Source: a phage. Taken from it: a stretch of 44,039 nt of DNA. Positions 1-44,039 of this stretch are shown here, piece after piece. The notes beneath the pieces were generated by a model. That model had not been told where the DNA came from, made no database searches, and saw only the letters and a list, made by a program, of their open reading frames with translations. Positions within the stretch are counted from its first letter, which is position 1. The number at the start of each line of letters is the position of its first letter. The stretch lies in assembly GCA_030821775.1 (NCBI GenBank), contig GCA_030821775.1_4700.1; one strand, written 5' to 3'. Position numbers and translations under genes: made by a program.

Positions 1-48
1 AAAAAAAAAAAAAATAGCCCTACCTCACGGGTAGCGAGATAGGGCATA
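1..48 (-). terminator. Rho-independent terminator after the major capsid gene
   Basis: On the minus strand a GC-rich imperfect hairpin (plus ~17-48, arms GCCCTA/TAGGGC) is followed by a 14-nt U tract (plus A14 at 1-14), ~50 nt past the capsid stop. Confidence 0.6.
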
Positions 49-96
49 GGTTATTACTCGTTCTTAGCTTCCGGCTTGATAGCAGTCGGCTTAACG

Positions 97-1260
97 TCAG
101 CCGCCAGTACCGGTAGCTACCAGATCTTCAGCAGGCATGAGGGCAGCAGCGGCAGCACCTGCCGGAGCGGCATTCTTGACATACACAGCTTTGCGCTGTG
201 CACGGCTAAGAACTTGAGTGTGCTGTTCTCCATCAGCACTCACGGCACCACCATTAGATGTGTCACGCTTAGTTGTTACAACAGACACTGCTTCCCAGCG
301 ATCAGGGATTGCGCCTTCAGACATGAAAGTATCAATATAGTAGGTCTTCTCTTTCTTCTCATAGAAAATGTCACCTGTTAAATCAATGGAACGACCCACA
401 AGCAGAGCGTCAGATGTGAACAGTACAGCAATAGCGCCATTCATTTCTGCAATCGGGTCATAACGATAACCGTTGTCTTCATTGGAAAGCAGGTGATGTT
501 TCTGACCCGGAGAGAATTTAGGGAAGCGGTTAGACGGGATAACAGGGCAGTTGTAAGAAGACAGAACAAAGCCCTGAATGGTTGCACCAGACAGACTAAT
601 GGTGTAGGACTTATCAACAATGCGGTCTGCATCCCGCAGGCAGTTGAAGTATTTCCACGGCATCAGGATAGCTACATCAGAGATGTCTACTTCCTGCTCA
701 AGCTGCTGCTCCAGAGCAAATTCTACAGCCGCCATTACATACTGCGGGTTAGCCAGTGCTTCTGCTTCGTTGACCTCTACGTTGATAGAGAAGCCATGAC
801 CTTTAACACGTGGCGTATGACGTTTCTTAACAGTGTTGCGGATACCGCCAAGCAGCATCTGCTGAATCAGCATCTCGTCTTCCATCTTCTTAAGCTGCTT
901 GGCTTGGTTAGTAGCCAGCTTCGGCTTCAGGCTGTCAATGTCACCCTGTACATCGTGCAGGTGTGCAACGGTGTTACGAGCGATAACAGTGGCATCAATC
1001 ACCAACTGGTTTTTATCCGCCTGAGTAGAGGTTGCAGCCGGAGACTGACCCGGTGCCAGAACCTGCAACTCAGTTTCACCCAAGTATTTGTTGCTGACAG
1101 TGTTGGTGCCAGTAACGGTCTGAACATCGAAGTAGCTCATGATGTTCTCGCCTTTCAGGTACTGCTCATTCACCTTACCGTTAAACTTCTCAATGAGAAG
1201 ACTATCTACCTCACCAGAAGCGGAAATAGCAACGTTGGTCAGATTGTTCGGCGTAGACAT
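97..1260 (-). CDS. Major capsid protein (T7 gp10-like)
   Basis: 387-aa ORF with ATG and AAGGAG SD, directly after the scaffold gene, preceded by a phage promoter and followed by a terminator, as in T7-like phages. Confidence 0.8.
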   Translation of the reverse strand: MSTPNNLTNVAISASGEVDSLLIEKFNGKVNEQYLKGENIMSYFDVQTVTGTNTVSNKYLGETELQVLAPGQSPAATSTQADKNQLVIDATVIARNTVAHLHDVQGDIDSLKPKLATNQAKQLKKMEDEMLIQQMLLGGIRNTVKKRHTPRVKGHGFSINVEVNEAEALANPQYVMAAVEFALEQQLEQEVDISDVAILMPWKYFNCLRDADRIVDKSYTISLSGATIQGFVLSSYNCPVIPSNRFPKFSPGQKHHLLSNEDNGYRYDPIAEMNGAIAVLFTSDALLVGRSIDLTGDIFYEKKEKTYYIDTFMSEGAIPDRWEAVSVVTTKRDTSNGGAVSADGEQHTQVLSRAQRKAVYVKNAAPAGAAAAALMPAEDLVATGTGG

Positions 1261-1314
1261 ATAATAAAATCTCCTTATAAATCAAGTGGATATTTAGGGA
1301 GGCAATACCTCCTT

Positions 1315-1332
1315 CTATAGTGTCCCCTAAAT
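1315..1332 (-). promoter_or_regulatory. SP6-type phage promoter driving the capsid gene
   Basis: Plus strand CTATAGTGTCCCCTAAAT is the reverse complement of ATTTAGGGGACACTATAG, one mismatch from the SP6 consensus, between scaffold and capsid genes. Confidence 0.75.
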
Positions 1333-1336
1333 AGGG

Positions 1337-2254
1337 TTACAGGCCTTTAGCCATGCCAGCGCGACGGCGAGCATCCAGACGAGCCTGTGCCTCAGCCATA
1401 CCTTTACGGTCACTACCGAAGCGCTCACCCAGCTTGGAAATCTCACGAATGTACTGGTCACGGCTTAACGGGGAGTTATCGCCACCAGACGGCGCTGCCT
1501 GAGACGGCTCGATGAGGTTAGGCTTATCGTCGCCCTGTGCTGCCTTACGGCGACCTTCCAGTTCACGCACTGCGTACTGCTGTAGGTACTGGTTGCCAGA
1601 TTCCATGACAGCATTGAAGGCAGTCAGTTCGTCATCAGACAAGGTTTCAAGCGCCCACTCCTCAAGACGTGCCCATCCATCTTCCCCGCCGACTTCCTTA
1701 GAAATGTCAGTGAAGCGCTGGGCATTAGCTGCTCCCGCCTCTTTAGCTGCATTGGCTTCTTTCAGGAAGAATGCCTCGTTCTGTGCCTTGAGGCCAGAAA
1801 GGTAAGCATCTACTGCAAACTTGCCAAAGGCATCATACAGTTTCTGCTTGGTTTCATCGGACAGTTCAAACTTGCCATCTTTGGCATAGAGTTCCTTGGC
1901 TACCTGATTGGCATCAATGCCTTTCTCTTTAAGGCTATCAGTTACATCCTGCGGGATTTCTATTGTTACTTCATGTTCTCCGAAGAAGTATTGCACTTCC
2001 TCAGTGTCTGTCTTGGTGTCATCTGGCTTAGATTCACCATTCTCTCCGCCATTGTTTCCTTCTTCTGAAGGCTGTCCAGAATCTCCTCCTCTGGTGTCTT
2101 CAGTACGCTGTGCACCAGCATTGTCATCTTGTACATCAGCACCAGTGTCAGTAGAAACATCAGTAGTAGCATCAGTTGTTACCTCCTCAGTTGCTGCTAC
2201 GCTTGGCTCAGCAGTAGGGTGCGTAGTAGTTGGTTCATTGAATGAAAAGCTCAT
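1337..2254 (-). CDS. Capsid assembly (scaffolding) protein
   Basis: 305-aa acidic ORF between portal and capsid, start overlapping the portal stop (TAATG); size and position match T7 gp9. Confidence 0.7.
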   Translation of the reverse strand: MSFSFNEPTTTHPTAEPSVAATEEVTTDATTDVSTDTGADVQDDNAGAQRTEDTRGGDSGQPSEEGNNGGENGESKPDDTKTDTEEVQYFFGEHEVTIEIPQDVTDSLKEKGIDANQVAKELYAKDGKFELSDETKQKLYDAFGKFAVDAYLSGLKAQNEAFFLKEANAAKEAGAANAQRFTDISKEVGGEDGWARLEEWALETLSDDELTAFNAVMESGNQYLQQYAVRELEGRRKAAQGDDKPNLIEPSQAAPSGGDNSPLSRDQYIREISKLGERFGSDRKGMAEAQARLDARRRAGMAKGL

Positions 2255-3804
2255 TAGCCCTCCTGTAATCCTTGTTGAATGACATTAGGTACAGCCTTAG
2301 CCACACCTTCGTTAAGCATAGCCGCCTGCTGGTCCTCCATCGCCTGCTCAGCTTCCTTGCGTAGCTGCTCCTCAGTCTTGAGGAATGGGAGTTCTGCGGA
2401 AATCTGACCGCGTACCCAGTCCATATAGTCAGGCCAACTTATAGCTCTCTGTGCAGATTCAGGCCATGTCTGAGGCAGTGACATGTACTGTGCAAAGGTA
2501 GCCAGCTTGTCTAACTCAGCCATGCGGCCTAGCGCCTCAATACCTGTCACAATCACAGGGTCTACCAGTTCGTTAGTGAAAGAATCACCAGTCTCCAGCA
2601 AGCCCCACATTGCGATAGGTGTCTGCATGGTTACAGCGAATAGGGAGTACACGCCACCCATGTTCTGCTCAATCTCCAGCGCATCACGCTGAATCTCAAC
2701 GGCGGTCACACGTTCTGCATCACGACGAGTTAATGCTTCCATCATGAACACAGTACCAACGCGGCGAGTGTATACCTCAAGCACAGCACTGATTGGTGTC
2801 AGGTCTGCATACTTCCCAAGCTGTACGATGTGGATATCCTCCTCTACACCAGTGATAACCTCACCAGTGCCTGAGTTAACAAAGTGGTCAACATCTGTCT
2901 GAGCGCCGGGACGAATAAGGTACTTGATGTCAGCCATAAGTGCAGCGCCACGCGCCACAGCTTCTGACAGGAACTGGATAACGAACAGGTCGCCAGAGTA
3001 ATCCTCGGCAAGTGGACGGCCCCAATCTTCACCGTAAGAGCGCTTCCATGTCAGTGGAATGAAGGGTAGTTTCTCCTTCTTGATGCGATTCTCTTCTCCT
3101 ACAGGGATATCGTCAGCAGATTGCTTGATCTCCCAGAACCCATCGCCTTTGTACTTAGCGTGAGTGTACAGCTTAACGTTGTCCTCACCTTTGCACTTCT
3201 TGCCTTTCATCGCAACTTCTATAGCCATGCGTGTTGCATGGTCGAAGGTCTTCAAGGCTTTCTCTTGCAGGAGAATAATGTCCAGCAAGTCACCGTTAGT
3301 GTCACGGTTAACGACATAGTGGTGCATCGGGACGGCGCTAATCGCACCTTCCTTCGGCTTGTAAAGCAGGCAGCTACCAGCAACGATAAGGTGCTTAAAT
3401 GCCTCAACGATTGCCGGACGGAACTGGCGCTGCTCCAGTGATTTCATAGCATTAGTTTCAACGCGAGCAAAGATAGTAGCTAGCTGAGTCTTCTTCATAC
3501 CTCGCTTGGCAAGGATTTGTTCACCATTAACCGTAAGGTCTACACGGAAGAAGGAACGTTGTGCAGGGAACAACACCTGCGCCAGCTTGTTGGCTAAGTG
3601 ATTAGTCGCTTGAGCGCCTACACCTTGCCAGCCATTCTGTGAAGTGTTGTTGTCACCTGTATCGTTCATCAGGTATGGAAGTGTCAACTTAGCGTAGTGT
3701 TTAGCCCTGTCAAGGAATGGACTACGCTTAGTAGAAAACTTCTCCCACAGCTTAGGAATCTTCGAACGCTTGCCACCATACGACATGTTGGTGTCATTGC
3801 GCAT
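2254..3804 (-). CDS. Portal (head-tail connector) protein
   Basis: 516-aa ORF with AGGAG SD, immediately upstream of scaffold and capsid; size and synteny match T7 gp8. Confidence 0.8.
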   Translation of the reverse strand: MRNDTNMSYGGKRSKIPKLWEKFSTKRSPFLDRAKHYAKLTLPYLMNDTGDNNTSQNGWQGVGAQATNHLANKLAQVLFPAQRSFFRVDLTVNGEQILAKRGMKKTQLATIFARVETNAMKSLEQRQFRPAIVEAFKHLIVAGSCLLYKPKEGAISAVPMHHYVVNRDTNGDLLDIILLQEKALKTFDHATRMAIEVAMKGKKCKGEDNVKLYTHAKYKGDGFWEIKQSADDIPVGEENRIKKEKLPFIPLTWKRSYGEDWGRPLAEDYSGDLFVIQFLSEAVARGAALMADIKYLIRPGAQTDVDHFVNSGTGEVITGVEEDIHIVQLGKYADLTPISAVLEVYTRRVGTVFMMEALTRRDAERVTAVEIQRDALEIEQNMGGVYSLFAVTMQTPIAMWGLLETGDSFTNELVDPVIVTGIEALGRMAELDKLATFAQYMSLPQTWPESAQRAISWPDYMDWVRGQISAELPFLKTEEQLRKEAEQAMEDQQAAMLNEGVAKAVPNVIQQGLQEG

Positions 3805-3805
3805 A

Positions 3806-4015
3806 TTACACTCCTAAGCTAGATGCTACCGGACGTACTAGGCCTCGCTTGCCTTTAGCTGAAGAGGTGGAAGTATCATCGCCGCCACCGACTTCGATAT
3901 CCTCAGCACCAACCTCTTGTTGACGCGCAAGCTGCTGTGCCGGAACCTTGGTTTCGATGCGAGGTGCATCTTGTGCTAGACCGACTGCCTTAAACGCTTT
4001 CTTAACTACGCCCAT
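3806..4015 (-). CDS. Small Gly/Ala-rich protein, possibly gp7.3-like virion protein
   Basis: 69-aa ORF with AAGGAG SD just upstream of the portal gene; the T7 gp7.3 analogy is positional only. Confidence 0.35.
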   Translation of the reverse strand: MGVVKKAFKAVGLAQDAPRIETKVPAQQLARQQEVGAEDIEVGGGDDTSTSSAKGKRGLVRPVASSLGV

Positions 4016-4024
4016 GTTATCTCC

Positions 4025-4537
4025 TTAGAACTTATGATTGTACACAGTGCCGAACGTTTCAAAACCTAAGCGGTTAAACATACGACCGACACGCTCTTCG
4101 TTGATACCGGAGGCGATAGACAGGCGAGCCTCAACACACGCCATAGACTCAGCCCACGCCTTGTACTCCTTGACTAAGCGCATACCCATTAATGAGCCTC
4201 GCTTCTCAGGAACCATATAGAATAGCATATCACTAGCCACAATAGCAGGGTTCCACGGAGCCATAGGGTGGGTCGCAGCCCACAGGAAGCCGACAACCTC
4301 TCCATCTTCCACTGCCACCCACAGAAACATATCGCTTCTTGTGAGTGACTGACAGAGGAAATGTGCGCTGGTTTCGGCATCCCATACGGCGCAATGATGA
4401 GCCACCTTCTTCACCTCTTCCTCAACATAACGATTCCCTAGGTTTATGATTGAGGGAATATCGAGAAAGGAGGCAGGACGAATCATGGATGCACCACGAA
4501 TTGTTGCCGAATGCAAGACAGGATATATCGCTTGCAT
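4025..4537 (-). CDS. GNAT-family N-acetyltransferase
   Basis: 170-aa ORF with an acetyl-CoA-binding-like motif (EKRGSLMGMRLV) and GNAT-like beta-strand pattern; start codon uncertain (no clear SD). Confidence 0.55.
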   Translation of the reverse strand: MQAIYPVLHSATIRGASMIRPASFLDIPSIINLGNRYVEEEVKKVAHHCAVWDAETSAHFLCQSLTRSDMFLWVAVEDGEVVGFLWAATHPMAPWNPAIVASDMLFYMVPEKRGSLMGMRLVKEYKAWAESMACVEARLSIASGINEERVGRMFNRLGFETFGTVYNHKF

Positions 4538-4627
4538 TCATCCCAAAGTAACTCTTCGTGAGTCTTATCAGGACGAGGACGGGATGGTTGAAGAATTAGG
4601 TTCTCCAGCATCTCCATCCCCTCAAAA

Positions 4628-4825
4628 TTAATCGTCGGTTTCTTCTTCGTCGTCACCGTAAAGCTCCTCGACTTTCTCTTTAATTGCCTCGATAGACAGG
4701 CCAAGCTCTTCGGCCTCTGCAAGAATAGTGTAAGGTGGAGTCATGCCGCATGAGTAACTTTCAAAGATAGCCTCTGCTACCTCAACGGCACGAGTTGCCT
4801 TCATGGAATCAAATACTTGTGTCAT
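4628..4825 (-). CDS. Small acidic hypothetical protein
   Basis: Track ORF 4628..4879 trimmed to the first ATG (MTQVFD...); C-terminus is acidic (GDDEEETDD); upstream of the GNAT gene. Confidence 0.35.
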   Translation of the reverse strand: MTQVFDSMKATRAVEVAEAIFESYSCGMTPPYTILAEAEELGLSIEAIKEKVEELYGDDEEETDD

Positions 4826-5243
4826 GTTTCCTCCATTTACCTGCGAGCACAAGGCCCACATATGAACGAGACATACCAAGTATATCGGAGATACGTTGTT
4901 GTGTGAGGCCTTCTTCTCTTAATTTAAATACTTTAGCTATAGTTTCATTATTAAATTTGCATACTCCAGATTTCTCTCCACTTGCAGTTCTTCCCTTACG
5001 CTGCCTGTCTTCCATGTTCTCTTTATGTGAACCTAATACAAGGTGTAAAGGGTTTATGCAGCGAGGATTGTCACAAGTGTGCATGATGACCTTGCCTTTT
5101 ATATCAGATAGACTGACATTATTATAAGAACAGTAAGCAGCACGGTGAGCAGGGGTTGTTTTACCTTCAAACTTCACAGAGCCATAACCTTTATGGTTTC
5201 CCTTTTGCCGATGATCAATACACATCAGGTACTTCCTTATCAT
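4809..5243 (-). CDS. HNH homing endonuclease with C-terminal HTH
   Basis: 144-aa ORF with HNH-type residues (GYG...H...CDNPRCINPLHL) and a C-terminal HTH (LTQQRISDILGMSRSYV); overlaps the 3' end of the ligase gene. Confidence 0.7.
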   Translation of the reverse strand: MIRKYLMCIDHRQKGNHKGYGSVKFEGKTTPAHRAAYCSYNNVSLSDIKGKVIMHTCDNPRCINPLHLVLGSHKENMEDRQRKGRTASGEKSGVCKFNNETIAKVFKLREEGLTQQRISDILGMSRSYVGLVLAGKWRKHDTSI

Positions 5244-6162
5244 GTCTTAGTTCTGAAACTTTAGGAAGGCGAAGAACCCCTTTACTAGACTCTTGTAATG
5301 CCTTAACAGCAAAGATTCTACCAATGACATTCATCTCACCACCATTTTTAATATCATGATACATCTGTGCTGCATCCTCATGGGACCATCCACGCCCCAG
5401 CATGGCCTTAACAGACTTACCACCTTTCCATTTAAAGATTAAATTAGCTACCTTACCTTTATACTTACCCTTTCCTTCCTCCCACCCAATGCAGGTGAGG
5501 TCGTAAGATACCATACGCACGATCTTCGTTTGACGATAGCCCTTGTGCCCACTTTCATACTCCACATCAAGTTTGAATACAGCACCCTCTCGGCCTGCAT
5601 CTATTTGCTCTTGAGCAAACGCTTCAACTTCTCGCTCATTATGGCAAGGGGTAATAGGAAGGATAGCGTTGTACCCGCTAAGATGAGAGCCGATGCGACG
5701 ATGTAAAGCATCGTAACGTTTGAGATAAGAAACATCAGTGAATCCATCATGGAATGCCTTAATGGTTAGCATATCGAAGAAGTCGATATACAGGTTGTCT
5801 TTAATCTGCTGGCCTATGAAATCAAGTGGCTCGGTGCGGTTAGGGTTCACAACCCCAGAGATTGCCTCAAGGTAGATATCAACGGCCATAGACTGAAGCT
5901 CACCAAGATAAACGCCAACCGGAAAGGTAGCAAAGGTTTGTTCGAGGCCTTCAGTGTTTGCCAGTTTCTTACCAGTGCGACCAAAAATGCCAACGACACC
6001 ATCAGCGCGAACAACAACAGCAGAAAAGATACCATCTCGTTTCACCTGTGCATAACATGGAAAAGTAAGTTTCTTCTCAGGTACTTCACCGCGATGCTTC
6101 ACCAGCATGAATGGGTGGTTGCGGTGATCTTCGGGAAGGCCTAGGAATTGGAAGATGTTCAT
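5215..6162 (-). CDS. ATP-dependent DNA ligase
   Basis: 315-aa ORF with the nucleotidyltransferase KxDG motif (VKRDG) and strong SD GAAGGAGG. Confidence 0.8.
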   Translation of the reverse strand: MNIFQFLGLPEDHRNHPFMLVKHRGEVPEKKLTFPCYAQVKRDGIFSAVVVRADGVVGIFGRTGKKLANTEGLEQTFATFPVGVYLGELQSMAVDIYLEAISGVVNPNRTEPLDFIGQQIKDNLYIDFFDMLTIKAFHDGFTDVSYLKRYDALHRRIGSHLSGYNAILPITPCHNEREVEAFAQEQIDAGREGAVFKLDVEYESGHKGYRQTKIVRMVSYDLTCIGWEEGKGKYKGKVANLIFKWKGGKSVKAMLGRGWSHEDAAQMYHDIKNGGEMNVIGRIFAVKALQESSKGVLRLPKVSELRHDKEVPDVY

Positions 6163-6350
6163 TTCACCTCCTTCATCACACCTTTGACTATTGCCTCTTT
6201 AAAGTGCGCTAAGTTAGAACCATAGGCACTTAAATACCACGTTGCACCTCCATCGTTAGAGGTCAATACAAAACCGCGAGGACTTACTTTATATAAGTTA
6301 CCGAAGTACCCTCTATACAGTTTACCTTCCATATCAAATATCCTCATCAA
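6159..6350 (-). CDS. Hypothetical protein
   Basis: 63-aa ORF whose end is translationally coupled to the ligase start. Confidence 0.35.
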   Translation of the reverse strand: MMRIFDMEGKLYRGYFGNLYKVSPRGFVLTSNDGGATWYLSAYGSNLAHFKEAIVKGVMKEVK

Positions 6351-6804
6351 TACATTCGTGACGATGCTTCTGGAATAACTCTTTGTAGTAGTCTGCTTTC
6401 TTCAGATCTTCTTCAGTGTTGAATTTCTTACCTGCACGCAGACGATACTTCAAAGCGTTACCCATGCAATACCCAGCGAATTGCTTCTCTGTCATGCTAC
6501 GGGCAATGATAGTGATTGCTTCTACACCTTCGAAGAACTCGTAGTGTTTAGGCTTAGTAACCATATTGTTGTCCAACATGTTGGACTCTTCACCTTGCAA
6601 TGGGTTAACAACTTTGAAATAAGGTGCATACCATTCTCGTTTCTCAACACCATCTAACATGATAGAGTTATAATTAAGTTCCGCATGAGTCACTTTGAAC
6701 ACTCCATCTGGTTTCTTGTTTAAACTTGCACAAAGGCTATTCCAGTTGGCGTCTCGGTAAGCTGCACGGCGTACTACGTATTCTCCAATATTGATCTTTG
6801 ACAT
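6334..6804 (-). CDS. Conserved phage hypothetical protein
   Basis: Track ORF 6334..6819; the start is more likely the ATG at 6804, which has a GGAGG SD. No recognisable catalytic motif. Confidence 0.5.
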   Translation of the reverse strand: MSKINIGEYVVRRAAYRDANWNSLCASLNKKPDGVFKVTHAELNYNSIMLDGVEKREWYAPYFKVVNPLQGEESNMLDNNMVTKPKHYEFFEGVEAITIIARSMTEKQFAGYCMGNALKYRLRAGKKFNTEEDLKKADYYKELFQKHRHECIDEDI

Positions 6805-6859
6805 AATTAAATCCTCCATTCACTATACAATCAAGGCAAGCTAATACCTGCCCTTTGTT

Positions 6860-6877
6860 CTATAGTGTCACCTAAAT
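6860..6877 (-). promoter_or_regulatory. SP6-type phage promoter
   Basis: Plus CTATAGTGTCACCTAAAT is an exact reverse complement of the SP6 consensus core; overlaps the stop codon of the phosphoesterase gene. Confidence 0.8.
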
Positions 6878-7882
6878 CTTGCCAATCCAGCGACCTTCAC
6901 TGTTTGTCTGCATCGGGATGATCTGCGGTACACCATCGATGATTACCAGACAACCCAGCGCTGGCTTGTACTTAGATTCCCGACCATAGGAGAATGCACG
7001 TGAGCCTTCGTCAATCAGGCAGCCACCTTGCGCAGCCCAGTATTGCTCGTGGCTGTTACTGGCATACTCGATAGACATCTTGCCATGCAAGTGACCACAC
7101 ACAAGATTCATACGCTCGTGTGCTGCATCGGTCAGAACTGCACCTGCTGGCTGGTGTTTGAATGCAACCTGCTCGCCGTTCGGCAGTTCCAGAATATGCG
7201 TGTGTTGCCACTCCCAACGCTCTCCTCCTCCCTGCGGGAAGAATACCTCACGGTATGTACGCAGGTACTGTACAGGGATGCCATGAGAGTGTGCCTTGCG
7301 GAAGTGCATAGAGCCGTGGTTAGAGTGACACAGGCGCATCACAGGGAACATACGGTGTAGCTTCTCCATGAAGACACGAGCCTTCTCAAGTTCCATGCCA
7401 GCAGAGTCAAGGTTGGGATCTGAATCGTGGAATGACATAGCATGTTTGTCTGCTTCATCACCAAGGTGGACAACTGTGTCCGGCTTGAACCGTGCAGCTA
7501 CAGCAGCCAAGAACTCCAGAGTATCTTGATGCTCATAAGGTGCGTGAGTATCTGGGATCACCAGAATGCTTCGATGAGGCGAGTCAGGCAGAGGTTTAAC
7601 AGCCAGATCTTCATAGCGATCAGGGTTGCGCAGCTTGCGTTGCTCCTTAATACGTTTGTTCTCTGGAAGAAGGGATTGGTAGTTGTCGCCATTCTTCTTC
7701 TTGGTCTTGAATTGACCATGCCAGTATCGAGCGAGTTGGCGAGTGATCTTCTTACCAACCGGATGCGCAGACAGGATGTGCGCCATTTCATTGTAGTTAA
7801 CATTACCTTTCTCGTCGGTAGCTTGCTCGATTGCGTCAAGCACCTCGGAGTCTTTAAACAGGCTACGAAGTTTAGCCACCAT
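6872..7882 (-). CDS. Calcineurin-like metallophosphoesterase
   Basis: 336-aa ORF with metallophosphoesterase signature blocks (VIPDTHAPY, HLGDEAD, GHLHG) and an AAGGAGG SD. Confidence 0.7.
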   Translation of the reverse strand: MVAKLRSLFKDSEVLDAIEQATDEKGNVNYNEMAHILSAHPVGKKITRQLARYWHGQFKTKKKNGDNYQSLLPENKRIKEQRKLRNPDRYEDLAVKPLPDSPHRSILVIPDTHAPYEHQDTLEFLAAVAARFKPDTVVHLGDEADKHAMSFHDSDPNLDSAGMELEKARVFMEKLHRMFPVMRLCHSNHGSMHFRKAHSHGIPVQYLRTYREVFFPQGGGERWEWQHTHILELPNGEQVAFKHQPAGAVLTDAAHERMNLVCGHLHGKMSIEYASNSHEQYWAAQGGCLIDEGSRAFSYGRESKYKPALGCLVIIDGVPQIIPMQTNSEGRWIGKI

Positions 7883-8285
7883 TTGCCTCCTTCTTCTTAC
7901 GTGAGTATGCTAAGCGAGCCTTGCGGTTGCGAGCCTCGCGCTTCTCTGCCTCAGTCTGGTGCTTGTGATACAGCCTGTCAGTCTGAGGTTTCTGGTGTAA
8001 CTTCCAGTAGTTCAGAAGATTCTCAAGCCATTTGATTTGGTAATACTTGCTGTTACCAGCCTTACCATAGCCAGAGATAATACCCTTAATCTTGCCCTCT
8101 GCACCATTGCATCCTCGGCATACCACAGCACGGCAGAAGCCTGTGTCATGGTCATGGTCGAGTACACGGTTTATGGCAGTGACAGCTTTAAGACTGCCAC
8201 CACACAAAGGGCATTTGTAACCTTGTACCTCCATTAGCTCCTGCTTGTATGCAGAAACCTCTGAGGCTTTCAGCTTGATTGCCAT
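7872..8285 (-). CDS. Endonuclease VII-like Holliday junction resolvase
   Basis: 137-aa ORF with an N-terminal CPLCGG zinc motif, DHDHD and CRGCN, the arrangement characteristic of T4 endonuclease VII-family resolvases. Confidence 0.65.
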   Translation of the reverse strand: MAIKLKASEVSAYKQELMEVQGYKCPLCGGSLKAVTAINRVLDHDHDTGFCRAVVCRGCNGAEGKIKGIISGYGKAGNSKYYQIKWLENLLNYWKLHQKPQTDRLYHKHQTEAEKREARNRKARLAYSRKKKEANGG

Positions 8286-9301
8286 AATTCCTTATCGCCT
8301 CCCCACAAGATAGGGTTCTTATCGGCTCGCCATATGTCACCTTTAAACCTTGCCATGTGAGCTAGGCGACCACATTCAAGCATCAGGTCAAAGGCTTTGC
8401 CAACCAGATAACCACCTCGGTAGTTCTTAATCTTAACTTGTCCATGTCCGAACTTAGCCTTGTAAGCACCAAGCACTGCCATGTACAACTCTTTCTCTGT
8501 CTTACAACCCTTGAGAAGATCATAGGCATACTTAGCACCACGTCCAGGTATGCCAGCGTAGTTATCAATATCATCACCGATAATCATCTGTGCATAGTGG
8601 AACATGAGGCCAGCACCTTTTAGGTCTTTGACTTGACCATTAGCCTTACGGCGTAACTCAAGCCAACCCATAGGCTCTACCCACTTCTTCTCTTGACCCG
8701 GCTGAAGGTGCCAACCGGGTACAATCATCAAATCCTTATCCAAGGAAACGATGCAAGTATCAGAGAATGCTTTATGCTCTGGACTACCGATAGGGAATTC
8801 GTTACCTGTATCTTGCTGGAAGCGGCGGTGGCTGTCCCATTGTGCAATACTCATGAGGTCATCTGCTTCTTCTCCATCTGCCAAGATTGCACCATGAACC
8901 TCTAAAAGATGCTCTCGCAATTCATAGAAGAATGGAGGTTTCTCGGTCTTACGTTGACCCTTATAAGGTTTGGTGAAGGCTAGGCGAACACGGAAGTTAG
9001 CTTCTGATTTCGTCATGAATAACTTAGCTGCATCACACTCTGCTGCATACACCCAAGAGTTGAGCAATGAGTTCACACGGTCACACGCTTGCTTACACTC
9101 AGGTGTATCTTTGATTGATGGGACTTGCCCTGACTTAACACGAGTTGTGGCTCGTACATAAGTCATGTCACTGATAGTATACCCGACGATGTAGGATAAC
9201 ATGTCAGCGTCTATTAAAGCAATTCGATTACCTTCAGTTGGCCACAGGATGAAATTATTGTCTTCCGACACTGTAGCTCCGAAGTAGAAGTTTGGTCGCA
9301 T
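8270..9301 (-). CDS. 5'-3' exonuclease (FEN / PIN-domain family)
   Basis: Contains IALIDADMLSY and GEEADDLMS acidic motifs typical of 5' nucleases. Track ORF extends to 9358, but the ATG at 9301 has an AAGGAG SD. Confidence 0.75.
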   Translation of the reverse strand: MRPNFYFGATVSEDNNFILWPTEGNRIALIDADMLSYIVGYTISDMTYVRATTRVKSGQVPSIKDTPECKQACDRVNSLLNSWVYAAECDAAKLFMTKSEANFRVRLAFTKPYKGQRKTEKPPFFYELREHLLEVHGAILADGEEADDLMSIAQWDSHRRFQQDTGNEFPIGSPEHKAFSDTCIVSLDKDLMIVPGWHLQPGQEKKWVEPMGWLELRRKANGQVKDLKGAGLMFHYAQMIIGDDIDNYAGIPGRGAKYAYDLLKGCKTEKELYMAVLGAYKAKFGHGQVKIKNYRGGYLVGKAFDLMLECGRLAHMARFKGDIWRADKNPILWGGDKELWQSS

Positions 9302-9486
9302 GTAGGCCACTCCTTTAAGAAGCAGGACACCGCATCGTGGAGGTTCTGTATTAACCAATAGTCATCCCACTGCCTCCCCTCCACCAGCTTTTCACCCGTT
9401 CGGTAATCATAGGCTATCCCCACGTACTGTCTGGTGATTTCATCGTAGCGAGTGCCCATTCTAATTCGTGATTCAATAGTCGGCAT
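9214..9486 (-). CDS. Hypothetical protein (uncertain)
   Basis: 90-aa ORF overlapping the exonuclease start by tens of nt in another frame; no recognisable motif. Confidence 0.25.
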   Translation of the reverse strand: MPTIESRIRMGTRYDEITRQYVGIAYDYRTGEKLVEGRQWDDYWLIQNLHDAVSCFLKEWPTCDQTSTSELQCRKTIISSCGQLKVIELL

Positions 9487-9551
9487 AATTCATTCTCCAA
9501 TAACTATTACGCAAAAGACCCTGCCTACACTAAGGCAGACAGGGGCATCAA

Positions 9552-9989
9552 TTATTCGACGTGACTCCACGCCTTGCGACTTCTAACCTTGTTAATCAAA
9601 TCTTTAGAGACACCTAGATTTTCTGCTAATGTCTTTGCAGATAGACTACAAGAACGTATGTACTTAACCTTATCAACATCTAACTTCTGGCTAGACCTTT
9701 TGGTTCTAATAGAAACATCAATCATGTTCTGGCTACGAGAACCCCAGCTTAAGTGATCAGGGTTACAGTACATCTTATTGTCGCAAGAATGAAGTACATC
9801 TTTTAAATCAGACTTGCCATGAAACACTTCACAGCTAACTCGGTGTACTGTTTCATTTCTACCTCCACCTGTAGCTATGTTTCCATAGCCATGAGAGCCA
9901 ACAGACTTCTGCCATATCCAGCACCCGTTACTGTCAACTCCCACGTTATCCTTGATCTTCTCTATGAGTGCATCGCGGCTTAGTCTCAT
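9552..9989 (-). CDS. HNH homing endonuclease
   Basis: 145-aa ORF with the canonical HNH_3-type pattern (GCWIW...GYG...HR...C.N..C.NPDHL). Confidence 0.8.
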   Translation of the reverse strand: MRLSRDALIEKIKDNVGVDSNGCWIWQKSVGSHGYGNIATGGGRNETVHRVSCEVFHGKSDLKDVLHSCDNKMYCNPDHLSWGSRSQNMIDVSIRTKRSSQKLDVDKVKYIRSCSLSAKTLAENLGVSKDLINKVRSRKAWSHVE

Positions 9990-9994
9990 TTAAC

Positions 9995-10369
9995 TCAAAA
10001 TTCCTCCTCTTCGCTTACCTGAACTTCCGGTGCAGCTACTTCTTCTACTGCCTGAGCTTCAGCTTCTTCAGCAGCCTTAACTTCTTTCACCGGCTTACCA
10101 GCAGCAATCCAATCCAGATACTCAGCTACGATATTAGCCTTACCGATCTGAGCTTTGTCAGCCTGCTCAGGGAAGCAAGCACGAGCGAACTCCAGACCAG
10201 CAGCGAAGTTACCCATGCTGTCAATCTTAGCCTGAGCTCCTTCACGAGTATCATAAGCCTTAGTGCCAGCTACCAGTTTGTTGGCTTCATCGACGATAAC
10301 GAAAGACTCAACGGATACCAGATCAGCACCTTTAACAACACGGTTTACGATAGTTTCGATAGTGAACAT
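9995..10369 (-). CDS. Hypothetical protein with acidic C-terminal tail ending in Phe
   Basis: Track ORF 9995..10399; probable start at the ATG at 10369 (AAGGAG SD). C-terminus ...VQVSEEEEF resembles the acidic aromatic tails of SSB-type proteins. Confidence 0.5.
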   Translation of the reverse strand: MFTIETIVNRVVKGADLVSVESFVIVDEANKLVAGTKAYDTREGAQAKIDSMGNFAAGLEFARACFPEQADKAQIGKANIVAEYLDWIAAGKPVKEVKAAEEAEAQAVEEVAAPEVQVSEEEEF

Positions 10370-10423
10370 ATTTAAATTCTCCTTTGTTAATTGTGGCATT
10401 ATCGCCGATTAAAATTCTCCCTT

Positions 10424-10441
10424 CTATAGTGTCCCCTAAAT
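10424..10441 (-). promoter_or_regulatory. SP6-type phage promoter
   Basis: Plus CTATAGTGTCCCCTAAAT (one mismatch to consensus) in the intergenic gap. Confidence 0.75.
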
Positions 10442-10456
10442 AGAGGACACCAATTT

Positions 10457-10472
10457 GTCCAACGCGTTGGAC
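10457..10472. repeat. Conserved palindrome, copy P1 (GTCCAACGCGTTGGAC)
   Basis: Perfect inverted repeat, member of the 8-copy TGTCCAAC-NN-GTTGGACA family; lies between the stop of gene 10473..10691 and the promoter at 10424. Confidence 0.8.
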
Positions 10473-10691
10473 TTACAGAACTGTGCTCACCTGCGCAATG
10501 TCGTGCGCCGGAAGTGACACGCCGTGGCGTTTACCGGTCGCGGGGTCACTGTAGTTCACCACATGCTGACCCTCGCGCCAGATATAGTGCAGGTTTGCGT
10601 ATGTATCCCCTTCAGAGAATGAGTGAAAAGTGTTACCGCCAAGCGTTGTGATGCCTTTCTTGCAGTGCAGGGTTACAATTTGTACTTTCAT
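10473..10691 (-). CDS. Hypothetical protein
   Basis: 72-aa ORF with ATG and AGGAGG SD. Confidence 0.5.
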   Translation of the reverse strand: MKVQIVTLHCKKGITTLGGNTFHSFSEGDTYANLHYIWREGQHVVNYSDPATGKRHGVSLPAHDIAQVSTVL

Positions 10692-10702
10692 TTAACCTCC
10701 TA

Positions 10703-11509
10703 TTAATATTCCGCGTCCTCGTCCATTTCTGGGGCTTCTACGTTCGTAGCTTCAGGTACTTCCTGCGGGACAGAAGCACCTGTGTCCAAAGGTTTGCGGT
10801 CTTCTGGAGTCGCGTCACTGTCTTTCTTCTTGGCCTTCTTCCACTCAGCATCGGCAGCGCGAGCCTCGGCGATAATGGCTTCAACATGAGAACCAGCAAC
10901 GGACAGGTTCTTACCGCGTGGTGTTTCGTTCAGCAGGTACTGACGGACAAGATGAGCAGGAATGCTGTCGATGATTCCGCGGGTCAGCTTGTCGAAGGTG
11001 ATGTGGCCTGTCATGGTTAGACCTTCTTCTTCCACCTGAGCCAGCACCAGCTTCTTGAGTTTATCAGGCATACCGCCGAAGCCTTTCCAGTTAACATACT
11101 TGAAAGTGCCATCTTCGTTCTTGCCACCCTTATCATCGCCAACCATGCTAACAGTCATGCACTCGCCGATGAAGTCATCGAAGCCACCAAGCAATTCTTT
11201 AGGGTCAACTGCATTCAGGAATTTGGTCAGCGTTGCCTTGTCACCAGACTTGAGCGGCACAGCCATCCACTGTTCCATGCGAGAACCATCCTCGTTCTTG
11301 TCACCGTCACCCATCAGGATAACCTTAACAAGAACAAAGTTAGCAGGCTTCTTCACCTCGGTAGTGTTACCTTTCTTGAAGATGTCTTGGAAGGAACCAA
11401 CGTGAATGATGCCAGAGATAACTGCCTCGTGATCACCAACTTCGGGATTCTTAAACACACCACCAGTAGCAGCAGCAACCTCAGCACCAAAATCAAAATT
11501 ACGAGCCAT
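10703..11509 (-). CDS. Putative ssDNA-binding protein (acidic C-terminal tail)
   Basis: Track ORF 10703..11557; ATG at 11509 has an AGGAGG SD. C-terminus ...EAPEMDEDAEY is acidic with a terminal aromatic residue, as in T7 gp2.5 and bacterial SSB; functional call is inference. Confidence 0.4.
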   Translation of the reverse strand: MARNFDFGAEVAAATGGVFKNPEVGDHEAVISGIIHVGSFQDIFKKGNTTEVKKPANFVLVKVILMGDGDKNEDGSRMEQWMAVPLKSGDKATLTKFLNAVDPKELLGGFDDFIGECMTVSMVGDDKGGKNEDGTFKYVNWKGFGGMPDKLKKLVLAQVEEEGLTMTGHITFDKLTRGIIDSIPAHLVRQYLLNETPRGKNLSVAGSHVEAIIAEARAADAEWKKAKKKDSDATPEDRKPLDTGASVPQEVPEATNVEAPEMDEDAEY

Positions 11510-11702
11510 TAATTTATTCCTCCTGTTGTTTGTTAGCTTTGTACTGAGCACAAGCATGTACTCACTAGAAAGCCCGATACTATATCGGGTTGTGCAAGAT
11601 GCACAAGAGGTTCAACACTTTACAATCATAGGACGTGCTTAGGATTTACGCTCACTGAGCACCTTGGATTTACTGTCTCTGACAAACCCACGTCCTATTG
11701 TT

Positions 11703-11720
11703 CTATAGTGTCACCTAATT
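11703..11720 (-). promoter_or_regulatory. SP6-type phage promoter (variant)
   Basis: Plus CTATAGTGTCACCTAATT; overlaps the stop of gene 11719..12096. Confidence 0.65.
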
Positions 11721-12096
11721 ATTTGGTCAGATTGTCTAACTCCATTTCCAGCATAACAATCTCTTTCTTCAGACTGTCAGATGCAGCTTGATGTACAATG
11801 GCAATGGATGCCTTGCGCTCTTCAAAGTCTGCCTTCAGGTTGTCACGCTCCTGCTGGTGACGTGCCATCATCTCTTCTACCTCTTTGACTTGACGCTCAT
11901 TCAGATCATCACGAGATGCATAGTAGCTATTGTGGCAGTCAATCATTTGAGAACTACGGTGTTCTTCAACTTCAACTTGTTCTGCCTGTACTGCTTCGAT
12001 GCGACCCTTGATTGCTTCAATAGCCTTGTACTTAAACTTATTAGCCAGACCACGAAAGTATTGAGCTACGAATACCAGAGTAGTTACCATTGACAT
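11719..12096 (-). CDS. Hypothetical coiled-coil protein
   Basis: 125-aa ORF with AGGAG SD; charged heptad-like sequence. Confidence 0.5.
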   Translation of the reverse strand: MSMVTTLVFVAQYFRGLANKFKYKAIEAIKGRIEAVQAEQVEVEEHRSSQMIDCHNSYYASRDDLNERQVKEVEEMMARHQQERDNLKADFEERKASIAIVHQAASDSLKKEIVMLEMELDNLTK

Positions 12097-12165
12097 ATTT
12101 ATATCTCCTATATTTACTTAATTACCTATACTACCTATAAGACCTTTATTACCTTGGTCTTCCTT

Positions 12166-12183
12166 CTATAGTGTCACCTAAAT
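12166..12183 (-). promoter_or_regulatory. SP6-type phage promoter
   Basis: Plus CTATAGTGTCACCTAAAT, exact consensus, between DNA polymerase stop and the next gene. Confidence 0.8.
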
Positions 12184-12223
12184 AAAAGGTAGAGAATTTA
12201 AGTGACACAAAGAAAGTTAACAA

Positions 12224-14797
12224 TTAGTGAGTCTCTTTCCAGCTTGCGCCAATCTTATATTCACCTGCCATCGGACAGCGCATCTTAAGATACTGACCAG
12301 CCCAAGTCATGGCGTCGGCAATGATATGCCCTGCACGGTGATAACGACGCTGGCAATGCAATACACCAGCATCAGCATCAACGCTAACGAGATTTGCAGC
12401 AGACCACATACGTCCCTCAGAATCCACATGAACACGTTTCTCCTCTGCATCGAACACTGCTTTCACAGCAGCCTTCTCTGTTTCAAATCCTTCTAAGGTG
12501 AAAGGTAGGTCATAGTTAAGATACAAGACCTCCTCTTCAGGGACTTCCATCTGTATTTCATCGTGCACGTTAGCTACACCACAAGGGTTTCCCATAGCAT
12601 CCAAGGCTACACCCTCCTTGCGCATCACTGCAAATGCCTTGACCAGTGCGTATTTCATACACAAAGAGCCAGTCATCTGGAGCAATACGTTAAGCATAGT
12701 GTGTTCTTTAAGTTCACCACCGGACATACGGATGCGACCCCAATGCCCATCAGGTGCTTGCAGGTAGCCAAACTTGTTACCTTGTGCGATAACATTCTCG
12801 CGAAGACGTGCAAGAGACGGTAGTTCAATCTCGAATCTTGCCACAACTTCCTTCATTTCATCCTCAGTGACACCGCATACTGCTGCAAGGTTAGCTATAC
12901 CAGAGCCATAGAGGAAGGCATATATAAACGTCTTCGCCATGTCACGCTTAGGAAGACCAGCCTTCATCTGGTTATGCGTATGGATGTCACCATGAAGTAC
13001 AATCTCTTGGTATTCGGGGTCATTCATGAAGTGAGACAGTACACGCAGTTCAAGACCTGCACCATCACAACCAAGGATTAGCTTGCCTTTCCCTGCTATG
13101 AATAAATCACGTAGAGGATACAAGCCACGGGCAGGAATATTAACCACGTTGCGATGACGCATACGGAACGTAGAAGTGCCAATACTAATAGCAACAGCTG
13201 GCACACGCCACTCTCCGTCATCTTTGTCAGACGTAGGCCAACATCCATACCTCGCATAGTATTGCTGCGCATTGATTCCTAGCTCCTTATTAAATGCTAC
13301 AGGTATAAGGCCGCGACACTTTCGTACACCAGCCTGCGAGGGCCACGCCCCCTTCTGATTGAAGGCTTCAACGTCACCACGGTTGAGGATCTGACCACGA
13401 CGGGATACGAGTATGTACCATGCAGCGATACCCAAGCACCAATCAGGGACTGTTTTACCTTCACGTGTGGCTCTTTCTTGCCATAAAGTGATGGACTTCT
13501 CATTTATCTTACCACTCCACGGCTTAGGTAATACACCATGTTCATCAATGTAGGCCTGTTCTGTATCATTAAACTCAACACCTCTCCATCCGAACCCATA
13601 AAGCACTTGTTTAACAGTCTCACGGTTTCCCAAGGGAATGTCTTCAAACGTGACGGGAGAGTAAGCGCCAATGTGCTTGATGCTAGGTGTGTCATTCTTG
13701 TTACCACGGAGGTGAGGGAAGTCTTTCTTGACAGTAGCAGACCAATCTCCAGACTTAGTGGTGACAGCCCAAACCGTCTGCCGATCTCCGCGCCGTTCGG
13801 CATGGATAAAAGCCTCGCTAGACAACGTGACTCCAATTCCGTGAAGTCTACTATACTCATTTGCTTTATCAACTTGCGCCTCCTTCTCTTGAGCTTTGAA
13901 TGGTTTAGACTTGATACGCATAGGCATGTGTGGACGAAAGGCTGCGACTGTCTCGTCAATCTTGGCGTCCAGTTCTTCGCATCGCGCTAACGCCTTGTCG
14001 ATGTCCAGACGGAACCCGCGTTCGGCCTGACGGCTCATCTCCAGCGCCACAATGGACTCCATGTGGAAGGCTGTCTCAATGCCCAAGCCAGTGCGTTTAT
14101 TCACGCCACGGCGTTTGTGTTCCATCCATTCCCCGTTAAAGAGCCAGAGGAACAGGTCACGACCGATTGCCACGTCCTCACGTACACGGTGAACCATGTG
14201 GTCAGTTAGTTTAGACCAGTCCTCGTTCTCCGGTTTATAGCGGCCTATACGGATGCCGTGCGCCTCAATTGAGTGAGGGGCAACGTTACCCATACCTTTG
14301 GCGTATGCTTGCGGAGGGAGGCGTCTATCGGGGTTTAACAGGCGGCTCATCACCAGCGTGTCCATGACTCGCACAGGACACAGGTCGGCACGAAGCCTGC
14401 CCTTGCCGCGCTTCTCGGTGTAGTTAAAGCCTTTCCATATAGTAGGGAATGCTTTCTCAAAGAGAAGCCCGTCATACCCTAGGAAGTTCTGTGACACGAT
14501 AGCTTCACAGTGCTTCAGGAAGTTAACACCGTCAACCAAGTCACCGTCTTGGTGGCCTTCCCATTCCTTCATACGTTCTCTTGCTTCATGGTCACGCATC
14601 TCATATGGGTCAAAGAAGAGAAACTCCTCGGTAGTAAGCAAGTCCATGCAGCAAATGATATGCACATCTTCACGGTGTCCATATCGGATAGCATCAAGGA
14701 GGCCTTTACTTTCGGCGTCCATGACGAGGATGCGGCCTTCTGCCTCCTTCTTCCAATCAATAATCTTCATACATTGCCTCTGTTTCGTAGTAGTCAT
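12224..14797 (-). CDS. DNA polymerase (family A, T7 gp5-like)
   Basis: 857-aa ORF in the expected position after primase/helicase; true start may be the ATG at 14770 (GAGG SD). Confidence 0.85.
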   Translation of the reverse strand: MTTTKQRQCMKIIDWKKEAEGRILVMDAESKGLLDAIRYGHREDVHIICCMDLLTTEEFLFFDPYEMRDHEARERMKEWEGHQDGDLVDGVNFLKHCEAIVSQNFLGYDGLLFEKAFPTIWKGFNYTEKRGKGRLRADLCPVRVMDTLVMSRLLNPDRRLPPQAYAKGMGNVAPHSIEAHGIRIGRYKPENEDWSKLTDHMVHRVREDVAIGRDLFLWLFNGEWMEHKRRGVNKRTGLGIETAFHMESIVALEMSRQAERGFRLDIDKALARCEELDAKIDETVAAFRPHMPMRIKSKPFKAQEKEAQVDKANEYSRLHGIGVTLSSEAFIHAERRGDRQTVWAVTTKSGDWSATVKKDFPHLRGNKNDTPSIKHIGAYSPVTFEDIPLGNRETVKQVLYGFGWRGVEFNDTEQAYIDEHGVLPKPWSGKINEKSITLWQERATREGKTVPDWCLGIAAWYILVSRRGQILNRGDVEAFNQKGAWPSQAGVRKCRGLIPVAFNKELGINAQQYYARYGCWPTSDKDDGEWRVPAVAISIGTSTFRMRHRNVVNIPARGLYPLRDLFIAGKGKLILGCDGAGLELRVLSHFMNDPEYQEIVLHGDIHTHNQMKAGLPKRDMAKTFIYAFLYGSGIANLAAVCGVTEDEMKEVVARFEIELPSLARLRENVIAQGNKFGYLQAPDGHWGRIRMSGGELKEHTMLNVLLQMTGSLCMKYALVKAFAVMRKEGVALDAMGNPCGVANVHDEIQMEVPEEEVLYLNYDLPFTLEGFETEKAAVKAVFDAEEKRVHVDSEGRMWSAANLVSVDADAGVLHCQRRYHRAGHIIADAMTWAGQYLKMRCPMAGEYKIGASWKETH

Positions 14798-14864
14798 CTG
14801 AACGTTCGGGTTTTGGATTCATTGAGTCATAGTAGTCCCAATCAGAATCATAATCACGTGGCAT
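14757..14864 (-). CDS. Small acidic Asp/Tyr-rich ORF (35 aa)
   Basis: Hand-translated MPRDYDSDWDYYDSMNPKPERSDDYYETEAMYEDY with GGAGG SD; stop overlaps the probable DNA polymerase start. Below the track size cutoff. Confidence 0.3.
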   Translation of the reverse strand: MPRDYDSDWDYYDSMNPKPERSDDYYETEAMYEDY

Positions 14865-14894
14865 AATGCACCTCCAATCAATATGATAAAAGGC

Positions 14895-14912
14895 TGTCCA
14901 ACACGTTGGACA
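14895..14912. repeat. Conserved palindrome, copy P2 (TGTCCAACACGTTGGACA)
   Basis: Perfect 18-bp palindrome with complementary AAGG/CCTT flanks, in the gap upstream of the DNA polymerase gene. Confidence 0.8.
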
Positions 14913-14921
14913 ACCCTTGAC

Positions 14922-15131
14922 TTACCGACTGCGTGTTACAGTTAATTTCTGGCCCATGTATTTACCTTGGTGCGGTTCCCAAGTGGCCTCCTTAATAACC
15001 TGTTCACGAGTGAGACTATTCTTTTTGGCTTCAGCCATAGTCAACTGTGCAAACAGGAAGGCTTGGTTAGTAATTTGTGCTTGCAGGTCTTCGTGACCAT
15101 CGAACATCTTAAGGCTGTGTTTATTTTGCAT
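14922..15131 (-). CDS. Hypothetical protein
   Basis: 69-aa ORF, overlaps the stop of the upstream gene. Confidence 0.4.
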   Translation of the reverse strand: MQNKHSLKMFDGHEDLQAQITNQAFLFAQLTMAEAKKNSLTREQVIKEATWEPHQGKYMGQKLTVTRSR

Positions 15132-15336
15132 GTTTCACCATAAAGCTGCCAATAACTTTCCAACGATTACGGAATTGCTTCTCAGTAAGACAACCATATA
15201 GGACCATTTGAAAACTAGCTGACATACCAGCACCTCGTATTGCATTGGGTTTATAACTCACAATTTTAACACCATTTGGTGATACAATACCATAAAACTT
15301 TTCACCGCAGTCTCTGATAATTAGAACTTTAGTCAT
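15121..15336 (-). CDS. Hypothetical protein
   Basis: 71-aa ORF with strong SD (TAAGGAGTTAATC before ATG). Confidence 0.5.
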   Translation of the reverse strand: MTKVLIIRDCGEKFYGIVSPNGVKIVSYKPNAIRGAGMSASFQMVLYGCLTEKQFRNRWKVIGSFMVKHAK

Positions 15337-15346
15337 GATTAACTCC

Positions 15347-16030
15347 TTAGATTTTCACGTAGGTTTCTTCAGTAACGATAGGGAGGTACAGTAATTCTTC
15401 ACCATTCAAGATGTGAAGACCTTTCAATCCTTGCTTAATGATAATATCTTCTATGGTTTTAGCAAAATTGGTATTAGCTACACGACGAGGTGTGCCATGC
15501 TCTGTGATTGCATGGTCAACATCATGATTCGCACAGGTACATTAGGGTGCATCATGGCTTCACCAATCTTCACCATAGCTTGTCCGGTGGATTTACCAAG
15601 AGCACGAGTGTTAAACTGTGTAACACCTAATGCAGTGCCACACAGCTTAATCATTTCACTTTGGGTCTTACCAGTGATTACATTGCGGCGCTCTTTCTTG
15701 AGTGTGGTCTTTGCTTTGCCACATGCCTCTGCTAAAGTTTGAATGCCACCACTATAGAGGTGTGCTGTAATATCACTTTCTGCATCTGGCGAGCGCACTT
15801 GTCGCAAATCTCATCATGTATGCACTTACATTGGTTGTTTACCTCTACAATCTTTTCAAGGTATTTATGTGCGTTCTTCTTGTTATAGAAAGCCTTAATA
15901 CCATTATCATATACTACATGATACAGGTTCTCACTTACATTATGCACTACACCATGACAACGATAGAGACGTGATGTTTATTGATGTTACGAACATAATC
16001 ACCTACATTCAATACTAATTTATACATAAT
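15347..16030 (-). pseudogene. Frameshift-disrupted gene, possibly a degenerate HTH-containing homing endonuclease
   Basis: Four consecutive minus-strand ORF segments in different frames (about 27 aa, 71 aa, 109 aa, 64 aa) tile this ~680-bp region; includes a Cys cluster (CKCIHDEICDKC) and an HTH-like stretch (TQSEMIKLCGTALGVTQFNTRAL). Confidence 0.4.
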
Positions 16031-16064
16031 CAATCTCCAGTTATTAATGTACTTAATAAGAGCC

Positions 16065-16082
16065 TGTCCAACATATTGGACA
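16065..16082. repeat. Conserved palindrome, copy P3 (TGTCCAACATATTGGACA)
   Basis: Perfect palindrome ~17 nt downstream of the primase/helicase stop. Confidence 0.8.
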
Positions 16083-16098
16083 AGCCCTGATAAGCACA

Positions 16099-18090
16099 CT
16101 AGAACTCCTGCTCTTCTTCGAAGTTACCTTGTTCTATAGTGTCCCCTAAATCAGCAGGCACCTCTTGCTGCTTAGGTACACCTGTATCAAAGCTCTTGGT
16201 TCGTGCTTGTGGTTCCCTCAATCTACCGGTAGCAAGGTCTCCTTTAAGCATAACCTTAGTTCCTGTGAAGATACCTTGGTCACGGTCTTTGACACATGAG
16301 ATGTACGTGGTAGTCCTTTCATCAAGCGTTTCAGCTCTTGTGTTACGCTCAATCCCCAATGCGTAAGATGCCCAGAATCCGATAGCTCCTGAGCCTCGGA
16401 AGTCAGAAAGGATAACCTCGCCACCTTCCTCGTGTTGGGTGCGGTTCCCCGCAGGACGTGTAAGGTGTGATACAAGGAATATAGTAACTGGGTGTCGGTC
16501 TTTGATAGTACCAATCCGCTTGACGCATTCATCAAGTGCACCAACCTTCCCACCATATGCTCTTTCATCTAATTTAATCCCAGTTAAGTTATCAATAAAG
16601 ATATTCTGAATCCCCATAGCTTCAAACTCTAAGCAGGTCTGCTCAATCTTCTCCATTGAGTAGTCACCTTCGAGGTCAGCTACAAAGAACTTACCCGTAT
16701 CAGCCACGTAGTCGATAGCTTCAGCCGCTTCCTCATCGGTATAGTCCAGCACCTCGCGGTAGCCATCCTCTTGCGGGTCGTTGGTTGGCGGCAACTCAAT
16801 GCGCTTATCAATCCACTTCCCGATGAATGCACGGGCAACCTTCTTGGTTGGGTCTTCTGTAGAGATAATGCCTACAGACTCGCCGTGCTCTTCGATGAGG
16901 TGCTTAACCACTTCACGAAGGAACTCAGTCTTACCTACACCGGAGCCAGCACCGACGATGATTAGCTGGTGCTTACGGATACCAAGCGTTACCTTGTTCA
17001 GCTTAGGCCAAGGCCACGACAGCCCTTCTTCTGGACGTGCCTGCTTGAGTTCGTCACGCATAGACGCAACGGACTTAATCTGGCTACCGAAGACTTCCTC
17101 AGAAGACTTGGCATTAAACCAAGCATCGACAAACTCTTTGGCCTTACCCGCCATCAAAGACTTGTTAGCATCCTTGCAACCACTTGGATACTCAAGGATG
17201 TAGGATTTGCCGGGAAACAGGCGAGCCGCTTGTTGGTTCTGCTTCTGCCCTACCTCGTCGCCATCGAATCCCCAGATAATCTTCTTGAATTGGGCGATGT
17301 GTTCACGGTTCTGCACAATCTCTTCAAGGCAAGATTCACCTTTGTTAACAGACCACACATGGTAAGGTTGCCCTTCCCACTTAGTACCCTTGGCAGAATC
17401 AAGGAGCATTTGCTGGGCTGCTAATGCATCCAGTTCACCACCCACGATAAGCAAGATATCTTTTCTTCTTCCCTTGTCCAACGTGTTGGACAGGGTATTC
17501 ATACCGAAAAGATCTTGTGTACCAAAGAGTTTACCTAGGTGTCCGAACTTAAAATCCTTCGGCAACGTCCGGCATTTTGCTCCAACAAGCACCCCCTTTT
17601 CATATCGTGGATAATAGTGACGGTTGACTCTTCCCTCTTCATCGTGTCCAACGCGCACATCGTACATTGCTGCGATGTCACCTCGAATGTGACGGGATAC
17701 AAGGTTCTTACGCTTAAGCGTGAGGAACCATTCAACATCAAGTTTCCACTCTGTTTCTTGGTCTGCCCTTTCTTGCTCATTCATAACCTCCCAACGGTCT
17801 TTCATACGCATACCACCAAGGGCGATGGCGCGTAGTTTAGGGTCGCTTATCTTCCCTTCTTTCTCCATCTCTTTGAATTGAGAAGGTGTGTATTTGATGT
17901 TGCCGGTAATAGGCAACTCGGTTATTTCGATGCCACCTTCCGGCTTATGGTAATAAGGTCTGCCATTATCATGGAAGTGACCACGGTTACAGTAGCCAGC
18001 ACCATCCTCGAATATCATAAGGTGGTTGCCTGATTTATCGTGTCCATTCTTCTGGCATTGAGGGCACGGAATGTTATTAATAATAGCCAT
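16099..18090 (-). CDS. DNA primase/helicase (T7 gp4-like)
   Basis: 663-aa ORF with an N-terminal Cys4 zinc ribbon (CPQC...C..GH) and a Walker A P-loop (GAGSGVGKTE) in the C-terminal helicase half. Confidence 0.9.
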   Translation of the reverse strand: MAIINNIPCPQCQKNGHDKSGNHLMIFEDGAGYCNRGHFHDNGRPYYHKPEGGIEITELPITGNIKYTPSQFKEMEKEGKISDPKLRAIALGGMRMKDRWEVMNEQERADQETEWKLDVEWFLTLKRKNLVSRHIRGDIAAMYDVRVGHDEEGRVNRHYYPRYEKGVLVGAKCRTLPKDFKFGHLGKLFGTQDLFGMNTLSNTLDKGRRKDILLIVGGELDALAAQQMLLDSAKGTKWEGQPYHVWSVNKGESCLEEIVQNREHIAQFKKIIWGFDGDEVGQKQNQQAARLFPGKSYILEYPSGCKDANKSLMAGKAKEFVDAWFNAKSSEEVFGSQIKSVASMRDELKQARPEEGLSWPWPKLNKVTLGIRKHQLIIVGAGSGVGKTEFLREVVKHLIEEHGESVGIISTEDPTKKVARAFIGKWIDKRIELPPTNDPQEDGYREVLDYTDEEAAEAIDYVADTGKFFVADLEGDYSMEKIEQTCLEFEAMGIQNIFIDNLTGIKLDERAYGGKVGALDECVKRIGTIKDRHPVTIFLVSHLTRPAGNRTQHEEGGEVILSDFRGSGAIGFWASYALGIERNTRAETLDERTTTYISCVKDRDQGIFTGTKVMLKGDLATGRLREPQARTKSFDTGVPKQQEVPADLGDTIEQGNFEEEQEF
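16134..16151 (-). promoter_or_regulatory. SP6-type phage promoter inside the 3' end of the primase/helicase gene
   Basis: Plus CTATAGTGTCCCCTAAAT located within the last ~17 codons of the gene. Confidence 0.7.
17475..17492. repeat. Conserved palindrome, copy P4, inside the primase/helicase coding sequence
   Basis: Perfect palindrome TGTCCAACGTGTTGGACA; encodes ...TLSNTLDKG... about 200 codons into the gene. Confidence 0.8.
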
Positions 18091-18100
18091 GGTCTGCCCT

Positions 18101-18238
18101 TTAGTTCCAACTACGTTTCATATTACGATTAACACCGCCGCGTTGTTGTACCCACTTTTTGGCACGATTCTTAAGGGTGCTAATATCTACATCGCACTCA
18201 TGACGGCTTCTACGGGTAATCTTTTCTACGTTACGCAT
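18101..18238 (-). CDS. Small basic protein (45 aa), T7 gp1.1-like by position
   Basis: Hand-translated MRNVEKITRRSRHECDVDISTLKNRAKKWVQQRGGVNRNMKRSWN with GGAG SD, between the tandem promoters and primase; resembles my recollection of T7 gp1.1. Confidence 0.4.
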   Translation of the reverse strand: MRNVEKITRRSRHECDVDISTLKNRAKKWVQQRGGVNRNMKRSWN

Positions 18239-18269
18239 GGTTAAATCTCCAAAGTAAGTTAGTCTTGTT

Positions 18270-18287
18270 CAATAGTGTCACCTAAAT
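18270..18287 (-). promoter_or_regulatory. SP6-type phage promoter (variant, downstream member of tandem pair)
   Basis: Plus CAATAGTGTCACCTAAAT, one substitution from consensus, with palindrome P5 directly upstream. Confidence 0.65.
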
Positions 18288-18289
18288 AG

Positions 18290-18305
18290 CCCAACACGTT
18301 GGACA
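18290..18305. repeat. Conserved palindrome, copy P5 (imperfect)
   Basis: CCCAACACGTTGGACA, one-sided degenerate copy abutting the promoter at 18270. Confidence 0.6.
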
Positions 18306-18432
18306 ACCTAGGTCTTCCCTTTATGTATAAGGAAAGGAAGTAATAGGAAGTAACCCAGTGTTACCTATGTAACCTATATTACCTACTACTTCCTATTACT
18401 ACCTATGACTTTCCGTCTCCGACGGGTTGGTC

Positions 18433-18450
18433 CTATAGTGTCTCCTAAAT
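18433..18450 (-). promoter_or_regulatory. SP6-type phage promoter (upstream member of tandem pair)
   Basis: Plus CTATAGTGTCTCCTAAAT; ~30 nt downstream of the RNAP terminator, with palindrome P6 directly upstream. Confidence 0.7.
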
Positions 18451-18458
18451 GCGCATCT

Positions 18459-18475
18459 TGTCCAACACGTTGGAC
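18459..18475. repeat. Conserved palindrome, copy P6
   Basis: TGTCCAACACGTTGGAC between the RNAP terminator and the promoter at 18433. Confidence 0.8.
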
Positions 18476-18502
18476 TTGTTAATAAAATGTTACAGGTAAT
18501 AG

Positions 18503-18532
18503 GCAAAAGAAAAGGGAGGCCGGAGCCTCCCA
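18503..18532 (-). terminator. Rho-independent terminator after the RNA polymerase gene
   Basis: Perfect 7-bp GC-rich stem GGGAGGC/GCCTCCC with a 4-nt loop (plus 18514-18531), followed on the minus strand by UUUUCUUUU, ~10 nt after the RNAP stop. Confidence 0.6.
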
Positions 18533-18542
18533 TGATTATTTC

Positions 18543-21161
18543 TTAAGCAAAACAGTAGTCGCTATCCATGATTTCGTTCAGGTCAAAGCTGCCTTGCTCT
18601 GGCACTTCGATGCCAGTATCAACCATCCAGCGGTCTTCGTGCTCATCAAGCAGTTTCTGCAAGGCGTTCCCTTCTGAGTACATGCCAACCATTTCTGATT
18701 TCAGTGCATGACGCAGCTTAGCGGTATTGTCTGCGTGAGTACCAAAGGAGTCGTGAATCACTGCAATACTCGTCACCCCTTCATCAACCAGATGACAGAC
18801 GGTCAGAATCAGGTGGCTTGCGTCATGACCATGAACGAAGTTAGGCGCTGCTGCTCCCATCATAGCGGTTTCATCCACTACATCAGTTTCAACTTGCAGA
18901 CTCATTTTGATGTCACCCATCAGGCAGGTGCGCACACGGAGCATCTCGGTCGCCATAATTTTCTGCTTCAGGATGAAGCCAGTTGGCAGTGGGTATTCCA
19001 ACCCTTCATTGCGCTTAGCTGCAAAGCGAGCCAACTTGCGAATCATCTGCATCGCCACTACCGGAGCCTTAACAACCTCAGAGATGGAAGGCCAGATGAG
19101 CGCCGTCATGTAGTTGTATGCTTTAGCCGGAGTAAGTTCACCGTTATCATCAAACGGGTGCACACGGTTCGCTGCGCGCCCTTCTGCCACCGCCATTTGT
19201 GCCTCTTTCTCTTCCAAATCGACGATATAGTCAATCACAGAATCACGGCAGGTGATGCGAGTAGAGCCGTAAGGCAGCGTCATTACTGGTTTCTTGGTCA
19301 GGCCACGGGTAATGCCTACGCTATCCCATGCGCTAGCCATAGCTCGAAGGTCAGAGCCGGAGAGGGTTAGGCTTCCGCTCGTGAAGGTCGTCCCTTCTTC
19401 GGCATCCATATAGAGCACATTTTTAGAAATGACCACCTGTGCAACCGCGCCGTAAATATCCTGCGGAGCGTCGGACGGCTTCAGGTTTACAGCTTTAGCG
19501 CCCACCTCATCGCGTAACATAGCGGAGTAATGCTGAATGCCGGAGCAAGAGCCATCTTGGTGGACTGGCAGGTGAGTTTCGAAATCGGCCTGCGTCCCTT
19601 TATCCAGTGCATCCAGATAGCGGGAGTATTCGAAGCACCAAGCAAGAAATTGGTACGGCTCATCCGCTTTAGCCCACTGTGTGAAAGTCAGCGGGTCGGC
19701 TGCAATGTCACGGCACATATCTTGGAAATCACCGTCTAACACGTTGGACTGACGTACGTCAAAGGTCTTCTTATCCCAACCCCACAGGTTAGCGCCCAGC
19801 ACGAGGAACCATTTAAGAGCTCCAGCGCTGTCAATCTTCCGCCCCTCTGTGAAGCGTAACAGAGATTTACCCAGGTCGTTAGACTGTGGGGACAGGGTGG
19901 AAGATTGAGCGTAAACACGGCTGCGGCTGTCCATCACGTAGACGAAGTAGATGGATTCAAAGGCGCTATATTTGCGAGCCTGTCCAATCATGCGAACCAC
20001 GGCGGCAGACTTGGAGCCGCGCTTTGTTTCGGCGGTGTATAGTCGCGCACACTCCCCTTTCCAGTTAATGAACGCCTGCCATTGCTCTTCTGATAGCATT
20101 TCTTTCAATTCACGACCCCGAAGATGTTGGAACTCAACCGGAACAGGGTTAGCAGGCTTGTTTTCCTTGTCAATTAGTGGCTTAAAGGACGGCACACCAT
20201 AGCCCAAATCAAGGCGGATGACGTCTTCAGCTACCGCTAAAACCTCTTTGTTAACCTGCCATTTGGTGTTTTGTAAGGCGTTAATAGCCTTGTACACCTT
20301 AGGCATTTGCTTAACAGTAAGTTTGCGAACATGCTCACGGTCGCCCTTAACCAGACGCACACGACTAGCCACCTTCTCAGTATGGAAGCCACCATTAAAC
20401 GGGGTTTTCCAAGGACGAGGAGGAACAACGCAAGGAGCATAGGCTGGGGCCAGTTGTGCTACGTGCTCTTTAAAGGCTGCAATCCATTGGCCTACAGTTT
20501 CGGAGGTTTGCAGGTAATAAATAGTTTTACCGCCAAATGAGCGCATAGCGCGAACGAACACAGGCTCACCGTTGTAGAATACGCTAGCTTCTAGTATTTC
20601 CAGCAGGGTAGTACCAATCTGCAATTGTGTATCTTTAGGCCATGCCTCCCAGCGGTCAAAGTCAGCGTCTTTAGCGGCTACAGACTTCTCAGCCACTACA
20701 GCTACATTGTGAGCGTGACGGTATGACTTGGTGCGGCTAGCCTTAAGCGATTTCTTCACTTTCTCGAAGTATTTCGCGGCGTGGCCTTCCAGCTTGCTGA
20801 AGCGCACTTGGTCTTCGATGCGCTCGGCAATGCTCATAGAAATGGCCTGCAATGTTACATCAGTGTTCAGCATATCCATAACTACCTTCATGGTAATATA
20901 GGCTGCCACCTCGTTTTCTACACACTGTAAGAAGGCTAGGGCACGAGGAGCGCGGCCTTTCTTGCCTTCGTATTCTTCTTTGTAAGCCTGAATGCCTTCA
21001 GCCATAGGCGCGATTAATTCAGACAGCAGGCGGCGATTCCATGCCGTATCTGATTCATTACCCGATGCTATTTGGCGCTGTTGGTCTGCCTCAAAGCGAC
21101 GGATCCCGCCATTAAACATTTCTTCTTCAAGCTGAAGCTGGATAGCGTGTAAGTCCTGCAT
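18543..21161 (-). CDS. Single-subunit DNA-dependent RNA polymerase, SP6-type
   Basis: 872-aa ORF with AGGAG SD; N-terminus [32 protein letters not shown]... and overall sequence match my recollection of SP6 RNAP almost residue for residue; consistent with the SP6-type promoters across the genome. Confidence 0.95.
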
Positions 21162-21224
21162 TTTGTGTACTCCTAGTTAAAGAAATTTTAATAGGTGACA
21201 CCTAAGAAGATGCCACCGATAAAA

Positions 21225-22097
21225 TCACTTAGTTAACTCTTCTACTGCCTCAGAGATTAAAGCCCATGCCTCGTGGCCTTCACCATAGCCCAGCTTAACC
21301 AGTTCGCGGCGCGCCTTGTTAACTGCGGTCTTCTTCGTTGCCTCCTCAGCGCTCAAACCTAGGCGAGCGTAGAAACAGGACGATTTGAACTGCGGCAGCA
21401 TAGGCGCGGCGCTTTTCTTGGTTTCCCGTGCGCTGGTCAGTTCTGCTATGCGGCCGTTTGCTGCGGTAAGTTGCTCGGTCAGCGTCTTTATTTGCGCCAA
21501 CAGGCTAGCCATAGCCGCGTTCTCGGTGTTCTCAGTGTTATCCAGCTTAGGCGCTGCTACCTCGGTAGTCGCTGGTGCATCTTCCCACGGTGCGGATTCG
21601 TCGCCCTCCGGTGCTATATCCTGCGGTACGCTTTGCAATGCCTCAGATTCTACAGGAGCGGCCTTCTCAGCTGGTTTTGTGGCTTCGGCTTGTGATTGGT
21701 TGGCTTCAGCCTTCACAGGCTTAGACGGCGCCACAAGCGCGTTAACGGCCTTGGTGTCTAATTCGCCGTTAGCGGCAAGTTCGGCGGCCTTATCCATGAT
21801 TGCTCTATCATCGGCAAAAGGGATAAGGGCAAGCATGGCACGCATGGCAACGCCTTTAAAACGCTCATCACCATCAAAGCAACGCGCTACGTTCATCAGG
21901 TTGTAGCATTGTGCTTTCTTGATACCGAACTCAGCTTCTACATAAGCCAGGAACTCACGCTGATTCTCAAAATCACCGCGTAACTCATTCAGGAGGGAAC
22001 CTACTTTGAGGTAAGAGGCTCCTATTGTTTCTAAGTGTGCTTTGATTTCAGCAGTTGCAGCTTCACGGACAGAAACGATGGTGTTTTCAGTAGTCAT
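21225..22097 (-). CDS. Early protein of unknown function (290 aa)
   Basis: N-terminal globular region, central Ala/Pro/Glu-rich low-complexity linker, C-terminal helical region; just upstream of RNAP and downstream of a phage promoter; no SD. Confidence 0.55.
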   Translation of the reverse strand: MTTENTIVSVREAATAEIKAHLETIGASYLKVGSLLNELRGDFENQREFLAYVEAEFGIKKAQCYNLMNVARCFDGDERFKGVAMRAMLALIPFADDRAIMDKAAELAANGELDTKAVNALVAPSKPVKAEANQSQAEATKPAEKAAPVESEALQSVPQDIAPEGDESAPWEDAPATTEVAAPKLDNTENTENAAMASLLAQIKTLTEQLTAANGRIAELTSARETKKSAAPMLPQFKSSCFYARLGLSAEEATKKTAVNKARRELVKLGYGEGHEAWALISEAVEELTK

Positions 22098-22167
22098 ATA
22101 GTCACTATTTGGTTTGTTGAGATAATTTAATCGGGCGCTAACAAGTAACGCCCTGTTAAGTCATCTC

Positions 22168-22185
22168 TTATAGTGTCACATAAAT
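22168..22185 (-). promoter_or_regulatory. SP6-type phage promoter (variant)
   Basis: Plus TTATAGTGTCACATAAAT, two deviations from consensus, upstream of the 290-aa early gene. Confidence 0.55.
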
Positions 22186-22290
22186 AACTTGTATGTAGTT
22201 CCTAGCACTTCCTCGCGAATCTGGGCGAATCGCAAGGAGCACTTCAGGGTTACGCCGTCGGAAAAGATAAAGTTATATTGCTTTTCCATA

Positions 22291-22620
22291 TTACTCTTCC
22301 TCTTCGTCTTCATACCAAACTACACTGCTATTATTTGGCACATCATTATAAAGCGCCTCATAAATGCGAGCCTGTAGAATCTTGGTTACGTCCTTAGTGT
22401 CAGAAATCAAGCCAGCATCCTCGAATTCGGTATCAATACCGTCGGCTGCCATCACAGTAAAGATTTCATGATAATAGTGAGGTACCTTGCCGTCTACAAC
22501 CTCATGCAGTGCATCAGAATAATCATCATCTTCACGGATACCATCGTATTGAATGCGTTCATTGAATGCTTCAACAGTTGCAGCCAGAAGTTCATAATAA
22601 GCGTTTGCATCACGTTTCAT
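22291..22620 (-). CDS. ocr: Ocr-like DNA-mimic anti-restriction protein (T7 gp0.3 homolog)
   Basis: 109-aa highly acidic ORF with GAGGA SD. The core ERIQYDGIREDDD...VPHYYHEIFTVMAADGIDTEFEDAGLISDTKDVTKILQARIYEAL aligns closely with T7 Ocr as I recall it; acidic C-terminal tail. Confidence 0.8.
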   Translation of the reverse strand: MKRDANAYYELLAATVEAFNERIQYDGIREDDDYSDALHEVVDGKVPHYYHEIFTVMAADGIDTEFEDAGLISDTKDVTKILQARIYEALYNDVPNNSSVVWYEDEEEE

Positions 22621-22769
22621 GATTTAATCCTCATTAGTTAGTTAGGTTACATTATAGGAGACTCAAGAGAATCTCCTAGATTTAACCTATCCCGACTAAG
22701 AAGCTACCTATCCAAATCGTTAAAGAGCTTGGTTTGCGCCTTGATAGGCCAGCTTATGCTGGCTGCTAT

Positions 22770-22949
22770 CTATTTGTAAACACGTAACAAGTGCAAGGAT
22801 TGCTTAAAGCCGTGCTCTTTGATATATGCAATAGTTCTTATATGACAAGTAAAAGCAGGCTCCCATTTATCAGACCCTCGCTTCTTACCATATATCACCT
22901 CCATATCTTCTAAGATATCGTACTTTAATCTATCAGTAAGTTTACGCAT
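22770..22949 (-). CDS. Small early protein (59 aa)
   Basis: Hand-translated ORF MRKLTDRLKYDILEDMEVIYGKKRGSDKWEPAFTCHIRTIAYIKEHGFKQSLHLLRVYK; weak SD. Confidence 0.35.
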   Translation of the reverse strand: MRKLTDRLKYDILEDMEVIYGKKRGSDKWEPAFTCHIRTIAYIKEHGFKQSLHLLRVYK

Positions 22950-23063
22950 GATAGTTTACCTTATCAGTAAGCCTATCAAGACACAAACCAAATTATTAAA
23001 GAGCGTTGCCTCTCGGCTATGTGCTTAATGTAACCTTGTATGCCGTGGCTGTCAATAGTTAAT

Positions 23064-23288
23064 TTAGAGACTTGTCGTGATTACTTCATCGTAATCATAA
23101 TCTTCACTACCTAGATACTCAGTAATGACTTGGTTGTCATACTCAGACACTAAGGTAACTCGGTGATACTCAGTGCTGTAGTCTATCAAGTAGTGATACA
23201 CATCAACACCTACACCGGCTTGCATCATATCATCATGGAAGCGAATAGCTTCGCTAGCTGATTCAAAGAATACCTCATGTTGATACAC
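23064..23288 (-). CDS. Small acidic early protein (74 aa)
   Basis: GTG start with strong SD (GGAGGG), coupled to the upstream gene (TAGTG); ~25 percent Asp/Glu plus many Tyr. Confidence 0.5.
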   Translation of the reverse strand: MYQHEVFFESASEAIRFHDDMMQAGVGVDVYHYLIDYSTEYHRVTLVSEYDNQVITEYLGSEDYDYDEVITTSL

Positions 23289-23467
23289 TATTTACCCTCC
23301 CTCAGCTCATCTATCATGTTACGGTATTGATTAACCGTATCGGTCCAACCTTCGTTAATGAAACGGTGATACAAAGCTAGCTCATCATCTGTAAGCAATT
23401 CGTTGTTACGAATCATATAGCATAACAAGGTGAAGAGAACGGATAGTTCACGGTTGTTTAATGTCAT
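23288..23467 (-). CDS. Small early protein (first gene after host promoter)
   Basis: Track ORF 23288..23509 begins at an alternative start; the ATG at 23467 has a GAGGAA SD and gives a 59-aa product. Confidence 0.45.
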   Translation of the reverse strand: MTLNNRELSVLFTLLCYMIRNNELLTDDELALYHRFINEGWTDTVNQYRNMIDELREGK

Positions 23468-23610
23468 AGCTAATTCCTCATTCAATAAGTAATTAACCAC
23501 GGCATACACAGGTTACACTAAGCAAATTGTTAAAGAGCAATGTAGGCGCTAGTCTCTTCGTAGGCCTTACTAGCTGGCTACTAGGTGCCTCAGCACCGCC
23601 TACGTGATGC

Positions 23611-23639
23611 ATTATGCATACACTAAGATAACTTGTCAA
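23611..23639 (-). promoter_or_regulatory. Sigma70-type host promoter for early transcription
   Basis: Minus strand reads TTGACA, 17-nt spacer, CATAAT (-35 at plus 23634-23639, -10 at plus 23611-23616), ~100-140 nt upstream of the first early gene. Confidence 0.5.
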
Positions 23640-23650
23640 CACTCTTTATC

Positions 23651-23668
23651 GTCCAACATGTTAGACAA
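23651..23668. repeat. Conserved palindrome, copy P7 (imperfect)
   Basis: GTCCAACATGTTAGACAA, one mismatch in the right arm, just upstream of the -35 of the putative host promoter. Confidence 0.6.
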
Positions 23669-23789
23669 GGCAAACTAAGGCAGTTCGAGGCAGATTTCAG
23701 GTGTTCCCTACTGCATCTTATTATTCTTCTCTTTCTTTAGCGGTCTACCGACCGCGACCTATTCGCATCTTATAGCGTAGCTATGCAAT

Positions 23790-24170
23790 CACTAAGGTAA
23801 CACTAAGACAGCAATAGATAGCCACTAAGCTAGTCACTAAGGTAGCTACTAAGGAAGTGACTAAGGTATTACTCAAGGTACACGTCAGGTAGTGCAGCGA
23901 GCGATAGCGAGCAATGGCGGGCAAATGGACAGATAGCCCACGCCCACACACGCTGTCAAGCGTCCCATAAGCGCCCTAAATGGCCCTGTGCCTGCACTAA
24001 GAGGCTTCACTAAGGCAATCACCTTGTCCAACACTAAGCCCACCCATAGGCTGTCCTAGGCCGTCTACCGCGTTCCACCTTACTAGTACACGGCAAAACG
24101 AGGACGGCCCTTGTGTACCACTAAGCTAGTACATGTGCCTGCACTAGTAAACTAGTACAACCAAGCCACC
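23790..24170. repeat. Short direct-repeat arrays in the non-coding genome-terminus region
   Basis: About 12 copies of CACTAAG(G) and relatives, four copies of ACTAGTACA, GCGAGC and GGCGAG triplets, and a 13-bp direct repeat TGTGCCTGCACTA at ~23987 and ~24134; no ORF with SD on the coding strand. Confidence 0.55.
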
Positions 24171-24440
24171 CTATGGGGACATCCCGGCGAGGGCGAGGGC
24201 GAGAGAGCTGACACACGCCTATATCAAAATTTTGACTTTGGTTACTTTGTGTACATCCATAATGAATACATCAGGGCAGCCAATAGGCTACCTGCACAAG
24301 CTATAGCGATAACCTGTAGCCAATTCTTAGGGTCTGTAGGTTCATATGAAACCCAACCATCTTTCAGCATGTTACCTCCCTTGGAATACACTAAGGACAA
24401 ACCTAAGTCTGCCCTTGTTTATACTAAGATATTAACCTGC

Positions 24441-24590
24441 TTACGCAGAAGATGCAGAAGGTTTCTTCATGGCACGACGTTGAACATCCTTGGCAATGGT
24501 ATAAGCCTGCTTAGGGTCACGTCCTGATTGAATAAGCTCTTCTGTGTTCTGGAGTACAGCAGCTTGCTTAACTGATTTTATTAAGGGCAT
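24441..24590 (-). CDS. Small ORF (49 aa) after the distal tailspike gene
   Basis: Hand-translated MPLIKSVKQAAVLQNTEELIQSGRDPKQAYTIAKDVQRRAMKKPSASSA; AGGAGG SD overlaps the tailspike stop. Last ORF before the terminal region. Confidence 0.35.
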   Translation of the reverse strand: MPLIKSVKQAAVLQNTEELIQSGRDPKQAYTIAKDVQRRAMKKPSASSA

Positions 24591-24601
24591 TCAACCTCCT
24601 A

Positions 24602-26314
24602 CTACTTTGCAACCCAACCTTGAGCAGATGTACCAGATTCTTTAATGTACAATGTACTACCACCAGACCCATTAATACCAGTTGCCAAAGAACCGACAGG
24701 TGCACCTACACCTAAAGTTGTAGGATTGCCATTTAGTCCATAAACAATCACCGTACTAGAACCGACTCCTTGGTTATTCTGAGGTGCTTGCGTACCATAG
24801 CAATCATTGCCAATTAGTTTAATATTGGAGCAAGAAGAAGTAACACAAATACCAAGGCTTGGCTTGTTAGGGCTTTCTCCATCTACTCCAATATTACCTT
24901 CTACTAGGATGTTGTTAGCTCCTGTGTCTATACTAATGAAGTGTCTACCTGCTTCAGCGGTAGATACTTCCTTCATATTATTAGCTTTAATCACTAGACC
25001 GCTAGCCTTGCAGTTTACATGAATACCATATTGCCCTAATTTAGAGAAGATATTACGACTAAGTATACCTTCTCCTGATAAACCAGTACCAATGAATGTA
25101 GTAGCATCAGACTCACCTAACCAAATCCCACTACCTCTTCCGTTTTCCCAAGTATTACCTTCGATGTGGTATTTTGTCCCAAAGCGTAAACCGATTAACC
25201 CTAAGCCACCAGAGCCTGTATTACCTTTTACAATTAAATTCTTACACCACCTTGCATCTACACCATAGGATACATCCCCTGTGAGGATCATAGTATTATT
25301 AGAAATTTCAATATGGTCATGCCAAATGTCACTAATATCGGTAAAAGGCCAAGATGGTGCATCAATTAGCACTGGTGCTCTTACGCCATCAAAAGTACAA
25401 CCTACAACACTACCTTGTCGAGTCCCTTGCGGTTTAGTTTGAGAGGAGACAGGTGTAACATGAACGCCTCTTGCATTAGAGTTTCTAAAGGTGCAACCAC
25501 GTACTGTCCAGTTTTTCCAGTTAAATACACGTACACCTGCAAAGAGAGCACCATCTGTAGTGCAATTCAAGATACGGATATTGTTGCCCTGTACACCATA
25601 AGCTGAGGCGTGATTTCCGATTAGTGCACCATAACCTCCAAACCCGGATTCTGGGTTTGGACCAGCATAGCAATTCTCCACCAGCATACCACTAGACTGC
25701 ACATAGTGACCAACTGTAATAAGTCCTGGGTCTAACTGTATAGCCTCTGAGAAGCTACGACTGCCTGTATTCTTAAACCCTAGGAATTTACAATCACGAA
25801 TAACTACGTTGTTCCAATCTGCTAAATCTATGGCGTGGTAGTCCACTACATTGTTAACTGTTATGCCTTCAAACTTCAAATCATTATTACTAGTAGATGC
25901 AAATACTACAAAAGGTGTATCCCCTTTAGTGTGACCATTGCCTTCATAGACACCTCCACTGACTGTTACATTACTAGCTTGCCTTTGTGATAATCTGAAT
26001 AGCGTATCTCCTGTTTCGTAGTCACGTACAAATGTTACACCTTTAGCAACCTTGAAGTGTGTATTAGCAAATATCTCAACAGTACCACTGAGTTTATATT
26101 CGCCAGCTTTAGTGACTGATACAGTACCACCGCCTAGCAATCTGACCGCATTGAATGCAGCTTGAAGGGCTTGCCTGTTGTCATTAGAAGAGGGATTAAC
26201 TCCAAAATCCGCAACATCTATTGTATCCGATAGTTTATCAGATAGCAGGCGCTCAATAGTACCTGTTAGTTTACTCTTGTACTTCACCAAGTAAGCACTT
26301 AATCTTTGAAGCAT
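24602..26314 (-). CDS. Tailspike 2: beta-helix polysaccharide depolymerase
   Basis: 570-aa ORF with AAGGAGG SD; N-terminal pectate-lyase-3-like motif (DVADFGVNP...), many Gly/Asn-rich repeat turns typical of right-handed parallel beta-helix tailspikes; terminal position as in SP6/K1-5. Confidence 0.7.
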   Translation of the reverse strand: MLQRLSAYLVKYKSKLTGTIERLLSDKLSDTIDVADFGVNPSSNDNRQALQAAFNAVRLLGGGTVSVTKAGEYKLSGTVEIFANTHFKVAKGVTFVRDYETGDTLFRLSQRQASNVTVSGGVYEGNGHTKGDTPFVVFASTSNNDLKFEGITVNNVVDYHAIDLADWNNVVIRDCKFLGFKNTGSRSFSEAIQLDPGLITVGHYVQSSGMLVENCYAGPNPESGFGGYGALIGNHASAYGVQGNNIRILNCTTDGALFAGVRVFNWKNWTVRGCTFRNSNARGVHVTPVSSQTKPQGTRQGSVVGCTFDGVRAPVLIDAPSWPFTDISDIWHDHIEISNNTMILTGDVSYGVDARWCKNLIVKGNTGSGGLGLIGLRFGTKYHIEGNTWENGRGSGIWLGESDATTFIGTGLSGEGILSRNIFSKLGQYGIHVNCKASGLVIKANNMKEVSTAEAGRHFISIDTGANNILVEGNIGVDGESPNKPSLGICVTSSCSNIKLIGNDCYGTQAPQNNQGVGSSTVIVYGLNGNPTTLGVGAPVGSLATGINGSGGSTLYIKESGTSAQGWVAK

Positions 26315-26399
26315 GTAACCTCCTTTTCTGAAAGGCTACCACCATGATAACCTTTAAGAAAAGTTGCGTGAAAAGCAGTGCTTACGCACTGCCTGTTGC

Positions 26400-28298
26400 T
26401 TACTTAGGCAGGGAAGCTAGTGCTTCCTGCATACGCTTAATAGTCCGCCGCATCAACGCAGCCTCTAATATCAGTACTTCCTCGTAACGAATACCGTAGC
26501 GGGAACCTGCTGGTGTAATCAGTTTACGAGAGCCATTGGCATCTTCCTCGTATACATCATCCCAACTGTCGAAGCACAAGAAGCCATAGCGATGTGCATC
26601 TATACCGTGACGTTCGAAAGCCTCCTTAGCTCGCTGAGCGATGATGCCAAAGTGCCATCTAGCTGAGTCTACACCCTTCTCCTCAATTCGGTCCAAGTAC
26701 TGAAACTGCACAAAGTCAACTTCAGACCAAGCATCCAGTAAAGCATCTGAGATAATAAGAGGCTCTGTTTTATCCCTAGCATCTGAGACAACAGTGAATG
26801 CTGATTGAGTAAAACCGCCAGACCACACTCGATCGGCGGAACCTAATGCGTATGTACCAGTACTATTTGGGGTCATTGCATTAGCACCTAACTGCAAATA
26901 GCCTTCTCTACTGGTAGAAAGACGCACGTTACCGTTGGTGAGGGACACTGTCCGATAAGTACCATCAGAAGTAAATAGGCGAACTTGAGAAGAAGTACCC
27001 CCACCTACAGCTAATGACACAGCACCGTCCCCAAGCATTCTGTACTTATCAGCAGAAGTAAGAGCGCCAGAAGGGGGTGACATGGACTTAATCCGCCATT
27101 CGAACCTACCTGACATACTACCTATGTACTGCCCTAAGGCAGGTGCGTGCACTACGTTACTATTATTAGTGCCGTCAATAGTAGCTGCACCGGCAATAGT
27201 ACTAGCAGAACTGAGAAGGTCGTTTCTCCTGCCAGGGTGCTTTACCTCTACGAAGTTACGTGTAGAGCCGGATTCGAAAGTAATAACACCTGTAGCACTG
27301 TAGCTAGGAAATACAGACGCATAGTTGTTATTAGCTGTACCTATAAAGCGTGCAATTGTAGCAGTCTGCTTTTGTCCTAAAGAGTTAGTACCATCACATC
27401 CTGACATAAGCACATTATTTATGACGTTATCAGAACCCTCTACTGTAACACCATGAGCCTGCCCAGCATCAGAAGTTGAGTAATCTACGAGCACGTCTGA
27501 GATTAAGTTCGTACTTCCTTTGCCTGCAACAACCGCTGCATACTTAGGGTTATTAGCCATCACCCCCTTGATAAGGTTATTAGAAGGAGCTATTGGCCCT
27601 TCAGTGCCGTTGTAAGTTACATGCTGACAATCTGTCCCTATAACATTACTGACTATGTTGTAACTGGCTTTACCTTTCAACTCTACTGCTCCGAACTGAG
27701 GGTAGTTCTTAGCAATGACGTTATCTATGAGGGAGTTAACTGAGGAATCAGCAAGTACGCATCCGGCTGCCTTATTAGTAGCATAGCCGGAATAGCTACC
27801 TCGAATGCCTTTAATCATAAGTCCATCCGGTGGCGCACCATTAGGGTATGCGATTAAACTGAAACCAATACCTTTAACGTCTGAGAAGTTAACGTCACTT
27901 ACAGTAACATCACTTCCACCAGCAAGGGATACCTGCTGTCCCTGAGTTGTATCAGTCGCCTTATTACTTTCTACCGTAATATTACTTAAGCGACCTGCAC
28001 GTAGATTGTTAAATACTAGGTAGTTACCTGTACTTGAACGGTGACTTAGCACGCCACTACCCCTGCCGTCTAAGTTACAGTAATTACTATTAATACCAGA
28101 GCTAGAGAATACACCATCTGAGACTGTGACAGCTTTCTGAGAGTTTAATGAAGCAGCTATAACCTCCGTATCATCAGTAGTGGCGTCACCTGCAGCACCA
28201 AACGGCTTTGATGTTAAAACTCTCGCATCAAGGTACTCATACAAAGATTGTCCTTTATGCAAGATTCCTTCAGTATTAGGTTTGGTTAATTTAGCCAT
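26400..28298 (-). CDS. Tailspike 1: depolymerase with C-terminal intramolecular chaperone domain
   Basis: Track ORF 26400..28358 begins at TTG; the ATG at 28298 (MAKLTKP...) has an AGGAGA SD. N-terminal FGAAGDATTDDT motif, beta-helix repeats, and a C-terminal ~128-aa domain (SDARDK...GIIAQRAKEAF...) resembling the self-cleaving chaperone (peptidase S74) of endosialidase and K5 lyase tailspikes. Confidence 0.75.
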   Translation of the reverse strand: MAKLTKPNTEGILHKGQSLYEYLDARVLTSKPFGAAGDATTDDTEVIAASLNSQKAVTVSDGVFSSSGINSNYCNLDGRGSGVLSHRSSTGNYLVFNNLRAGRLSNITVESNKATDTTQGQQVSLAGGSDVTVSDVNFSDVKGIGFSLIAYPNGAPPDGLMIKGIRGSYSGYATNKAAGCVLADSSVNSLIDNVIAKNYPQFGAVELKGKASYNIVSNVIGTDCQHVTYNGTEGPIAPSNNLIKGVMANNPKYAAVVAGKGSTNLISDVLVDYSTSDAGQAHGVTVEGSDNVINNVLMSGCDGTNSLGQKQTATIARFIGTANNNYASVFPSYSATGVITFESGSTRNFVEVKHPGRRNDLLSSASTIAGAATIDGTNNSNVVHAPALGQYIGSMSGRFEWRIKSMSPPSGALTSADKYRMLGDGAVSLAVGGGTSSQVRLFTSDGTYRTVSLTNGNVRLSTSREGYLQLGANAMTPNSTGTYALGSADRVWSGGFTQSAFTVVSDARDKTEPLIISDALLDAWSEVDFVQFQYLDRIEEKGVDSARWHFGIIAQRAKEAFERHGIDAHRYGFLCFDSWDDVYEEDANGSRKLITPAGSRYGIRYEEVLILEAALMRRTIKRMQEALASLPK

Positions 28299-28382
28299 GC
28301 TATCTCCTATTACTTCCCAACCCTCCCCATGAAGATTGGCTAGTAATAGGCCGCTCAAAAGAACGGCACTATCTTATCTCTT

Positions 28383-28400
28383 CTATAGTGTCTCCTAAAT
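28383..28400 (-). promoter_or_regulatory. SP6-type phage promoter upstream of the tailspike genes
   Basis: Plus CTATAGTGTCTCCTAAAT ~85 nt upstream of the tailspike 1 start. Confidence 0.7.
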
Positions 28401-28429
28401 CTGAAACCATTGATACATAAAGGTATGTA

Positions 28430-28615
28430 TTATTTATAACCGCGTTCTAGTGATAAAATGTACAGTCCAAGTTGTGTAGCATCAGGCTTGCTAAAGCAGA
28501 CCTTATCGTCTACTTCGTACACTGCCGTCAGCGTCGGCTTGGTTGGGCGTTCTGGTAACGCCGTCCCGCACCCGGAAGTGGTCAGCGAACCAATCAGCAG
28601 GATTGTCGCTAGCAT
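28430..28615 (-). CDS. o-spanin (Rz1-like outer-membrane lipoprotein)
   Basis: Track ORF 28430..28678; from the internal ATG the product MLATILLIGSLTTSGC... has a signal peptide with lipobox (LTTSGC) and a short Pro-rich mature part; overlaps the i-spanin-like ORF out of frame. Confidence 0.55.
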   Translation of the reverse strand: MLATILLIGSLTTSGCGTALPERPTKPTLTAVYEVDDKVCFSKPDATQLGLYILSLERGYK

Positions 28616-28712
28616 GATTCGCTTCACGTTGAGCCTCCTTCTGCTCTTGTTCTCGCTTGTAGGCAACCAGCAGGCCAAGTAGACCTGCCAGCACCTTAAG
28701 CAGCTTATTCAC
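28503..28712 (-). CDS. i-spanin-like protein (N-terminal transmembrane helix)
   Basis: 69-aa ORF with one N-terminal hydrophobic helix (LLKVLAGLLGLLVAY) then a charged region; alternative start and no SD; shorter than typical i-spanins. Confidence 0.4.
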   Translation of the reverse strand: MNKLLKVLAGLLGLLVAYKREQEQKEAQREANHASDNPADWFADHFRVRDGVTRTPNQADADGSVRSRR

Positions 28713-28968
28713 AGCCTACGGCTTGGCAGATAACACTGGTAACTGCATCGGCAGTCTGAGCACCAAACTCAACACCCATGCCAACAGAAACCAACGCCAC
28801 TACCAAACCTACCAGTGCTGCGACTACCTTCTTACTCTTTAACAGCCTCACAACCAGCCCTCGCTTTCCATTCGTTCAGAAGGTGAGTATAGTTCTGGAA
28901 GTCAGTGTAGTTTCCAGCTTCACAGGCCTCCTTTACCTTACGCTCACAGTATGCAATGCAACCCTTCA

Positions 28969-29313
28969 TTACCACCTCGCTTTGTTAGAGCGCACATCGA
29001 TGTGTGTGAAGTTCGGGTAAGCACCAATGCCGTACTTGTCTGGGTACTTGTTGCATAGGTACTCTAGCACCTTGGTAGGTGATACACCTTTCACATTAAT
29101 GTCAGCAGCAATGCCAAGCAGATGCTTGGAGTCACGAGCGCCACCAACATTTGAGTTGTGTTTAGCACAGCGATGACCAGAGGTGATAACTACAGGCGCA
29201 TCAAAATGCTCACGCACATCTGTGACTACCTGTAATAACTCAGCATCAACAGTGGATGTACCGCACCCACAACGGCAAGCAAATTCTTTACGCTTGAAGT
29301 ATTTGTTAAGCAT
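28969..29313 (-). CDS. Endolysin, peptidase M15-type (L-alanyl-D-glutamate peptidase-like)
   Basis: Track ORF to 29367 starts at TTG; the ATG at 29313 has a GAGGG SD. Zn-binding pattern SGHRCAKHN...D...H typical of M15 endolysins; no signal peptide. Confidence 0.65.
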   Translation of the reverse strand: MLNKYFKRKEFACRCGCGTSTVDAELLQVVTDVREHFDAPVVITSGHRCAKHNSNVGGARDSKHLLGIAADINVKGVSPTKVLEYLCNKYPDKYGIGAYPNFTHIDVRSNKARW

Positions 29314-29315
29314 TA

Positions 29316-29600
29316 TTAGCCCTCTGCTGGAGTGACAGGTGACTCCACCATAGTAGTTGCATACCAAGGGTCAGTTGGTTCACTACCATGTGCAATAGCG
29401 ATGTACAAGGTGTTTGCTTTCTCTACAGCAACCATGGCACCTTTCTGCTTACCAGATAGGTGTTTAATGTTGATAGGATGATTTTTCTTCTGAAGGTCTT
29501 CTTCAGCAACAACAGGCATGGGGATTGCCGTTGCAATAGTTTGTACTGCCTTTACTCGAAAAGCCTGACCAGTAACAGAACCTGTACCATATGTAGCCAT
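29316..29600 (-). CDS. Small protein, paralog B of a tandem pair
   Basis: 94-aa ORF with GGAGG SD; shares the block SGKQKGAMV...IAIA with the adjacent ORF 29616..29891. Confidence 0.55.
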   Translation of the reverse strand: MATYGTGSVTGQAFRVKAVQTIATAIPMPVVAEEDLQKKNHPINIKHLSGKQKGAMVAVEKANTLYIAIAHGSEPTDPWYATTMVESPVTPAEG

Positions 29601-29615
29601 GTAATCCTCCTCTTC

Positions 29616-29891
29616 TTAAGCTAGGGTAATAGAAGTGCCCGCTGTAACGGACAGCCAATTAGAATCTTCTTTGCCATCAACTGCAATAGCAATACTTAAT
29701 ACACCAGATGAGTCAAGACACACCATAGCTCCTTTCTGTTTGCCTGATTTGGTGGCATCATTAATAACATTGCTTTTCTTACTAGCTTCCTCTTTTGAGA
29801 TTACCGGAAGCATTAGTGCTTCACTTACAGGTTGTAACTGCTTACGACCAGACTTACCTGTAATGGGTTTACTACTATAACTATCAGCCAT
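29616..29891 (-). CDS. Small protein, paralog A of a tandem pair
   Basis: Track ORF 29616..29951 trimmed to the ATG at 29891 (AGGAGAG SD), giving 91 aa MADSYSS...; homologous to the adjacent 94-aa ORF. Confidence 0.55.
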   Translation of the reverse strand: MADSYSSKPITGKSGRKQLQPVSEALMLPVISKEEASKKSNVINDATKSGKQKGAMVCLDSSGVLSIAIAVDGKEDSNWLSVTAGTSITLA

Positions 29892-30031
29892 TATCTCTCC
29901 TATTATGTAAATATAGTAAGGAATGAAGGAATAGGGTGTACAGGAGTACACCCATACTAAGGCATACCTAGATATAACCTAGGTTAACCTATATTATCCT
30001 TGTTATTTCTCTTATTCTCTGTGCCCTCCTC

Positions 30032-30049
30032 CTATAGTGTCCCCTAATT
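30032..30049 (-). promoter_or_regulatory. SP6-type phage promoter (variant) at the 3' end of the large terminase gene
   Basis: Plus CTATAGTGTCCCCTAATT overlapping the terminase stop codon. Confidence 0.6.
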
Positions 30050-31946
30050 ACCAAGTCCTTGATATTCTTGAAGAAAGAGTATTTCGAGACTTGACCTGCA
30101 TCGTGGGTGCATTTCCGTAGACACGGCGCTGCATTGCCACTGACGTATTCACCTGTTTTCGATAACCGTGGTCTTGTCCTGTGAAGAACTCACGGCGACG
30201 GCGAGGGTCATGCATCATCTCAAGATAATCGCGCATCTCCTGCGCTCTGAGGCGATTTATCCGGTTAACCTCGTCATAGTCTATCTGAGAAGTTAATTGC
30301 CGTATAGCGCCGTACAGTGCGTCTAAGCGGTCATCATGTCGCAGGCACCCTTTCTCCAGAGTGATGTTCGAGATTTGAGCAAACAGGCTGTAGCTCATCC
30401 GAACCTCCAGAGGGTAGTGCTGGATGCTGTCAATGTCCTGCTTGATCATCTCAGCGTTGAAGATGATGCGGTGCGCGGAGAACAGCGGTTCAAGCGTCTC
30501 GATGATACGAACCTCTTTCTGACCGTGTGCGTAGTCTTCTTTCAACTCGGCAGGCCACTCACGTTCGAAGTATGGCTTAATTACCGCCTCAAACGCACCG
30601 TGACCGAAGTTCTTCTCTATGAAGACCTCTTTTACCCCTGCGGCCTTAGCCTCGCGCACAATGCGACTGAGCGCGTTCTCGGAGTATCCGCCAGGCACAC
30701 CGAAGCATTTATAGACGTAGATGAACGTCCCCAACAGGAATACGATAGCCACGCCAGTTTCGTCGCCGTTCTTACCGCCACCAGCGGGGTCAATGTACAT
30801 GACGCGGCGCTGGATTGGTCGCCACTCATACGGGCGTGCAACCGGACGGTACAGGTAGTCTGTAGGCTTGTTACCGAAGCGCGGAGCGTCACCAATCAAG
30901 TTGAGAGTGTCGTTGCTCCAAGTCGGCATCTCTGGGACAACATCTGTACCAAAGCTCATGCAGATAAGCTGGTTCAGGCGCAGGGGGTAACGGTCTGCGT
31001 CCATCAGGCGCGTGTTCAGCATGAACTGTAGCTGGAACTTAGCAGTACCTTGTGAGATTTCCTTCTCAATCAGCTTCTCGTCATCGTACATTTCAGGGCA
31101 AGTTGGAGCGCCCTGAGTCCCGTCGATGCCATAACCTGAGCGCAGTGACGGGTCTTCCATCATATCTTGGCGAATCATCGGTGCGAGGAAGTCGCCGTAG
31201 CAAGCCTCCTGCTCTAACGTTGGATACCGTCCGGGCCAGATTCGAATCTGATAGCCACGCGCTGGTAAGTTGTTGTAGATGGAGTTCACGCTCTGAGGCG
31301 TACCAAGGTAGATGATGTCACCGAACTGGTTGATTGATTCAAACTCTTTGGTCAGGTCTTCCAGCAAGGCACGGCCTGCTGCGGTACGGCTGTTCTGCAA
31401 CGATTCAACGTCATCAGCCAAGATGATGTCTGCACGAGCACCCTGCATACCCGCCTCGATAGAGTAGCAGGCCACGGACGGAGACTTGTCACTACCACGT
31501 AATGTGTAGTGAATCTCAAAGCCTTTGATTGAAGCCTTGTCACCTGCGTAGATGTCAGGCAACATGAACTCCAAGAAGTCCAGACCACGGAAGATTTTGA
31601 TAACCCAGCCTGCGATTTCCTCTGCACGCTTGGCTGTCTGCGACACAATCATGATACGCTTGTGTGGTTCATGGATGATACGAAATACAGAGTAGATTGC
31701 AGCGATTGTGGTCTTAGCCTGTCCACGCTGTGCCTCTACCATTCGATATTTGTTCCCACTGAATAGGAACTTTAAGATATCCGCTTGTACCCGATTCAAA
31801 TCAGGGTTGCCAGTGATTAATGTATTGATTACAACCTGAGCGAATGACAGAAGTCCCTGCACGGTATACGGGAATGTTTGTTGTAACTCGTGCAGCAACT
31901 CCCAACGGGCAAGGGCTTCTGCCTGAGATTCCCTTGCTTTTGCCAT
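30048..31946 (-). CDS. Terminase large subunit
   Basis: 632-aa ORF with AAGGAGG SD; start overlaps the small-subunit stop (TAATG); ATPase and nuclease-sized domains; position as T7 gp19. Confidence 0.85.
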   Translation of the reverse strand: MAKARESQAEALARWELLHELQQTFPYTVQGLLSFAQVVINTLITGNPDLNRVQADILKFLFSGNKYRMVEAQRGQAKTTIAAIYSVFRIIHEPHKRIMIVSQTAKRAEEIAGWVIKIFRGLDFLEFMLPDIYAGDKASIKGFEIHYTLRGSDKSPSVACYSIEAGMQGARADIILADDVESLQNSRTAAGRALLEDLTKEFESINQFGDIIYLGTPQSVNSIYNNLPARGYQIRIWPGRYPTLEQEACYGDFLAPMIRQDMMEDPSLRSGYGIDGTQGAPTCPEMYDDEKLIEKEISQGTAKFQLQFMLNTRLMDADRYPLRLNQLICMSFGTDVVPEMPTWSNDTLNLIGDAPRFGNKPTDYLYRPVARPYEWRPIQRRVMYIDPAGGGKNGDETGVAIVFLLGTFIYVYKCFGVPGGYSENALSRIVREAKAAGVKEVFIEKNFGHGAFEAVIKPYFEREWPAELKEDYAHGQKEVRIIETLEPLFSAHRIIFNAEMIKQDIDSIQHYPLEVRMSYSLFAQISNITLEKGCLRHDDRLDALYGAIRQLTSQIDYDEVNRINRLRAQEMRDYLEMMHDPRRRREFFTGQDHGYRKQVNTSVAMQRRVYGNAPTMQVKSRNTLSSRISRTW

Positions 31947-32245
31947 TAAGCCTCCTTAGCGAAAGCGATAACCTTACCTTGTGAAGCCTGTTTCAACTGA
32001 GCCAGACGCTTAGACAGCTTGGATTCCTCCTGTTGTGCTGCTGGCGTAGCGGTGATGCCGTTATCCAGCACCCACTTACACATCGCACCAACATCCTTAC
32101 CGGACACTAGGCCGATTGTCGCATCAGGGTTATCTTCGATTGCATCTAAGATAGCCTGTGCTTTCTTGTTGAACATCTTCGTAATTGCATTGTGTAGAAT
32201 ACCTACATCATCTTCCGATGCAGCATGTCTGTTATGATTGCTCAC
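31946..32245 (-). CDS. Terminase small subunit (T7 gp18-like)
   Basis: 99-aa ORF, GTG start with GGAGG SD, immediately upstream of and coupled to the large subunit. Confidence 0.6.
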   Translation of the reverse strand: MSNHNRHAASEDDVGILHNAITKMFNKKAQAILDAIEDNPDATIGLVSGKDVGAMCKWVLDNGITATPAAQQEESKLSKRLAQLKQASQGKVIAFAKEA

Positions 32246-32423
32246 GTCTCTTCCTCCGTGCCTTAATCTTTCCCCACACCCAGTCGCAAATCTGTAACAT
32301 AGTCCAGATAGCAGTTAGAATGTAAACCCAGTTCTCCCAACTGACTCCAAGAAAGGTTGAGCTTGTCACTAAGACACTCGGAACCCACTTAAGGCCATCG
32401 GTGATTGCATCTGAGTTTACCAT
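32232..32423 (-). CDS. Holin (T7 gp17.5-like)
   Basis: Track ORF to 32483; the ATG at 32423 has an AAGGAGG SD and gives a 63-aa protein with hydrophobic segments and a highly basic C-terminus (KIKARRKRREQS); sits between tail fiber and small terminase as in T7. Confidence 0.55.
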   Translation of the reverse strand: MVNSDAITDGLKWVPSVLVTSSTFLGVSWENWVYILTAIWTMLQICDWVWGKIKARRKRREQS

Positions 32424-32433
32424 AGCAACCTCC

Positions 32434-33393
32434 TTATACCAGTTGAAGTTTAAACATGACAGTACATTCAGGTAACGGCTCATTGAATGTCACAGTAGAA
32501 CCATGAATCTCATACGCAGAGTCAGGCTGATACAGCCCATCAAGGTAAACATCAATGCGCTTGAATGCCGTAACAACATCAATTGACTGTGTACCTTCTC
32601 TGACCTGCTGGTGCATCAAGGTTGTATCACCAGCCGTAGGTGGAGTGAGGCGACTACCGATGAGTACATACAACTCATCTCCTGCTTGCAGAGGTTCTGA
32701 CAAGGAGATAACACCATGCCCAACGGATACAGCGCCAGCCAACTCGTGCTGAAAGACACCGTTGATGAAGACCATTGCATCTTTGAACTCATATGGAGGT
32801 TGGATGATTTGCTCTCCACCAGAGGCGACCATGTACCAAGGGACAGTTCGATGTGACACACCGGAGATCATGCCCTTCTTAAGACCTGCAATCTCTAGGT
32901 CTTGTGCCTTATTCCAATCTGTATGCTTTTTGTCTACAGAATCAAGCTGGCCTTTGTTCACAGCATCGGTTTCATTGATGCCAGCACCAAGGTTAGTGAT
33001 GCGATTCCCACCCATGTTAAGGTGGCTCTTTATGAAGTAACCATCTGGCAAGAAGCCATCAAGCAGTTCCTGAATAATCTCAAGTTGTTGTATGAAGTTG
33101 TTGTTCAAAGACTTCATATCCAGAACAACGTTACGGTCGAAGACAGCATACGGGTTGTCCTTCTCAACAATCCTGCGAATACGCATCTTACGACCACTTG
33201 CTGGGGCTACGTTAAAGGTAATCTGGTTGGTGCCAGACAACACCCAACCAGTTGCTTCAACCCAATCACTTCCATCCAACCACTCTACGTGAATGTCGGA
33301 AGCACGGATATAACCTTTATCATAGCCAGCGAAGCGGAAAGAGAACGTAGTCGTGCTACCATCACCAGTCACTTCGGTATAGGTATAACTCAT
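32434..33393 (-). CDS. Tail fiber / tailspike adaptor protein (T7 gp17 N-terminal domain-like)
   Basis: ~319-aa ORF; ATG at 33393 overlaps the upstream stop (ATGA); N-terminus resembles the tail-attachment domain of T7-like tail fibers; too short to carry its own receptor-binding domain. Confidence 0.7.
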   Translation of the reverse strand: MSYTYTEVTGDGSTTTFSFRFAGYDKGYIRASDIHVEWLDGSDWVEATGWVLSGTNQITFNVAPASGRKMRIRRIVEKDNPYAVFDRNVVLDMKSLNNNFIQQLEIIQELLDGFLPDGYFIKSHLNMGGNRITNLGAGINETDAVNKGQLDSVDKKHTDWNKAQDLEIAGLKKGMISGVSHRTVPWYMVASGGEQIIQPPYEFKDAMVFINGVFQHELAGAVSVGHGVISLSEPLQAGDELYVLIGSRLTPPTAGDTTLMHQQVREGTQSIDVVTAFKRIDVYLDGLYQPDSAYEIHGSTVTFNEPLPECTVMFKLQLV

Positions 33394-36300
33394 CAATCCT
33401 CCAATAGATCAACACTGGCTTTGGTCATCTGACCAATACCAATTGTGTTTGCCAGCGGAACCAGACGGCGCACCTTGTCTACCAGTTGGCGTGTAGATAC
33501 GTCATCGTCACCGTTAGCATACTTAACCAATGCCTTGGAAAAGTCCACGGCATCACCAATAACACCAGCGCCTGCTACGAGTTCACCAAAGCCTTGTTGC
33601 TGGAAGCCCATACGTCCCGGTGCTTGCATTAGCGCATCCGGCATTAAACCGAACGTAGCCAAGGTATCACCAGCTAGGCCGAAACCTGCAACTTGTGGTA
33701 GCTTGTTGAACACACCCATAGCAATATTGTTGGTGTCAAACTTCTCTTTCAGGAACTTGTCACGGTCCTCTCGACCAATCGCCTGCATCTGCATCTGTGT
33801 TGCATAGGAAGCGTAGCCAAGCAGCGAAGACCAAGCAAGGATTTGTGCCGCTTGAATCTTGTCACCACGTAAGTCATGAATGAGTTGCTTCTCGATAGAG
33901 ACAATGGAGAATGATTTGAACTGAGTAAGTGCTTTGCCCCACCATTTGTTCATCCAGATACCTTCGTCACCAATGAAGTTACGCTGGATTAACCTACCAG
34001 ACATACGGCGTACTGCGATGCCTACGGTTTCCCGAAGGTCTGGTTCCATCACATCGAAGTTCATCATACGAACCTTCTCGCCATTATATTCAGCATAAGC
34101 TGGGTTTTCGTCGAAGTGGCGCTGTAGGCGCTTCATGGTTGCTTCATTCAGGCCAATCTCATCCAAGTCAGCCTGCGGCAACTTACGTCCACCAGACAGG
34201 TGTTCTTTAAGACGCTTGTTGATTGAACGTGCCACAATCTTCTCGGAACCACCCTGAATTGCCTTGAAGCCAGATAGCCAAGTGTTCACGCGACTACCCA
34301 TCGCAAGCCCGTTGTCTACGATTTGTGACAGCTTATTGAGGTTGTCAGCAGTCTCACCGAACTCGTCATGGCGTGTGTTCCAACCTGTCAGCCAGTTGTC
34401 TTCGCCAATGTATCCTACTAACTCCTCCATCTCACGCAGTTCTGGCTCAAGCAGTTCGCCTTGTGCTGTACCTCCTTTACGACCAGCGCGTGACCTGAGG
34501 AACTTAGTGGCAGGGACAGACTTCAGCACCGTACCTACACCCATCTTGGTTATGGCTCGTGCAAGCTCTGGGATCTGAGCAAAGCCCATCTGTCCAAGCC
34601 GCAAGAGGCCAGTCACCTCACGGAGTCGGCGTGTGCCTCTGACAATGCCAGCGTTAGGGTCTGCGTCAATAGTGTTCCCGTACATTAGGCGAACAGAATC
34701 ACGTAGCATATCTGCCTCTGCACGTAGCTGTTTGATAGCCTTGGCATCTGAGCCAGCCATGTTGCGCCCAGCGCGTTCTGCTGCGTCGATTGCGTTGAAC
34801 ACGGACTGACGGGTAGGGAAGCCCATAGCCGCCAGTGCAGCGCCCCCTGCGGCCTCTTTGCCGTAGTTCTCAACCAGTGTCGCCACGTTGGTGTTCAGCA
34901 AGTCCTGTACTTTCATACCGCCGTACTCTGCCTGCGTATTGATGCCCATGCTGGCTTTAGCACGGTTCGATACAGACTCAGCCATCTCTGCCAACTCCGT
35001 ACCTTCAATAAAGTTGTCAATGATGGAGTCAGGGACACCAGCGGATTTCAGGTCAGCAATGAGTTGCGCCTGCTGCTGCTGTGAGATAACGCGGTCGAAG
35101 GCTACACGGCTAGACAAGGTAGAGTCGGAGGCACGGATATACTGGACTTTAGCGAGTGCATCTGCTGACTTCTTACCTAGCTTGTACTTGCCTGTCTGAT
35201 AACCTTTGGACAGCAAAGCAATCACTGCCTCGCTTGAGCCAAGACGGTTAACAGCCTCGGTGATTTTGATGCCGTCGTAGATAACTGGCATGTAGTCACG
35301 AGCCGACTGCACGTTCTCGAAGCCTGCTTCACCAGCCTGCTTGCGTATCTCAAGTGCTTTCTTCAACTTGTCAGCCATACCCTCGGCAGCCAACTTAACA
35401 CCCTTGGGAGTATCTTCTGGAATACCTTTGACAATTGCTGTGTAGACTTGGTTGTTGAAGTCACGAGTTACGGCAGGGTTAAGGTAATCAATGGCCCGTA
35501 AGTTATTGTCCTTGAGGAACTGAGAGAAGCCATCGTTGTAGCGGTTACGATCTGCTGTACGAATCAGGTTGTTATACACATCAGACAAGATTGAAGCTGT
35601 CTTCCCTTGATACGCACCACCTTGTGCATTCTCAAGCAGGCGTAAGCCAAGACCACGGAACACAGGGTTCTTCGAGTTAAGAATAACGGAAGACACAGAA
35701 CCAAGCCCAAAGGTAGATACAGGCTTAACGTCAGACTGATATGCCTCACGAGCCAAGTCATCCATCAGGTCTTCCATCTTATCAGAGAGGTAGAATTGCT
35801 CACCTTGAATCTCTGAGCCTTTAACACGGGCTGCTGACAGGGAATCATCAGGCGCTGCCTTGGCTTCCACCTCTGCCTGTGCAGCCTCGTCAAACTTCTG
35901 AGTCGGCGTCTTCTTAGCAGCCTGCTCTGCCTTGATAGCAGCAACTGCCTCCTTCACTGCACTGTGCATATCAACCTTACGTGACGGCACTTCCAGTCCA
36001 AGCTCTTTGATTTGCTGCTCACGCGTTAGGCTTGAGAATCTCTTAAGCTCTGCCTTGGCTGCTGGTACGTTCTCTACAGCTCTCAGCTTAGCCTGTAGTT
36101 CTTCCAAGCGACGAGTGGCATCAGCGATTGGCGCATCGAAACGACGAGCCAGTGCCTGCAATTCAACCTTAGTGTCTAATGCCTCTACCTTGTTACGCGC
36201 TGCACCTTTCTTGGCTGCATGTTCTGCCCGTGCTGCTGTACGAGTTTCCTGTAATGCAGCCAGTTCACTCTCGGCTTGTCTAATGTCAGCCTTGAGTCTT

Positions 36301-37193
36301 CCCTTCTCCTTGGCGCTCATACGGATATTGGCGTCACCTTTCAGCTTCTCTGTATGCTGGAAGATACCCATATCCAAGTCAACTTCACGAGCCATAAGCG
36401 GTTCATAGTTACGAGCAGCCATATACGCGTCATACTCCATCGCCTCACGGACGGCTTTAGATGCAGACACGTCGAACTCATCAGCACCACGAATGACAGT
36501 ATCAAGGTCATCTACGGTTGCACGAGGTGTGTCTGTGTCAACACCACGGACACGCTGGCGAGTAGCCATCCCAATAGTGCCACCCATCACCATGCCGAAC
36601 CCAGCGGCAGCTAGTACGTCATCAGCTCCACGCTGGTAGTCACCCTGAGCCAGAACTGCTTCAAGTGAAGCGTTCTCAGCACCAGCCAATGCAGCCGTCT
36701 TGATAACTCGTCCTAACCGACCAACCTTGAATGCACCAGCAACCGGAGCGGCAGCGAGTGAAGCCGCCCAGCCAACAGGGTCGAAGATACCAGCGGCAAG
36801 CTGTGCAGCGAATCCAGTAAAACCATTACGGGCAAGAATCTCGTTACGGTCCTTGTCTGCCTGAGCGTTAGACATACGGAACTGTAACTCTTCTGGAGAT
36901 TGTGCGCCTTTAACAATCTCTTGCGCTATCTCATAACCGTGGAGTTTTGACAAATCTTCTACGGTTGACTCTGGAACAGCGTAACCATCTTGTGGTGTGA
37001 ACTCAGCAGTGCTACGTTCATACGCACGTTGACCACCATAGAGCATCCATTCGTTCTCTAAGGCAGTTTGCATTACCTTATCCTTCGCTCGTTGTTCCTC
37101 CAACTTACGCTCGGCCTCGGCAATCTGAGAGAAGGTAGGAGGTAACTGCCTTTGAGTTACACCTACCCAGCTTTGGCTAGTCAAATCAGCCAT
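33393..37193 (-). CDS. Internal virion protein, large (T7 gp16-like ejection protein)
   Basis: 1266-aa ORF with AAGGAGG SD, last and largest of the internal virion protein trio. Confidence 0.8.
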   Translation of the reverse strand: MADLTSQSWVGVTQRQLPPTFSQIAEAERKLEEQRAKDKVMQTALENEWMLYGGQRAYERSTAEFTPQDGYAVPESTVEDLSKLHGYEIAQEIVKGAQSPEELQFRMSNAQADKDRNEILARNGFTGFAAQLAAGIFDPVGWAASLAAAPVAGAFKVGRLGRVIKTAALAGAENASLEAVLAQGDYQRGADDVLAAAGFGMVMGGTIGMATRQRVRGVDTDTPRATVDDLDTVIRGADEFDVSASKAVREAMEYDAYMAARNYEPLMAREVDLDMGIFQHTEKLKGDANIRMSAKEKGRLKADIRQAESELAALQETRTAARAEHAAKKGAARNKVEALDTKVELQALARRFDAPIADATRRLEELQAKLRAVENVPAAKAELKRFSSLTREQQIKELGLEVPSRKVDMHSAVKEAVAAIKAEQAAKKTPTQKFDEAAQAEVEAKAAPDDSLSAARVKGSEIQGEQFYLSDKMEDLMDDLAREAYQSDVKPVSTFGLGSVSSVILNSKNPVFRGLGLRLLENAQGGAYQGKTASILSDVYNNLIRTADRNRYNDGFSQFLKDNNLRAIDYLNPAVTRDFNNQVYTAIVKGIPEDTPKGVKLAAEGMADKLKKALEIRKQAGEAGFENVQSARDYMPVIYDGIKITEAVNRLGSSEAVIALLSKGYQTGKYKLGKKSADALAKVQYIRASDSTLSSRVAFDRVISQQQQAQLIADLKSAGVPDSIIDNFIEGTELAEMAESVSNRAKASMGINTQAEYGGMKVQDLLNTNVATLVENYGKEAAGGAALAAMGFPTRQSVFNAIDAAERAGRNMAGSDAKAIKQLRAEADMLRDSVRLMYGNTIDADPNAGIVRGTRRLREVTGLLRLGQMGFAQIPELARAITKMGVGTVLKSVPATKFLRSRAGRKGGTAQGELLEPELREMEELVGYIGEDNWLTGWNTRHDEFGETADNLNKLSQIVDNGLAMGSRVNTWLSGFKAIQGGSEKIVARSINKRLKEHLSGGRKLPQADLDEIGLNEATMKRLQRHFDENPAYAEYNGEKVRMMNFDVMEPDLRETVGIAVRRMSGRLIQRNFIGDEGIWMNKWWGKALTQFKSFSIVSIEKQLIHDLRGDKIQAAQILAWSSLLGYASYATQMQMQAIGREDRDKFLKEKFDTNNIAMGVFNKLPQVAGFGLAGDTLATFGLMPDALMQAPGRMGFQQQGFGELVAGAGVIGDAVDFSKALVKYANGDDDVSTRQLVDKVRRLVPLANTIGIGQMTKASVDLLED

Positions 37194-37226
37194 ATTACCT
37201 CCTTAGTTAATGCCATTCATAAAGGC

Positions 37227-37244
37227 TGTCCAACATGTTAGACA
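37227..37244. repeat. Conserved palindrome, copy P8, between two internal virion protein genes
   Basis: TGTCCAACATGTTAGACA (one mismatch) with complementary AAGG/CCTT flanks, in the 66-bp gap between the two large internal virion genes. Confidence 0.7.
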
Positions 37245-37259
37245 ACCTTGAGTATGACA

Positions 37260-40205
37260 CTAATTGATCTTCACTCGCCCAATCTTAGTGTTTGCAGCGA
37301 GTTTGCCAGCGGCAGGCGGGTATACCTGCATCCAGCCGTTCTTGTCGATCTTGTTGAAATGAGACTTACTGACGAATGCCTCGGACATTTCACCAGCGAA
37401 CTTAACGTACATAGAGCCATCTGCACGAGTTTCTACTTCGCTAATCTTAGGAACAGCTCCACCACTCTGTGCTAGGTTGTAGGCTTCTGCACGACGAACC
37501 AATAGGCCAGTTTGACGCTTACCTTCGGAAGATGCAGTGGCTAGCATTTCAATAAACCCATCAGTAAACCGACCAGCCTTGAACGCTTCATATGCACGAG
37601 GTGACTTCTGGATGCCACCTCTACCAAGGTTGTAGCTTAAATCCATGATACCACGCTGTACACCGGGATGCATTTTGTCAAAAGGCACAGCCCAATCACG
37701 AGTAGAAGGTACATGGCTCTTCATGTCCTGCTTGAGAAGTTTCATAGCTCGCTCTGGTGTCAGTTGAGACTGACCAGCTTTGAACGGAACTTTCTCTGAA
37801 CCAATCATGATGTAGCCATTACGCTTCTCTTCGGCAGTCAGGAAGTGACCATATCCAACCGAATGACCATGTGCATCTTTGTACGGTGTGTACACGCCAG
37901 CAACTCGATCAAAGCCAACGTTCATCTGGTTCTCTGTCTTGGCTACATAGTCGAAGAATGTCTGGTTCTTCTTCTCGTAGCCGAACTCAAAGTTAGCAGG
38001 TAGGTTCTCACCAGCAGCAAAGGCAGGAGACATAAGGAAGTCAGCAATACCACGCTTGCCTACTGTCTTAGCAGTAACGTCACCTTTCTGCATAGGCTGC
38101 GCTTGGTAGCCACCAGCACCCCACATGCGCATCTGCTGTGCTTCAAAGTTCTTCTTAGCATCATCACGCTCTTTCACTTTAGCGTCGTAATGTTCCTTGA
38201 GCAACGCTTGTCCTTTAATTTCAGACAGTGGCATTGCTGGAGTGAGAGGCGTTCTGGCAGAACCCCCACGGATTGTGAACATACCACGCTTAGAATCAAC
38301 ATCAATGTAGATGTCAGATTCATCTAAACCTCCTGAATTATCAAGCAATTCCTGCTTGTGGTTATCGATGTACTGACGTAATGCTGTAGGTACATCATTC
38401 TGGTTTACACCTATAGTGTCACCTAAACCACGAGCATCACCTTTGACCAACACACCTTGAGTGAAGAAACCTTCGGAAAGCTGCGTATACTGAGATGTCA
38501 GATAGGATTGCAAGTGACGCTTGATGGTGTCATTGTTGTGACCTGCAATCTTCATCGCACGGGCGATAGTCATTGCATCATCCATCACAAGTGCTTTACC
38601 AGTGTCGCTCATGTTATCTCCAAGAGTTAACCAGCTACCACCAGCAATATCATCAACCACACCCTCAACATCACTGGACAATTCTTTGAGAACTGAGCCT
38701 TGCAACTTCTCACCTTTTGCAACGTTCTGAGCAAACTCAATCGCCTGACCCACGTTGTATCCCATCTGTAACGCCTTGTCGTAGTTCTCCACAAAGGCGT
38801 ACTCCTTGTCGCCCATCACTGCACGGCGGGAGTCTTCTGGAATAGAGTCACGCGCCATCATGATTGTCTTGAGCGCCTCCGGCTCTGCTGTCATATCCTT
38901 AAGGTTAGCAGAAGACATTTGCATCAGTGAGTCGTAACGAGCCTTGATGTTCGGGTCTTTGATGAGTTGCTGCCCCAGCTTGGCATATCGCATGATTTCG
39001 TACTTACCACGGATAGCCTCTGCCGCCTCTCCGGTTGCTCCGGTTCGTGCAATCTCATCGTTTGCCAGCTTGGTGAACACACCAGCGATACCTTCTGCAT
39101 AGTCGTTACGGTCTTTCTCACTAATGTCTTGCAAGCCAAGAGGTGAACCAGATTGACCGCGTGCAAGCAGGTCTTGCATCTTGGCTTCCTCTGCGTTCTT
39201 CTTAGCTACCTTGTCGAACAGTGATTTGATTTCACCGTCAGACCAAGCAGTGCCTCCAGAGATTTGGTTGTGATTCTGCATGATTTGCAGCATCTCTTCT
39301 CGGTCAAGCTCTCCAGCTTCGAATGCCTGAATCGCTGCATCCTTCTTCTCGAAGAGTGCAACCTGATTCTGAGCAGCCCAGTTACGGTTAGCTTGAATCT
39401 CGGCAGTCTGTAGCTTGCCATTCCGCTGGTACAGGGACACACCGTTCTTGTCTTTCAGAGACTTCGTTGCTTCAACAAAGGTGTCATCACCAACAGCAGC
39501 ACGCTCCATAGCAATCTGAGCAATCATCTCTTCATACTCAGGCTTGGTAAGCTGCATGGTGATAGCTTCCTGCTGTAGCTGGTGTAATGCGTCATCAAGA
39601 GCACCACCAGACAGACCTTCTGTAACCATCAGGACACGAGACTGCATAGCCTGTGTGCGCTCTTGTGCTTCACGTTCCAGCTTGGCGCTCATACGGGCAG
39701 CGAAGATTTTAGGTTGCTGCTCCATGAATGCGTTAGACACAGTACGCATGGTTTCTTTGTCCCCGATAAGTCCGGGGTACTGCTGGTATACTTTCTCCTG
39801 AATCTGGTTGCGGGAGTTAACAACCATTTGCTCCCACTCTTGGTCTGTGCCAGTGAAGCGCTTTGCTGCATCCTGTAATGCGATAGATTGTCCTATCACG
39901 TCGTTCTGCAACTGCACCAGCATATGTGCACGAGCGCCACCAACAGTGGCATCATCGGACGGCATCAGACCCTGCAAGGCTCGGTCATATTGACGAACCT
40001 TGTCATCCTCTACCGCCTGATTCATGATTTCCGTGCCTACCTTGGCGAATGCACCAGCGGCGCTAAACAGGTCATCAAGGAATGCGGAGCCTGTACGCTC
40101 CAGCACTGGCTCGCTTACCTGAATAGCGGAGGTGGAAGCACCACGCGGTGCTCCCTTAGATTGTACTTGCTGCAAGCCTTGCACTGCTTGCCGTTCAATT
40201 GCCAT
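37260..40205 (-). CDS. Internal virion protein with C-terminal T4-lysozyme-like domain (gp15-like position)
   Basis: 981-aa ORF with AAGGAG SD; C-terminal region contains YKDAHGHSVGYGHFLT, closely resembling the T4 lysozyme block YKDTEGYYTIGIGHLLT. Confidence 0.75.
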   Translation of the reverse strand: MAIERQAVQGLQQVQSKGAPRGASTSAIQVSEPVLERTGSAFLDDLFSAAGAFAKVGTEIMNQAVEDDKVRQYDRALQGLMPSDDATVGGARAHMLVQLQNDVIGQSIALQDAAKRFTGTDQEWEQMVVNSRNQIQEKVYQQYPGLIGDKETMRTVSNAFMEQQPKIFAARMSAKLEREAQERTQAMQSRVLMVTEGLSGGALDDALHQLQQEAITMQLTKPEYEEMIAQIAMERAAVGDDTFVEATKSLKDKNGVSLYQRNGKLQTAEIQANRNWAAQNQVALFEKKDAAIQAFEAGELDREEMLQIMQNHNQISGGTAWSDGEIKSLFDKVAKKNAEEAKMQDLLARGQSGSPLGLQDISEKDRNDYAEGIAGVFTKLANDEIARTGATGEAAEAIRGKYEIMRYAKLGQQLIKDPNIKARYDSLMQMSSANLKDMTAEPEALKTIMMARDSIPEDSRRAVMGDKEYAFVENYDKALQMGYNVGQAIEFAQNVAKGEKLQGSVLKELSSDVEGVVDDIAGGSWLTLGDNMSDTGKALVMDDAMTIARAMKIAGHNNDTIKRHLQSYLTSQYTQLSEGFFTQGVLVKGDARGLGDTIGVNQNDVPTALRQYIDNHKQELLDNSGGLDESDIYIDVDSKRGMFTIRGGSARTPLTPAMPLSEIKGQALLKEHYDAKVKERDDAKKNFEAQQMRMWGAGGYQAQPMQKGDVTAKTVGKRGIADFLMSPAFAAGENLPANFEFGYEKKNQTFFDYVAKTENQMNVGFDRVAGVYTPYKDAHGHSVGYGHFLTAEEKRNGYIMIGSEKVPFKAGQSQLTPERAMKLLKQDMKSHVPSTRDWAVPFDKMHPGVQRGIMDLSYNLGRGGIQKSPRAYEAFKAGRFTDGFIEMLATASSEGKRQTGLLVRRAEAYNLAQSGGAVPKISEVETRADGSMYVKFAGEMSEAFVSKSHFNKIDKNGWMQVYPPAAGKLAANTKIGRVKIN
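38412..38429 (-). promoter_or_regulatory. SP6-type promoter-like sequence inside the gp15-like gene
   Basis: Plus CTATAGTGTCACCTAAAC, one mismatch at the upstream end, within the coding sequence. Confidence 0.5.
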
Positions 40206-40214
40206 TTAAACTCC

Positions 40215-40883
40215 TTATCTTCCGATGCCAGAAGAGTAGGTTCGAGATTCCTTCCATGCAGTGCTAAGGTCTTTACCCAAATTAGAACCTGTCACGTAGG
40301 AGGTTGCAGCACTACCAAGGCCGGACACAAGTGAACCGAATGCAGACGGCTTACTGAATGACCGTTGTTGCATCTGTCCACCTGTCTGAATAGCCTTGGC
40401 TTGGTTGATGAAACCTTGCTGCTGATTCTCGAAGTTATCTACGATCTGTGCTTGGTTACGCCCAGCTTGACCAGACAGGTCATTAAGCATAGACGAAATT
40501 GATGCGCCTCCAGTACCGGATGCGCCAGCCATGAGTTCAACCTGTGCCTGCTGCTGTAGCAGGGATACTTGGTTTTGAATCAAGTCTTGGTGGAACTCTT
40601 TATTAGCCACACGCTCAGCATCGCCAAGTTGACGGTACTGCTCACGCGTGTTTATCATTTGCTGCTTCCACTGCTCCTTCTGAGCCTTCTTAAGCGCCTT
40701 GGCTTGGTCGCCGCCAGTTAAGAAACCAGTTAGGCTACTCAACAAAGAGCCACCCATAGCCAAGAGGCCAGAGTTGGAGAAGCCAGCGGTACTCCCGCCC
40801 AGCCAGCCCATAACAGAACTGGCTACGCCACTACTGCCAACCATGCTGCCAAGAGAAGCAGCGGCAGTTCCAACGATTGCCAT
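40215..40883 (-). CDS. Internal virion protein, small (gp14-like)
   Basis: 222-aa Gly/Ser/Gln-rich ORF with GGAGGG SD, start overlapping the tail tubular B stop; first of the internal protein trio. Confidence 0.6.
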   Translation of the reverse strand: MAIVGTAAASLGSMVGSSGVASSVMGWLGGSTAGFSNSGLLAMGGSLLSSLTGFLTGGDQAKALKKAQKEQWKQQMINTREQYRQLGDAERVANKEFHQDLIQNQVSLLQQQAQVELMAGASGTGGASISSMLNDLSGQAGRNQAQIVDNFENQQQGFINQAKAIQTGGQMQQRSFSKPSAFGSLVSGLGSAATSYVTGSNLGKDLSTAWKESRTYSSGIGR

Positions 40884-43294
40884 TATACCCTCCGCTTACT
40901 TGGATTGTATGTACCTTCCCACTCAATGTCACGTAGCTGCAACGTGTGCGGCGCTGTAGACTTAAGTCGGTATGTCACATCCGTACTTTTCGCACGTAAC
41001 GGAAACCGAACCACACCTTCGAATGGCTTCACGTAACCTACTCGGTTGGAGAGAGCACCGCCTCTACGGTTCGATGCCTTAACTGTGCGTGTTTTGCCAC
41101 TCTGAGTATTAGTAACTTCGATAGTGAAGTCAGGGTACTTATCCATGTTTAGGTGAACAAGACCGATGGTAGGTACGTCAATGTGTGAGGTACGCTCTTG
41201 CGAATCCTTGATGATGACAGGTGTAGGCTCAAACTCCTGAGAGTAAAGTTCACCCACCACACAATGAACGACAGAGTTCTCCTCACCTAAGTCGAAGGTT
41301 GTATACAATCGGTTTCCGTCATCTTCATGCTGGAAGAGGAACGAGCCACCAGTGTACGCAGGCCAACCTTTAGTGATGACACATTCCAGAAGTTCTGGAT
41401 GGTTCACCTCCCAAGGTAGGCGGCTGGAATACCAACCATCAGAGGCTTGGTCGTATGCAAACGATATAAGCGCTCGACGGTCAAGACGGATGCGATCATC
41501 TAGGTGATACTCCAAGGCATCACCCATGTCCATCTTCTCAAGGAACACACCAGATGTGCCACGCTCAATGATGACATATAAGGTTTCACTAGAGTAGAAC
41601 ATACCGCAAAGCCTTGCATCGCTAGGCCAAACCCACTTATGCCATGCTGCCTGTACACGCTCAGTCCCTTGCCACAACCAGTCATATACATATGCTACAT
41701 TTCGTCTCTTGTCGGTAAGGACAATGAGGCGGTTGATGTTAGAGCTAGCAATCATTGAGATGATATTACCTTCCAACAGTCGGTTCACATGACTTGTGAT
41801 GGGTTGTGCCTTCTTAGTGTCAGTGTAGGAATCTGTGTAGAACTCACGAACACCAGAGTATGCACCTTCACTAGTTGCGAACATTACAGACTCACCTGTA
41901 GCAACTGGCCTTACATGATTATTCACCTCGAAAGCTGTAGTTGGCCTCAGAAGTGCATTATCCTTGGTAAGTGCTTTATCTCCGGGAAGGATGAACTGAG
42001 AGTTATCTGAGAACAACACAGTGTCTCCATCCAAGGTTATTGCATGTTTTAACTGGTATACCTCACTTGCATCTGAGAAGATGTCGATTGGGTCGGTATC
42101 CAACGCTGATAAGACGGTGTACCTGAAGAAGTCGAAGAAATGTGAAGTACGAGTCATGATAACCGCTTCACCTGCGGTTACGCAGAGTCGGTTCTGCACC
42201 ATGAACATGCCACCAATCGTCTGAGGGACATCGTCATCAATGAAGGAAGGCATTGGGTTAGTCAAGTCATCGCCCACCTTCCTGTCTTCCCAGTCTCCTT
42301 GGCGAATAGTGAACTGTGCAATACCGTTAACAATACGGGTACGCTCGATGATATAAGGCATTGTTGCCTTGTCAAAACCTAGCTGCGCACCTGCTGCCAC
42401 CGTCTCTTTCCAAGTTACAAGGTTTCCCTCTTTCGGCTCTGCCTGTAACCAATATCGAGATTCAGGCTTACTTCCGGTAGGCCACACTTGTACCTTATAT
42501 CCCGCAGGAGCATGAGAAGGTAGCAGGTCAGTGGACGCCACTTTGTACTTGATTGCAACTAAGTCTTTACCCTTAGCTCCATCTGTGGTTGATACAGTAA
42601 AGTCTCTGCTTCCATCAGTTCGTGTGATGTAAATGCAGGTGTCTTCAAGCTGTACGCTGTAAGTTCCTCCCGTGACGAGTGCGTGCTTCTGTATCGACTC
42701 GTAAAGTTTGCTTGCGATGACCCCTGTCCTGATTTGCTCAACCTGCTCAGCGCTACCACCATCCGGTGTTTTGAATGAAGCTACAGTTGTTCCGTCTAAA
42801 CTTATACTGTAATTCGTACCATACTGACCGTAGGCGCAGAATACGATTGCAGTAGAGCCGACCTCTGGCGCTTTCTCTTGTCTTGCTTTGACTACCTTTC
42901 GTCGGTTAAGCATAAAGGTAACGTCAGCGATTGTCATAAACTGCACATCTTCTCTGGGGTTCTGGACTTCATTAAGGTACGTCATAGGTGCGTCCTGCGA
43001 AGACAGAGGACAACGATTCCCTGCTTTGTCGTAAATCTCAGGTACAACTCCTTTCTTCAAGAAGAAGAAATACTCTTCGTTATCATCTCCTCGGCGATAA
43101 TGGTGTAGCGCCATGTCATCTGTTGCCGAATCCATTAATCTGGCAGTATGGACTGTCCCCATTCGTGACTTGGTTCCGTCAACAACATCTGGAACCATGT
43201 TCACCATATCAGTACACTGACCGGGCAGGCGAACTGCTGGCGGTTGTTGGCTGATTCCTTGAATCTGCCTACCTAGTGAACCTTGTACCTCCAT
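40883..43294 (-). CDS. Tail tubular protein B (T7 gp12-like)
   Basis: ~803-aa ORF (track start at 43306 is TTG; ATG at 43294 has GGAGG SD and overlaps the upstream stop as ATGA); size and position match T7 gp12. Confidence 0.8.
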   Translation of the reverse strand: MEVQGSLGRQIQGISQQPPAVRLPGQCTDMVNMVPDVVDGTKSRMGTVHTARLMDSATDDMALHHYRRGDDNEEYFFFLKKGVVPEIYDKAGNRCPLSSQDAPMTYLNEVQNPREDVQFMTIADVTFMLNRRKVVKARQEKAPEVGSTAIVFCAYGQYGTNYSISLDGTTVASFKTPDGGSAEQVEQIRTGVIASKLYESIQKHALVTGGTYSVQLEDTCIYITRTDGSRDFTVSTTDGAKGKDLVAIKYKVASTDLLPSHAPAGYKVQVWPTGSKPESRYWLQAEPKEGNLVTWKETVAAGAQLGFDKATMPYIIERTRIVNGIAQFTIRQGDWEDRKVGDDLTNPMPSFIDDDVPQTIGGMFMVQNRLCVTAGEAVIMTRTSHFFDFFRYTVLSALDTDPIDIFSDASEVYQLKHAITLDGDTVLFSDNSQFILPGDKALTKDNALLRPTTAFEVNNHVRPVATGESVMFATSEGAYSGVREFYTDSYTDTKKAQPITSHVNRLLEGNIISMIASSNINRLIVLTDKRRNVAYVYDWLWQGTERVQAAWHKWVWPSDARLCGMFYSSETLYVIIERGTSGVFLEKMDMGDALEYHLDDRIRLDRRALISFAYDQASDGWYSSRLPWEVNHPELLECVITKGWPAYTGGSFLFQHEDDGNRLYTTFDLGEENSVVHCVVGELYSQEFEPTPVIIKDSQERTSHIDVPTIGLVHLNMDKYPDFTIEVTNTQSGKTRTVKASNRRGGALSNRVGYVKPFEGVVRFPLRAKSTDVTYRLKSTAPHTLQLRDIEWEGTYNPSKRRV

Positions 43295-44025
43295 CAGAAC
43301 CTCCAAGGACGTGGCGGGTAAGAGTCATAAGGCGAGTGAGAGAAACCCGCAACGTTCTGGTAGCCACCAGCCATGACACCAAACTGCGCCTGAGTTGGAT
43401 TATGTACAAGCATATTGAGTCGCTTCTGAGCAGACTGCTCCGCCTGTACGCTTGTGAGAAGTTGAGATGCGATAACTTGGTGAGTTTGCAGTTTAGTCTT
43501 GTCTGCAGCCTTAGACACAATGAACTCACACGCTGCATGATAGGTGATTGCCTGCATCACACTTGTAGGTAGATGCTCGAATGGTAACATCATAACCAGT
43601 GTCAGCCGGATATTGCCGTCACGGTTCACATGGCTACGCAGGTCGAACGTATGATTCCAAGTAGAGTACAGCTTACCTGCTCGCATGGTCATTGGGACTT
43701 TCTTGTCATTAAGACCATAACATTGCAGAACAGCCAAGGTATTGTTAGGTAGGTTCACTTCACCGTTTGAGTCTGGAGTTAGGTTCCAGTTAGGCTCACG
43801 GTTGAACCACCAGCCGTTCCCTTGGTTGTACTGGAAACGCTGTGACACAATATCGACAATCTTGTTCGCATCCTCTGCGTCCAAGTCACCAGACTCTAAG
43901 GAGTCCACACCTTCACGCCCAATGGCTCGCATACACACGTTGACAGCCTCTAACTTGCTATCAATGATGTTGAATGCTGCATCAGACATTAAGGATGTTA
44001 CATCACTTTCCTGAATAAGTGGCAT
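43294..44025 (-). CDS. Tail tubular protein A (T7 gp11-like)
   Basis: 243-aa ORF with AGGAGG SD; if the window is circular, its start follows the capsid terminator at position 1 directly. Confidence 0.75.
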   Translation of the reverse strand: MPLIQESDVTSLMSDAAFNIIDSKLEAVNVCMRAIGREGVDSLESGDLDAEDANKIVDIVSQRFQYNQGNGWWFNREPNWNLTPDSNGEVNLPNNTLAVLQCYGLNDKKVPMTMRAGKLYSTWNHTFDLRSHVNRDGNIRLTLVMMLPFEHLPTSVMQAITYHAACEFIVSKAADKTKLQTHQVIASQLLTSVQAEQSAQKRLNMLVHNPTQAQFGVMAGGYQNVAGFSHSPYDSYPPRPWRF

Positions 44026-44039
44026 GAATCCTCCTAAAC

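Follow-up and report, generated by a model that had tools for sequence, protein, structure and literature searches.

A complete SP6/K1E-type phage genome, very probably opened arbitrarily between its capsid and tail genes, with a predicted direct terminal repeat

The DNA analysed here, a stretch of 44,039 nt (hereafter the window), begins at the terminator of a major capsid gene and ends immediately upstream of a tail gene. This raises the question of whether the phage packages its DNA between these two points or whether a genome with ends elsewhere was merely cut open here. The original prediction took the window for a whole SP6-like genome opened within the structural module. We conclude that it is very probably a single complete unit genome of an ordinary lytic SP6/K1E-type Escherichia coli phage, reversed and opened arbitrarily between the capsid and tail genes, and that the virion DNA is linear with an exact direct terminal repeat (DTR) of ~273 bp. 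The features on which this reading is built are collected in Table 1.

Table 1. Features of the window, in window coordinates.
Feature	Position	Strand	Evidence
Unit genome, SP6/K1E-like podophage (Autographiviridae, Molineuxvirinae), reverse-complemented and circularly rotated against the conventional map, one terminal repeat copy	1..44039	-	collinearity with K1E, SP6, SE29; Logan contig
Terminator downstream of major capsid gene	1..45	-	hairpin 45..17, then TA + T14 at 16..1
Major capsid protein gene, 387 aa	97..1260	-	phrog_267, E = 5e-88
SP6-type promoter upstream of capsid gene (ATTTAGGGGACACTATAGAAG)	1312..1332	-	
SP6-type promoter	6857..6877	-	
SP6-type promoter	10421..10441	-	
SP6-type promoter	11700..11720	-	
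SP6-type promoter, exact SP6 consensus	12163..12183	-	
SP6-type promoter	16131..16151	-	
SP6-type promoter	18267..18287	-	
SP6-type promoter, 3 mismatches	18430..18450	-	
Single-subunit phage RNA polymerase	18543..21161	-	84.6% aa identity to K1E gp7; PF00940
SP6-type promoter, 3 mismatches	22165..22185	-	
ocr-like anti-restriction gene	22291..22620	-	PF08684
First early gene, K1E gp1 homologue	23303..23467	-	tblastn
CTTAGT short-repeat cluster, in and just downstream of terminal repeat	23522..24130	-	13/23 gene-strand copies of genome
Candidate strong sigma-70-type early promoter, TTGACA-17-CATAAT, 11/12 match	23611..23639	-	consensus match only
Predicted direct terminal repeat, 273 bp, single collapsed copy	23934..24206	-	edge motifs matching SP6, K1-5, K1E DTR edges
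Conserved sequence directly left of repeat in concatemer (AACCAAAGTCAAAATTTTGATATAGGCGTGTGTCAGC)	24207..24243	-	nearly identical in SP6, K1E, K1-5, EEc4
Tail spike 2, beta-helix protein, 570 aa	24602..26314	-	97.9% aa identity to LL11 gp53
Tail spike 1, K5-lyase type, 632 aa	26400..28298	-	96.2% aa identity to K1-5 gp46
SP6-type promoter upstream of tail spike genes	28380..28400	-	
SP6-type promoter, 3 mismatches	30029..30049	-	
Terminase large subunit (TerL), 632 aa, uninterrupted	30048..31946	-	PF22530 (T7-terminase domain), E = 3e-33; 93.5% aa identity to SP6 TerL
Terminase small subunit	31946..32245	-	PF11123
SP6-type promoter-like site inside internal virion protein gene, 3 mismatches	38408..38428	-	
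Tail tubular protein A gene, 243 aa, ATG 44025-44023	43294..44025	-	Pfam PF17212 'Tube', E = 5e-56
Shine-Dalgarno AGGAGG of tail tubular gene A	44030..44035	-	sequence

Gene order and contiguity of the window ends

All genes of the window lie on the minus strand and, after rotation and reverse complementation, their order is collinear with that of SP6, K1E and K1-5, as expected of Molineuxvirinae. When K1E proteins were searched against the window (tblastn), every homologue fell into one monotonic series on that strand, running from gp1 at 23467 down to the capsid at 115 and then from tail tubular protein A at 44025 down to gp48 at 24172. The sole break in the series is the window boundary, and the earlier claim that the order is collinear with SP6-like genomes only when read circularly therefore holds. 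The rotated, reverse-complemented frame that had been recommended is likewise apt; in it a window position x becomes x' = 24207−x if x ≤ 24206, and x' = 68246−x if x is larger.

Membership of the Molineuxvirinae is also indicated by a single-subunit RNA polymerase (RNAP) of the phage's own together with cognate SP6-type promoters genome-wide; there are 12, every one on the minus strand, where chance predicts 0 (0 in 100 shuffles). A tail-spike adaptor (91% identical to that of Salmonella phage vB_SalP_SE29, hereafter SE29) and two tail-spike genes stand at the right end, with tail spike 2 the last large gene before it. Amino acid identity of the RNAP, terminase, portal, capsid and tail genes to those of K1E, SP6 and K1-5 is 72-94%.

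The spacer that separates the capsid terminator from tail tubular gene A is 110 nt long, and the window is opened within it, directly after the terminator's T run. The terminator hairpin (12 bp, G+C-rich, -21.6 kcal/mol, z = -3.5) lies ~50 nt past the end of capsid-homologous sequence. Hairpin and T14 are the same in SE29, a homologous hairpin is found in K1E, SP6, K1-5, LL11 and EEc4, and the terminator is the positional analogue of T7 T-phi. At the far end the minus strand reads GTTTAGGAGGATTCATG, and the 4 nt upstream of the AGGAGG (44039-44036) join window position 1 directly in the real molecule. That the terminator and the start of tail tubular A are joined across the boundary, as had been proposed, can be seen in the relatives: by blastn, positions 1 and 44039 match adjacent bases in SE29 (locus L003, 20012 and 20011), K1E (25748 and 25747) and SP6 (23733 and 23730). 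The joined ends are identical to SE29 across the junction for 61 nt on the tail-gene side and ~60 nt on the capsid side, the A14 run included. Moreover, a 1.4-kb junction query was at least 80% covered in one place in 113 of the 160 matching phage records, and in the annotated records listed the features there were always the major capsid and tail tubular A genes. The tail tubular A protein itself has 76-78% identity to its counterparts in K1E, K1-5 and SP6.

Logan contig DRR388001_120 (44,069 bp) yields the window, with zero mismatches, once the 30-nt overlap of its ends is removed and it is rotated by 1,852 bp. The first 30 nt of that contig are also its last 30, a k-1 overlap by which it closes on itself. 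It was opened inside the tail tubular B gene, 1,852 bp from the window opening, and therefore crosses the window boundary uninterrupted. With its closure via the k-1 overlap and its one copy of the terminal-repeat region, this contig represents a complete genome.

Predicted terminal repeat and mode of packaging

The conventional left end, placed near 24 kb by the original prediction, could be refined to position 24206 on the minus strand, where the genome is predicted to begin TCTCTCGCCCTCGCCCTCGCCGGG…. The edge sequences (a slash marks the edge) are GTGTGTCAGC/TCTCTCGCCCTCGCC at 24206 and …GTGGGCTA/TCTGT at 23934, the right edge of the repeat. Both match the DTR edges in the records of SP6, K1-5 and K1E, which hold exact DTRs of 174, 234 and 288 bp respectively, and the EEc4 record also begins at the left-edge motif. 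Each edge motif occurs once in the window. A search for a long direct repeat within the window found none, and therefore just one DTR copy is present. The repeat interior is poorly conserved among the relatives and the prediction is taken from the edges only, of which the left is ambiguous by 0, 2 or 4 nt: the records of SP6, K1E and K1-5 begin at different bases of TC/TC/TCGCC. A DTR has been mapped in the SP6-like phage UAB_Phi78 by Bal31 digestion and run-off sequencing; at 179 bp it is close in size to that of SP6 (PMC4837284). CTTAGT copies cluster in the first 1 kb of K1E, SP6, K1-5 and EEc4 as they do here, and the candidate sigma-70-type promoter precedes the first gene, at a distance of 295 nt from the left end.

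The terminase clade, together with conserved sequences at both repeat edges and at the concatemer junction, is that of T7/SP6-type DTR packaging. The conserved sequence directly left of the repeat probably belongs to the site that the terminase recognises and processes. By homology, the virion ends would lie exactly at the repeat edges, where the terminase would cut and duplicate the repeat as in T7. That phage too has a linear genome with short exact direct terminal repeats made from concatemers and a terminator just past the capsid gene, but it belongs to another subfamily with a different promoter consensus and a 160-bp repeat, and a shared mechanism is suggested by analogy. The mature right end would then be a second repeat copy ending at 23934, giving a predicted mature virion DNA of 44,039 + 273 = 44,312 bp. 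From the left end the map would run through the terminal repeat, the CTTAGT repeats, the host-type early promoter, early genes, RNAP, replication genes, portal, scaffold and capsid to position 1, and onward from 44039 through the tail tube, internal virion proteins, adaptor, terminase, lysis genes and two tail spikes to the junction motif at 24243-24207.

Assemblers are known to yield one repeat copy and a random first base from phages with terminal repeats (PMC5557969). In replicating concatemers and short-read assemblies, adjacent genome copies would share one repeat copy and the reads would therefore assemble as a closed loop, to be opened arbitrarily. The arbitrary opening of the window would thus go back to a linear genome whose repeated ends the assembler joined into a circle. 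The raw contig was opened in tail tubular gene B; the window is opened at another point, in the spacer 1,852 bp further along, and is the reverse complement of the conventional strand. This refines the original prediction, in that what looks like a circle would be a linear genome with its terminal repeat collapsed, or one unit of its concatemer, and not a circular chromosome.

Two other readings of the ends have to be weighed. Were the window ends those of the packaged molecule, the genome would be a rearranged one running from tail tubular gene A to the capsid terminator. The window does start right at a T/A homopolymer and end 14 nt upstream of a start codon, and nothing else speaks for such ends. 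They carry no terminal repeat or cohesive-end signature, the 113 relatives are contiguous over the junction, the conserved SP6/K1E terminal-repeat edges are intact at 24206 and 23934, and the contig assembled from the reads, which is opened elsewhere, crosses from 44039 to 1 without a mismatch. The last observation already refutes true molecular ends at this point, a reading we regard as vanishingly improbable. Headful (pac) packaging would make the virion DNA circularly permuted and terminally redundant and the circular map biologically correct, and a headful phage also gives a circular assembly without fixed ends. However, terminase phylogeny predicts end type (PMC4837284), and this TerL has a T7-terminase domain and is 93.5% identical to that of SP6; the DTR edge and junction motifs are moreover conserved with records carrying exact repeats of 174-288 bp. 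Headful phages have a P22/P1/T4-type terminase and no conserved fixed-end motifs, and by its TerL and edge motifs the present phage falls outside that class. Headful packaging is thus extremely unlikely, and the linear genome with fixed, repeated ends is the reading that we retain.

Link to an E. coli isolate

The phage contig came from sequencing run DRR388001, apparently the genome run of an E. coli isolate. Proteins identical to its capsid and portal, from the same run, have TPA entries in NCBI named 'hypothetical protein QHT08_00414x [Escherichia coli]', and therefore the phage contig sits in an E. coli isolate assembly. Given the apparent nature of the run, the sequenced phage DNA may be intracellular concatemers rather than virion DNA. 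The capsid gene has an 8-bp deletion at ~113/114 relative to all six relatives that shifts its frame; TGA 99-97 now closes the open reading frame, and the conserved sequence for the C-terminus (…VLAADVKPTAIKPEAKNE, stop ~56-54) follows in the +1 frame.

The circle or concatemer could then be physically real, with replicative phage DNA persisting in the sequenced isolate through an ongoing infection or a carrier state. In that case the assembly would show intracellular forms of the DNA and not collapsed virion ends. This reading is compatible with the linear virion form preferred above. The E. coli records for the capsid and portal proteins and the E. coli K5-type tail spikes agree with persistence. 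Against it, no integrase, repressor or partition/replication-initiator family was among the Pfam families recorded for the called genes, and searches of 72,556 plasmids and 5,426 complete E. coli genomes gave no match; cross-contamination in the laboratory by a phage lysate would account for the data just as well. We consider such persistence very unlikely. It is likewise very unlikely that a strictly lytic SP6-like phage is stably carried by the strain (carrier state or pseudolysogeny) as concatemeric or circular replicative DNA, in which case the frameshifted capsid C-terminus could be an adaptation or a defect tied to persistence. Alternatively, the conserved +1-frame capsid tail might still be expressed via ribosomal frameshifting, which is unlikely.

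Relatives and mosaicism

The closest overall relatives are the Salmonella phages SE29 (PP526725) and PST_H2 (ON461912), both Molineuxvirinae, with 92-94% identity over the portal-to-terminase virion module and an identical capsid terminator, T14 and tail tubular A start. The SE29 record was likewise deposited as 'circular'. In contrast, the tail-spike module of SE29 is unrelated in DNA (~3-5% in those bins) and its early region only ~50% alignable; its capsid C-terminus is intact, and a homing endonuclease absent from the window splits its terL. Salmonella phage SP6 (NC_004831), the type of Zindervirus, shares gene order, the promoter consensus (ATTTAGGTGACACTATAGAAG, exact at one window site), the edges of its DTR, the flanking junction motif and TerL, but its repeat differs in interior sequence and in length (174 against 273 bp), and its tail spikes are annotated for a Salmonella host whereas those of the window are E. 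coli K5-type.

With the Vectrevirus phages K1-5, K1E, LL11 and EEc4 the window shares replication genes (83-90% identical), the same DTR edges and the tail spikes (spike 1 96% aa identity to the K1-5 K5 lyase, spike 2 98% to LL11 gp53), the entire spike module being 96-98% identical in DNA to those of LL11 and EEc4. However, the tail tube, internal virion proteins and spike adaptor have just 38-76% aa identity to theirs. Close spikes beside so divergent a tail tube, internal proteins and adaptor therefore point to a Vectrevirus-type spike module on an SE29-type virion chassis.

One-way approximate intergenomic similarity was 0.75 to SE29 (an unclassified Zindervirus), 0.73 to LL11 (Vectrevirus), 0.67 to EEc4, 0.63 to K1-5, 0.62 to SP6 and 0.59 to K1E. 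For assignment to Zindervirus or Vectrevirus, genome-wide nucleotide similarity to members of one of the two has to reach 70%, and mosaicism leaves the genus of this phage ambiguous. All values are below 0.95, and therefore this phage is a new, mosaic species.

Circular gene order and the window boundary

The original prediction described the window as a whole SP6-like genome, opened within its structural module and collinear with related phages only when read circularly. A tblastn search with all 59 K1E proteins confirms the collinearity. K1E homologues all lie on the minus strand and in K1E order, from gp1 at 23467 down to capsid gp31 at 115; the series resumes at 44025 with gp32, tail tubular A, and finishes with gp48 at 24172, and the sole break is the window boundary. 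The two elements said to flank this boundary were both found. On one side, a 12-bp hairpin (45..17, minus strand) followed by TA and T14 fills the first 45 bases; it folds with an energy of -21.6 kcal/mol (z = -3.5), and a terminator scan reports the same element. On the other, GTTTAGGAGGATTCATG on the minus strand carries the Shine-Dalgarno sequence and ATG (44025) of tail tubular gene A. The window was opened exactly where a 14-T homopolymer ends. This run (window 1-14) is unusually long and common to Salmonella phage vB_SalP_SE29 (SE29), whereas at this terminator the T run of K1E, SP6, K1-5, LL11 and EEc4 is just 4-5 long.

In blastn comparisons the window ends are contiguous in SE29, K1E and SP6. 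Window 1 and 44039 fall on neighbouring SE29 bases (20012/20011, locus L003) and map to K1E 25748/25747 and SP6 23733/23730, with SE29 identical to the window across the join, 14-A run included. Of 160 records matching a 1.4-kb query across the junction, 113 cover at least 80% of it at a single place, and every annotated record listed has its major capsid and tail tubular A genes under the match.

An exact-protein look-up identified the source of the window as Logan contig DRR388001_120 (44,069 bp), which was rebuilt whole from three overlapping loci. The first 30 nt of this contig are the same as its last 30 nt, the k-1 overlap expected when a k = 31 assembler circularises its product. Once this overlap is removed and the contig rotated by 1,852 bp, it matches the window with 0 mismatches. 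As the raw contig opens inside tail tubular gene B, at window 42188, the read-built assembly passes straight through 44039/1 and is the closest substitute for a read-level contiguity check. The assembly forms a closed unit that contains a single copy of the terminal repeat, and its opening is arbitrary. Exact-protein look-ups of the 222-aa internal virion protein, the primase/helicase and a 125-aa protein returned no record, though their genes are in the contig, and a full-text search found no paper mentioning run accession DRR388001.

Predicted genome ends

The conventional left end, placed near 24 kb by the original prediction, can be refined to a predicted 24206. Exact direct terminal repeats (DTRs) are present in the GenBank records of SP6 (174 bp), K1-5 (234 bp) and K1E (288 bp), that of SP6 also being supported by PMC4837284. 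In all three, the right edge reads …GTGGGCTA/TCTGT, the start falls within GTGTGTCAGC/TC/TC/TCGCCCTCGCC, with the deposited first base varying by 0, 2 or 4 nt, and a conserved AACCAAAGTCAAAATTTTGATATAGGCGTGTGTCAGC lies upstream of the right-hand copy. Each edge or flank motif is present exactly once in the window, yielding a predicted repeat of 273 bp (271 bp by the K1E convention, 269 bp by that of K1-5). The EEc4 record begins at the same left-edge motif. No long direct repeat, the sign of an uncollapsed DTR, was found within the window; the terminal repeat is thus single-copy, in keeping with a collapsed assembly. GC skew on the plus strand is negative throughout, consistent with one-strand coding and uninformative on genome ends. 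Of the 23 gene-strand copies of CTTAGT, 13 lie within the first 800 nt after 24206. Such clustering is also seen in K1E, SP6, K1-5 and EEc4 and recalls the short repeat arrays flanking the T7 terminal repeat.

Features of the window
Feature	Window position	Strand	Remarks
Predicted terminal repeat, left to right edge	24206-23934	minus	single copy
CTTAGT short repeats, dense	23522-24130	minus	often CCTTAGTG; in and just after the terminal repeat
Sigma-70 promoter candidate	23639-23611		near-consensus TTGACA-17-CATAAT; upstream of first gene
Capsid terminator	45-1	minus	just downstream of capsid gene
Affected capsid 3′ end	97-130	minus	deletion point ~113/114
Homing endonuclease ORF	9552-9989	minus	HNH/His-Me-type; between gp18 and gp19, no K1E gene there
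Homing endonuclease ORF	4809-5243	minus	HNH/His-Me-type; between ligase and gp25, no K1E gene there
Two tail-spike genes, E. coli Vectrevirus-like	24560-28420		one side of mosaic boundary
Other side of mosaic boundary	28430-44039		
Tail-spike adaptor	32434-33393		SE29-type
Tail tubular protein A			PF17212 (Pfam scan)
Large terminase, T7-type			PF22530 (Pfam scan)
Small terminase			PF11123 (Pfam scan)
Major head protein			phrog_267 (PHROG scan)
Scaffold			phrog_1018 (PHROG scan)

By analogy with T7 and SP6 biology, virion DNA would be linear and 44,312 bp long, with its start at window 24206 and a second copy of the repeat forming its other end, at 23934. Replication would produce head-to-tail concatemers in which neighbouring genomes share one repeat; the terminase may cut at the conserved edges, after which the repeat would be duplicated by synthesis. 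End type can be predicted from terminase relatedness (PMC4837284), and the large terminase protein (TerL) is 93.5% identical to that of SP6. For the SP6-like phage UAB_Phi78, Bal31 digestion and run-off sequencing gave a 179-bp DTR (PMC4837284).

Three other readings of the closed contig were weighed. That the window boundary represents true molecular ends is excluded, being contradicted by the read-built contig running through it. Headful packaging is unlikely, as both the terminase type and the conservation of the fixed-end motifs argue otherwise. A physically circular or concatemeric intracellular form is possible, since run DRR388001 was apparently made to sequence an E. coli isolate. NCBI lists the exact capsid and portal proteins of the phage as HDT1684141.1 and HDT1684143.1 (TPA 'hypothetical protein QHT08_00414x [Escherichia coli]'), and the lytic phage contig therefore belongs to an E. 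coli isolate assembly from this run; its presence there could reflect contamination, an infected culture or a carrier state. Against an intracellular form, none of the Pfam families on record for the called genes points to lysogeny or plasmid maintenance, and the window has no match in the plasmid collection or the complete E. coli genome collection. The observation behind the original prediction is confirmed and its interpretation supported; the exact rotation point, the predicted 273-bp repeat and the source contig refine it.

Re-orientation of permuted records

The rotated, reverse-complemented frame called for by the original prediction is indeed needed, and the conversion is exact: x' = 24207-x for x <= 24206 and x' = 68246-x for x > 24206. 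In this frame the capsid gene lies at 22947-24110 and tail tubular A at 24221-24952, near their positions in K1-5 (22925 and 24188). Such permutation is a recognised artefact of how a genome is represented. Among the 40 best-covering relatives listed, the repeat region falls at internal coordinates, e.g. ~8 kb, 24 kb or 42 kb, showing that the same permutation is common in databases. Circularly permuted relatives include the OZ0357xx Vectrevirus series, OL362272/3, MZ2340xx and KY29589x, some of them reverse-complemented. Unless the contig studied here is rotated and reverse-complemented, comparisons of its gene order, dot plots, statistics on genome length and annotation of its ends would all mislead, and its terminal repeat (~273 bp; predicted total 44,312 bp) would go unnoticed. 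The value of the finding is mostly practical, namely an exact coordinate conversion and predicted termini that can be tested with reads, and database-wide comparisons of the SP6/K1E-like group need re-orientation.

A mosaic SP6-like genome

All substantial ORFs of the window are on the minus strand. Among 50,697 phage records, megablast matched only Molineuxvirinae, these being SP6/K1E-like podophages of Escherichia, Salmonella, Klebsiella and Proteus; identity to the best records was 83-94% over parts of the window and none was identical or near-identical. The SP6 promoter consensus ATTTAGGTGACACTATAGAAG, scanned with up to 3 mismatches, gave 12 minus-strand matches (one exact) and 0 in 100 shuffles. 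Together with the closed source contig, these results bear out a whole SP6-like genome. No tRNA genes or Rfam families were found in the window. The terL gene is uninterrupted, whereas an endonuclease insertion splits it in K1E and SE29.

The major capsid gene lacks 8 bp found in all six relatives (SE29, K1E, SP6, K1-5, LL11 and EEc4). The frameshifted protein ends …VATGTGG* at TGA 99-97 and has 387 aa, compared with about 400-404, and the conserved C-terminal coding sequence (VLAADVKPTAIKPEAKNE) is still intact in the +1 frame. Programmed frameshifting is unlikely, since a +1 slip could not re-pair in the 0-frame context GGC GGC TGA and the tail is read in frame in all six relatives. A recent, real 8-bp deletion tolerated by the phage is the simpler and most likely reading. 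Two contigs on record encode the identical shortened protein; two exact-pattern scans of IMG/VR gave no match to the deletion-bearing capsid end or to the junction.

One-way intergenomic similarity was 0.75 to SE29, 0.73 to LL11, 0.62 to SP6 and 0.59 to K1E, which indicates a new species; its mosaic make-up leaves genus placement ambiguous. From portal to terminase, identity to Salmonella phages SE29 and PST_H2 is 92-94%, and for the adaptor and remaining virion module it is 91-94%. By contrast, the tail spikes, a 3.9-kb module, match E. coli phages LL11 and EEc4 at 96-98% identity; spike 1 shares 96% with the K5 lyase of K1-5, and spike 2 shares 98% with gp53 of LL11. The adaptor shares 91% identity with that of SE29 but 58% with those of LL11 and K1-5. 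Vectrevirus-type spikes therefore sit on an adaptor that has diverged. The phage is a new species-level mosaic, ordinary within a well-studied group. Its virion chassis is SE29-type and its E. coli K5 tail spikes are K1-5/LL11-type, a pairing of modest interest with regard to the exchange of host-range modules.

Follow-up and report, generated by a model that had tools for sequence, protein, structure and literature searches.

Promoters of SP6 and its relatives

The promoter recognised by the RNA polymerase (RNAP) of phage SP6 occurs 12 times in the SP6 genome, and the polymerases of SP6 and K1E do not obey the recognition rules derived from T7 (PMC11880802). In a randomised library, the output of SP6 RNAP depended above all on positions +1 to +3, where GAA was best (PMC7429497).

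The stretch of DNA analysed here (the window; 44,039 nucleotides) is a contig from an E. coli assembly that holds a circularly permuted phage genome in reverse-complemented orientation. To judge from its sequence, it is the genome of a previously undescribed SP6-like E. coli phage, with a gene order collinear with SP6 gp1-gp48. Its single-subunit RNAP gene (18543-21161, minus strand), the predicted reader of the sites described below, encodes 872 aa with 89% identity to SP6 gp7 and 89-90% identity to the enzymes of SP6, BP12B and PST_H2; the specificity loop and the AT-rich recognition loop are identical in the window and these three phages, and homology to T7 RNAP spans the full length of the protein (E 1e-115). 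The public record labels this RNAP “hypothetical protein”. Differences from SP6 include a nucleotide identity of only about 80% in the RNAP gene, unrelated tailspikes and the origin of the window phage in an E. coli assembly.

A set of 12 co-oriented sites

Read on the plus strand, the core CTATAGTGTC(A/C/T)CCTAAAT starts at 1315, 6860, 10424, 11703, 12166, 16134, 18270, 18433, 22168, 28383, 30032 and 38411. The preliminary description had listed these 12 sites, all of which are present, with a single misplacement by one base (38412 for 38411). The core is exact at seven of the 12; one mismatch is found at each of 11703, 18270, 30032 and 38411 and two at 22168. Shuffled sequence contained no core matches. 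When a position weight matrix built over -17 to +6 was scored on both strands, the scores were bimodal: the 12 sites reached 28.7-38.5 bits and the next best match, on the plus strand, 16.4 bits, with a top score of 21.4 bits among mononucleotide shuffles. The earlier count of about 12 promoters can thus be fixed at exactly 12, there being no hidden set of weaker sites. All of them lie on the minus strand, co-directional with every gene, and variation is indeed concentrated at one position, -10 (T in six sites, G in four, A in two), which carries 0.4 bit versus 1.2-1.6 bits at neighbouring positions.

Every site matches the SP6 21-mer ATTTAGGTGACACTATAGAAG with zero to three mismatches and has GA at -9/-8, the pair said, in work by Lee and Kang from 1993, to distinguish SP6 from T7 promoters. 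The window contains no T7/T3-type promoters (TAATACGACTCACTATAGGGAGA, up to three mismatches) and no K1-5-type sites, the closest being GGG variants with two mismatches to the K1-5 consensus. At all 12 sites -12 is G or T and -11 is G, and the window RNAP has R744, unlike the K1-5 type. The SP6-type identity proposed earlier is supported by the match to the experimentally defined consensus, by the cognate RNAP in the same genome and by the collinearity of the sites with those of relatives. It is very probable, in our view (roughly 93%), that these 12 sites together make up the promoters of an SP6-like phage of the T7 supergroup (Molineuxvirinae, Zindervirus-type).

Predicted transcription programme

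Ten of the sites fall at gene boundaries or close to them; the other two are intragenic, read in the one frame that is fully open. This layout can be read as a T7-like programme, and we infer initiation events, temporal classes and relative strengths from sequence. Early transcription would be the work of host RNA polymerase, from sigma-70-like promoters at around 23640, close to the left end; the best candidate there (23611-23639, minus strand; TTGACA-17-CATAAT, 11/12) presumably gives it access to the early genes as well as to the RNAP gene. After passing through the early genes, including that of the phage RNAP (21161-18543), the host enzyme would stop at 18531-18514, where an intrinsic terminator (GGGAGGCUCCGGCCUCCC followed by UUUUCUUUUG; 18514-18531, minus strand) lies directly after the RNAP gene and marks the putative end of the early unit. 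The phage RNAP would then use its specificity loop and its AT-rich recognition loop to bind the 23-bp sites (-17 to +6), initiate at the G of TATAG and transcribe rightward, the way all genes run.

P1 (ATTTATGTGACACTATAAGAGAT; 22163-22185, transcription start site (TSS) 22168) precedes both gp6 and the RNAP gene and would provide feedback on them. P2 to P8 would serve the DNA-metabolism genes. P2 (ATTTAGGAGACACTATAGGACCA; 18428-18450, TSS 18433) is the first of a tandem pair after the RNAP gene, and its partner P3 (ATTTAGGTGACACTATTGAACAA; 18265-18287, TSS 18270) is separated by 32 nt from the downstream gp8, which bears a weak resemblance to T7 gene 1.1. P4 (16129-16151, TSS 16134) falls at the 3′ end of the primase/helicase gene, within its last 17 codons, where it is read in the frame L-G-D-T-I-E, and P5 (12161-12183, TSS 12166) is an exact consensus in the intergenic space between the DNA polymerase gene and gp15. 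P6 (11698-11720, TSS 11703) is an AATTAGG variant, P7 (10419-10441, TSS 10424) lies upstream of gp18, and P8 (6855-6877, TSS 6860) follows the consensus through +3, with C rather than G at +4. P9 (1310-1332, TSS 1315), which begins 4 nt past the scaffold gene stop and precedes the major capsid gene, would drive the capsid gene up to a strong terminator (1-45, minus strand; 12-bp stem at 17-45, then a U14 tract at 1-16), the apparent analogue of T-phi downstream of this promoter. The contig break falls in the U tract. P10 to P12 would allow re-initiation for the distal virion, packaging, lysis and tailspike genes: P10 (GTTTAGGTGACACTATAGGTGTA; 38406-38428, TSS 38411) is 1.15 kb inside gp35, P11 (the AATTAGGGG variant; 30027-30049, TSS 30032) is at the end of terL, and P12 (28378-28400, TSS 28383) is upstream of the first tailspike gene. 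Transcripts from P8 and P12 are predicted to begin with 5′ hairpins, stable in the former and very stable in the latter (z -5.4).

Much of this arrangement recalls T7 with its class II and class III promoters. Common to both are an RNAP of one subunit, 23-bp promoters that number about a dozen or more, share one orientation and in some cases lie inside coding sequence, a tandem pair (phi1.1A/phi1.1B in T7) between the RNAP gene and gene 1.1 or its like, and 5′ stem-loops on some transcripts. The terminators, too, are located where a T7-like programme predicts, one after the polymerase region (TE in T7) and a strong one after the capsid gene (T-phi). The differences lie in promoter sequence and in P1, whose place upstream of the polymerase gene would allow positive feedback; T7 is not known to have a phage promoter upstream of gene 1.

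Gene ends within promoters

The promoter sequence includes TAG and TGA and so holds stops in two of the three frames. As the preliminary description had noted, several genes end inside promoters: the TGA of gp4 occupies -10 to -8 of P1 (22168) and the TAG of gp22 -14 to -12 of P8, and the TAA codons of gp15 and terL occupy -18 to -16 of P6 and P11, where the A residues at -17/-16 complete the stop. Annotated coding sequences of SP6 end at the same promoter-embedded stops. That upstream genes often end in this way follows from a compact genome and the stops built into two of three frames. Part of the “weakness” of P6 and P11 is dual coding, in that their A at -16 doubles as the final base of the preceding TAA.

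Conservation and polymerase specificity

All 12 sites are collinear with sites in SP6, BP12B and PST_H2, the one-to-one orthologues in SP6 being at 2121, 6135, 6304, 8428, 12559, 13022, 14303, 17445, 22430, 29410, 37790 and 39927. SP6 shares with the window the 21-23 bp consensus including G-9/A-8, the number of sites, their positions between genes, the embedded stops and the RNAP specificity loop; it differs in an extra weak site at the end of gp10 (SP6 9129), which has decayed in the window (15446-15468). Departures from consensus are site-specific and conserved between genomes (Spearman 0.87-0.97), and 13 of 16 deviations are common to the SP6 orthologue (permutation P<1e-4). The deviant T at -12 and A at +1 of P1 are kept in about 20 relatives of both specificity classes, the T at -1 of P3 is conserved in relatives, and the G at -10 of P7 is conserved in all SP6-type relatives.

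Phages of the K1-5/K1E type (Vectrevirus; consensus ATTTACTGGACACTATAGAAG) likewise share the core GACACTATAG, the promoter positions, a collinear genome and the deviations of P1, P2 and P6. Their P3 is deviant through a different base, and at P11 they share the A at -16, the G at +2 being found in the window only. They differ at -12 to -10, with C(T/C)G against GG(T/G/A), a change matched by three substitutions in the specificity loop. In a comparison of 31 genomes or loci, the loop of SP6 type is always paired with ATTTA-GG(T/G/A)-GACACTATAG and the K1-5-type loop (R744S, E739D, D750E) always with ATTTA-C(T/C)G-GACACTATAG, a co-variation confounded with phylogeny in that the two classes are two clades; with more divergent loops the core GACACTATAG is absent and other consensus sequences are found. 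By analogy only, -12 to -10 might be read by the residue aligned with T7 N748.

Strength and number of working promoters

It is plausible, on the basis of these sequences, that the promoters are graded in strength. The optimal GAA at +1 to +3 is absent from four sites, and some of the deviant promoters, P1 (A at +1, T at -12), P3 (T at -1) and P10 (G at -17, GGT at +1 to +3), may be very weak. The -10 base differs between orthologous sites across genomes, as at P9 (-12 to -10 is GGG in the window and GGT in SP6), and therefore says little about strength. One could argue instead that departures from consensus are side effects of overlapping coding, be it of stop codons or of a Gly wobble base at -10, together with shared ancestry, and that all 12 sites fire at broadly similar rates, which we regard as possible but rather doubtful. 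Several departures do have such an origin at hand: the A at -16 of P6 and P11 ends a stop codon, the gp4 TGA demands T at -10 of P1, an A at -12 of P8 in SP6 turns the embedded TAG into TAA, the -10 base looks neutral, and genomes that are 80-90% identical could owe part of their conservation to inheritance. However, the deviations at -1 (P3), +1 (P1) and +2 (P2, P10 and P11) are non-coding except at P10 and, except for +2 of P11, are conserved in both the SP6-type and the K1-5-type clades, and by the library data sites without GAA should be weaker (PMC7429497).

The number of working promoters might also be smaller, about 10 rather than 12. In that view P10, whose sequence overlaps the gp35 codons G-L-G-D-T-I-G-V, and perhaps P1 would be promoter-like by descent or through the coding need for LGDTIG and would play no part in transcription. 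The P10 site scores 29.6 bits in the window versus 11.6 in SP6 and 4.4 in BP12B, both of which keep the LGDTIG peptide despite a degenerate upstream part of the site; some relatives have the core change GACGCTATA, K1-5 itself is without the gp35-internal site, and the abstract of Dobbins et al. from 2004 reportedly gave only 10 predicted promoters for SP6. Yet third-codon positions of L-G-D-T-I at P10 are 97% conserved versus a background of 67%, which ranks the core first among 197 five-codon windows; it includes an invariant rare ATA codon, and the adjoining Gly and Val codons vary freely. The retention of T at -12 and A at +1 of P1 in both classes of phage points to maintained function rather than decay, and the truly decayed comparison site at 15446-15468 scores only 7.9 bits. 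A smaller working set is accordingly unlikely. That the repeats are no promoters at all but recombination, replication or packaging sites has nothing specific in its favour and is next to inconceivable, given sites identical to the biochemically defined SP6 promoter, a cognate polymerase encoded in the same genome, a single orientation in front of gene blocks and a sequence that co-varies with the polymerase specificity loop.

A hairpin family beside the promoters

Several promoters abut members of a sense-strand hairpin family, GUCCAAC-RY-GUUGGAC, with 10 copies in the window, three of them intragenic. Cores on the minus strand include those at 18460-18475 (GTCCAACGTGTTGGAC, 9 nt upstream of P2), at 18289-18304 (GTCCAACGTGTTGGGC, 1 nt upstream of P3, with an outer stem that pairs with ATTTAGG of P3) and at 10457-10472 (GTCCAACGCGTTGGAC, between the gp17 stop and P7, 15 nt upstream of the latter). 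Set against the pattern of an intrinsic terminator, a stable G+C-rich stem with a U-rich tract right behind it, the family is mixed. In three of the 10 the stem reaches 12-13 bp (-17.6 to -19.4 kcal/mol, z about -5) and a CUUUUAUC-like tail comes after it; the other copies have stems of only 6-7 bp and no U tract. The family shows covariation, with a sequence-constrained apical helix in two lineage-specific versions, K1-5-type phages carrying a different version at the same positions. No Rfam 15 family matched the window at the gathering threshold, and the hairpin family is absent from Rfam. The closest analogues, the RNase III sites and 5′/3′ stabilising stem-loops of T7, are similar in number (about ten intergenic, sense-strand stem-loops per genome), in sequence sharing within the genome and in the location of many beside promoters or gene ends. 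The window hairpins differ in their short stems (6-13 bp), constrained apical helix and three intragenic copies. The promoters may not stand alone, several being coupled to the hairpin as a portable hairpin-plus-promoter module.

The hairpin, together with T7-like and SP6/K1-5-type promoters, also forms an unannotated cassette in temperate prophages, in the interval between lysis and terminase genes, and was found in 632 of 5,426 complete E. coli genomes (~12%). A T7-like promoter comes first, then the hairpin with an SP6-like promoter and, after these, a small hydrophobic ORF with a strong ribosome-binding site in front of it, the whole pointing antisense into the prophage lysis genes. The SP6-like promoter is of the K1-5 type in most E. 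coli copies and of the SP6 type in SfIV and 22 E. coli genomes, so that the alleles match different phage-polymerase specificities. We suggest, quite tentatively, that the cassette could serve the prophage as a trap or sensor, set off by the RNAP of an infecting T7- or SP6-like phage such as that of the window; its effect might be abortive infection, a decoy or polymerase hijack. The hairpin would in that case be a working element of the units transcribed by phage polymerases and be read by some factor.

Implications

As ordinary SP6-type promoters, the 12 sites are textbook biology. Their practical value lies in giving an SP6-like E. coli phage that lacked annotation a complete predicted transcription map. 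They also indicate that a polymerase-and-promoter pair of SP6 type is in circulation among phages of E. coli. To this are added, modestly, a conserved site-by-site hierarchy of promoter quality, built-in stops that explain gene ends inside promoters, and a gp35-internal promoter apparently kept through selection at synonymous sites. The hairpin family and the prophage cassette could matter more than the promoter set itself. If functional, the cassette would give a lysogen a very simple means of detecting the polymerase that an invading lytic phage brings in, which would bear on phage therapy with phages of the K1-5, SP6 and T7 types.

The promoter set and its genomic setting

Twelve SP6-type promoters are present in the window, all of them on the minus strand; numbered in the order of transcription, their predicted start sites lie at 22168 (P1), 18433 (P2), 18270 (P3), 16134 (P4), 12166 (P5), 11703 (P6), 10424 (P7), 6860 (P8), 1315 (P9), 38411 (P10), 30032 (P11) and 28383 (P12). 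On the plus strand the core reads CTATAGTGTC.CCTAAAT in every case (n = 12) and does not occur in shuffled sequence, and in the minus-strand reading the sites carry zero to three mismatches to the SP6 promoter, ATTTAGGTGACACTATAGAAG. When both strands were scanned with a weight matrix spanning -17 to +6, the twelve sites scored 28.7-38.5 bits, as against 16.4 bits for the next best site, on the opposite strand, and a maximum of 21.4 bits in shuffles; given this clean separation, the census is exactly 12. No K1-5-type or T7-type promoters are hidden in the window. The preliminary description had counted about 12 SP6-type promoters, with variation concentrated at one position and several sites overlapping gene ends. 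These claims are borne out, including the identity of the sites, for which the window encodes a cognate RNA polymerase, and the variable position, which is -10, where information content is minimal (T at six sites, G at four, A at two). Its coordinates also stand, except that the site placed at 38412 belongs at 38411. In these twelve sites a new SP6-like phage has its canonical set of promoters: the finding is real, correctly interpreted and ordinary.

The abstract of Dobbins et al. 2004 reportedly predicted 10 promoters in SP6. The same matrix locates SP6 sites at 2121, 6135, 6304, 8428, 12559, 13022, 14303, 17445, 22430, 29410, 37790 and 39927, and these 12 occupy the gene junctions of P1-P12; SP6 promoters are likewise stated to appear 12 times in the SP6 genome (PMC11880802). 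There is an extra, weak SP6 site at 9129, whose window counterpart (15446-15468, minus strand; ATTTTGCTAAAACCATAGAAGAT) has decayed to 7.9 bits. This promoter at the end of gp10 is kept in K1-5 (9027), SP6 (9129) and BP12B (9228), and the window sequence looks like its decayed remnant, an example of promoter loss.

All long ORFs of the window lie on the minus strand, in a gene order collinear with SP6 gp1-gp48, and the closest deposited genomes share only ~80-89% nucleotide identity with it. In public data there is a single occurrence of its exact RNA polymerase and capsid sequences: a 44,069-bp contig from an E. coli assembly with third-party annotation, in which both proteins are labeled "hypothetical protein". 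The terminal direct repeat is represented by one collapsed copy (~24206-23934), and the contig is a circular permutation whose break falls inside the U14 tract (1-16) of the capsid terminator; transcription therefore runs from 24206 to 1 and then from 44039 to ~23934. Near the left end are two sigma-70-like sites, at 23639-23611 (11/12 match) and 23055-23027 (10/12). An intrinsic terminator (18531-18514, -16.3 kcal/mol) lies directly 3' of the polymerase gene, and a strong one (45-17 plus U14, -21.6 kcal/mol, z -5.6) lies 3' of the capsid gene. Downstream of the tandem P2/P3, gp8 weakly resembles the T7 gene 1.1 protein, so that P2 and P3 look like positional analogs of phi1.1A and phi1.1B of T7. 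This transcription frame is the standard T7-supergroup programme.

Several genes depart from the SP6 pattern. At the tailspike positions are two large distal ORFs (24602-26314 and 26400-28358, minus strand; 570 and 652 aa) for which no similarity to the tailspikes of SP6 or BP12B is detectable, and gp45 and gp48, which flank them, are conserved; the difference is a host-range module swap typical of the SP6-like group. Between gp18 and gp19 is a 145-aa ORF (9552-9989, minus strand) that is without an SP6 or BP12B counterpart and looks like an inserted gene; a strong terminator-like hairpin (9544-9519) follows it within the region 9519-9989. The major capsid ORF (97-1260, minus strand; 387 aa) can be aligned with its 401-aa SP6 and BP12B counterparts over their residues 1-381 only. 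Its C-terminus differs, and a wider gap than that of SP6 separates the ORF from the next gene.

Other elements were observed around the promoters. A promoter-like site in antisense orientation (22640-22662, plus strand, start site 22657; AGTTAGGTTACATTATAGGAGAC, 16.4 bits, T at -9) faces the left genome end, and K1-5 has the very same 23-mer (minus strand, start site 1537); though conserved, the site is probably non-functional. Repeats of (A/C/T)TAGGT(A/T), spaced by ~9-11 nt, form clusters in the P2, P5 and P11 leaders (18368-18406, 12129-12138 and 29971-29992, minus strand); of 23 matches, 9 fall within +5 to +130 of a start site, where 0.8 would be expected. The clustering recurs in the orthologous leaders of SP6 (12 versus 1.1 expected) and K1-5 (10 versus 1.3). 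Universal 5' hairpins on the transcripts are ruled out, since only 3-5 leaders out of 12 outperform shuffled sequence in folding.

Constraints on promoter sequence

Departures from the consensus range from none (P5, P7, P9 and P12) to three (P1 and P10), and their ranking is kept among relatives (Spearman 0.87 for SP6, 0.97 for PST_H2 and 0.93 for BP12B), a pattern that would fit the graded promoter strengths proposed in the preliminary description. At 13 of the 16 deviating positions the orthologous SP6 site carries the same base (permutation mean 3.8, P<1e-4). In a randomised library, the output of SP6 RNA polymerase was set mainly by +1 to +3, with GAA best (PMC7429497). Eight window sites have GAA there, P2 and P11 have GGA, P10 has GGT and P1 has AGA. 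The T at -12 and the A at +1 of P1 are conserved in ~20 genomes of both specificity classes, which suggests that P1 could be a deliberately weak feedback promoter ahead of the polymerase gene. The base at -10 differs among orthologs and probably matters little.

The reading frames of the promoter bear on where genes end. In one frame the consensus contains TAG at -14 to -12 and again at -2 to +1, and a second frame contains TGA at -10 to -8 if -10 is T; the third alone is fully open and reads L-G-D-T-I-(E/G). Gene ends and intragenic sites fall as observed because of this arrangement. The embedded TAG of P8 ends gp22, the embedded TGA of P1 ends gp4, and at P6 (end of gp15) and P11 (end of terL) a TAA is formed with A-17/A-16 of the AATTAGG variants. 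P4 and P10, both intragenic, are read in the L-G-D-T-I frame. Annotated CDS ends in SP6 coincide with the equivalent promoter positions.

P10 lies within gp35, and was compared among 15 relatives that keep L-G-D-(T/A)-I-G. Pairwise third-position identity among these is 43-69%; third-codon positions of L-G-D-T-I are 97% conserved against a background of 67%, ranking first of 197 five-codon windows, and the element is therefore under nucleotide-level selection. P10 likely serves to restart transcription beyond the capsid terminator, for gp36-gp40. An N-terminally truncated gp35 made from P10 is ruled out, there being no in-frame start with a ribosome-binding site after the start site. An out-of-frame 49-aa ORF (38174-38323, minus strand) begins 88 nt downstream of P10 with AGGAGG-N5-ATG; its start is not conserved in SP6, and it is therefore probably spurious.

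Polymerase and promoter classes

The 872-aa polymerase of the window (21161-18543, minus strand) aligns over its whole length with T7 RNA polymerase (E 1e-115) and is 89-90% identical to the SP6, BP12B and PST_H2 enzymes; its specificity loop and AT-rich recognition loop are identical to those of SP6. Loops and invariant-core sites were extracted separately from each of 26 further loci encoding relatives of the enzyme. All genomes with the SP6-type loop have ATTTA-GG(T/G/A)-GACACTATAG, all those with the K1-5-type loop (E739D, R744S, D750E) have ATTTA-C(T/C)G-GACACTATAG, and more divergent loops pair with other consensus sequences altogether. R744 of the window aligns with T7 N748, and by analogy only it might read positions -12 to -10, an attribution confounded with phylogeny; SP6 and K1E polymerases are reported not to follow T7-derived rules (PMC11880802). 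At least six or seven promoter classes, each with its own specificity-loop sequence, are seen in SP6-like phages (among them loci L008, L018, L019, L020 and L029), examples being ATTTGTGTTGCACTATAG, AATTAGGGGCTACTATAG, AATTAGAGACCACTATAG, AATTAGGGCGGACTATAG and GTTTAAGTTGCATTATAG.

A hairpin family beside the promoters

The palindrome GTCCAAC-RY-GTTGGAC occurs at 10 loci in the window (6571-6586, 10457-10472, 14896-14911, 16066-16081, 17476-17491, 18289-18304, 18460-18475, 19734-19749, 23651-23666 and 37228-37243), where ~0.3 matches are expected. Four copies lie directly 5' of promoters, namely P2, P3, P7 and the best sigma-70-like site. Another three, located after gp9, gp11 and gp35, have U-rich tails on stems of 12-13 bp (z about -5), and three are intragenic, in the polymerase, helicase and gp23 genes, all reading S-N-x-L-D. 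Conservation of these positions extends even to phages whose polymerases are 69-80% identical and whose promoter classes differ. In K1-5-type phages, GTCTCAC-RY-GTGAGAC is found at equivalent positions (in K1-5, L002, at 5989-6030, 6093-6279, 8382-8425 and 14478-14656; also in L012, L014, L024, L027 and L028), with both arms switched at at least five loci. The helicase-gene copy in these phages is just half switched, since a complete switch would introduce a TGA in frame. Both versions occur together in PST_H2 and in K1-5.

In 12 genomes, the copy after gp11 has 99.4% paired cells, and 6 of its 13 pairs are changed on both sides, a covariation reached by 0 of 500 shuffles and by slid controls only to ≤0.085. 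With this covariation, invariant U-G and frequent G-U pairing assigns the predicted structure to the sense strand. The same features count against the core being a duplex-DNA operator for a recognisable phage regulator, as does the lack of any DNA-binding domain among the early and middle proteins. The idea that the hairpin version tracks polymerase specificity is ruled out by four phages of quite different promoter classes (L008, L018, L020 and L022), which keep the GTCCAAC version. An argument for strand asymmetry from the GTCTAAC/GTTAGAC variants alone was dropped, the clades being inconsistent. In a test of nucleotide-level selection, the helicase-gene copy is in the top 3%, and selection on the polymerase-gene copy is unsupported (rank 565/879). 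The family is absent from Rfam. Conceivably, the hairpin could act as an attenuator or stabilise 3' ends, or it could be where some factor recognises or processes the RNA.

A related cassette in prophages

The exact hairpin 19-mer is present in 75 stretches of viral contigs. Of ~40 examined with their flanks, the majority (~28) lie outside the SP6-like group and have one cassette in common. Along one strand, a T7-like promoter (AATACAACTCACTAATGGAGAGG) comes first, then the hairpin and, 12 nt further on, a K1-5-type promoter (ATTTACTGGACACTATAGAAGGA) that is identical to the one in K1-5 itself; after a leader come AAGGAGG, a strong Shine-Dalgarno sequence, and a 40-aa hydrophobic ORF. Cassettes of this general layout, with SP6-like promoters of one type or another, are found in L055 (1740-2030, minus strand), E. 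coli NZ_CP025913 (L124, 5001-5291), L105 (520-660) and L056 (10520-10800). The cassette is single-copy and unannotated in 632 of 5,426 complete E. coli genomes. It resides in a lambdoid prophage between the Rz1/iss and HNH-terminase genes, antisense to the late operon, and the main type is upstream of iss/bor.

The SP6-like promoter of the cassette is K1-5-type in most E. coli copies. In Shigella phage SfIV (L125, 467-757), an SP6-type promoter (ATTTAGGTGACACTTTAGAAGGA) that differs at exactly -12 to -10 stands at the equivalent place, and 22 E. coli genomes have this SfIV copy at ≥99% identity; other promoter types occur elsewhere. The layout recurs on two further temperate backbones, where the promoter alleles are different and the small ORFs are not homologous. 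Searches of PHROGs, PADLOC and Pfam assigned the small ORFs to no toxin or defence family. In its hairpin and promoter portion, the cassette matches the P7 module of Molineuxvirinae. For neither the hairpin family nor the cassette was a precedent found in the searchable literature, and descriptions beyond that scope are possible. The promoter finding itself is of low interest, and the leads worth following are the hairpins next to the promoters and the cassette in prophages. The cassette may sense or trap the RNA polymerases of invading phages, or else be a recombination fossil.

Follow-up and report, generated by a model that had tools for sequence, protein, structure and literature searches.

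A GNAT acetyltransferase gene of the SP6 gp28 type at a fixed position upstream of the portal gene in SP6-like and allied podoviruses

The DNA analyzed here, referred to as the window, is a stretch of 44,039 nucleotides from a phage (NCBI GenBank assembly GCA_030821775.1, contig GCA_030821775.1_4700.1). The genes and signals around a GNAT N-acetyltransferase gene in this window are collected in Table 1. An initial annotation of the region had recorded two open reading frames, the GNAT and a small acidic protein. Both are real minus-strand ORFs, and the outer limits given for them, the GNAT stop codon at 4025 and the acidic start codon at 4825, were correct.

Table 1. Features of the GNAT locus and its transcription unit, in the order of transcription.
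Feature	Position	Strand	Length	Basis and remarks
SP6-type phage promoter	6857..6877	(-)		One mismatch to ATTTAGGTGACACTATAGAAG; nearest upstream of the block
ATP-dependent DNA ligase, SP6 gp25 type	5215..6162	(-)		Pfam DNA_ligase_A_M and DNA_ligase_OB_2; synteny; upstream anchor
HNH homing endonuclease with C-terminal HTH	4809..5243	(-)		Pfam HNH_3 and zf-His_Me_endon; insertion
Small acidic protein, SP6 gp26 type	4628..4825	(-)	65 aa	pI 4.05; phrog_5860 at E 5.5e-35
Small gene, SP6 gp27 type	4483..4617	(-)	44 aa	42 aa if the start is the second ATG, 4611
GNAT N-acetyltransferase, SP6 gp28 type	4025..4486	(-)	153 aa	phrog_1249; stop codon at 4025
T7 gp7.3 homologue, SP6 gp29 type	3806..4015	(-)	69 aa	phrog_9033 at E 9e-13
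Portal (head-tail connector)	2254..3804	(-)		Annotated homologues; phmmer E down to about 0; downstream anchor
Next SP6-type promoter	1312-1332			Ahead of the capsid gene
Terminator-like hairpin	17..45	(-)		12-bp stem with 7 G-C pairs, then a T run; after the capsid gene

The GNAT gene is the routinely annotated SP6 gp28-type acetyltransferase, a member of an already known family. Its product is 74.5% identical to SP6 gp28 (NP_853588) across all 153 aa and matches the phrog_1249 profile over residues 1-152 (E 3.9e-45). The same family includes homologues in K1-5, K1E, and Proteus, Klebsiella and Erwinia phages. The neighbours of SP6 gp28, which are the gp25 ligase, gp26, gp27, gp29 and the gp30 portal, are also shared by the window GNAT, and the only differences are in the sequence itself (Salmonella phage PST_H2 being 95% identical) and in the HNH insertion upstream. 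The name acetyltransferase of SP6 gp28 is derived from annotation, and a literature search gave no experimental study of the SP6-type GNAT enzyme or its function. Purifying selection acts on the gene, with a dN/dS of 0.09-0.12.

The extent of 170 aa from 4537 first given to this gene did not hold and was merely the mechanical longest ORF. The family alignment starts at MIRPA, corresponding to the ATG at 4486. Among 37 related loci that include the gene start, 20 have no in-frame start codon upstream of MIRPA, and the ATG at -51 is found in the closest relative only. The resulting 153 aa is also the GNAT length annotated in SP6, AAPEc6, and LL11.

The small acidic ORF was borne out by its pI and its PHROG match (Table 1), and a GGAGG Shine-Dalgarno sequence is located 5 nt ahead of its ATG. 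Three helices (7-25, 32-41, and 45-56; fusion model) and a disordered acidic tail are predicted for the protein, which is conserved out to Colwellvirinae and Gajwadongvirus and has a dN/dS of about 0.09. It matched no Pfam family, even at E up to 10, and had no informative PDB relative. When the acidic family profile was compared with the PDB, only designed helical-repeat proteins were obtained, via many sub-threshold repeats, and these were considered spurious; a weak NCBIfam RecC match (E 0.11) was dismissed.

Contrary to what had been stated, the acidic ORF and the GNAT gene do not adjoin each other: a conserved gene of 42-44 aa (4483-4617) separates them. This gene was missed in the initial annotation; it matches phrog_6507 at E 1.8e-25, and an HMM of the gp27-type family gave a match in every locus with upstream flank. 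Its stop codon overlaps the GNAT start as ATGA in the window. In 31 of 31 scored loci the gp27-type stop and the GNAT start overlap by 1 to 22 nt, ATGA being the commonest arrangement, and this overlap implies translational coupling of the two genes. The dN/dS of the 44-aa gene is about 0.15; its product also matched no Pfam family, even at E up to 10.

A physical association of these proteins was not apparent. A linked AlphaFold model of the acidic protein, the 44-aa protein, and the GNAT, built with a paired alignment of 18 phages and judged without PAE or coordinates, had a pTM of 0.54, which is slightly above the expected contribution of the GNAT alone; the confidence of the GNAT was unchanged, and no clear docking was seen. 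No fusion of the GNAT with the acidic or the 44-aa protein occurred among 195 family members. The acidic protein is a conserved neighbour of the GNAT. Its proposed role as a partner or inhibitor finds no specific backing in these results, as it is co-conserved in the same way as the whole block, a gene lies in between, and no confident docking appears in the model.

The gp7.3-like gene always directly follows the GNAT gene in the related loci. T7 gp7.3 is a small virion protein at the adaptor/nozzle junction, and the C-terminal GKRGLVRPVASSLGV of the 69-aa protein resembles the nozzle-binding loop GGKKSLSVARSSGGGINI of T7 gp7.3 (PMC11784390). The 69-aa protein also matches phrog_1320, the own family of T7 gp7.3, at E 1.3e-8 over residues 3-69. 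The similarity between the two families in hhalign is weak (E 1.3e-3), and the search of the 69-aa protein against Pfam (VirionAssem_T7) gave no match at E 0.1 or better.

The window contains 12 matches to the promoter sequence ATTTAGGTGACACTATAGAAG, every one of them on the minus strand, versus 0 expected by chance. The transcription unit that starts at the predicted promoter at 6877 comprises the GNAT gene along with the last genes of DNA metabolism and the first structural ones, and it probably ends at the hairpin that follows the capsid gene. A scan of the block for sigma-70 promoters and terminators gave chance-level counts, save for this hairpin.

The order ligase, acidic ORF, small ORF, GNAT, gp7.3-like gene, and portal was found in 36 of 36 IMG/VR metagenomic loci with enough upstream flank, and it recurs in reference phages from three or more lineages (Molineuxvirinae, Colwellvirinae, and Gajwadongvirus). 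The related IMG/VR loci were retrieved with a narrow family alignment; single-protein queries gave only relatives of at least 90% identity. The fixed position of the GNAT gene can be seen in SP6, LL11, AAPEc6, SE29, S2, AS51, Alpheus, ECBP5, CB5A, and KL01, and a GNAT homologue was detected by tblastn in 233 phage records. Purifying selection acts on each of the four small genes: their dN/dS values are 0.08-0.22 (where dS is unsaturated), and those of portal and ligase are 0.05-0.12. The HNH gene has been inserted and lies outside the conserved block. It is absent from the ligase/acidic junction in relatives, in which the ligase directly overlaps the acidic ORF, and only 1 of 38 IMG/VR loci contains an HNH gene, at another junction. 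The HNH protein of the window is 38% identical to T7 gp7.7.

These results show that the SP6 gp28-type GNAT gene is a vertically inherited, position-fixed gene of SP6-like and allied podoviruses. The initial annotation had placed it outside the conserved gene set, in a region of accessory-gene flux. Its identity with SP6 gp28, its occurrence in the phage records, and its fixed synteny contradict the first part of this view; the second part applies to the HNH gene only, the order being otherwise constant in all loci with upstream flank. The annotation had also named the finding that would speak against it, namely a protein conserved in all relatives with a known structural or metabolic role. 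The GNAT is conserved in all relatives examined, and a known role of this kind was not found. The gene should be regarded as a backbone gene of SP6-like phages, rather than as an accessory toxin or defence module.

The GNAT scored 26.2 bits against Pfam PF00583 (Acetyltransf_1; E 1e-5), above the gathering cut-off of 20.7, and the mixed alpha/beta GNAT fold (b1-a1-a2-b2-b3-b4-a3-b5-a4-b6-b7) is present in the protein. The beta4-alpha3 loop, for which the reference motif is Q/R-x-x-G-x-G/A, reads R96-G97-S-L-M-G101. Family-wide, R96 is invariant, G97 is found in at least 90% of the sequences, and G or A occupies position 101; the motif's central Gly is not conserved. The position of the usual catalytic Tyr is occupied by Phe in the window GNAT and by F, Y or T in the family. 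This pyrophosphate-binding loop binds via backbone amides; thus, the variant loop could still work, and motif conservation suggests that the GNAT is catalytically competent. The top structural neighbours include the protein acetyltransferases Ard1/Naa10, Hpa2, NatC, Naa60, and PAT. Among the best matches by sequence and by structure are the polyamine acetyltransferase DpA (8a9n/8a9o; profile E about 4e-8), acetyltransferases of the phosphinothricin/ArsN kind, AAC(6') enzymes, and SSAT2. Tandem GNAT-GNAT proteins, from metagenomes, were the only fusions seen among the 195 family members and give a hint of a dimer.

The slot just upstream of the gp7.3-like gene and the portal gene is held by Rac in LUZ19/phiKMV and by gene 7 in T7. 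The order in LUZ19 is gp27 (small), gp28 (Rac), gp29 (virion protein), and gp30 (portal); that in the T7-like Ghunavirus is 6.5, 6.7, GNAT, 7.3, and 8, with a Rac-type GNAT exactly at the position of gene 7. Rac, a Pseudomonas-phage enzyme, cripples transcription in the host: it raises host protein acetylation and causes the RNA polymerase alpha subunit to be cleaved (Ceyssens et al. 2020, PMC7552054). The effect requires the acetyl-CoA pocket, in which Q, Y, V, and R were mutated, and the expression of Rac is toxic to Pseudomonas; alpha cleavage is confined to the genus Phikmvvirus and is not caused by the slot-mate GNAT of LKA1 (PMC7552054). In the virion proteome of phiPsa17 (phage 17A), gp6.7, gp7.3, and gp8 were detected but its Rac-type GNAT was not (PMC4517105).

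Similar to Rac, the window GNAT is a GNAT of ~155 aa that follows a small coupled ORF and directly precedes a small virion protein and the portal, and the two have in common a P-E/R-x-R core and the beta4 Tyr. That Rac is not a virion protein was noted as a further likeness. Rac belongs to another PHROG, however, and follows the phage RNA polymerase gene, whereas the window GNAT follows the ligase. In hhalign, the two families aligned with a probability of 93.9% (E 1.6e-7) over 94 columns, including the YV-PE-R(G) core, and the best PHROG of Rac beyond its own family (phrog_3986) is phrog_1249 (E 4.9e-4). BLASTP of the window GNAT against Rac gave no alignment (E 22), and the window GNAT had no match to phrog_3986 at E 0.01 or better. 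Among the four mutated pocket residues of Rac, only the Tyr aligns with an identical residue (Y90), the Q, V, and R being aligned with F89, M91, and M102. Any two GNATs may align at the profile level; thus, it is mainly the common position that speaks for a specific relationship to Rac. The window GNAT may be described as a distant relative of Rac in a sense not separable from general GNAT superfamily kinship. For these comparisons, the Rac and T7 gp7 families were assembled from tblastn matches and fetched records; a word-indexed search with Rac gave one near-identical protein.

The 'host range' protein of T7 gene 7 (phrog_2746) is likewise encoded directly upstream of gp7.3 and the portal. 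Position is all that it has in common with the window GNAT, for hhalign gave a probability of 0.3% between the two families. The gp7 family aligned with the Rac family at 64% (E 6.4e-5) over nearly the full length, and further support came from weak reciprocal PHROG matches and colinear BLASTP alignments (E 2e-4 to 6e-3). T7 gp7 had no Pfam GNAT match; it is shorter than the window GNAT (133 aa) and, unlike it, has no arginine in the acetyl-CoA loop, suggesting that it may be a pseudo-enzyme. A literature search gave nothing on the function of T7 gp7, the matches to 'gp7' being gp7.3 or P22 gp7. Profile comparisons of the acidic ORF with T7 gp6.5, and of the small ORF with T7 gp6.7 or LUZ19 gp27, gave probabilities of at most 0.6%; thus, slot-by-slot homology upstream of the GNAT is not established. 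The locus is of value for comparison, with the SP6-type GNAT, Rac, and T7 gene 7 all occupying one genome slot.

To our knowledge, Rac is the only phage GNAT that drives host transcription shut-off. By analogy with it, the reading favored here, with a probability of roughly 0.45, is that the window protein is an acetyl-CoA-dependent protein acetyltransferase of the SP6 gp28 type, made at the switch to late genes and with a role in host takeover. It would bind acetyl-CoA via the R96-G97-S-L-M-G101 loop, would probably work as a dimer, and would acetylate protein amino groups in the infected cell at the middle-to-late gene switch. The effect, as for Rac, might be that host functions such as transcription or proteolysis are disabled or redirected. 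For the substrate class, as for a Rac-like role, the suggestion comes from analogy, and a host-modifying role is plausible. A precedent for the proposed chemistry is the anti-CRISPR GNAT AcrVA5 (cited in PMC7552054), a mobile-element enzyme that acetylates Cas12a, inactivation of a host protein by lysine acetylation. AcrVA5 is a sporadic prophage gene, in contrast to the window GNAT, a fixed gene of the phage backbone.

The GNAT might instead act on phage rather than host proteins, as a helper of virion maturation or infectivity, which appears somewhat unlikely. It could acetylate, for example, the gp7.3-like protein, at its N-terminus or in its lysine-rich N-terminal part, or another ejection protein, and would thereby tune tail assembly, adsorption or ejection, in keeping with T7 gene 7 being labelled 'host range'. 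The adjacency of GNAT, gp7.3-like gene, and portal is the most widely conserved one, being present in SP6-like, Colwellvirinae, Gajwadongvirus, phiKMV-like, Bonnellvirus, and Ghunavirus phages. The GNAT and gp7.3-like genes lie close together, at most 9 nt apart or overlapping by 1 to 26 nt, although such spacing is normal for genomes this compact. The top structural neighbours of the GNAT include N-terminal acetyltransferases, and 34 of 34 distinct gp7.3-like proteins have an M-[G/S/A/T] start, compatible with methionine removal and N-alpha-acetylation; a small second residue is frequent in proteins, however, and the 34 sequences represent few independent lineages. The presence of the 'host range' gene 7 in the same slot, with its family aligning with the Rac family, also agrees with a virion role, but T7 gp7 does not have the R...G motif, so the gene 7 phenotype may not need catalysis. 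Acetylation of gp7.3 or gp6.7 is unreported and is not mentioned in the T7 cryo-EM paper (PMC11784390), and Rac, the sole characterized slot-mate, targets the host. Distinctly unlikely is a small-molecule acetyltransferase acting on a metabolite, such as polyamines, the pool of which affects DNA condensation and packaging, or on a toxic host compound. DpA, the phosphinothricin/ArsN and AAC(6') enzymes, and SSAT2 among the best matches are in line with this function, as is the location of the gene at the beginning of the head-assembly genes.

Small acidic proteins are often inhibitors or mimics, and GNAT toxins with an upstream antitoxin exist. The initial annotation had raised a GNAT toxin with the acidic ORF as its antitoxin or inhibitor, or a counter-defence pair, gained by gene flux. 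The toxicity of Rac in Pseudomonas agrees with such a reading, which is nevertheless highly improbable. The synteny is strict and vertical, not patchy, and the acidic ORF is not next to the GNAT. Neither small protein contains an RHH, DUF1778 or other Pfam domain, no tRNA-acetylating toxin was named among the PDB sequence or structure matches, and PADLOC gave no match. The linked model, with its pTM of 0.54 and unchanged GNAT confidence, gives the pair no support, though it is not decisive, and natural fusions with either small protein were not found. The homology search that had been proposed to tell whether the GNAT is of the tRNA-acetylating toxin type or another did not lead to that type, and the GNAT/antitoxin pair was not sustained. 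With the GNAT-RHH type II toxins TacT, AtaT, KacT, and ItaT, the window GNAT has only the GNAT fold in common; unlike them, it has no RHH/DUF1778 antitoxin and no patchy, mobile distribution, and the phage that carries it is strictly lytic and its synteny fixed.

A broader reading, which is fairly unlikely, would unite the occupants of the slot. A GNAT-fold gene upstream of gp7.3 and the portal might be an ancestral feature of Autographiviridae, kept as SP6 gp28, as Rac in phiKMV and Ghunavirus, and, in decayed form, as T7 gene 7. Equally doubtful is the second part of this reading, in which the GNAT, with its coupled 42-44 aa partner and perhaps gp26, would set particle infectivity or host range by acetylating either the ejection/tail protein gp7.3 or a factor of the host. 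If this were true, the old 'gene 7 host range' phenotype of T7 would have an enzymatic origin. If the three slot genes are one lineage, tractable phages of E. coli and Salmonella, such as SP6 and K1-5, could reveal the acetylation target of a widespread enzyme, and protein acetylation could prove to be a general podovirus tool for host takeover or virion maturation.

A profile search with the GNAT gave 5,548 clusters (50% identity) at E 1e-10 or better. The genomic context of three distant family members consisted of phage-like or short, uninformative contigs.

The window shows the reverse strand of an SP6-like podovirus genome (Autographiviridae, Molineuxvirinae), an assignment that follows from its promoters and its backbone. 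A scan of the window with the consensus ATTTAGGTGACACTATAGAAG, allowing up to 3 mismatches, detected 12 SP6-type promoters, all on the minus strand, where 0 are expected by chance, and at 10-34 kb the backbone is ~85% identical to Vectrevirus coliphages. The genome is also mosaic: the GNAT block (~3985-4813) has ~95% nucleotide identity to the Zindervirus Salmonella phages PST_H2 and SE29, whereas the replication and RNA polymerase backbone (10000-34000) reaches only the ~85% seen with Vectrevirus.

Features around the GNAT gene (window coordinates)
Feature	Position	Strand	Remark
DNA ligase	5215-6162	-	
HNH endonuclease	4809-5243	-	
Acidic ORF	4628-4825	-	
Small ORF	4483-4617	-	
GNAT	4025-4486	-	
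69-aa ORF	3806-4015	-	
Portal	2254-3804	-	
Scaffold	1337-2254	-	
SP6-type promoter	1312-1332	-	just upstream of capsid gene
Capsid	97-1260	-	
Terminator-like hairpin	17-45	-	12-bp stem, 7 G-C pairs, T8 tail; immediately after capsid gene

The initial annotation of a GNAT acetyltransferase was right. The protein matches Pfam Acetyltransf_1 (score 26.2 bits, cut-off 20.7) and phrog_1249 'acetyltransferase' (E 3.9e-45), and an AlphaFold2 model based on 16 family sequences shows the complete GNAT topology (pLDDT 91, pTM 0.87). In the loop R96-G97...G/A101, R96 is invariant across the family, G97 is nearly so and position 101 is G or A; the central Gly of the usual motif varies. The extent of the gene had to be revised, as the 170-aa reading from 4537 on the minus strand is merely the longest mechanical ORF and the true start is the ATG at 4486. 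The sequence MIRPA encoded there is the alignment start in every homologue, and the 153-aa form is annotated in SP6, AAPEc6 and LL11. Among 37 related loci covering the gene start, 20 have no in-frame start codon upstream of MIRPA, and the ATG at -51 was found only in the nearest relative. The 51 additional bases code for the C-terminal end of another conserved gene, the small ORF.

The gene belongs to the SP6 gp28 family, with 74.5% identity to the SP6 homologue. In the 233 phage records returned by tblastn, which include K1-5 and podoviruses of Proteus, Klebsiella, Erwinia, Vibrio, Pseudomonas syringae and Marinomonas, the match spans 80% or more of the protein in 225. Counted by organism name, GNAT records largely match those of the window backbone (Salmonella 15/15, Proteus 13/13, Vectrevirus 18/18, Klebsiella 36/35). 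The order ligase, acidic protein, small ORF, GNAT, 69-aa protein, portal was found in 36 of 36 loci with enough upstream sequence, out of 38 IMG/VR loci fetched and searched with family HMMs. The same order occurs in reference genomes of Molineuxvirinae, Colwellvirinae and Gajwadongvirus, and is kept in Vibrio phage AS51, including the ORFs without annotation. The GNAT is separated from its downstream gene by 9 nt or less, or overlaps it. The distribution is vertical, not patchy. Purifying selection on the GNAT is shown by dN/dS values of 0.08-0.22 for the acidic ORF, small ORF, GNAT and 69-aa ORF, taken only where dS was unsaturated; portal and ligase gave 0.05-0.12.

The block is thus not the region of accessory-gene flux proposed earlier: its order is conserved, and only the HNH gene is mobile. 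This gene is absent from the ligase/acidic ORF junction of all relatives compared, and in the window it overlaps its two neighbours, by 29 nt at one end and 17 nt at the other. A homologue (E 1e-32) lies one junction further, between acidic and small ORF, in one other IMG/VR locus, L062 (1163-1594), and T7 gp7.7 (L010:2549-2941), at the 7.3/portal junction, is 38% identical (E 1e-23). Copies at three junctions of a conserved block look like one homing-endonuclease family hopping among intergenic positions.

No phage promoter was found between 6877 and 1332 in the SP6-type scan; therefore the GNAT is co-expressed with the final replication genes and the initial head genes. Its transcription unit probably ends at the hairpin behind the capsid gene, the likely equivalent of the T7 T-phi terminator.

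The acidic ORF exists as annotated (65 aa, pI 4.05, phrog_5860 at E 5.5e-35, GGAGG five bases before the ATG), but it does not adjoin the GNAT, since the small ORF stands between them. The acidic protein is predicted to form three helices with a disordered acidic tail, its family has one invariant Gly, and comparison with Pfam and the PDB gave no family and no meaningful relative. The small ORF escaped the initial annotation and is also unannotated in the GenBank records of SE29, PST_H2, KL01 and AS51. It encodes 44 aa, or 42 aa from a second ATG that has better Shine-Dalgarno spacing and agrees with SP6 gp27; it matches phrog_6507 (E 1.8e-25) and no Pfam family. In distant relatives it is longer (66-99 aa) and retains the C-terminal helix. 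The small-ORF stop and the GNAT start overlap in 31/31 loci scored (ATGA in the window), which implies translational coupling.

The 69-aa protein is, judged by its sequence, a homologue of T7 gp7.3, which defines the matching phrog_1320 (E 1.3e-8). Its C-terminus, GKRGLVRPVASSLGV, resembles the T7 gp7.3 loop placed at the adaptor/nozzle junction by cryo-EM (PMC11784390). Counting this protein and its homologues in L005-L084, 34/34 distinct gp7.3-like sequences have Gly, Ser, Ala or Thr directly after the initial Met. Common to them are also a C-terminal GKR-L-RP motif and a core of acidic character, E-D-[IV]-x-[LIVM]-G. In the relatives L047-L053, eight extra residues are inserted close to the N-terminus.

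The layout of Pseudomonas phage LUZ19 is like that of the window: gp27 (small, abutting), gp28, gp29 (virion protein) and gp30 portal. LUZ19 gp28, or Rac, is a GNAT that is toxic when expressed alone; even within the close relatives of Rac, cleavage of RNA polymerase alpha is confined to a single genus (PMC7552054). Pairwise BLASTP of the window GNAT against Rac gave nothing. The best PHROG for Rac outside its own is phrog_1249 (E 4.9e-4), and hhalign aligned the two families (93.9% probability, E 1.6e-7) across 94 columns, among them the YV-PE-R(G) core. Rac homologues of 30-35% identity occupy the gene 7 position in T7-like Ghunavirus (order 6.5, 6.7, GNAT, 7.3, 8); in the virion proteome of phiPsa17 (phage 17A), gp6.7, gp7.3 and gp8 were found and the Rac-type GNAT was not (PMC4517105). 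T7 gene 7 (L010:1831-2232), annotated 'host range', fills the same slot as Rac (L004:6535-7008) and the phage 17A GNAT (L039:1438-1881).

Several weak lines of sequence evidence link T7 gp7 to the Rac family: reciprocal PHROG matches (E 0.012 and 0.025), an hhalign match covering nearly the full length (64%, E 6.4e-5) and, in a database of six sequences, colinear BLASTP matches (E 2e-4 to 6e-3). T7 gp7 has no Pfam match, and hhalign detected no similarity to the window GNAT family. It lacks the arginine of the acetyl-CoA loop and may therefore be a decayed GNAT. This link was not found in the literature searched. That the window GNAT is the positional counterpart of Rac and of T7 gene 7 is likely but falls short of proof.

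By analogy with Rac, the GNAT would bind acetyl-CoA and acetylate proteins in the infected cell; we tentatively favor such a host-directed role, at a probability of roughly 0.45. Action on virion proteins or infectivity seems unlikely by comparison, though it is suggested by the T7 'host range' label, the universal adjacency to gp7.3, the M-[G/S/A/T] start of the gp7.3-like proteins, and N-terminal acetyltransferases among the structural neighbours, a flat list that does not separate substrate classes. A small-molecule substrate is more doubtful still.

Least credible, at very long odds, is the earlier proposal of an accessory toxin paired with a neighbouring antitoxin, or of a counter-defence pair. 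RHH and DUF1778 domains are absent from both small proteins, PADLOC returned nothing, the distribution is vertical, and no natural fusion of the GNAT with either protein was found. A linked-chain model of acidic protein, 44-aa protein and GNAT, from a paired alignment of 18 phages, reached pTM 0.54; the confidence of the GNAT part did not change, and both small proteins were helical (pLDDT ~80). Judged by pTM and pLDDT, the model falls short of showing a confidently docked complex. The interpretation as an accessory gene, a toxin or a partnered pair is thus not supported. The observation itself holds but is an ordinary one: the gene is an SP6-like backbone gene already annotated, and what is added here is the revised start and the coupled ORF that had been missed. 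No experimental work on SP6-type GNATs was found in the literature searched, and one genome slot common to SP6 GNAT, Rac and T7 gene 7 in a very large family is a reasonable experimental lead.

A profile search for the GNAT family gave 17,266 clusters at 50% identity (E 1e-3 or better). Tandem GNAT-GNAT fusions of 318-385 aa occur naturally in the metagenomic proteins P0051, P0053, P0067 and P0080, which points to a dimeric form of the single-domain enzyme. P0051 adjoins a giant cadherin-repeat protein (L087); thus, the wider family extends beyond podoviruses. Distant members (24-31% identity) were also observed in two unrelated podoviruses, Pseudoalteromonas phage vB_Pun_Y3 (L013) and Roseobacter phage CRP-5 (L014, Zobellviridae), located among structural and tail-fibre genes and not beside a portal gene.

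Follow-up and report, generated by a model that had tools for sequence, protein, structure and literature searches.

We consider it likely that the window, by which we mean the whole 44,039-base stretch of DNA analyzed here, carries a free-standing HNH homing endonuclease gene (HEG) in a cassette of ~390 nt between the DNA ligase stop and the gp25 start, with expression from the operon and a history of homing. We take the window to be the complete or near-complete genome of an SP6/K1E-like podophage (Autographiviridae, Molineuxvirinae). The window genes lie on the minus strand, and the transcription order around the HNH gene is promoter, DUF3310, 63-aa ORF, ligase, HNH, gp25, small ORF, GNAT, 69-aa ORF, and portal. 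The features discussed below are as follows (window coordinates).

6857..6877, minus strand: closest upstream SP6-type promoter (ATTTAGGTGACACTATAGAAC), from the SP6-type promoter search
6334..6819, minus strand: DUF3310 gene
6159..6350, minus strand: 63-aa ORF between the DUF3310 gene and the ligase gene
5215..6162, minus strand: ATP-dependent DNA ligase gene (Pfam); an allele of Vectrevirus type that moves together with the HNH gene, as judged from the informative-site map and sliding identity
5215..5243, minus strand: overlap of the ligase 3' end and the HNH 5' end, holding both candidate ATGs and the Shine-Dalgarno (SD) sequence AAGGAAG (5232-5238)
4809..5243, minus strand: HNH/His-Me endonuclease ORF, 144 aa from ATG 5243 or 138 aa (4809..5225) from ATG 5225
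5007..5081, minus strand: catalytic His-Me finger core, H-x-C-D-N-P-x-C-x-N-P-x-H-L...N-x-x-D (H49-D73, numbered from the 5225 start)
4845..4949, minus strand: C-terminal three-helix HTH DNA-binding domain (residues 93-127)
4826..4837, minus strand: C-terminal K-W-R-K codons of the HNH gene (AAATGGAGGAAA), which include GGAGG (4830-4834); read directly
4628..4825, minus strand: gp25-like small gene (65 aa, phrog_5860), a Zindervirus-type allele with its ATG at 4825
4025..4537, minus strand: GNAT acetyltransferase
2254..3804, minus strand: portal
4810..6400, no strand assigned: Vectrevirus-like island with the HNH gene, the ligase gene, and the 63-aa ORF, a proposed co-conversion tract in a Zindervirus-like backbone

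The original prediction described an HNH endonuclease with a C-terminal HTH that overlaps the 3' end of the ligase gene, and Pfam, PHROG, the structural model, homologues, and selection all bear this out as a real gene. The ORF scores above the curated Pfam cutoffs for both HNH_3 (27.1 bits; cutoff, 24.8) and zf-His_Me_endon (27.6 bits; cutoff, 27), and it matches PHROG HNH families with an E value of 1e-25. Subthreshold matches to HTH_23 and Sigma70_r4 cover residues 103-129. In a 22-member alignment, residues H49, C51, D52, N53, N58, H61, G65, N70, and D73 (numbering from ATG 5225) are invariant, and the window protein has all of them; no catalytic His, metal-binding Asn/His, or Cys/His zinc ligand is missing. 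The AlphaFold model computed from this alignment (mean pLDDT, 85.8) has a core of a beta-hairpin and a helix, followed by three C-terminal helices. In a Foldseek search with the model, I-HmuI and I-PpoI came out on top with weak matches (E about 0.02-0.03), and a sequence search of the PDB with the HNH protein returned only marginal I-PpoI matches (E 0.2) and one HTH repeat protein. As modeled, the C-terminal HTH is a separate DNA-binding module that could confer site specificity.

Two informative relatives of the HNH protein were found in a collection of 5.8 billion proteins, namely, P0001 (96% identical; contigs L006 and L007) and P0002 (59% identical; contig L008). The window and L006 copies of the gene differ by 18 synonymous and 5 nonsynonymous changes (pS, 0.21; pN, 0.015; pN/pS, 0.07), and at codons T50, C51, D52, N53, N58, H61, and N70 the changes are exclusively synonymous. 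The catalytic motif is kept even in the 59%-identical L008 copy. Judged from these substitution patterns, the HNH gene is under purifying selection. At 39.8%, its GC content is below that of both the ligase gene (44.9%) and the genome (47.5%). Selection and composition together point to a gene that is functional and probably of foreign origin.

Either of the two candidate start codons is possible. The SD sequence AAGGAAG lies 6 nt upstream of ATG 5225, and gene callers chose the equivalent of this ATG for the 96% twin P0001, giving 138 aa; on the other hand, the L008 homologue lacks this ATG and has just the upstream one, which corresponds to 5243. The overlap with the ligase gene is 29 nt from ATG 5243 and 11 nt from ATG 5225. 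Across the whole window, the minus strand contains 12 SP6-type promoters (ATTTAGGTGACACTATAGAAG, with at most 3 mismatches), compared with 0 expected by chance, and neither the sigma-70 nor the SP6-type search found a promoter in the ligase-HNH interval. A scan of positions 4000-7000 for sigma-70 promoters and terminators gave results no better than those for shuffled sequence. Because the operon is read by the phage RNA polymerase, that scan is irrelevant here, and the SP6-type search is the informative one. We infer that the HNH gene lacks a dedicated promoter and is transcribed together with the ligase gene.

At its other end, the HNH gene covers the first 17 nt of gp25, and the cassette supplies a new gp25 start (MTQVFDSMK…). 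The GGAGG in the K-W-R-K codons is located 4 nt ahead of this start. The L008 counterpart has GGAG 6 nt before the gp25 start, and L006 has the same arrangement too. The GGAGG within the C-terminal HNH codons is thus presumably the SD sequence of gp25.

We examined 5 GenBank loci, 3 metagenome loci, and 35 IMG/VR ligase loci, along with the window itself, for presence or absence of the gene at the ligase-gp25 junction; in four loci (L022 and L041 to L043), gp25 was not found, and the junction was left untyped. In the first arrangement, seen in PST_H2, SE29, P433.1, and most IMG/VR loci, the ligase TGA lies within the gp25 F-D-S codons (TTTGATTCC), and the two genes overlap directly by 11-20 nt (about 29 loci). 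In the second, a 41-aa ORF (111 nt) intervenes (4 loci: K1E, EC120, L021, and L023). In the third, found in the window, L006/L007, and L008, the HNH gene intervenes (about 390 nt). Further, short gaps separate the ligase gene from gp25 in L032 (4 nt) and L039 (42 nt), L033 has a 221-nt insert with an ORF of no known kind, and L035 has a 416-nt insert that encodes a different HNH protein. The left edge of the HNH cassette directly follows the ligase stop (…TATTGA|T), and the right edge falls just ahead of the conserved TTTGATTCNATGAAGG of gp25.

The window HNH family is therefore found at this junction in three lineages only (the window, L006/L007 at 96% amino acid identity, and L008 at 59%) and is absent from it in about 35 further loci in which the ligase gene and gp25 could both be located. 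The ORF is sporadic at one fixed site rather than universally present and syntenic. Together with a foreign ligase tract in two backbones (see below), the intact motif, selection, and low GC, this distribution supports the original prediction of a homing endonuclease beside the ligase gene. None of the GenBank phage records encodes a homologue at ≥60% amino acid identity; the best GenBank homologues (about 44%) are at the primase, polymerase, or exonuclease loci of other Autographiviridae. A search of IMG/VR with the HNH protein returned nothing above 42% identity and hence no further HEG-bearing loci, and an exact 24-mer of the ligase/HNH junction had 0 matches in the JGI metagenomes. L008 is an SP6-like phage with only about 70% nucleotide identity to the other loci, so that none of the fetched loci (best, about 70% identical) is a near-isogenic HEG-less partner for it. 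With only three HEG-bearing lineages known, repeated loss from an ancestral insertion may account for the L008 copy.

The other inserts at this junction have features of their own. The 41-aa ORF (MFIDLNEKQLELLIEAIEQYYYMWGYQSEELDSLYSQLKGG; L003:2887-3012 in EC120, with an unannotated equivalent in K1E, L004) occupies the same cassette position and has no Pfam match. In K1E and EC120 it shares its ATG and its four-codon opening with the window HNH gene at 5225 (MFID... against MCID...). The HNH ORF of L035 (L035:3387-3902; IMG/VR UViG_3300045988_045697) is 171 aa long with the motif DHINHRRDDNRFINLR and runs from an overlap with the ligase 3' end to the gp25 start. Its Pfam HNH_3 score is 23.8 bits, just below the cutoff, and BLAST found no similarity between this protein and the window HNH protein. 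Thus, the junction has been used by at least two nuclease families.

A transposon or insertion sequence was also considered and rejected. The cassette has no transposase, terminal repeats, or target-site duplication, and the short repeats that flank it are at chance level. The sole motif common to both edges is the 5-nt TTGAT, found at the ligase stop and in the gp25 F-D-S codons; ACATGAC, considered as a duplication at both cassette edges, is too short for significance. The lack of terminal repeats and of a target-site duplication fits a HEG and not a transposon.

Genome-wide, the window is a mosaic of Zindervirus and Vectrevirus types. Over 28500-44039 and 1-8000 it matches Salmonella phage PST_H2 at 92-98% identity, except for about 4810-6400. 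We mapped this exception with informative sites, defined as those separating PST_H2/L015 from EC120/L006. These sites are Zindervirus-type from 7100 to 6850, mixed from 6850 to 6400 (a poorly alignable part of the DUF3310 gene), Vectrevirus-type from 6150 to 5200, with the whole ligase gene included, and Zindervirus-type again from 4799 downward. The island is about 1.4-1.6 kb in size; one edge is within about 10 nt of the HNH stop, and the upstream edge is fuzzy, between 6150 and 6850.

A second backbone carries a comparable tract. L006 and EC120 are 98-100% identical for kilobases on either side, but identity falls to 83-98% within the ligase gene and to 85% for the 100 nt that directly follow the HNH gene. 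In this diverged tract, L006 is equally close or closer to the window than to EC120. Eleven ligase substitutions are common to the window and L006 and occur in none of 20 HEG-less alleles; all 11 fall in nt 597-948 of the gene, and 8 are in the last 150 nt, next to the HNH gene. Two backbones, each with the HNH gene and a linked foreign ligase tract, are what intronless homing with co-conversion predicts. This pattern suggests that the HNH gene entered with a foreign ligase copy, and the window genome appears to be the product of a homing event in which a PST_H2-like backbone received the HNH gene and a Vectrevirus-type ligase tract.

It is important to note that the upstream edge of the tract falls, for the window as for L006, on the poorly alignable or nonhomologous stretch in DUF3310 and may be a mere end of homology. 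Deducing the position of cleavage from the tract boundaries was therefore rejected, since such a stretch would stop any tract.

The 63-aa ORF (6159..6350) is another presence/absence cassette, present in the window, EC120, and K1E and absent from PST_H2, SE29, L015, and L006. Within the ligase gene, identity between Zindervirus- and Vectrevirus-type alleles is 96-98% over ~200 nt (window 5600-5800; ligase nt ~360-560), even at synonymous sites, compared with 70-87% on either side; L008 does not share this conservation (57-70%). This could reflect a recent sweep or a constraint at the nucleotide level. Two tail-spike-like genes (570 and 652 aa) at 24500-28500 are 93-100% identical to EC120 with almost no match in PST_H2, and the neighboring structural genes are PST_H2-like. 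By this comparison, the region looks like a swap of a host-range module.

The original prediction had further proposed repeated endonuclease invasion of this genome, based on a second HNH gene and a degenerate endonuclease-like locus. The second gene is present, and the degenerate locus could not be found by homology. The second HNH_3 gene (9552..9989, minus strand; 145 aa) is upstream of the exonuclease gene and is 27% identical to the first. It occurs at about 80% nucleotide identity in 3 Klebsiella phages only (vB_KpnP_HY, KpnP_VR702, and IME184) and is missing from the site in about 99 of 102 matching related records. A tblastn search of the window with 8 nuclease proteins from relatives recovered only the two HNH genes and endonuclease VII (EndoVII). 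Relatives of the window HNH gene are found at other junctions beside replication genes in related phages, and because HNH genes occupy several sites in relatives, comparison of these genomes makes repeated HEG invasion and decay in this phage group well supported.

The region at 15350-16027 (minus strand), between the primase/helicase and DNA polymerase genes, holds an orthologue of a 200-227-aa conserved hypothetical protein of PST_H2 and EC120. This orthologue is broken over four reading-frame segments (-2, -1, -3, -2) and matches no Pfam family; the cause is either decay to a pseudogene or indel errors in the assembly. As a candidate for the degenerate endonuclease locus, it was rejected for having no nuclease signature.

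Several related loci show where such genes can sit. In PST_H2, a 146-aa "hypothetical protein" (L076:25226-25666) between the exonuclease and EndoVII genes is an HNH homologue (36% identity; E, 1e-27); the window is without it, and its exonuclease and EndoVII genes abut. L018 (1169-1597; 142 aa) and L019 have an HNH gene between gp25 and gp26 that is 42% identical to the window protein. In L080 (4001-4354), the copy between gp25 and gp26 is cut to 117 aa, with loss of the HTH domain. From its sequence it looks like a decaying HEG, which fits a cycle of invasion and decay. In EC120, the small and large terminase genes are separated by an HNH gene (L077:36045-36488), and in PST_H2 the large terminase gene is split by an annotated homing endonuclease (L076:2669-5313). 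The terminase genes of the window (30048..31946 and 31946..32245) are intact and adjacent.

The HNH gene could instead be a passenger, with the ligase and HNH island swapped by general homologous recombination between co-infecting SP6-like phages and the nuclease uninvolved. The nuclease might then serve the phage in another way, e.g., by attacking competitor or host DNA. We judge this to be unlikely; it is a real alternative because the genome is mosaic elsewhere too. EC120-like sequence also makes up the tail-spike region (24500-28500) and parts of 8000-14000, and nuclease-free indel cassettes are found nearby (the 63-aa ORF at 6159..6350 and the 41-aa ORF of K1E). Four observations weigh against such a passenger: the position of one patch edge in the window, no more than about 10 nt from the HNH stop; the diverged tract in the unrelated backbone of L006, centered on the same gene inside an otherwise 98-100% identical genome; private substitutions that become denser towards the HNH gene; and the use of the same junction by two unrelated HNH families.

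The remaining alternatives concern the gene itself. A domesticated or decaying former HEG, now either a DNA-binding protein only (e.g., a regulator) or functionless, might be expected to have no promoter of its own and to be tightly embedded between two genes, as is the case here, and truncated relatives do exist elsewhere (the 117-aa copy of L080). Such a fate seems to us very unlikely for the window gene, given that every catalytic and zinc-binding residue is kept, that pN/pS is 0.07 with only synonymous changes in the catalytic codons, and that the motif is conserved down to the L008 copy at 59% identity. Finally, the opposite strand carries an overlapping 110-aa ORF, which would be in keeping with a chance ORF or annotation artifact at 4809..5243. 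The existing data refute this reading, and we give it practically no weight: the ORF has Pfam and PHROG matches, homologues of the same length at the same site, a confident structural model, and a signal of purifying selection.

We therefore return to the homing endonuclease. The comparative evidence supports the HEG assignment, in which the enzyme would cleave the HEG-less allele, with its target possibly in the ligase gene. In the mechanism that we propose, the HNH gene would be transcribed from the ligase operon promoter, and its translation would be coupled to the ligase 3' end. Because the last HNH codons would carry the ribosome-binding site (RBS) needed by the displaced gp25, the insertion would do little harm to the host genome. 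During co-infection with a related HEG-less phage, and by analogy with the family, the enzyme would bind via its HTH domain and nick or cut the HEG-less DNA within or close to the ligase-gp25 region. With the HEG-bearing genome as template, recombinational repair would then transfer the HNH gene to the recipient along with the ligase allele next to it. A broader reading, to which we give slightly less than an even chance, is that the ligase-gp25 junction of SP6-like phages is a cassette-exchange hotspot, where unrelated HNH genes and small ORFs swap, reuse a coupling start in the ligase 3' end, and bring their own gp25 RBS, and that the HNH gene carried a complete ligase allele over a genus boundary, from Vectrevirus to Zindervirus.

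Among the closest parallels are the T4 endonucleases MobE and MobA, which are likewise free-standing HNH homing endonucleases, encoded in intergenic positions beside a conserved DNA metabolism gene and transferred with co-conversion of flanking DNA (PMC2988022, PMC2790892); for the window locus, such transfer is predicted from comparison. Nicking by the T4 enzymes has been measured and their targets are known (nrdB and gene 39), whereas both activity and target are putative here, and the window gene sits in an SP6-like podophage with a ligase gene as its neighbor. More generally, the cleavage sites of T4 free-standing endonucleases are hundreds to thousands of bases from the gene, so repair tracts must span the gene, flanks are co-converted, and neighboring markers are excluded (PMC2988022). 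T4 SegG cuts at a distance from the gene that encodes it and carries along a long, one-sided stretch of the neighboring gene, a likeness to the window, where the tract spans the whole ligase gene (cited in PMC2988022). The same article cites the replacement of mobC/mobE by SegH/Hef, with unrelated endonuclease genes at one junction in related phages, and L035 is comparable in this respect (PMC2988022). The Seg enzymes differ in being GIY-YIG nucleases, and the evidence for the window locus is comparative.

In its predicted domain layout, the window protein resembles I-HmuI, the HNH nicking endonuclease of Bacillus phage SPO1 (PDB 1U3E), in that an N-terminal His-Me nuclease and a C-terminal HTH are combined in one monomer. 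However, identity between the two is 18% and the TM-score is low (0.39), I-HmuI is intron-encoded in a DNA polymerase gene whereas the window gene is free-standing, and the window protein has a zinc-type C-D-N-P-x-C / H-L motif (HNH_3, zf-His_Me_endon), which is also I-PpoI-like. HEGs have been found at the recombination boundaries of exchanged blocks (Barth et al. 2023, PMC10448857), and the HEG islands of ICP1 and other phages are similar to the window island in that a nuclease gene edges a foreign block with a replication gene (PMC10448857). At about 1.5 kb, the window island is small, with a HEG at just one of its sides, and the IPA-HNH genes in that work have an AP2 domain, in contrast to the HTH of the window family (PMC10448857).

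We see this locus as a further instance of free-standing phage HNH HEGs, with an unusually clear comparative footprint and without conceptual novelty; a known mechanism probably operates here, and the finding alone changes no concept. Free-standing HEGs are regarded as drivers of marker exclusion and of local gene exchange when phages co-infect a cell. Direct evidence for HEG-driven exchange comes mostly from T4-like phages. SP6/K1E-like phages find use in phage therapy and as RNA polymerase sources, and in this group the locus offers a compact, testable case in which the insertion junction is defined and the dragged ligase tract is visible. The pairs L006 and EC120, and the window and PST_H2, provide natural near-isogenic comparisons for the HEG. 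If the HNH gene did carry the ligase allele from one genus to the other, the HEG would be a vehicle for replication-gene exchange in the Autographiviridae.

Follow-up and report, generated by a model that had tools for sequence, protein, structure and literature searches.

The window analysed here, a phage contig of 44,039 nt (GCA_030821775.1_4700.1, assembly GCA_030821775.1), is by its sequence matches an SP6/K1-5-like phage genome. For the region 8000..12000, matches of 80-90% identity were obtained in 108 phage records, which came almost entirely from SP6/K1-5-like Molineuxvirinae of Escherichia, Salmonella, Klebsiella, Citrobacter, and Proteus, and the best Vectrevirus records shared about 83% identity with the first 25 kb. 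Pfam searches of the window revealed a T7-type RNA polymerase (18543..21161), a DnaB-like helicase, a family A DNA polymerase, a ligase, a terminase (30048..31946), and a portal protein (2254..3804). Seven SP6-type promoters were found, with none expected by chance. Compared with the K1-5 map, the genes seem to be arranged in a circularly permuted and reverse-complemented order.

The replication region is encoded on the minus strand in the order gp16 homologue (10703..11509), gene 17, gene-18 homologue (9995..10369, alternative start at 10399), HNH ORF (9552..9989), gene-19 homologue (9214..9486), and 5'-3' exonuclease (8270..9301). The gene-18 product belongs to PHROG 4429 (function unknown) and ends in ...SEEEEF, with E120, E122, and F124 invariant. 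The gene-19 homologue (PHROG 10319) is the downstream neighbour of the HNH ORF and overlaps the start of the exonuclease gene. The gp16 homologue matched no Pfam family and fell into a PHROG without assigned function. Its acidic tail is conserved and terminates in Phe or Tyr (...EMDEDAEY in the window), and a fold search with its model indicated an OB-fold similar to those of PrgE, RPA, and Cdc13; on this model it is probably the unannotated single-stranded DNA-binding protein (SSB) of SP6-group phages. Homology of gp16 and gp18 to the T7 SSB by sequence was considered and rejected (hhalign probabilities of 0.1% and 0.3%, respectively; no phmmer match against the PDB). The HNH ORF had previously been placed between the exonuclease and SSB-like genes; it does lie between them but adjoins neither, since gene 18 is located upstream and gene 19 downstream, and the OB-fold gene is two genes further up. 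It is free-standing, as the earlier note had stated, and sits between two complete genes.

The same note had called it the second HNH gene, and another HNH_3 + HTH ORF (144 aa, 4809..5243, minus strand), 27% identical to it, was indeed found directly after the ligase gene. The DNA of that ORF was matched in 0 of 134 related phage records, where the flanks alone were matched; it represents a second sporadic insertion. An Endonuclease_7 gene is located at 7872..8285. Further HNH/NUMOD4 genes are present in relatives (L011/L012, 1004..1471 and 4713..5174; NTNC80A, L038, 715..1143 and 5459..5896; VR702, L002, 4716..5153), and they occupy other boundaries of the same module, namely behind the DNA polymerase gene, in front of gp16, and at the junction of the exonuclease and endonuclease VII genes. 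The replication module is thus a general hot spot for HNH/NUMOD4 insertions.

Domain structure and relatives of the HNH protein

The ORF at 9552..9989 (minus strand) is intact from ATG to TAA and encodes 145 aa. Its earlier identification as an HNH gene was borne out by matches to Pfam HNH_3 (PF13392; 30.2 bits against a gathering score of 24.8, E 3.5e-7) and to nine PHROG HNH/endonuclease families (best E 1.2e-24). Relatives were detected by tblastn in 847 phage records, so the ORF is not due to chance. Its G+C content is 41.6% versus 47.5% for the whole window. In a 41-sequence alignment, the window protein keeps the invariant family residues C23, H67, C69, N76, P77, H79, L80, G83, and N88; the "canonical HNH pattern" reported earlier therefore holds for the HNH_3 match and these residues, but not for position 74, where a Tyr stands at an invariant Cys.

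The AF2 model built from this alignment (pLDDT 90.8) opens with beta hairpins at the N terminus, continues with a beta-beta-alpha core (strands 64-67 and 80-83, helix 85-95), and ends, after a flexible linker, in a three-helix HTH at 105-136. The general-base His and the metal-binding Asn of His-Me-finger nucleases are both present in the core. With a profile of the family alignment, I-HmuI was matched along its entire length (E 1.7e-4) and I-PpoI at E 1.8e-3, while a phmmer search of the PDB with the window ORF alone gave no match. On the predicted fold, the product is thus very probably a monomeric nuclease of the His-Me-finger (HNH_3) type, with a beta-structured DNA-binding region at the N terminus and an HTH at the C terminus.

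The module order of an N-terminal beta DNA-binding part, a beta-beta-alpha-metal nuclease, a linker, and a C-terminal HTH is shared with I-HmuI (PDB 1U3E), the intron-encoded HNH nicking enzyme of Bacillus phage SPO1, at about 19% identity. In contrast to I-HmuI, the window gene is free-standing between complete genes, and its empty site shows no interrupted gene. I-HmuI has Lys75 and Asn80 where the window family has Cys69 and Cys74, so a Cys/His cluster is absent from I-HmuI by sequence. The motif H-x-C-x4-C-x-N-P-x-H-L...N could be aligned with the His-Cys box homing endonuclease I-PpoI (PDB 1A73), which, however, is encoded in a eukaryotic intron, cuts both strands as a homodimer, and has no HTH.

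The known protein most relevant for comparison is T7 gp2.8 (NP_041971), which is 38% identical to the window protein over 132 residues (BLASTP, E 4e-23), has the same size and HNH_3 + HTH layout, and carries a "CC" pair before NPxHL, with Cys rather than Tyr at position 74. T7 gene 2.8 immediately follows the stop codon of gene 2.5, a promoter-proximal replisome gene encoding an acidic tail with terminal Phe (GAC TTC TAA GTG), and T3 has an empty counterpart of this site (GAC TTC TAATG). The location directly 3' of a gene 2.5 SSB is not reproduced in the window, where the host gene is gp18 instead of the SSB gp2.5, and homology between the two was not detected (hhalign probability 0.3%). To our knowledge, no target or activity of gp2.8 has been published, and none was found in a literature search. 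Homing endonuclease genes (HEGs) are routine in phages of the T7 supergroup and widely noted as variable extras; genome papers on T7-like phages routinely mention variable HNH genes.

Insertion site and distribution of the cassette

Comparison with the empty sites of PSK8, 101117UKE2, SP6, CrRp3, and SE29 defined an inserted cassette of 443 nt (9555..9997, minus strand; boundary ambiguous by 1 nt) consisting of TGA GTTAA and the 435-nt HNH coding sequence. It lies precisely at the point where the final sense codon of the gene-18 homologue meets the original TAA of that gene: gene 18 receives a new stop (TGA) from the cassette, and the old TAA (9552..9554) serves as the HNH stop. In the empty alleles of PSK8, 101117UKE2, and SP6, gene 18 ends GA(A/G)TTT TAA TTGATG and is directly followed by the hairpin CCCTGTCTGCCTTAGTGTAGGCAGGG and a U-run; an empty site of the SP6 or PSK8 type contains GAAGAGTTTTAATTGATGCCCTGTCTGCC. 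The empty sites of CrRp3 and SE29 differ merely in a few bases after the TAA (TTAATG, TTAACATG). The occupied site of the window reads GAATTT TGA GTTAA ATG...(HNH)...GAA TAA TTGATG and then continues with C and the hairpin. In Klebsiella phages, the empty form (Kpp-61, pKP-M186-2.1) is GAGTTC TAA TAAGCG and the occupied form (IME184, VR702) is GAATTT TGA GTTAA ATG...AAG TAA TAAGCG, and the right junction is thus the lineage's own sequence in both the Escherichia-type and the Klebsiella-type backgrounds. The evidence for co-conversion of the left flank is thin and consists of the last codons GAATTT in IME184 and VR702 versus GAGTTC in the two empty Klebsiella phages. The suggestion that occupied alleles always use TGA proved false in general, as TAA is kept in T7 and in PHB19.

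An SP6-type promoter (10420..10441, minus strand; 0 mismatches, 0 expected by chance) lies directly upstream of gene 18 and presumably drives both gene 18 and the HNH ORF. Immediately 3' of the cassette, a conserved 10-bp hairpin with a U-run (9509..9544, minus strand; terminator-like) is identical in empty and occupied alleles, so that the HNH ORF is carried in a short promoter-gene 18-HNH-hairpin unit. The HNH ATG is positioned 5 nt past the gene-18 stop codon, and a Shine-Dalgarno sequence at a usable distance is absent, which suggests translational coupling. No RNA hairpin over the HNH start codon was found (folding z-score +1.2).

Several further features were observed around this site. 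A 58-nt spacer occurs exactly at the cassette point in K1-5 (L003, about 1934..2050) and in eight IMG/VR loci (L020, L021, L024-L027, L032, and L034); it opens with TGA TAA TAG, so that all three stop codons occur in frame, and its last bases ahead of the hairpin are ...CATC TAA TG. The possibility that the K1-5/K1E spacer is an HNH remnant was rejected, as its local alignment score was no better than that of shuffled sequences. A block of about 80 nt (9470..9544), which includes the hairpin, the ribosome-binding site, and the first six codons of gene 19, is 88-98% conserved across SP6-like phages of six host genera, above the adjoining coding DNA. The body of gene 19 (9310..9470) is hypervariable: even L013, with an exonuclease 94% identical to that of the window, shares 26-47% identity there. 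The leader after the gene-18 promoter (about 10405..10420) contains GA(A/G)AATTTTAAT. This stretch resembles the gene-18 end and stop (GAAGAATTTTAATTG) of empty alleles (PSK8, 101117UKE2, and K1-5) and would form a short direct repeat around gene 18, which may be due to chance.

The full-length DNA of the HNH ORF was found in 3 of 50,697 phage records (IME184, vB_KpnP_HY, and KpnP_VR702), while its flanks were found in 108-121 records and the K1-5 empty-site region matched 121. About 118 of the 121 related phage records thus lack the gene and have an intact empty site, which agrees with the variable presence proposed in the earlier note. Among 19 IMG/VR contigs with the exact hairpin, one carried the HNH gene, ten were empty, and eight had the 58-nt spacer typical of K1-5/K1E. 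Metagenomic copies were retrieved from a protein database (L011 and L012, both with 93% aa identity, L013 with 87%, and L014-L016), all of them at the gene-18 site. The same insertion site was established for the window, IME184, VR702, L011, L013, and L014, and in L014 it is occupied though the flanks are just 68-72% identical.

The histories of the gene and its surroundings are discordant. The window flanks are nearest to L013 (exonuclease 93.8%, gene 18 92.7%, and gene 17 85.8%), while the HNH gene is nearest to L011 (94.7%), whose flanks are 65-82% identical for genes 17 and 18 and the exonuclease, and 87% for gene 16. Sliding comparison demonstrated 95-100% identity of the 5' half of the HNH gene to L011 versus 65-72% to L013, and 92-98% identity of the 3' half to L013. 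With an L011-like 5' half and an L013-like 3' half, the gene itself is recombinant. Decayed copies were also found: the VR702 copy is broken by two 1-nt deletions causing frameshifts, and the L014-L016 copy carries W82stop together with N71V. Pairwise dN/dS values ranged from 0.05 to 0.20 in all comparisons of HNH copies, the L014 copy with the premature stop included, which indicates that the protein has been under selection.

Sporadic presence, a fixed site, discordance with the flanks, decay, and low G+C content together are the standard signature of an HEG that invades, spreads laterally, and decays. The mobility suspected earlier is likewise supported by the single site used wherever the gene is present, the flank discordance, and the broken copies. 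We therefore consider the window gene a free-standing HEG of the T7 gene 2.8 family, an already-known kind of element, with a probability of roughly 80%. Free-standing HEGs of T4-like phages (seg, mob) are intergenic, lie next to conserved DNA-metabolism genes, are distributed sporadically, and spread with co-conversion of flanks. The intergenic insertion beside conserved DNA-metabolism genes and the sporadic distribution are common to both, whereas the T4-like genes belong to another phage group and partly to other nuclease families (GIY-YIG for seg). SP6/K1-5-like phages serve in therapy and in capsule typing, and the cassette points to a recombination hot spot in their genomes; the empty and occupied alleles of its site form a clean pair suited to the study of a T7 gp2.8-type enzyme.

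Nuclease function and maintenance of the gene

Codon 74 of the window copy (9768..9770, minus strand) is TAC, encoding Tyr, in place of an invariant Cys (TGC in L011). This position is Cys in 58 of 58 database homologues, in 40 of 41 aligned sequences, and in T7 gp2.8, and the residue pairs at 74-75 among homologues are CC, CV, CI, CF, or CM. The profile alignment with I-PpoI pairs H67 with H98, C69 with C100, position 74 with C105, H79 with H110, and N88 with N119. In the I-PpoI structure, a zinc with a structural role is coordinated by C41, C100, C105, and H110, whereas H98 acts as the general base and N119 as a ligand of the catalytic metal; C23 of the window family lies outside the aligned stretch and was paired with C41 by assumption. 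The structural Cys/His cluster (C23, C69, C74, and H79) is incomplete in the window protein, in which three members are present and the equivalent of Cys105 is replaced by Tyr. The window protein thus retains the catalytic residues H67 and N88 and lacks one predicted zinc ligand. Since Tyr replaces an invariant Cys aligned with Cys105 of I-PpoI, the nuclease activity of the window copy is uncertain.

It is a possibility to be taken seriously, even if we lean against it, that the window copy is a dead or crippled nuclease, i.e., a recently immobilised passenger with an intact ORF that lost homing through the Cys74-to-Tyr change at the structural zinc site. Such a state is suggested by the occurrence of Tyr74 in no other sequence among the 58 database homologues and 41 aligned sequences, by the alignment of this position with I-PpoI C105 within a consistent set of paired residues, by the alteration of residue 73, likewise on the window lineage alone, and by the broken copies among the relatives. 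However, the rest of the ORF is intact, His67 and Asn88 are retained, the adjacent Cys75 might serve as a ligand instead, and the pairwise dN/dS against the nearest copy is still 0.20; the AF2 model is also confident, though AF2 is blind to metal loss. If weakened or dead as a nuclease, the window copy may stand at the first step of the cycle that such genes commonly pass through, from invasion to decay and loss.

For a functional HEG of this family, the following route of spread can be proposed. Coupled translation with gene 18 would yield the HNH protein at a low level. When an empty-site relative infects the same cell, the enzyme would bind across the junction of the gene-18 tail codons, the TAA, and the hairpin, and nick or cut there; this cleavage target is predicted from the insertion point alone. 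The phage exonuclease and recombination machinery would then repair the break from the HEG-bearing genome and copy the cassette in. The insertion would split the recognition sequence and so protect the carrier; as carriers and non-carriers do not differ in the hairpin block, immunity of the carrier is assumed to come from this splitting. HEGs of T4 usually cut in the neighbouring gene, whereas the window enzyme is proposed to cut the split insertion site itself.

Maintenance of the gene for the benefit of the phage, either by cutting competing relatives in mixed infection or by binding DNA breaks and thereby blunting a host defence without catalysis, appears unlikely. According to a 2025 preprint, HNH homing endonucleases attenuate GAPS4 even when catalytically dead, as studied with T7 gp3.8 and a T7 mutant lacking 2.8, 3.8, and 7.7, and this catalysis-independent effect would favour such a role (bioRxiv 10.1101/2025.09.07.674715). 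The same preprint counts gene 2.8 among three homing endonuclease genes of T7 and reports its deletion without loss of viability (bioRxiv 10.1101/2025.09.07.674715). The purifying selection on the ORF and its intact HTH and N-terminal DNA-binding parts are also consistent with a beneficial protein. Nevertheless, the gene is missing from about 97% of close relatives and broken copies exist, so that a selfish element fits better than a useful gene. A packaging-associated protein acting with the terminase, as HK97 gp74 does, is highly improbable: the two share the HNH superfamily and nothing else, the terminase gene (30048..31946) is about 20 kb distant, the neighbours of the HNH gene are replication genes, and most relatives are viable phages without this ORF.

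Acidic-tail coding sequences at the insertion sites

Members of the gp2.8-like clade that are 45-64% identical to the window ORF occupy three kinds of site. The first is located after SBB_T7 genes in Patroon, L121, L122, L123, PHB19, and ZCEC02, whose products end in ...DEDEDF, ...GDYDF, ...TEGDF, ...DEDGDF, ...SDGDF, and ...GDYDF, respectively. The second follows the gp16 homologue, which ends in ...EMDEDSEY in Vectrevirus NTNC80A and ...MNSDDEF in L119; the site behind the gp16 homologue (10692..10705 with its flanks) is empty in the window. The third, after gp18 (...SEEEEF), is that of the window group. T7 gp2.5 ends in ...EADEDGDF. No sequence homology was detected among T7 gp2.5, gp16 of the SP6 group, and gp18, and all of them end in an acidic tail with Phe or Tyr. 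Acidic tails with an aromatic end are encoded by 3 of about 41 genes in the window (helicase, gp16, and gp18), and the chance of three independent sites all lying behind such genes was estimated as about (3/41)^2 given the first, or about 0.005, a weak estimate because the independent events are few.

An extension of this association to the whole HNH_3 family was rejected, as it was found in essentially none of 79 IMG/VR loci (members 25-40% identical; crude ORF calling). The HNH gene of Salmonella phage PRF-SP1 (41% identical) is sited elsewhere and not behind an acidic tail. The association is thus confined to the close clade and T7 gp2.8.

The acidic, Phe-terminated tails of T7 gp2.5 and gp4 bind DNA polymerase, so the peptide motif, and with it the coding DNA, would be held constant. 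Only tentatively, and with more doubt than trust, we suggest that the gp2.8-like clade is tied to the DNA for an acidic tail, Phe or Tyr, and a stop codon, and not to one gene, and that it hops among genes that share such tails. The tail-coding DNA may be used as part of the target or as microhomology for ectopic recombination to new sites. Because the carrier genome keeps other tail sequences (the gp16 site and the helicase), specificity must also include downstream bases. If true, selfish nucleases would reach new homes via a short coding motif of otherwise unrelated replisome genes.

The primase-helicase of the window (16099..18090, minus strand) ends in ...NFEEEQEF, acidic and with a terminal Phe like T7 gp4, and an SP6-type promoter (16130..16151) is located inside its last codons.

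Follow-up and report, generated by a model that had tools for sequence, protein, structure and literature searches.

A repeated palindrome in an SP6-like phage as a putative operator of an early phage protein and the apex of RNase III-type hairpins

The palindrome TGTCCAAC-NN-GTTGGACA, repeated along a 44,039-nucleotide stretch of phage DNA (GCA_030821775.1, contig GCA_030821775.1_4700.1; the whole stretch is termed the window below), is most likely the binding site of an uncharacterised phage protein with a ParB/KorB-like fold, as judged by comparing related genomes and predicted structures. The element probably serves at two levels, as an operator for the phage's own early protein and, at some copies, as the tip of an RNase III-type hairpin. 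The core would be a double-stranded operator for a dimer of a 290-aa early protein, each helix-turn-helix of which would read one 7-8 bp arm. Residue 66 of the putative recognition helix would read arm base pair 6, with Asn66 corresponding to A·T (GTCCAAC) and Lys66 or Arg66 to C·G (GTCTCAC). About ten sites are scattered across the part of the genome that holds the early and DNA-metabolism genes, and since their layout resembles the KorB operator network of RK2, promoter modulation and genome organisation are proposed as functions: the protein would modulate initiation at the adjacent promoters and, at the remaining sites, mark or organise the phage genome. Once transcribed, the palindrome necessarily folds, and at three intergenic copies (37227, 16065 and 14895) it forms the apical stem of a sense hairpin with T7 RNase III architecture and frame. 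Host RNase III would be expected to cut these hairpins on the 3' side of the internal loop, between …CCUUUAU and GA…, so that the upstream mRNA would keep a protective hairpin at its 3' end.

T7 and SP6 are textbook cases whose gene control is thought to consist almost wholly of promoters, terminators, RNase III and lysozyme, and we know of no site-specific phage DNA-binding regulator in this picture. If the proposed reading is true, a conserved early protein with some ten operators would represent a missing layer in T7-supergroup biology and would give a function to a widespread 'hypothetical' gene, while the apparent one-residue/one-base-pair switch (N66 with A·T, K/R66 with C·G) would provide a compact system of reader-site co-evolution. 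A DNA operator overlapping an RNA processing hairpin would mean that one sequence is selected at two levels, which would bear on the interpretation of conserved phage 'RNA structures', and neither the sites nor the gene could be treated as dispensable spacers in SP6- and K1-5-type phages employed in therapy and synthetic biology.

Distribution and conservation of the palindrome

Ten matches to the palindrome at up to three mismatches were detected in the window (Table 1), against 0.24 expected from 100 shuffles, none of which reached ten, so that the recurrence lies beyond chance, as an earlier note on this DNA had claimed. That note had described a family of eight perfect 18-bp palindromes, variable only in the central dinucleotide. 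The family does exist, and all eight listed copies are present, although three starts were 1-2 nt off and two intragenic copies, 6570 and the degenerate 19733, had been missed. Only two of the ten (14895 and 17475) are perfect; the other eight carry one to three arm mismatches, which contradicts the supposed constancy of the arms, and it is this arm variation that proved the most informative feature of the family. The centre is purine-pyrimidine in every copy (AC, GT, AT or GC).

Several positional claims were borne out. Seven of the eight copies listed earlier are intergenic, the exception being 17475, and four lie within about 20 bp upstream of a promoter: three phage promoters of the SP6 type (at 0, 8 and 14 bp) and the main early host-type sigma-70 promoter (at 10 bp). 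Copies 14895 and 37227 do carry the AAGG/CCTT flanks, with an equivalent extension also at 16065, and the half-site near 24024 is a lone GTGTTGGACA at 24025-24034 with no partner arm, located within a CTTAGTG repeat block. The proposed search of SP6/K1-5-like relatives showed that the positions are conserved, with same-position copies in SP6, K1-5, POP72, PM116, Era103 and many metagenomic relatives; orthologous sites span Zindervirus, Vectrevirus, Axomammavirus, Acadevirus, Eracentumvirus and the unassigned VLCpiA2b. Rfam at gathering thresholds gave no match anywhere in the window. No description of the element came up in full-text searches on SP6/K1-5, RNase III, palindromes and ParB/KorB, a scope outside which the 2004 SP6 genome papers fall; those papers (Dobbins 2004, Scholl 2004) may list some of the hairpins as putative terminators or RNase III sites.

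Table 1. Copies of the palindrome and the gene of the candidate binding protein in the window
Feature	Position	Strand	Context
Core palindrome, sense TGTCTAACATGTTGGACA	37227..37244	-	Apex of T7-type RNase III-like hairpin 37203-37268; between two large internal-virion-protein genes
Core palindrome	16065..16082	-	Apex of hairpin 16040-16107, downstream of primase/helicase gene; ~50 nt downstream of phage promoter 16132-16151
Perfect core palindrome	14895..14912	-	Apex of hairpin 14870-14937; just downstream of small gene 14922-15131, upstream of DNA polymerase gene 12224-14797
Core copy TGTCCAACGTGTTGGGCT	18288..18305	-	Abuts phage promoter 18268-18287
Bare core copy	18459..18476	-	8 bp upstream of phage promoter 18431-18450
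Bare core copy	10456..10473	-	14 bp upstream of phage promoter 10422-10441
Left-end copy TGTCTAACATGTTGGACG	23650..23667	-	~540 bp from inferred genome end
Perfect copy, read L-S-N-T-L-D-K	17475..17492	-	Inside primase/helicase gene 16099-18090
Degenerate copy, 3 mismatches	19733..19750	-	Inside RNA polymerase gene 18543-21161
Copy read E-S-N-M-L-D-N	6570..6587	-	Inside DUF3310/nucleotide-kinase-like gene 6334-6819; conserved in SP6 (17751)
Candidate binding protein, 290 aa, early gene	21225..22097	-	Immediately upstream of RNA polymerase gene

At 18288, the 5' part of the promoter contributes to an 8-bp basal stem ACCUAGGU/AUUUAGGU in the read-through RNA (hairpin 18280-18313), and the site has an orthologue in SP6 and relatives (group 25735). 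Copy 18459 sits just past the early terminator that trails the RNA polymerase gene; its position is conserved in 14 sequences without flank complementarity (group 25564), and its hairpin alone reaches only -6.9 kcal/mol. A second hairpin (10427-10452) comes after copy 10456 and pairs the promoter with an 'anti-promoter' sequence, the two changing jointly in POP72, L011 and L020 (group 33567). The strongest early sigma-70 promoter (TTGACA-17-CATAAT, 23611-23639) has its -35 element 10 bp downstream of the left-end copy. Nearly all relatives examined possess a copy at this position, which in PM116 is the sole one with a 2-nt centre.

In the intragenic copies, synonymous change is suppressed. Third-codon-position entropy at 17475 averages 0.28 over the six core codons versus 1.07 over 41 flanking codons (16 unique orthologues). 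The position of 19733 is conserved in POP72, L009, L010, L018 and L065, all of which read S-N-V-L-D, and a distant relative (L207) apparently carries a differing core type, the second type described below, at the equivalent place of its RNA polymerase gene, as located from flanking sequence.

RNase III-type hairpins at three copies

The genes of the window lie on the minus strand, and on this sense strand copies 37227, 16065 and 14895 cap hairpins with the frame ACUCAAGG…CCUUUAUGA. In these three, an asymmetric internal loop separates a lower stem of 8-10 bp from an upper stem of 12-13 bp, longer than the 11 bp required of a T7-type site; the other seven of the ten copies lack this combination. 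A covariance model was built solely from seven T7 RNase III sites, the coordinates of which we take to be those of Dunn and Studier 1983; the sequences at these coordinates fold into the expected hairpins. The model matched 37203-37268 over its full length (45.9 bits, E 4e-7), with orthologues matched in all eight genomes. With filters off, 14870-14937 (19.7 bits, E 0.064) and 16040-16107 (17.7 bits, E 0.18) gave marginal matches, ranking third and sixth in the window, and the six best matches in the window were all on the sense strand.

Folding showed the same strand preference, with z-scores of -4 to -6.8 for the three sense hairpins and -0.9 to -3.4 for their antisense counterparts. The 37227 hairpin reached -24 kcal/mol (z -5.3; antisense z -1.4), the 16065 hairpin -31.5 kcal/mol (z -6.8; antisense -17.8 kcal/mol), and the 14895 hairpin a z of -4.0 versus -0.9 for the antisense. 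Across phages, compensatory changes were seen at 8 of 22 pairs of the 37227 hairpin and at 9 of 24 pairs of the 14895 hairpin, for instance AAGGGU/GCCUUU versus GUGACU/GGUCAC, and the 16065 flank covaries as well (AGGGCU/GGCUCU in the window, AGGGUU/AACUCU in SP6). The RNase III-type structure of the three copies is well supported by this comparison, from which we infer that cleavage would take place.

The hairpins share with the T7 RNase III sites (R0.3, R0.5, R1.1, R4.7, R18.5) the order of lower stem, asymmetric internal loop and upper stem, a nearly identical frame, and an intergenic sense-strand location, frequently beside phage promoters. They differ in the apical stem-loop, which is variable in T7, whereas here it is an invariant 18-nt palindrome and 2-3 bp longer; moreover, seven of the ten copies lack the frame. 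The bare copies form hairpins of 6-8 bp with -6 to -7 kcal/mol and would not be RNase III sites, because the enzyme needs an 11-bp helix from cleavage site to loop (PMC1540722). The earlier suggestion of RNase III-like processing thus holds well for three copies but not for the short bare hairpins.

Core types and arm variation

While the hairpin flanks covary between phages, the core is invariant. Its sequence is switched genome-wide between GTCCAAC/GTTGGAC (first type) and GTCTCAC/GTGAGAC (second type), the arms of a whole genome carrying either CA/TG or TC/GA; the mosaic K66 phages K1-5, PST_H2 and SE29 tolerate one to four first-type sites. The helicase copy of second-type genomes is a hybrid, TGTCTCAC-GT-GTTAGACA, because the full second-type palindrome would give an in-frame TGA stop. 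A change of the centre from 2 to 3 nt is concerted within PM116, and likewise within L207. The variant GTCTAAC is distributed 13:14 between the arms of bare copies, as expected for a symmetric duplex site, and 4:0 in RNase III-type copies, solely on the arm where a G·U pair is retained, although this left/right difference is not significant (Fisher p 0.11). As a palindromic duplex with two 7-8 bp arms and several copies on the replicon, the element has the form of a ParB/KorB-type operator.

The candidate reader

Residues 10-122 of the 290-aa protein are predicted to form an all-helical domain of ParB/KorB-like fold, containing a putative helix-turn-helix (helix 46-57, turn, helix 61-74) that includes N66; a protein with this predicted fold is therefore encoded on the same replicon as the sites. 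An acidic disordered linker is predicted to follow, then a long helix (190-230), which from its length is probably a coiled coil, and a C-terminal domain predicted to be J-domain-like. The family comprises 339 representatives at 50% identity and is typically encoded beside the RNA polymerase gene. The window protein has no Pfam match, ParB and helix-turn-helix models included, and its distant homologues gave sub-threshold DUF3102 and DnaJ matches only. Neither a ParBc/CTPase N-terminal domain nor the GxxRxxA box was found in the protein; the fold-matched domain begins at about residue 10, too close to the start of the protein for an N-terminal domain to precede it. No ParA-type ATPase appeared in the annotations of SP6, K1-5, PST_H2, POP72, PM116, Era103 and VLCpiA2b or among ten window proteins scanned, and ten neighbouring small proteins scanned with Pfam and PHROG yielded no DNA- or RNA-binding candidate.

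Residue 66 and core type are correlated over about 11 lineages, distant ones included. N66 accompanies GTCCAAC in the window/SP6 clade, POP72, PM116, VLCpiA2b and the distant L208, and K66 or R66 accompanies GTCTCAC in the K1-5 clade, Era103 and the distant L207 (six sites) and L206. TC half-sites number 72 in K66 genomes versus none among 224 half-sites in N66 or H66 genomes. The left-hand sites are co-inherited with the genes of the 290-aa protein and the RNA polymerase, so linkage alone does not tell whether the co-varying factor is this protein or a neighbouring gene; a search for K1-5 proteins unusually close to their Era103 counterparts found none. The specificity contacts of KorB reportedly lie partly outside the helix-turn-helix (Khare et al. 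2004), which is why a contact between residue 66 and the base pair is something that we infer. Among the roles put forward earlier, a phage regulator is the best supported for the core, given the co-variation of core type with a protein residue, while nothing specific was found in favour of replication or packaging.

Alternative explanations

It is unlikely that the copies are purely RNA elements, i.e., sense hairpins serving as RNase III sites, 3'-exonuclease barriers or targets of an RNA-binding protein or endoribonuclease, with the core kept for RNA recognition and the link to the 290-aa protein reflecting shared ancestry only. The three T7-type frames with their strong covariation and sense-strand bias fit such elements, as do the centre of 2 or 3 nt, which is trivial for a hairpin loop, and the coupling of 18288 and 10456 to promoter-containing hairpins, as at T7 R3.8, R6.5 and R13. 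However, the bare copies fall below the RNase III minimum, their C·A-creating variants are as common as the G·U-creating ones (14 versus 13), and the left-end copy precedes the first early promoter. T7 RNase III sites, in addition, need no invariant apex (mean column identity 64%, variable loops), the purine-pyrimidine centre rule and the genome-wide type switch have no RNA-level explanation, and in separate lineages core type tracks a residue of a protein that has a DNA-binding fold. That the hairpins terminate or pause the phage or host RNA polymerase is scarcely credible. According to PMC11347151, which cites the 2004 genome papers, SP6 has seven phage-polymerase terminators, several of which may coincide with the hairpins, and U-containing sequence (UUUAU) comes after the extended copies. 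Yet t5, the sole SP6 terminator to have been tested, is another hairpin, GC-rich and with a U-run behind it; the SP6 9382 copy is followed by UCUCAU and the bare copies by A-rich sequence; no sense-strand copy passed a hairpin-plus-T-run scan or displayed the stable hairpin with immediate U-run of class I phage RNA polymerase terminators.

A DNA site read by a different factor, either the phage RNA polymerase or a host dimeric repressor of TetR/EilR/SmvR type, is quite improbable. Four copies abut promoters, and promoter and core are loosely correlated, second-type genomes going mostly with ATTTACC/ACT promoters and first-type genomes with ATTTAGG; the correlation is broken in PST_H2, the second-type sites of which adjoin ATTTAGG promoters, and in SP6, where an ATTTACG promoter stands beside a first-type site of the GTCTAAC variant. 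Changed promoter bases show no correspondence to changed palindrome bases either, and the polymerase was rejected as the reader. The EilR operator eilO, GTTGGACA-CG-TGTCCAAC, is built of the same 8-mers (PMC6127294), but in everted order, with the half-sites opposite relative to the dyad; a fixed dimer would be unable to read this order, EilR/TetR operators were discarded, and the sharing of 8-mers is probably coincidence. Against host factors in general, core type is independent of host, the window with its K5-lyase tailspike being of the first type and K1-5 of the second, and for the same reason host range or differences in host RNase III were dismissed as the source of the two types. That no sequence-specific reader exists at all, the copies being products of gene conversion or templated mutation, or else recombination boundaries, origin elements or cruciform hotspots, is very improbable. 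Concerted evolution within genomes, mosaic genomes with mixed types and the location of copies at gene-module boundaries speak for it, together with the two copies and two promoters that follow the RNA polymerase gene, the position of the primary origin in T7. Under homogenisation alone, however, lineages should drift apart in sequence, whereas the same two cores persist across genera at only 45-75% protein identity; efficient recombination and stable cruciforms would need arms longer than 7-8 bp, and the helicase copy shifts to the second type only within the limits of the reading frame, which points to selection on sequence.

Some lesser candidates were also set aside. A NusB/boxA likeness (GCUCUUA after 16065) is not conserved in relatives, mimicry of a sigma-70 -35 by TTGGACA has no consistent -10 partner, and primase recognition sites (GTC) lack conserved flanks. 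Long-range pairing between copies is possible on paper, but local hairpins should form first.

Likeness to KorB and ParB systems

The KorB operator OB of RK2 occurs in about a dozen copies, some abutting promoters and others distant or intragenic. The operator proposed for the 290-aa protein is likewise a palindrome repeated over a replicon of ~40-60 kb and partly promoter-abutting, with other copies remote from promoters or within genes. The systems differ in that the phage protein lacks the ParB/CTPase N-terminal domain and detectable sequence membership and bears a probable coiled coil and a J-like domain, KorA and the IncC/ParA partner are absent from the phage, OB (TTTAGCSGCTAAA) is another sequence than the phage site, and the replicon here is a lytic T7-supergroup phage in which binding is putative. 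Repression by KorB reaches 1.5 kb away (PMC11790492). A bolder extension, possible but tentative, is that SP6-like phages and other lytic phages of the T7 supergroup possess an unrecognised genome-wide KorB-like regulatory and organising network, with about ten parS-like sites, an early protein joining a ParB/KorB-fold DNA-binding domain to a J-like domain, repeated Asn to Lys/Arg re-tuning and some operators reused as RNase III hairpin tips. The sites of the early protein in such a network would include the early host promoter and phage promoters, its J-like domain might recruit host DnaK, and re-tuning would proceed by a single recognition-helix change that tracks A·T to C·G, all sites of the genome following.

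With the ParB-parS systems (Spo0J/ParB; F-plasmid SopB-sopC) the likeness extends to sequence, the parS arm GTTCCAC resembling GTCTCAC and GTCCAAC (PMC5961200). The phage sites have 2-3 extra bp at the dyad, are dispersed rather than clustered near the origin, and belong to a lytic phage with no obvious need of partition, which has neither ParA nor the CTPase domain, unlike its Streptomyces analogues, which do have a ParA-type ATPase. These Streptomyces-type parA cassettes (L185, L190) carry arrays of GTCTCAC-NN-GTGAGAC beside a protein that is like the phage protein only in the helix-turn-helix and has R at the covarying position. When the phage and Streptomyces families were compared profile to profile, only 27 columns aligned, over the helix-turn-helix (probability 28%, E 6e-4), a match suggestive rather than conclusive as to homology.

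A further distant homologue of the 290-aa protein (L209) has D at the covarying position; its genome is without the GTC..AC family and carries three TAGTAGCTACTA palindromes.

Palindrome copies and their conservation

The palindrome family is real and richer than the alternative roles listed in the earlier note, and the sequence points to a ParB/KorB-like operator network combined with T7-type RNase III sites. To our knowledge, no such combination has been described for lytic phages of the T7 supergroup, the SP6 genome papers of 2004 lying outside this comparison.

The window represents an SP6-like podophage (subfamily Molineuxvirinae), presented as the reverse complement and circularly permuted, with all genes on the minus strand (termed "sense") and the physical left end near 24200. 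The nearest record is Salmonella phage PST_H2 (~89% identity in the replication region). The phage is a mosaic, in which the tailspike (24602-26314) is 96% identical to the K5 lyase of K1-5, several early proteins (genes ~22700-23500) are ~95% identical to K1-5 proteins and other modules are SP6/PST_H2-like.

The search pattern TGTCCAAC-NN-GTTGGACA found only two perfect matches in the window, rising to ten at ≤3 mismatches with 0.24 expected, so the earlier claim that only the centre varies does not hold. The list of copies proposed there was essentially right, apart from offsets of 1-2 nt and two missed intragenic copies. A core copy is located 0, 8 or 14 bp upstream of three of the 12 SP6-type promoters found in the window, and the left-end copy is located 10 bp upstream of the -35 element of the best sigma-70 promoter.

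Features located in the window
Feature	Position	Strand	Detail
Core copy	6570		≤3 mismatches
Core copy	10456		≤3 mismatches
Core copy	14895		perfect match; framed
Core copy	16065		≤3 mismatches; framed
Core copy	17475		perfect match
Core copy	18288		≤3 mismatches
Core copy	18459		≤3 mismatches
Core copy	19733		≤3 mismatches
Core copy	23650		≤3 mismatches
Core copy	37227		≤3 mismatches; framed
T7-site model match	37203-37268	minus	45.9 bits, E 4e-7
T7-site model match	14870-14937	minus	filters off, E 0.064
T7-site model match	16040-16107	minus	filters off, E 0.18
Palindrome-free intergenic hairpin	22638-22695	minus	T7-site model, range of three: 18.5-19.9 bits, E 0.06-0.12
Palindrome-free intergenic hairpin	21175-21236	minus	same range
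Palindrome-free intergenic hairpin	26313-26370	minus	same range
290-aa early protein gene	21225-22097	minus	candidate reader
HNH endonuclease gene	9552-9989

Core copies occupy the same positions in SP6 (9 copies), PST_H2, POP72 and VLCpiA2b, and a modified core does so in K1-5, PM116 and Era103. In the viral-contig scan, 36 of roughly 120 loci were SP6-like and the rest were unrelated, mostly with a single match; the multi-copy core occurred only in SP6-like contigs, mostly of about 44 kb. In total, 138 core instances were grouped by genome position: the left end, within the RNA polymerase gene and twice after it; within and after the primase/helicase gene and upstream of the DNA polymerase gene; and before the exonuclease cluster, within the kinase-like gene and between two large internal-virion-protein genes.

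More than 10 copies of a short repeat, (C)CTTAGTG, are found at 23780-24040 (minus strand), with the inferred terminal repeat to one side and the first early promoter to the other, and the "half-site" of the earlier note (24025-34) sits amid them. The same repeat adjoins the left-end palindrome in K1-5, PST_H2 and POP72.

RNase III-type hairpins

Three of the copies (37227, 16065 and 14895) are enclosed in a frame, ACUCAAGG-core-(G)CCUUUAUGA, with an outer stem. Folding of T7 at the site coordinates reportedly published by Dunn and Studier in 1983 yields the frame ACUCAAGG…CCUUUAUGA likewise, at R0.3, R0.5, R1.1, R4.7 and R18.5. A covariance model trained on seven T7 sites alone matched the frame around 37227, with an orthologous site in 7/7 other genomes, and with filters off the top six window matches were all on the sense strand. 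Half of these six lack the palindrome; two of them belong to the early region and the third adjoins the tailspike gene. One of the early pair (21175-21236), immediately upstream of the RNA polymerase gene, is located where T7 has its R1 site.

Cross-phage alignments of the framed hairpins revealed compensatory changes in 9/24 and 8/22 pairs, all in the frame and lower stem, with core columns nearly invariant. The sense RNA is far more stable than shuffled or antisense RNA (z -5.3, -6.8 and -4.0 for 37227, 16065 and 14895, against -1.4, -3.4 and -0.9 for antisense). In T7-type sites, an internal loop limits cleavage to one bond, so that a protective 3' hairpin remains (PMC1540722), and by analogy the framed copies would be cleaved once and retain such a hairpin.

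A second T7-model site scoring 46-49 bits is located after the DNA polymerase gene in SP6 (12217-12276), K1-5 (12502-12561) and PST_H2 (29468-29526), its apex GGUCACUUACGAGUGGCC being T7-like and not the palindrome. This extra site is absent from the window, where a promoter and then a different small hairpin are found instead.

Two phage promoters are each preceded by sequence that can pair with the promoter, giving an 8-11 bp hairpin in read-through RNA (10427-10452 and 18280-18313), a build shared with T7 R3.8, R6.5 and R13. This "anti-promoter" changes together with the promoter specificity bases in POP72 and in the loci L011 and L020. Seven SP6 terminators from the 2004 genome papers are cited in a later publication (PMC11347151), and some of them may correspond to the palindrome hairpins.

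Selection beyond RNA structure

RNA is not the whole story, as several observations argue. The seven bare copies without a frame form hairpins of 6-8 bp (about -6 to -7 kcal/mol), below the 11-bp helix needed by RNase III (PMC1540722), and their 16 arm bases are conserved as much as those of framed copies. T7's own RNase III sites do not have an invariant apex, so RNase III does not need one. The three coding-region copies all read S-N-x-L-D, and the six core codons of the primase/helicase copy have a mean third-position entropy of 0.28, whereas the 41 codons flanking them average 1.07 and just 2% of those reach so low a value.

A second version of the core emerged when palindromes were counted de novo, the GT-centred forms being TGTCCAAC-GT-GTTGGACA for the first type and TGTCTCAC-GT-GTGAGACA for the second. 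K1-5 and Era103 carry GTCTCAC-NN-GTGAGAC at orthologous positions, and in PM116 five sites read GTCCAAC-NNN-GTTGGAC, their centre being 3 nt long, and the left-end site has a centre of 2 nt. In a set of about 60 SP6-like loci each genome has an almost pure single type, with the mosaics K1-5, PST_H2, SE29 and CrRp3 as exceptions. As at least five sites per genome share the same double compensatory state, independent events cannot explain them, pointing to either a trans-acting sequence-specific reader or gene conversion. The helicase copy of second-type genomes is the hybrid GTCTCAC/GTTAGAC, where a complete second-type palindrome would place a TGA stop in frame; selection there therefore acts on sequence, not on pairing alone. 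The concerted change from a 2- to a 3-bp centre in PM116 and the distant relative L207 is what an altered dimer geometry would produce.

The variant GTCTAAC is divided 13:14 between the left and right arms of bare copies, as expected of a symmetric duplex site, and half of these variants would be C·A mismatches in sense RNA. In the three framed groups it occurs only in the arm that keeps G·U (4:0); the contrast between bare and framed copies has the predicted direction and is not significant (p 0.11). The centre dinucleotide of the window copies is purine-pyrimidine without exception, a strand-symmetric property.

At 7022-7075 of Era103, two second-type palindromes 35 bp apart flank ATTAACCACCCAG. 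This is the 5' half of the promoter consensus of that phage, which stands complete at 14290, as though a copy of the palindrome had been inserted into, or duplicated with, a promoter.

A candidate reader protein

The second-type scan of viral contigs also matched two high-GC Streptomyces-type contigs, in which 3-4 copies of GTCTCAC-(GC/AT)-GTGAGAC are arrayed around a parA-like gene (AAA_31/CbiA in Pfam, E 3e-18) and an adjacent gene for a 320-334 aa protein. The sole similarity of this protein to the window is a helix-turn-helix-like stretch of 21-25 residues, which aligns with the 290-aa early protein at residues 49-73 (E 2e-4 and 8e-4 in pairwise comparison; E 6e-4 at 28% probability between profiles).

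The gene of the 290-aa protein immediately precedes the RNA polymerase gene. Its family has 339 representatives at 50% identity, and in those of the longer contigs that were examined it likewise directly precedes a T7-type RNA polymerase gene. The protein matched no Pfam family and falls in a PHROG without an assigned function, its closest 120 homologues are all "hypothetical", and its distant homologues give sub-threshold matches to DUF3102 and DnaJ. AlphaFold2 confidently predicted an all-helical N-terminal domain (residues 10-122, pLDDT 85-91), followed by an acidic linker without order, a long helix (190-230) and a small domain at the C-terminus that is J-like. The ParB/KorB-like fold of this model is not family membership; Raf1 is an equally good structural match, the protein lacks a CTPase domain, and ParA was absent from the annotations of seven relatives and from the ten window proteins scanned.

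Two other proteins of unknown function, encoded on the minus strand at 10703-11557 and 9995-10399, have strongly acidic C-terminal tails whose last residue is aromatic (…EMDEDAEY and …SEEEEF), a signature of the type found in T7 gp2.5. By this likeness, the 284-aa protein may be the single-stranded-DNA-binding protein of the phage.

Co-variation of residue 66 with core type

Residue 66 (…FGIKKAQCY-N-LMNVAR…), which falls within helix two of the putative helix-turn-helix, tracks the core type. It is N in all first-type genomes, K in the K1-5 clade, independently in Era103 and also in the mosaics, and H in SP6, whose sites are mostly of the GTCTAAC variant.

Half-site counts by residue 66 of the 290-aa protein
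Residue 66	GTCCAAC	GTCTAAC	GTCTCAC
N	163	31	0
H	18	12	0
K	16 (mosaics only)	22	72

Distant family members agree with this rule: L207, with K, carries GTCTCAC-NNN-GTGAGAC six times over 11.5 kb, L208 (N) a perfect GTCCAAC-AC-GTTGGAC on a 2.5-kb contig and L206 (R) GTCTCAC-GT-GTGGGAC, and both Streptomyces proteins have R at the covarying position. With lineages taken as independent, five N with A·T stand against six K/R with C·G without exception (Fisher exact ~0.002, hand calculation). In protein-DNA recognition generally, Asn goes with adenine and Lys/Arg with guanine, and the pairing at residue 66 would fit these rules. Since the gene of the 290-aa protein, the RNA polymerase gene and the left-hand sites are linked, linkage could still account for the correlation inside the SP6 group, although the distant lineages and Streptomyces cassettes argue against it.

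L209, a distant T7-like contig, encodes a homologue with Asp at the covarying position. GTC..AC palindromes were not found in it; instead, a 12-bp palindrome TAGTAGCTACTA occurs three times (2102, 6641 and 14023), the copies at 2102 and 14023 having conserved flanks in common. It could be a further specificity class or a promoter element.

Proposed mechanism

The early 290-aa protein would dimerise, as the predicted long helix, probably a coiled coil, suggests, and the dimer is a candidate for binding the palindromes on duplex DNA. Initiation is probably modulated from the sites that adjoin three phage promoters and the sigma-70 promoter of the early region, and the others, intragenic ones included, may be further anchoring points. 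Separately, transcripts across the three framed sites are probably cut by RNase III. The proposed sites are reminiscent of KorB operators, which act both beside promoters and up to 1.5 kb away (PMC11790492). The operator of the TetR-family repressor EilR, AAAGTTGGACACGTGTCCAACTTT, contains the two 8-mers of the first-type palindrome in everted order (PMC6127294), a likeness judged to be coincidence.
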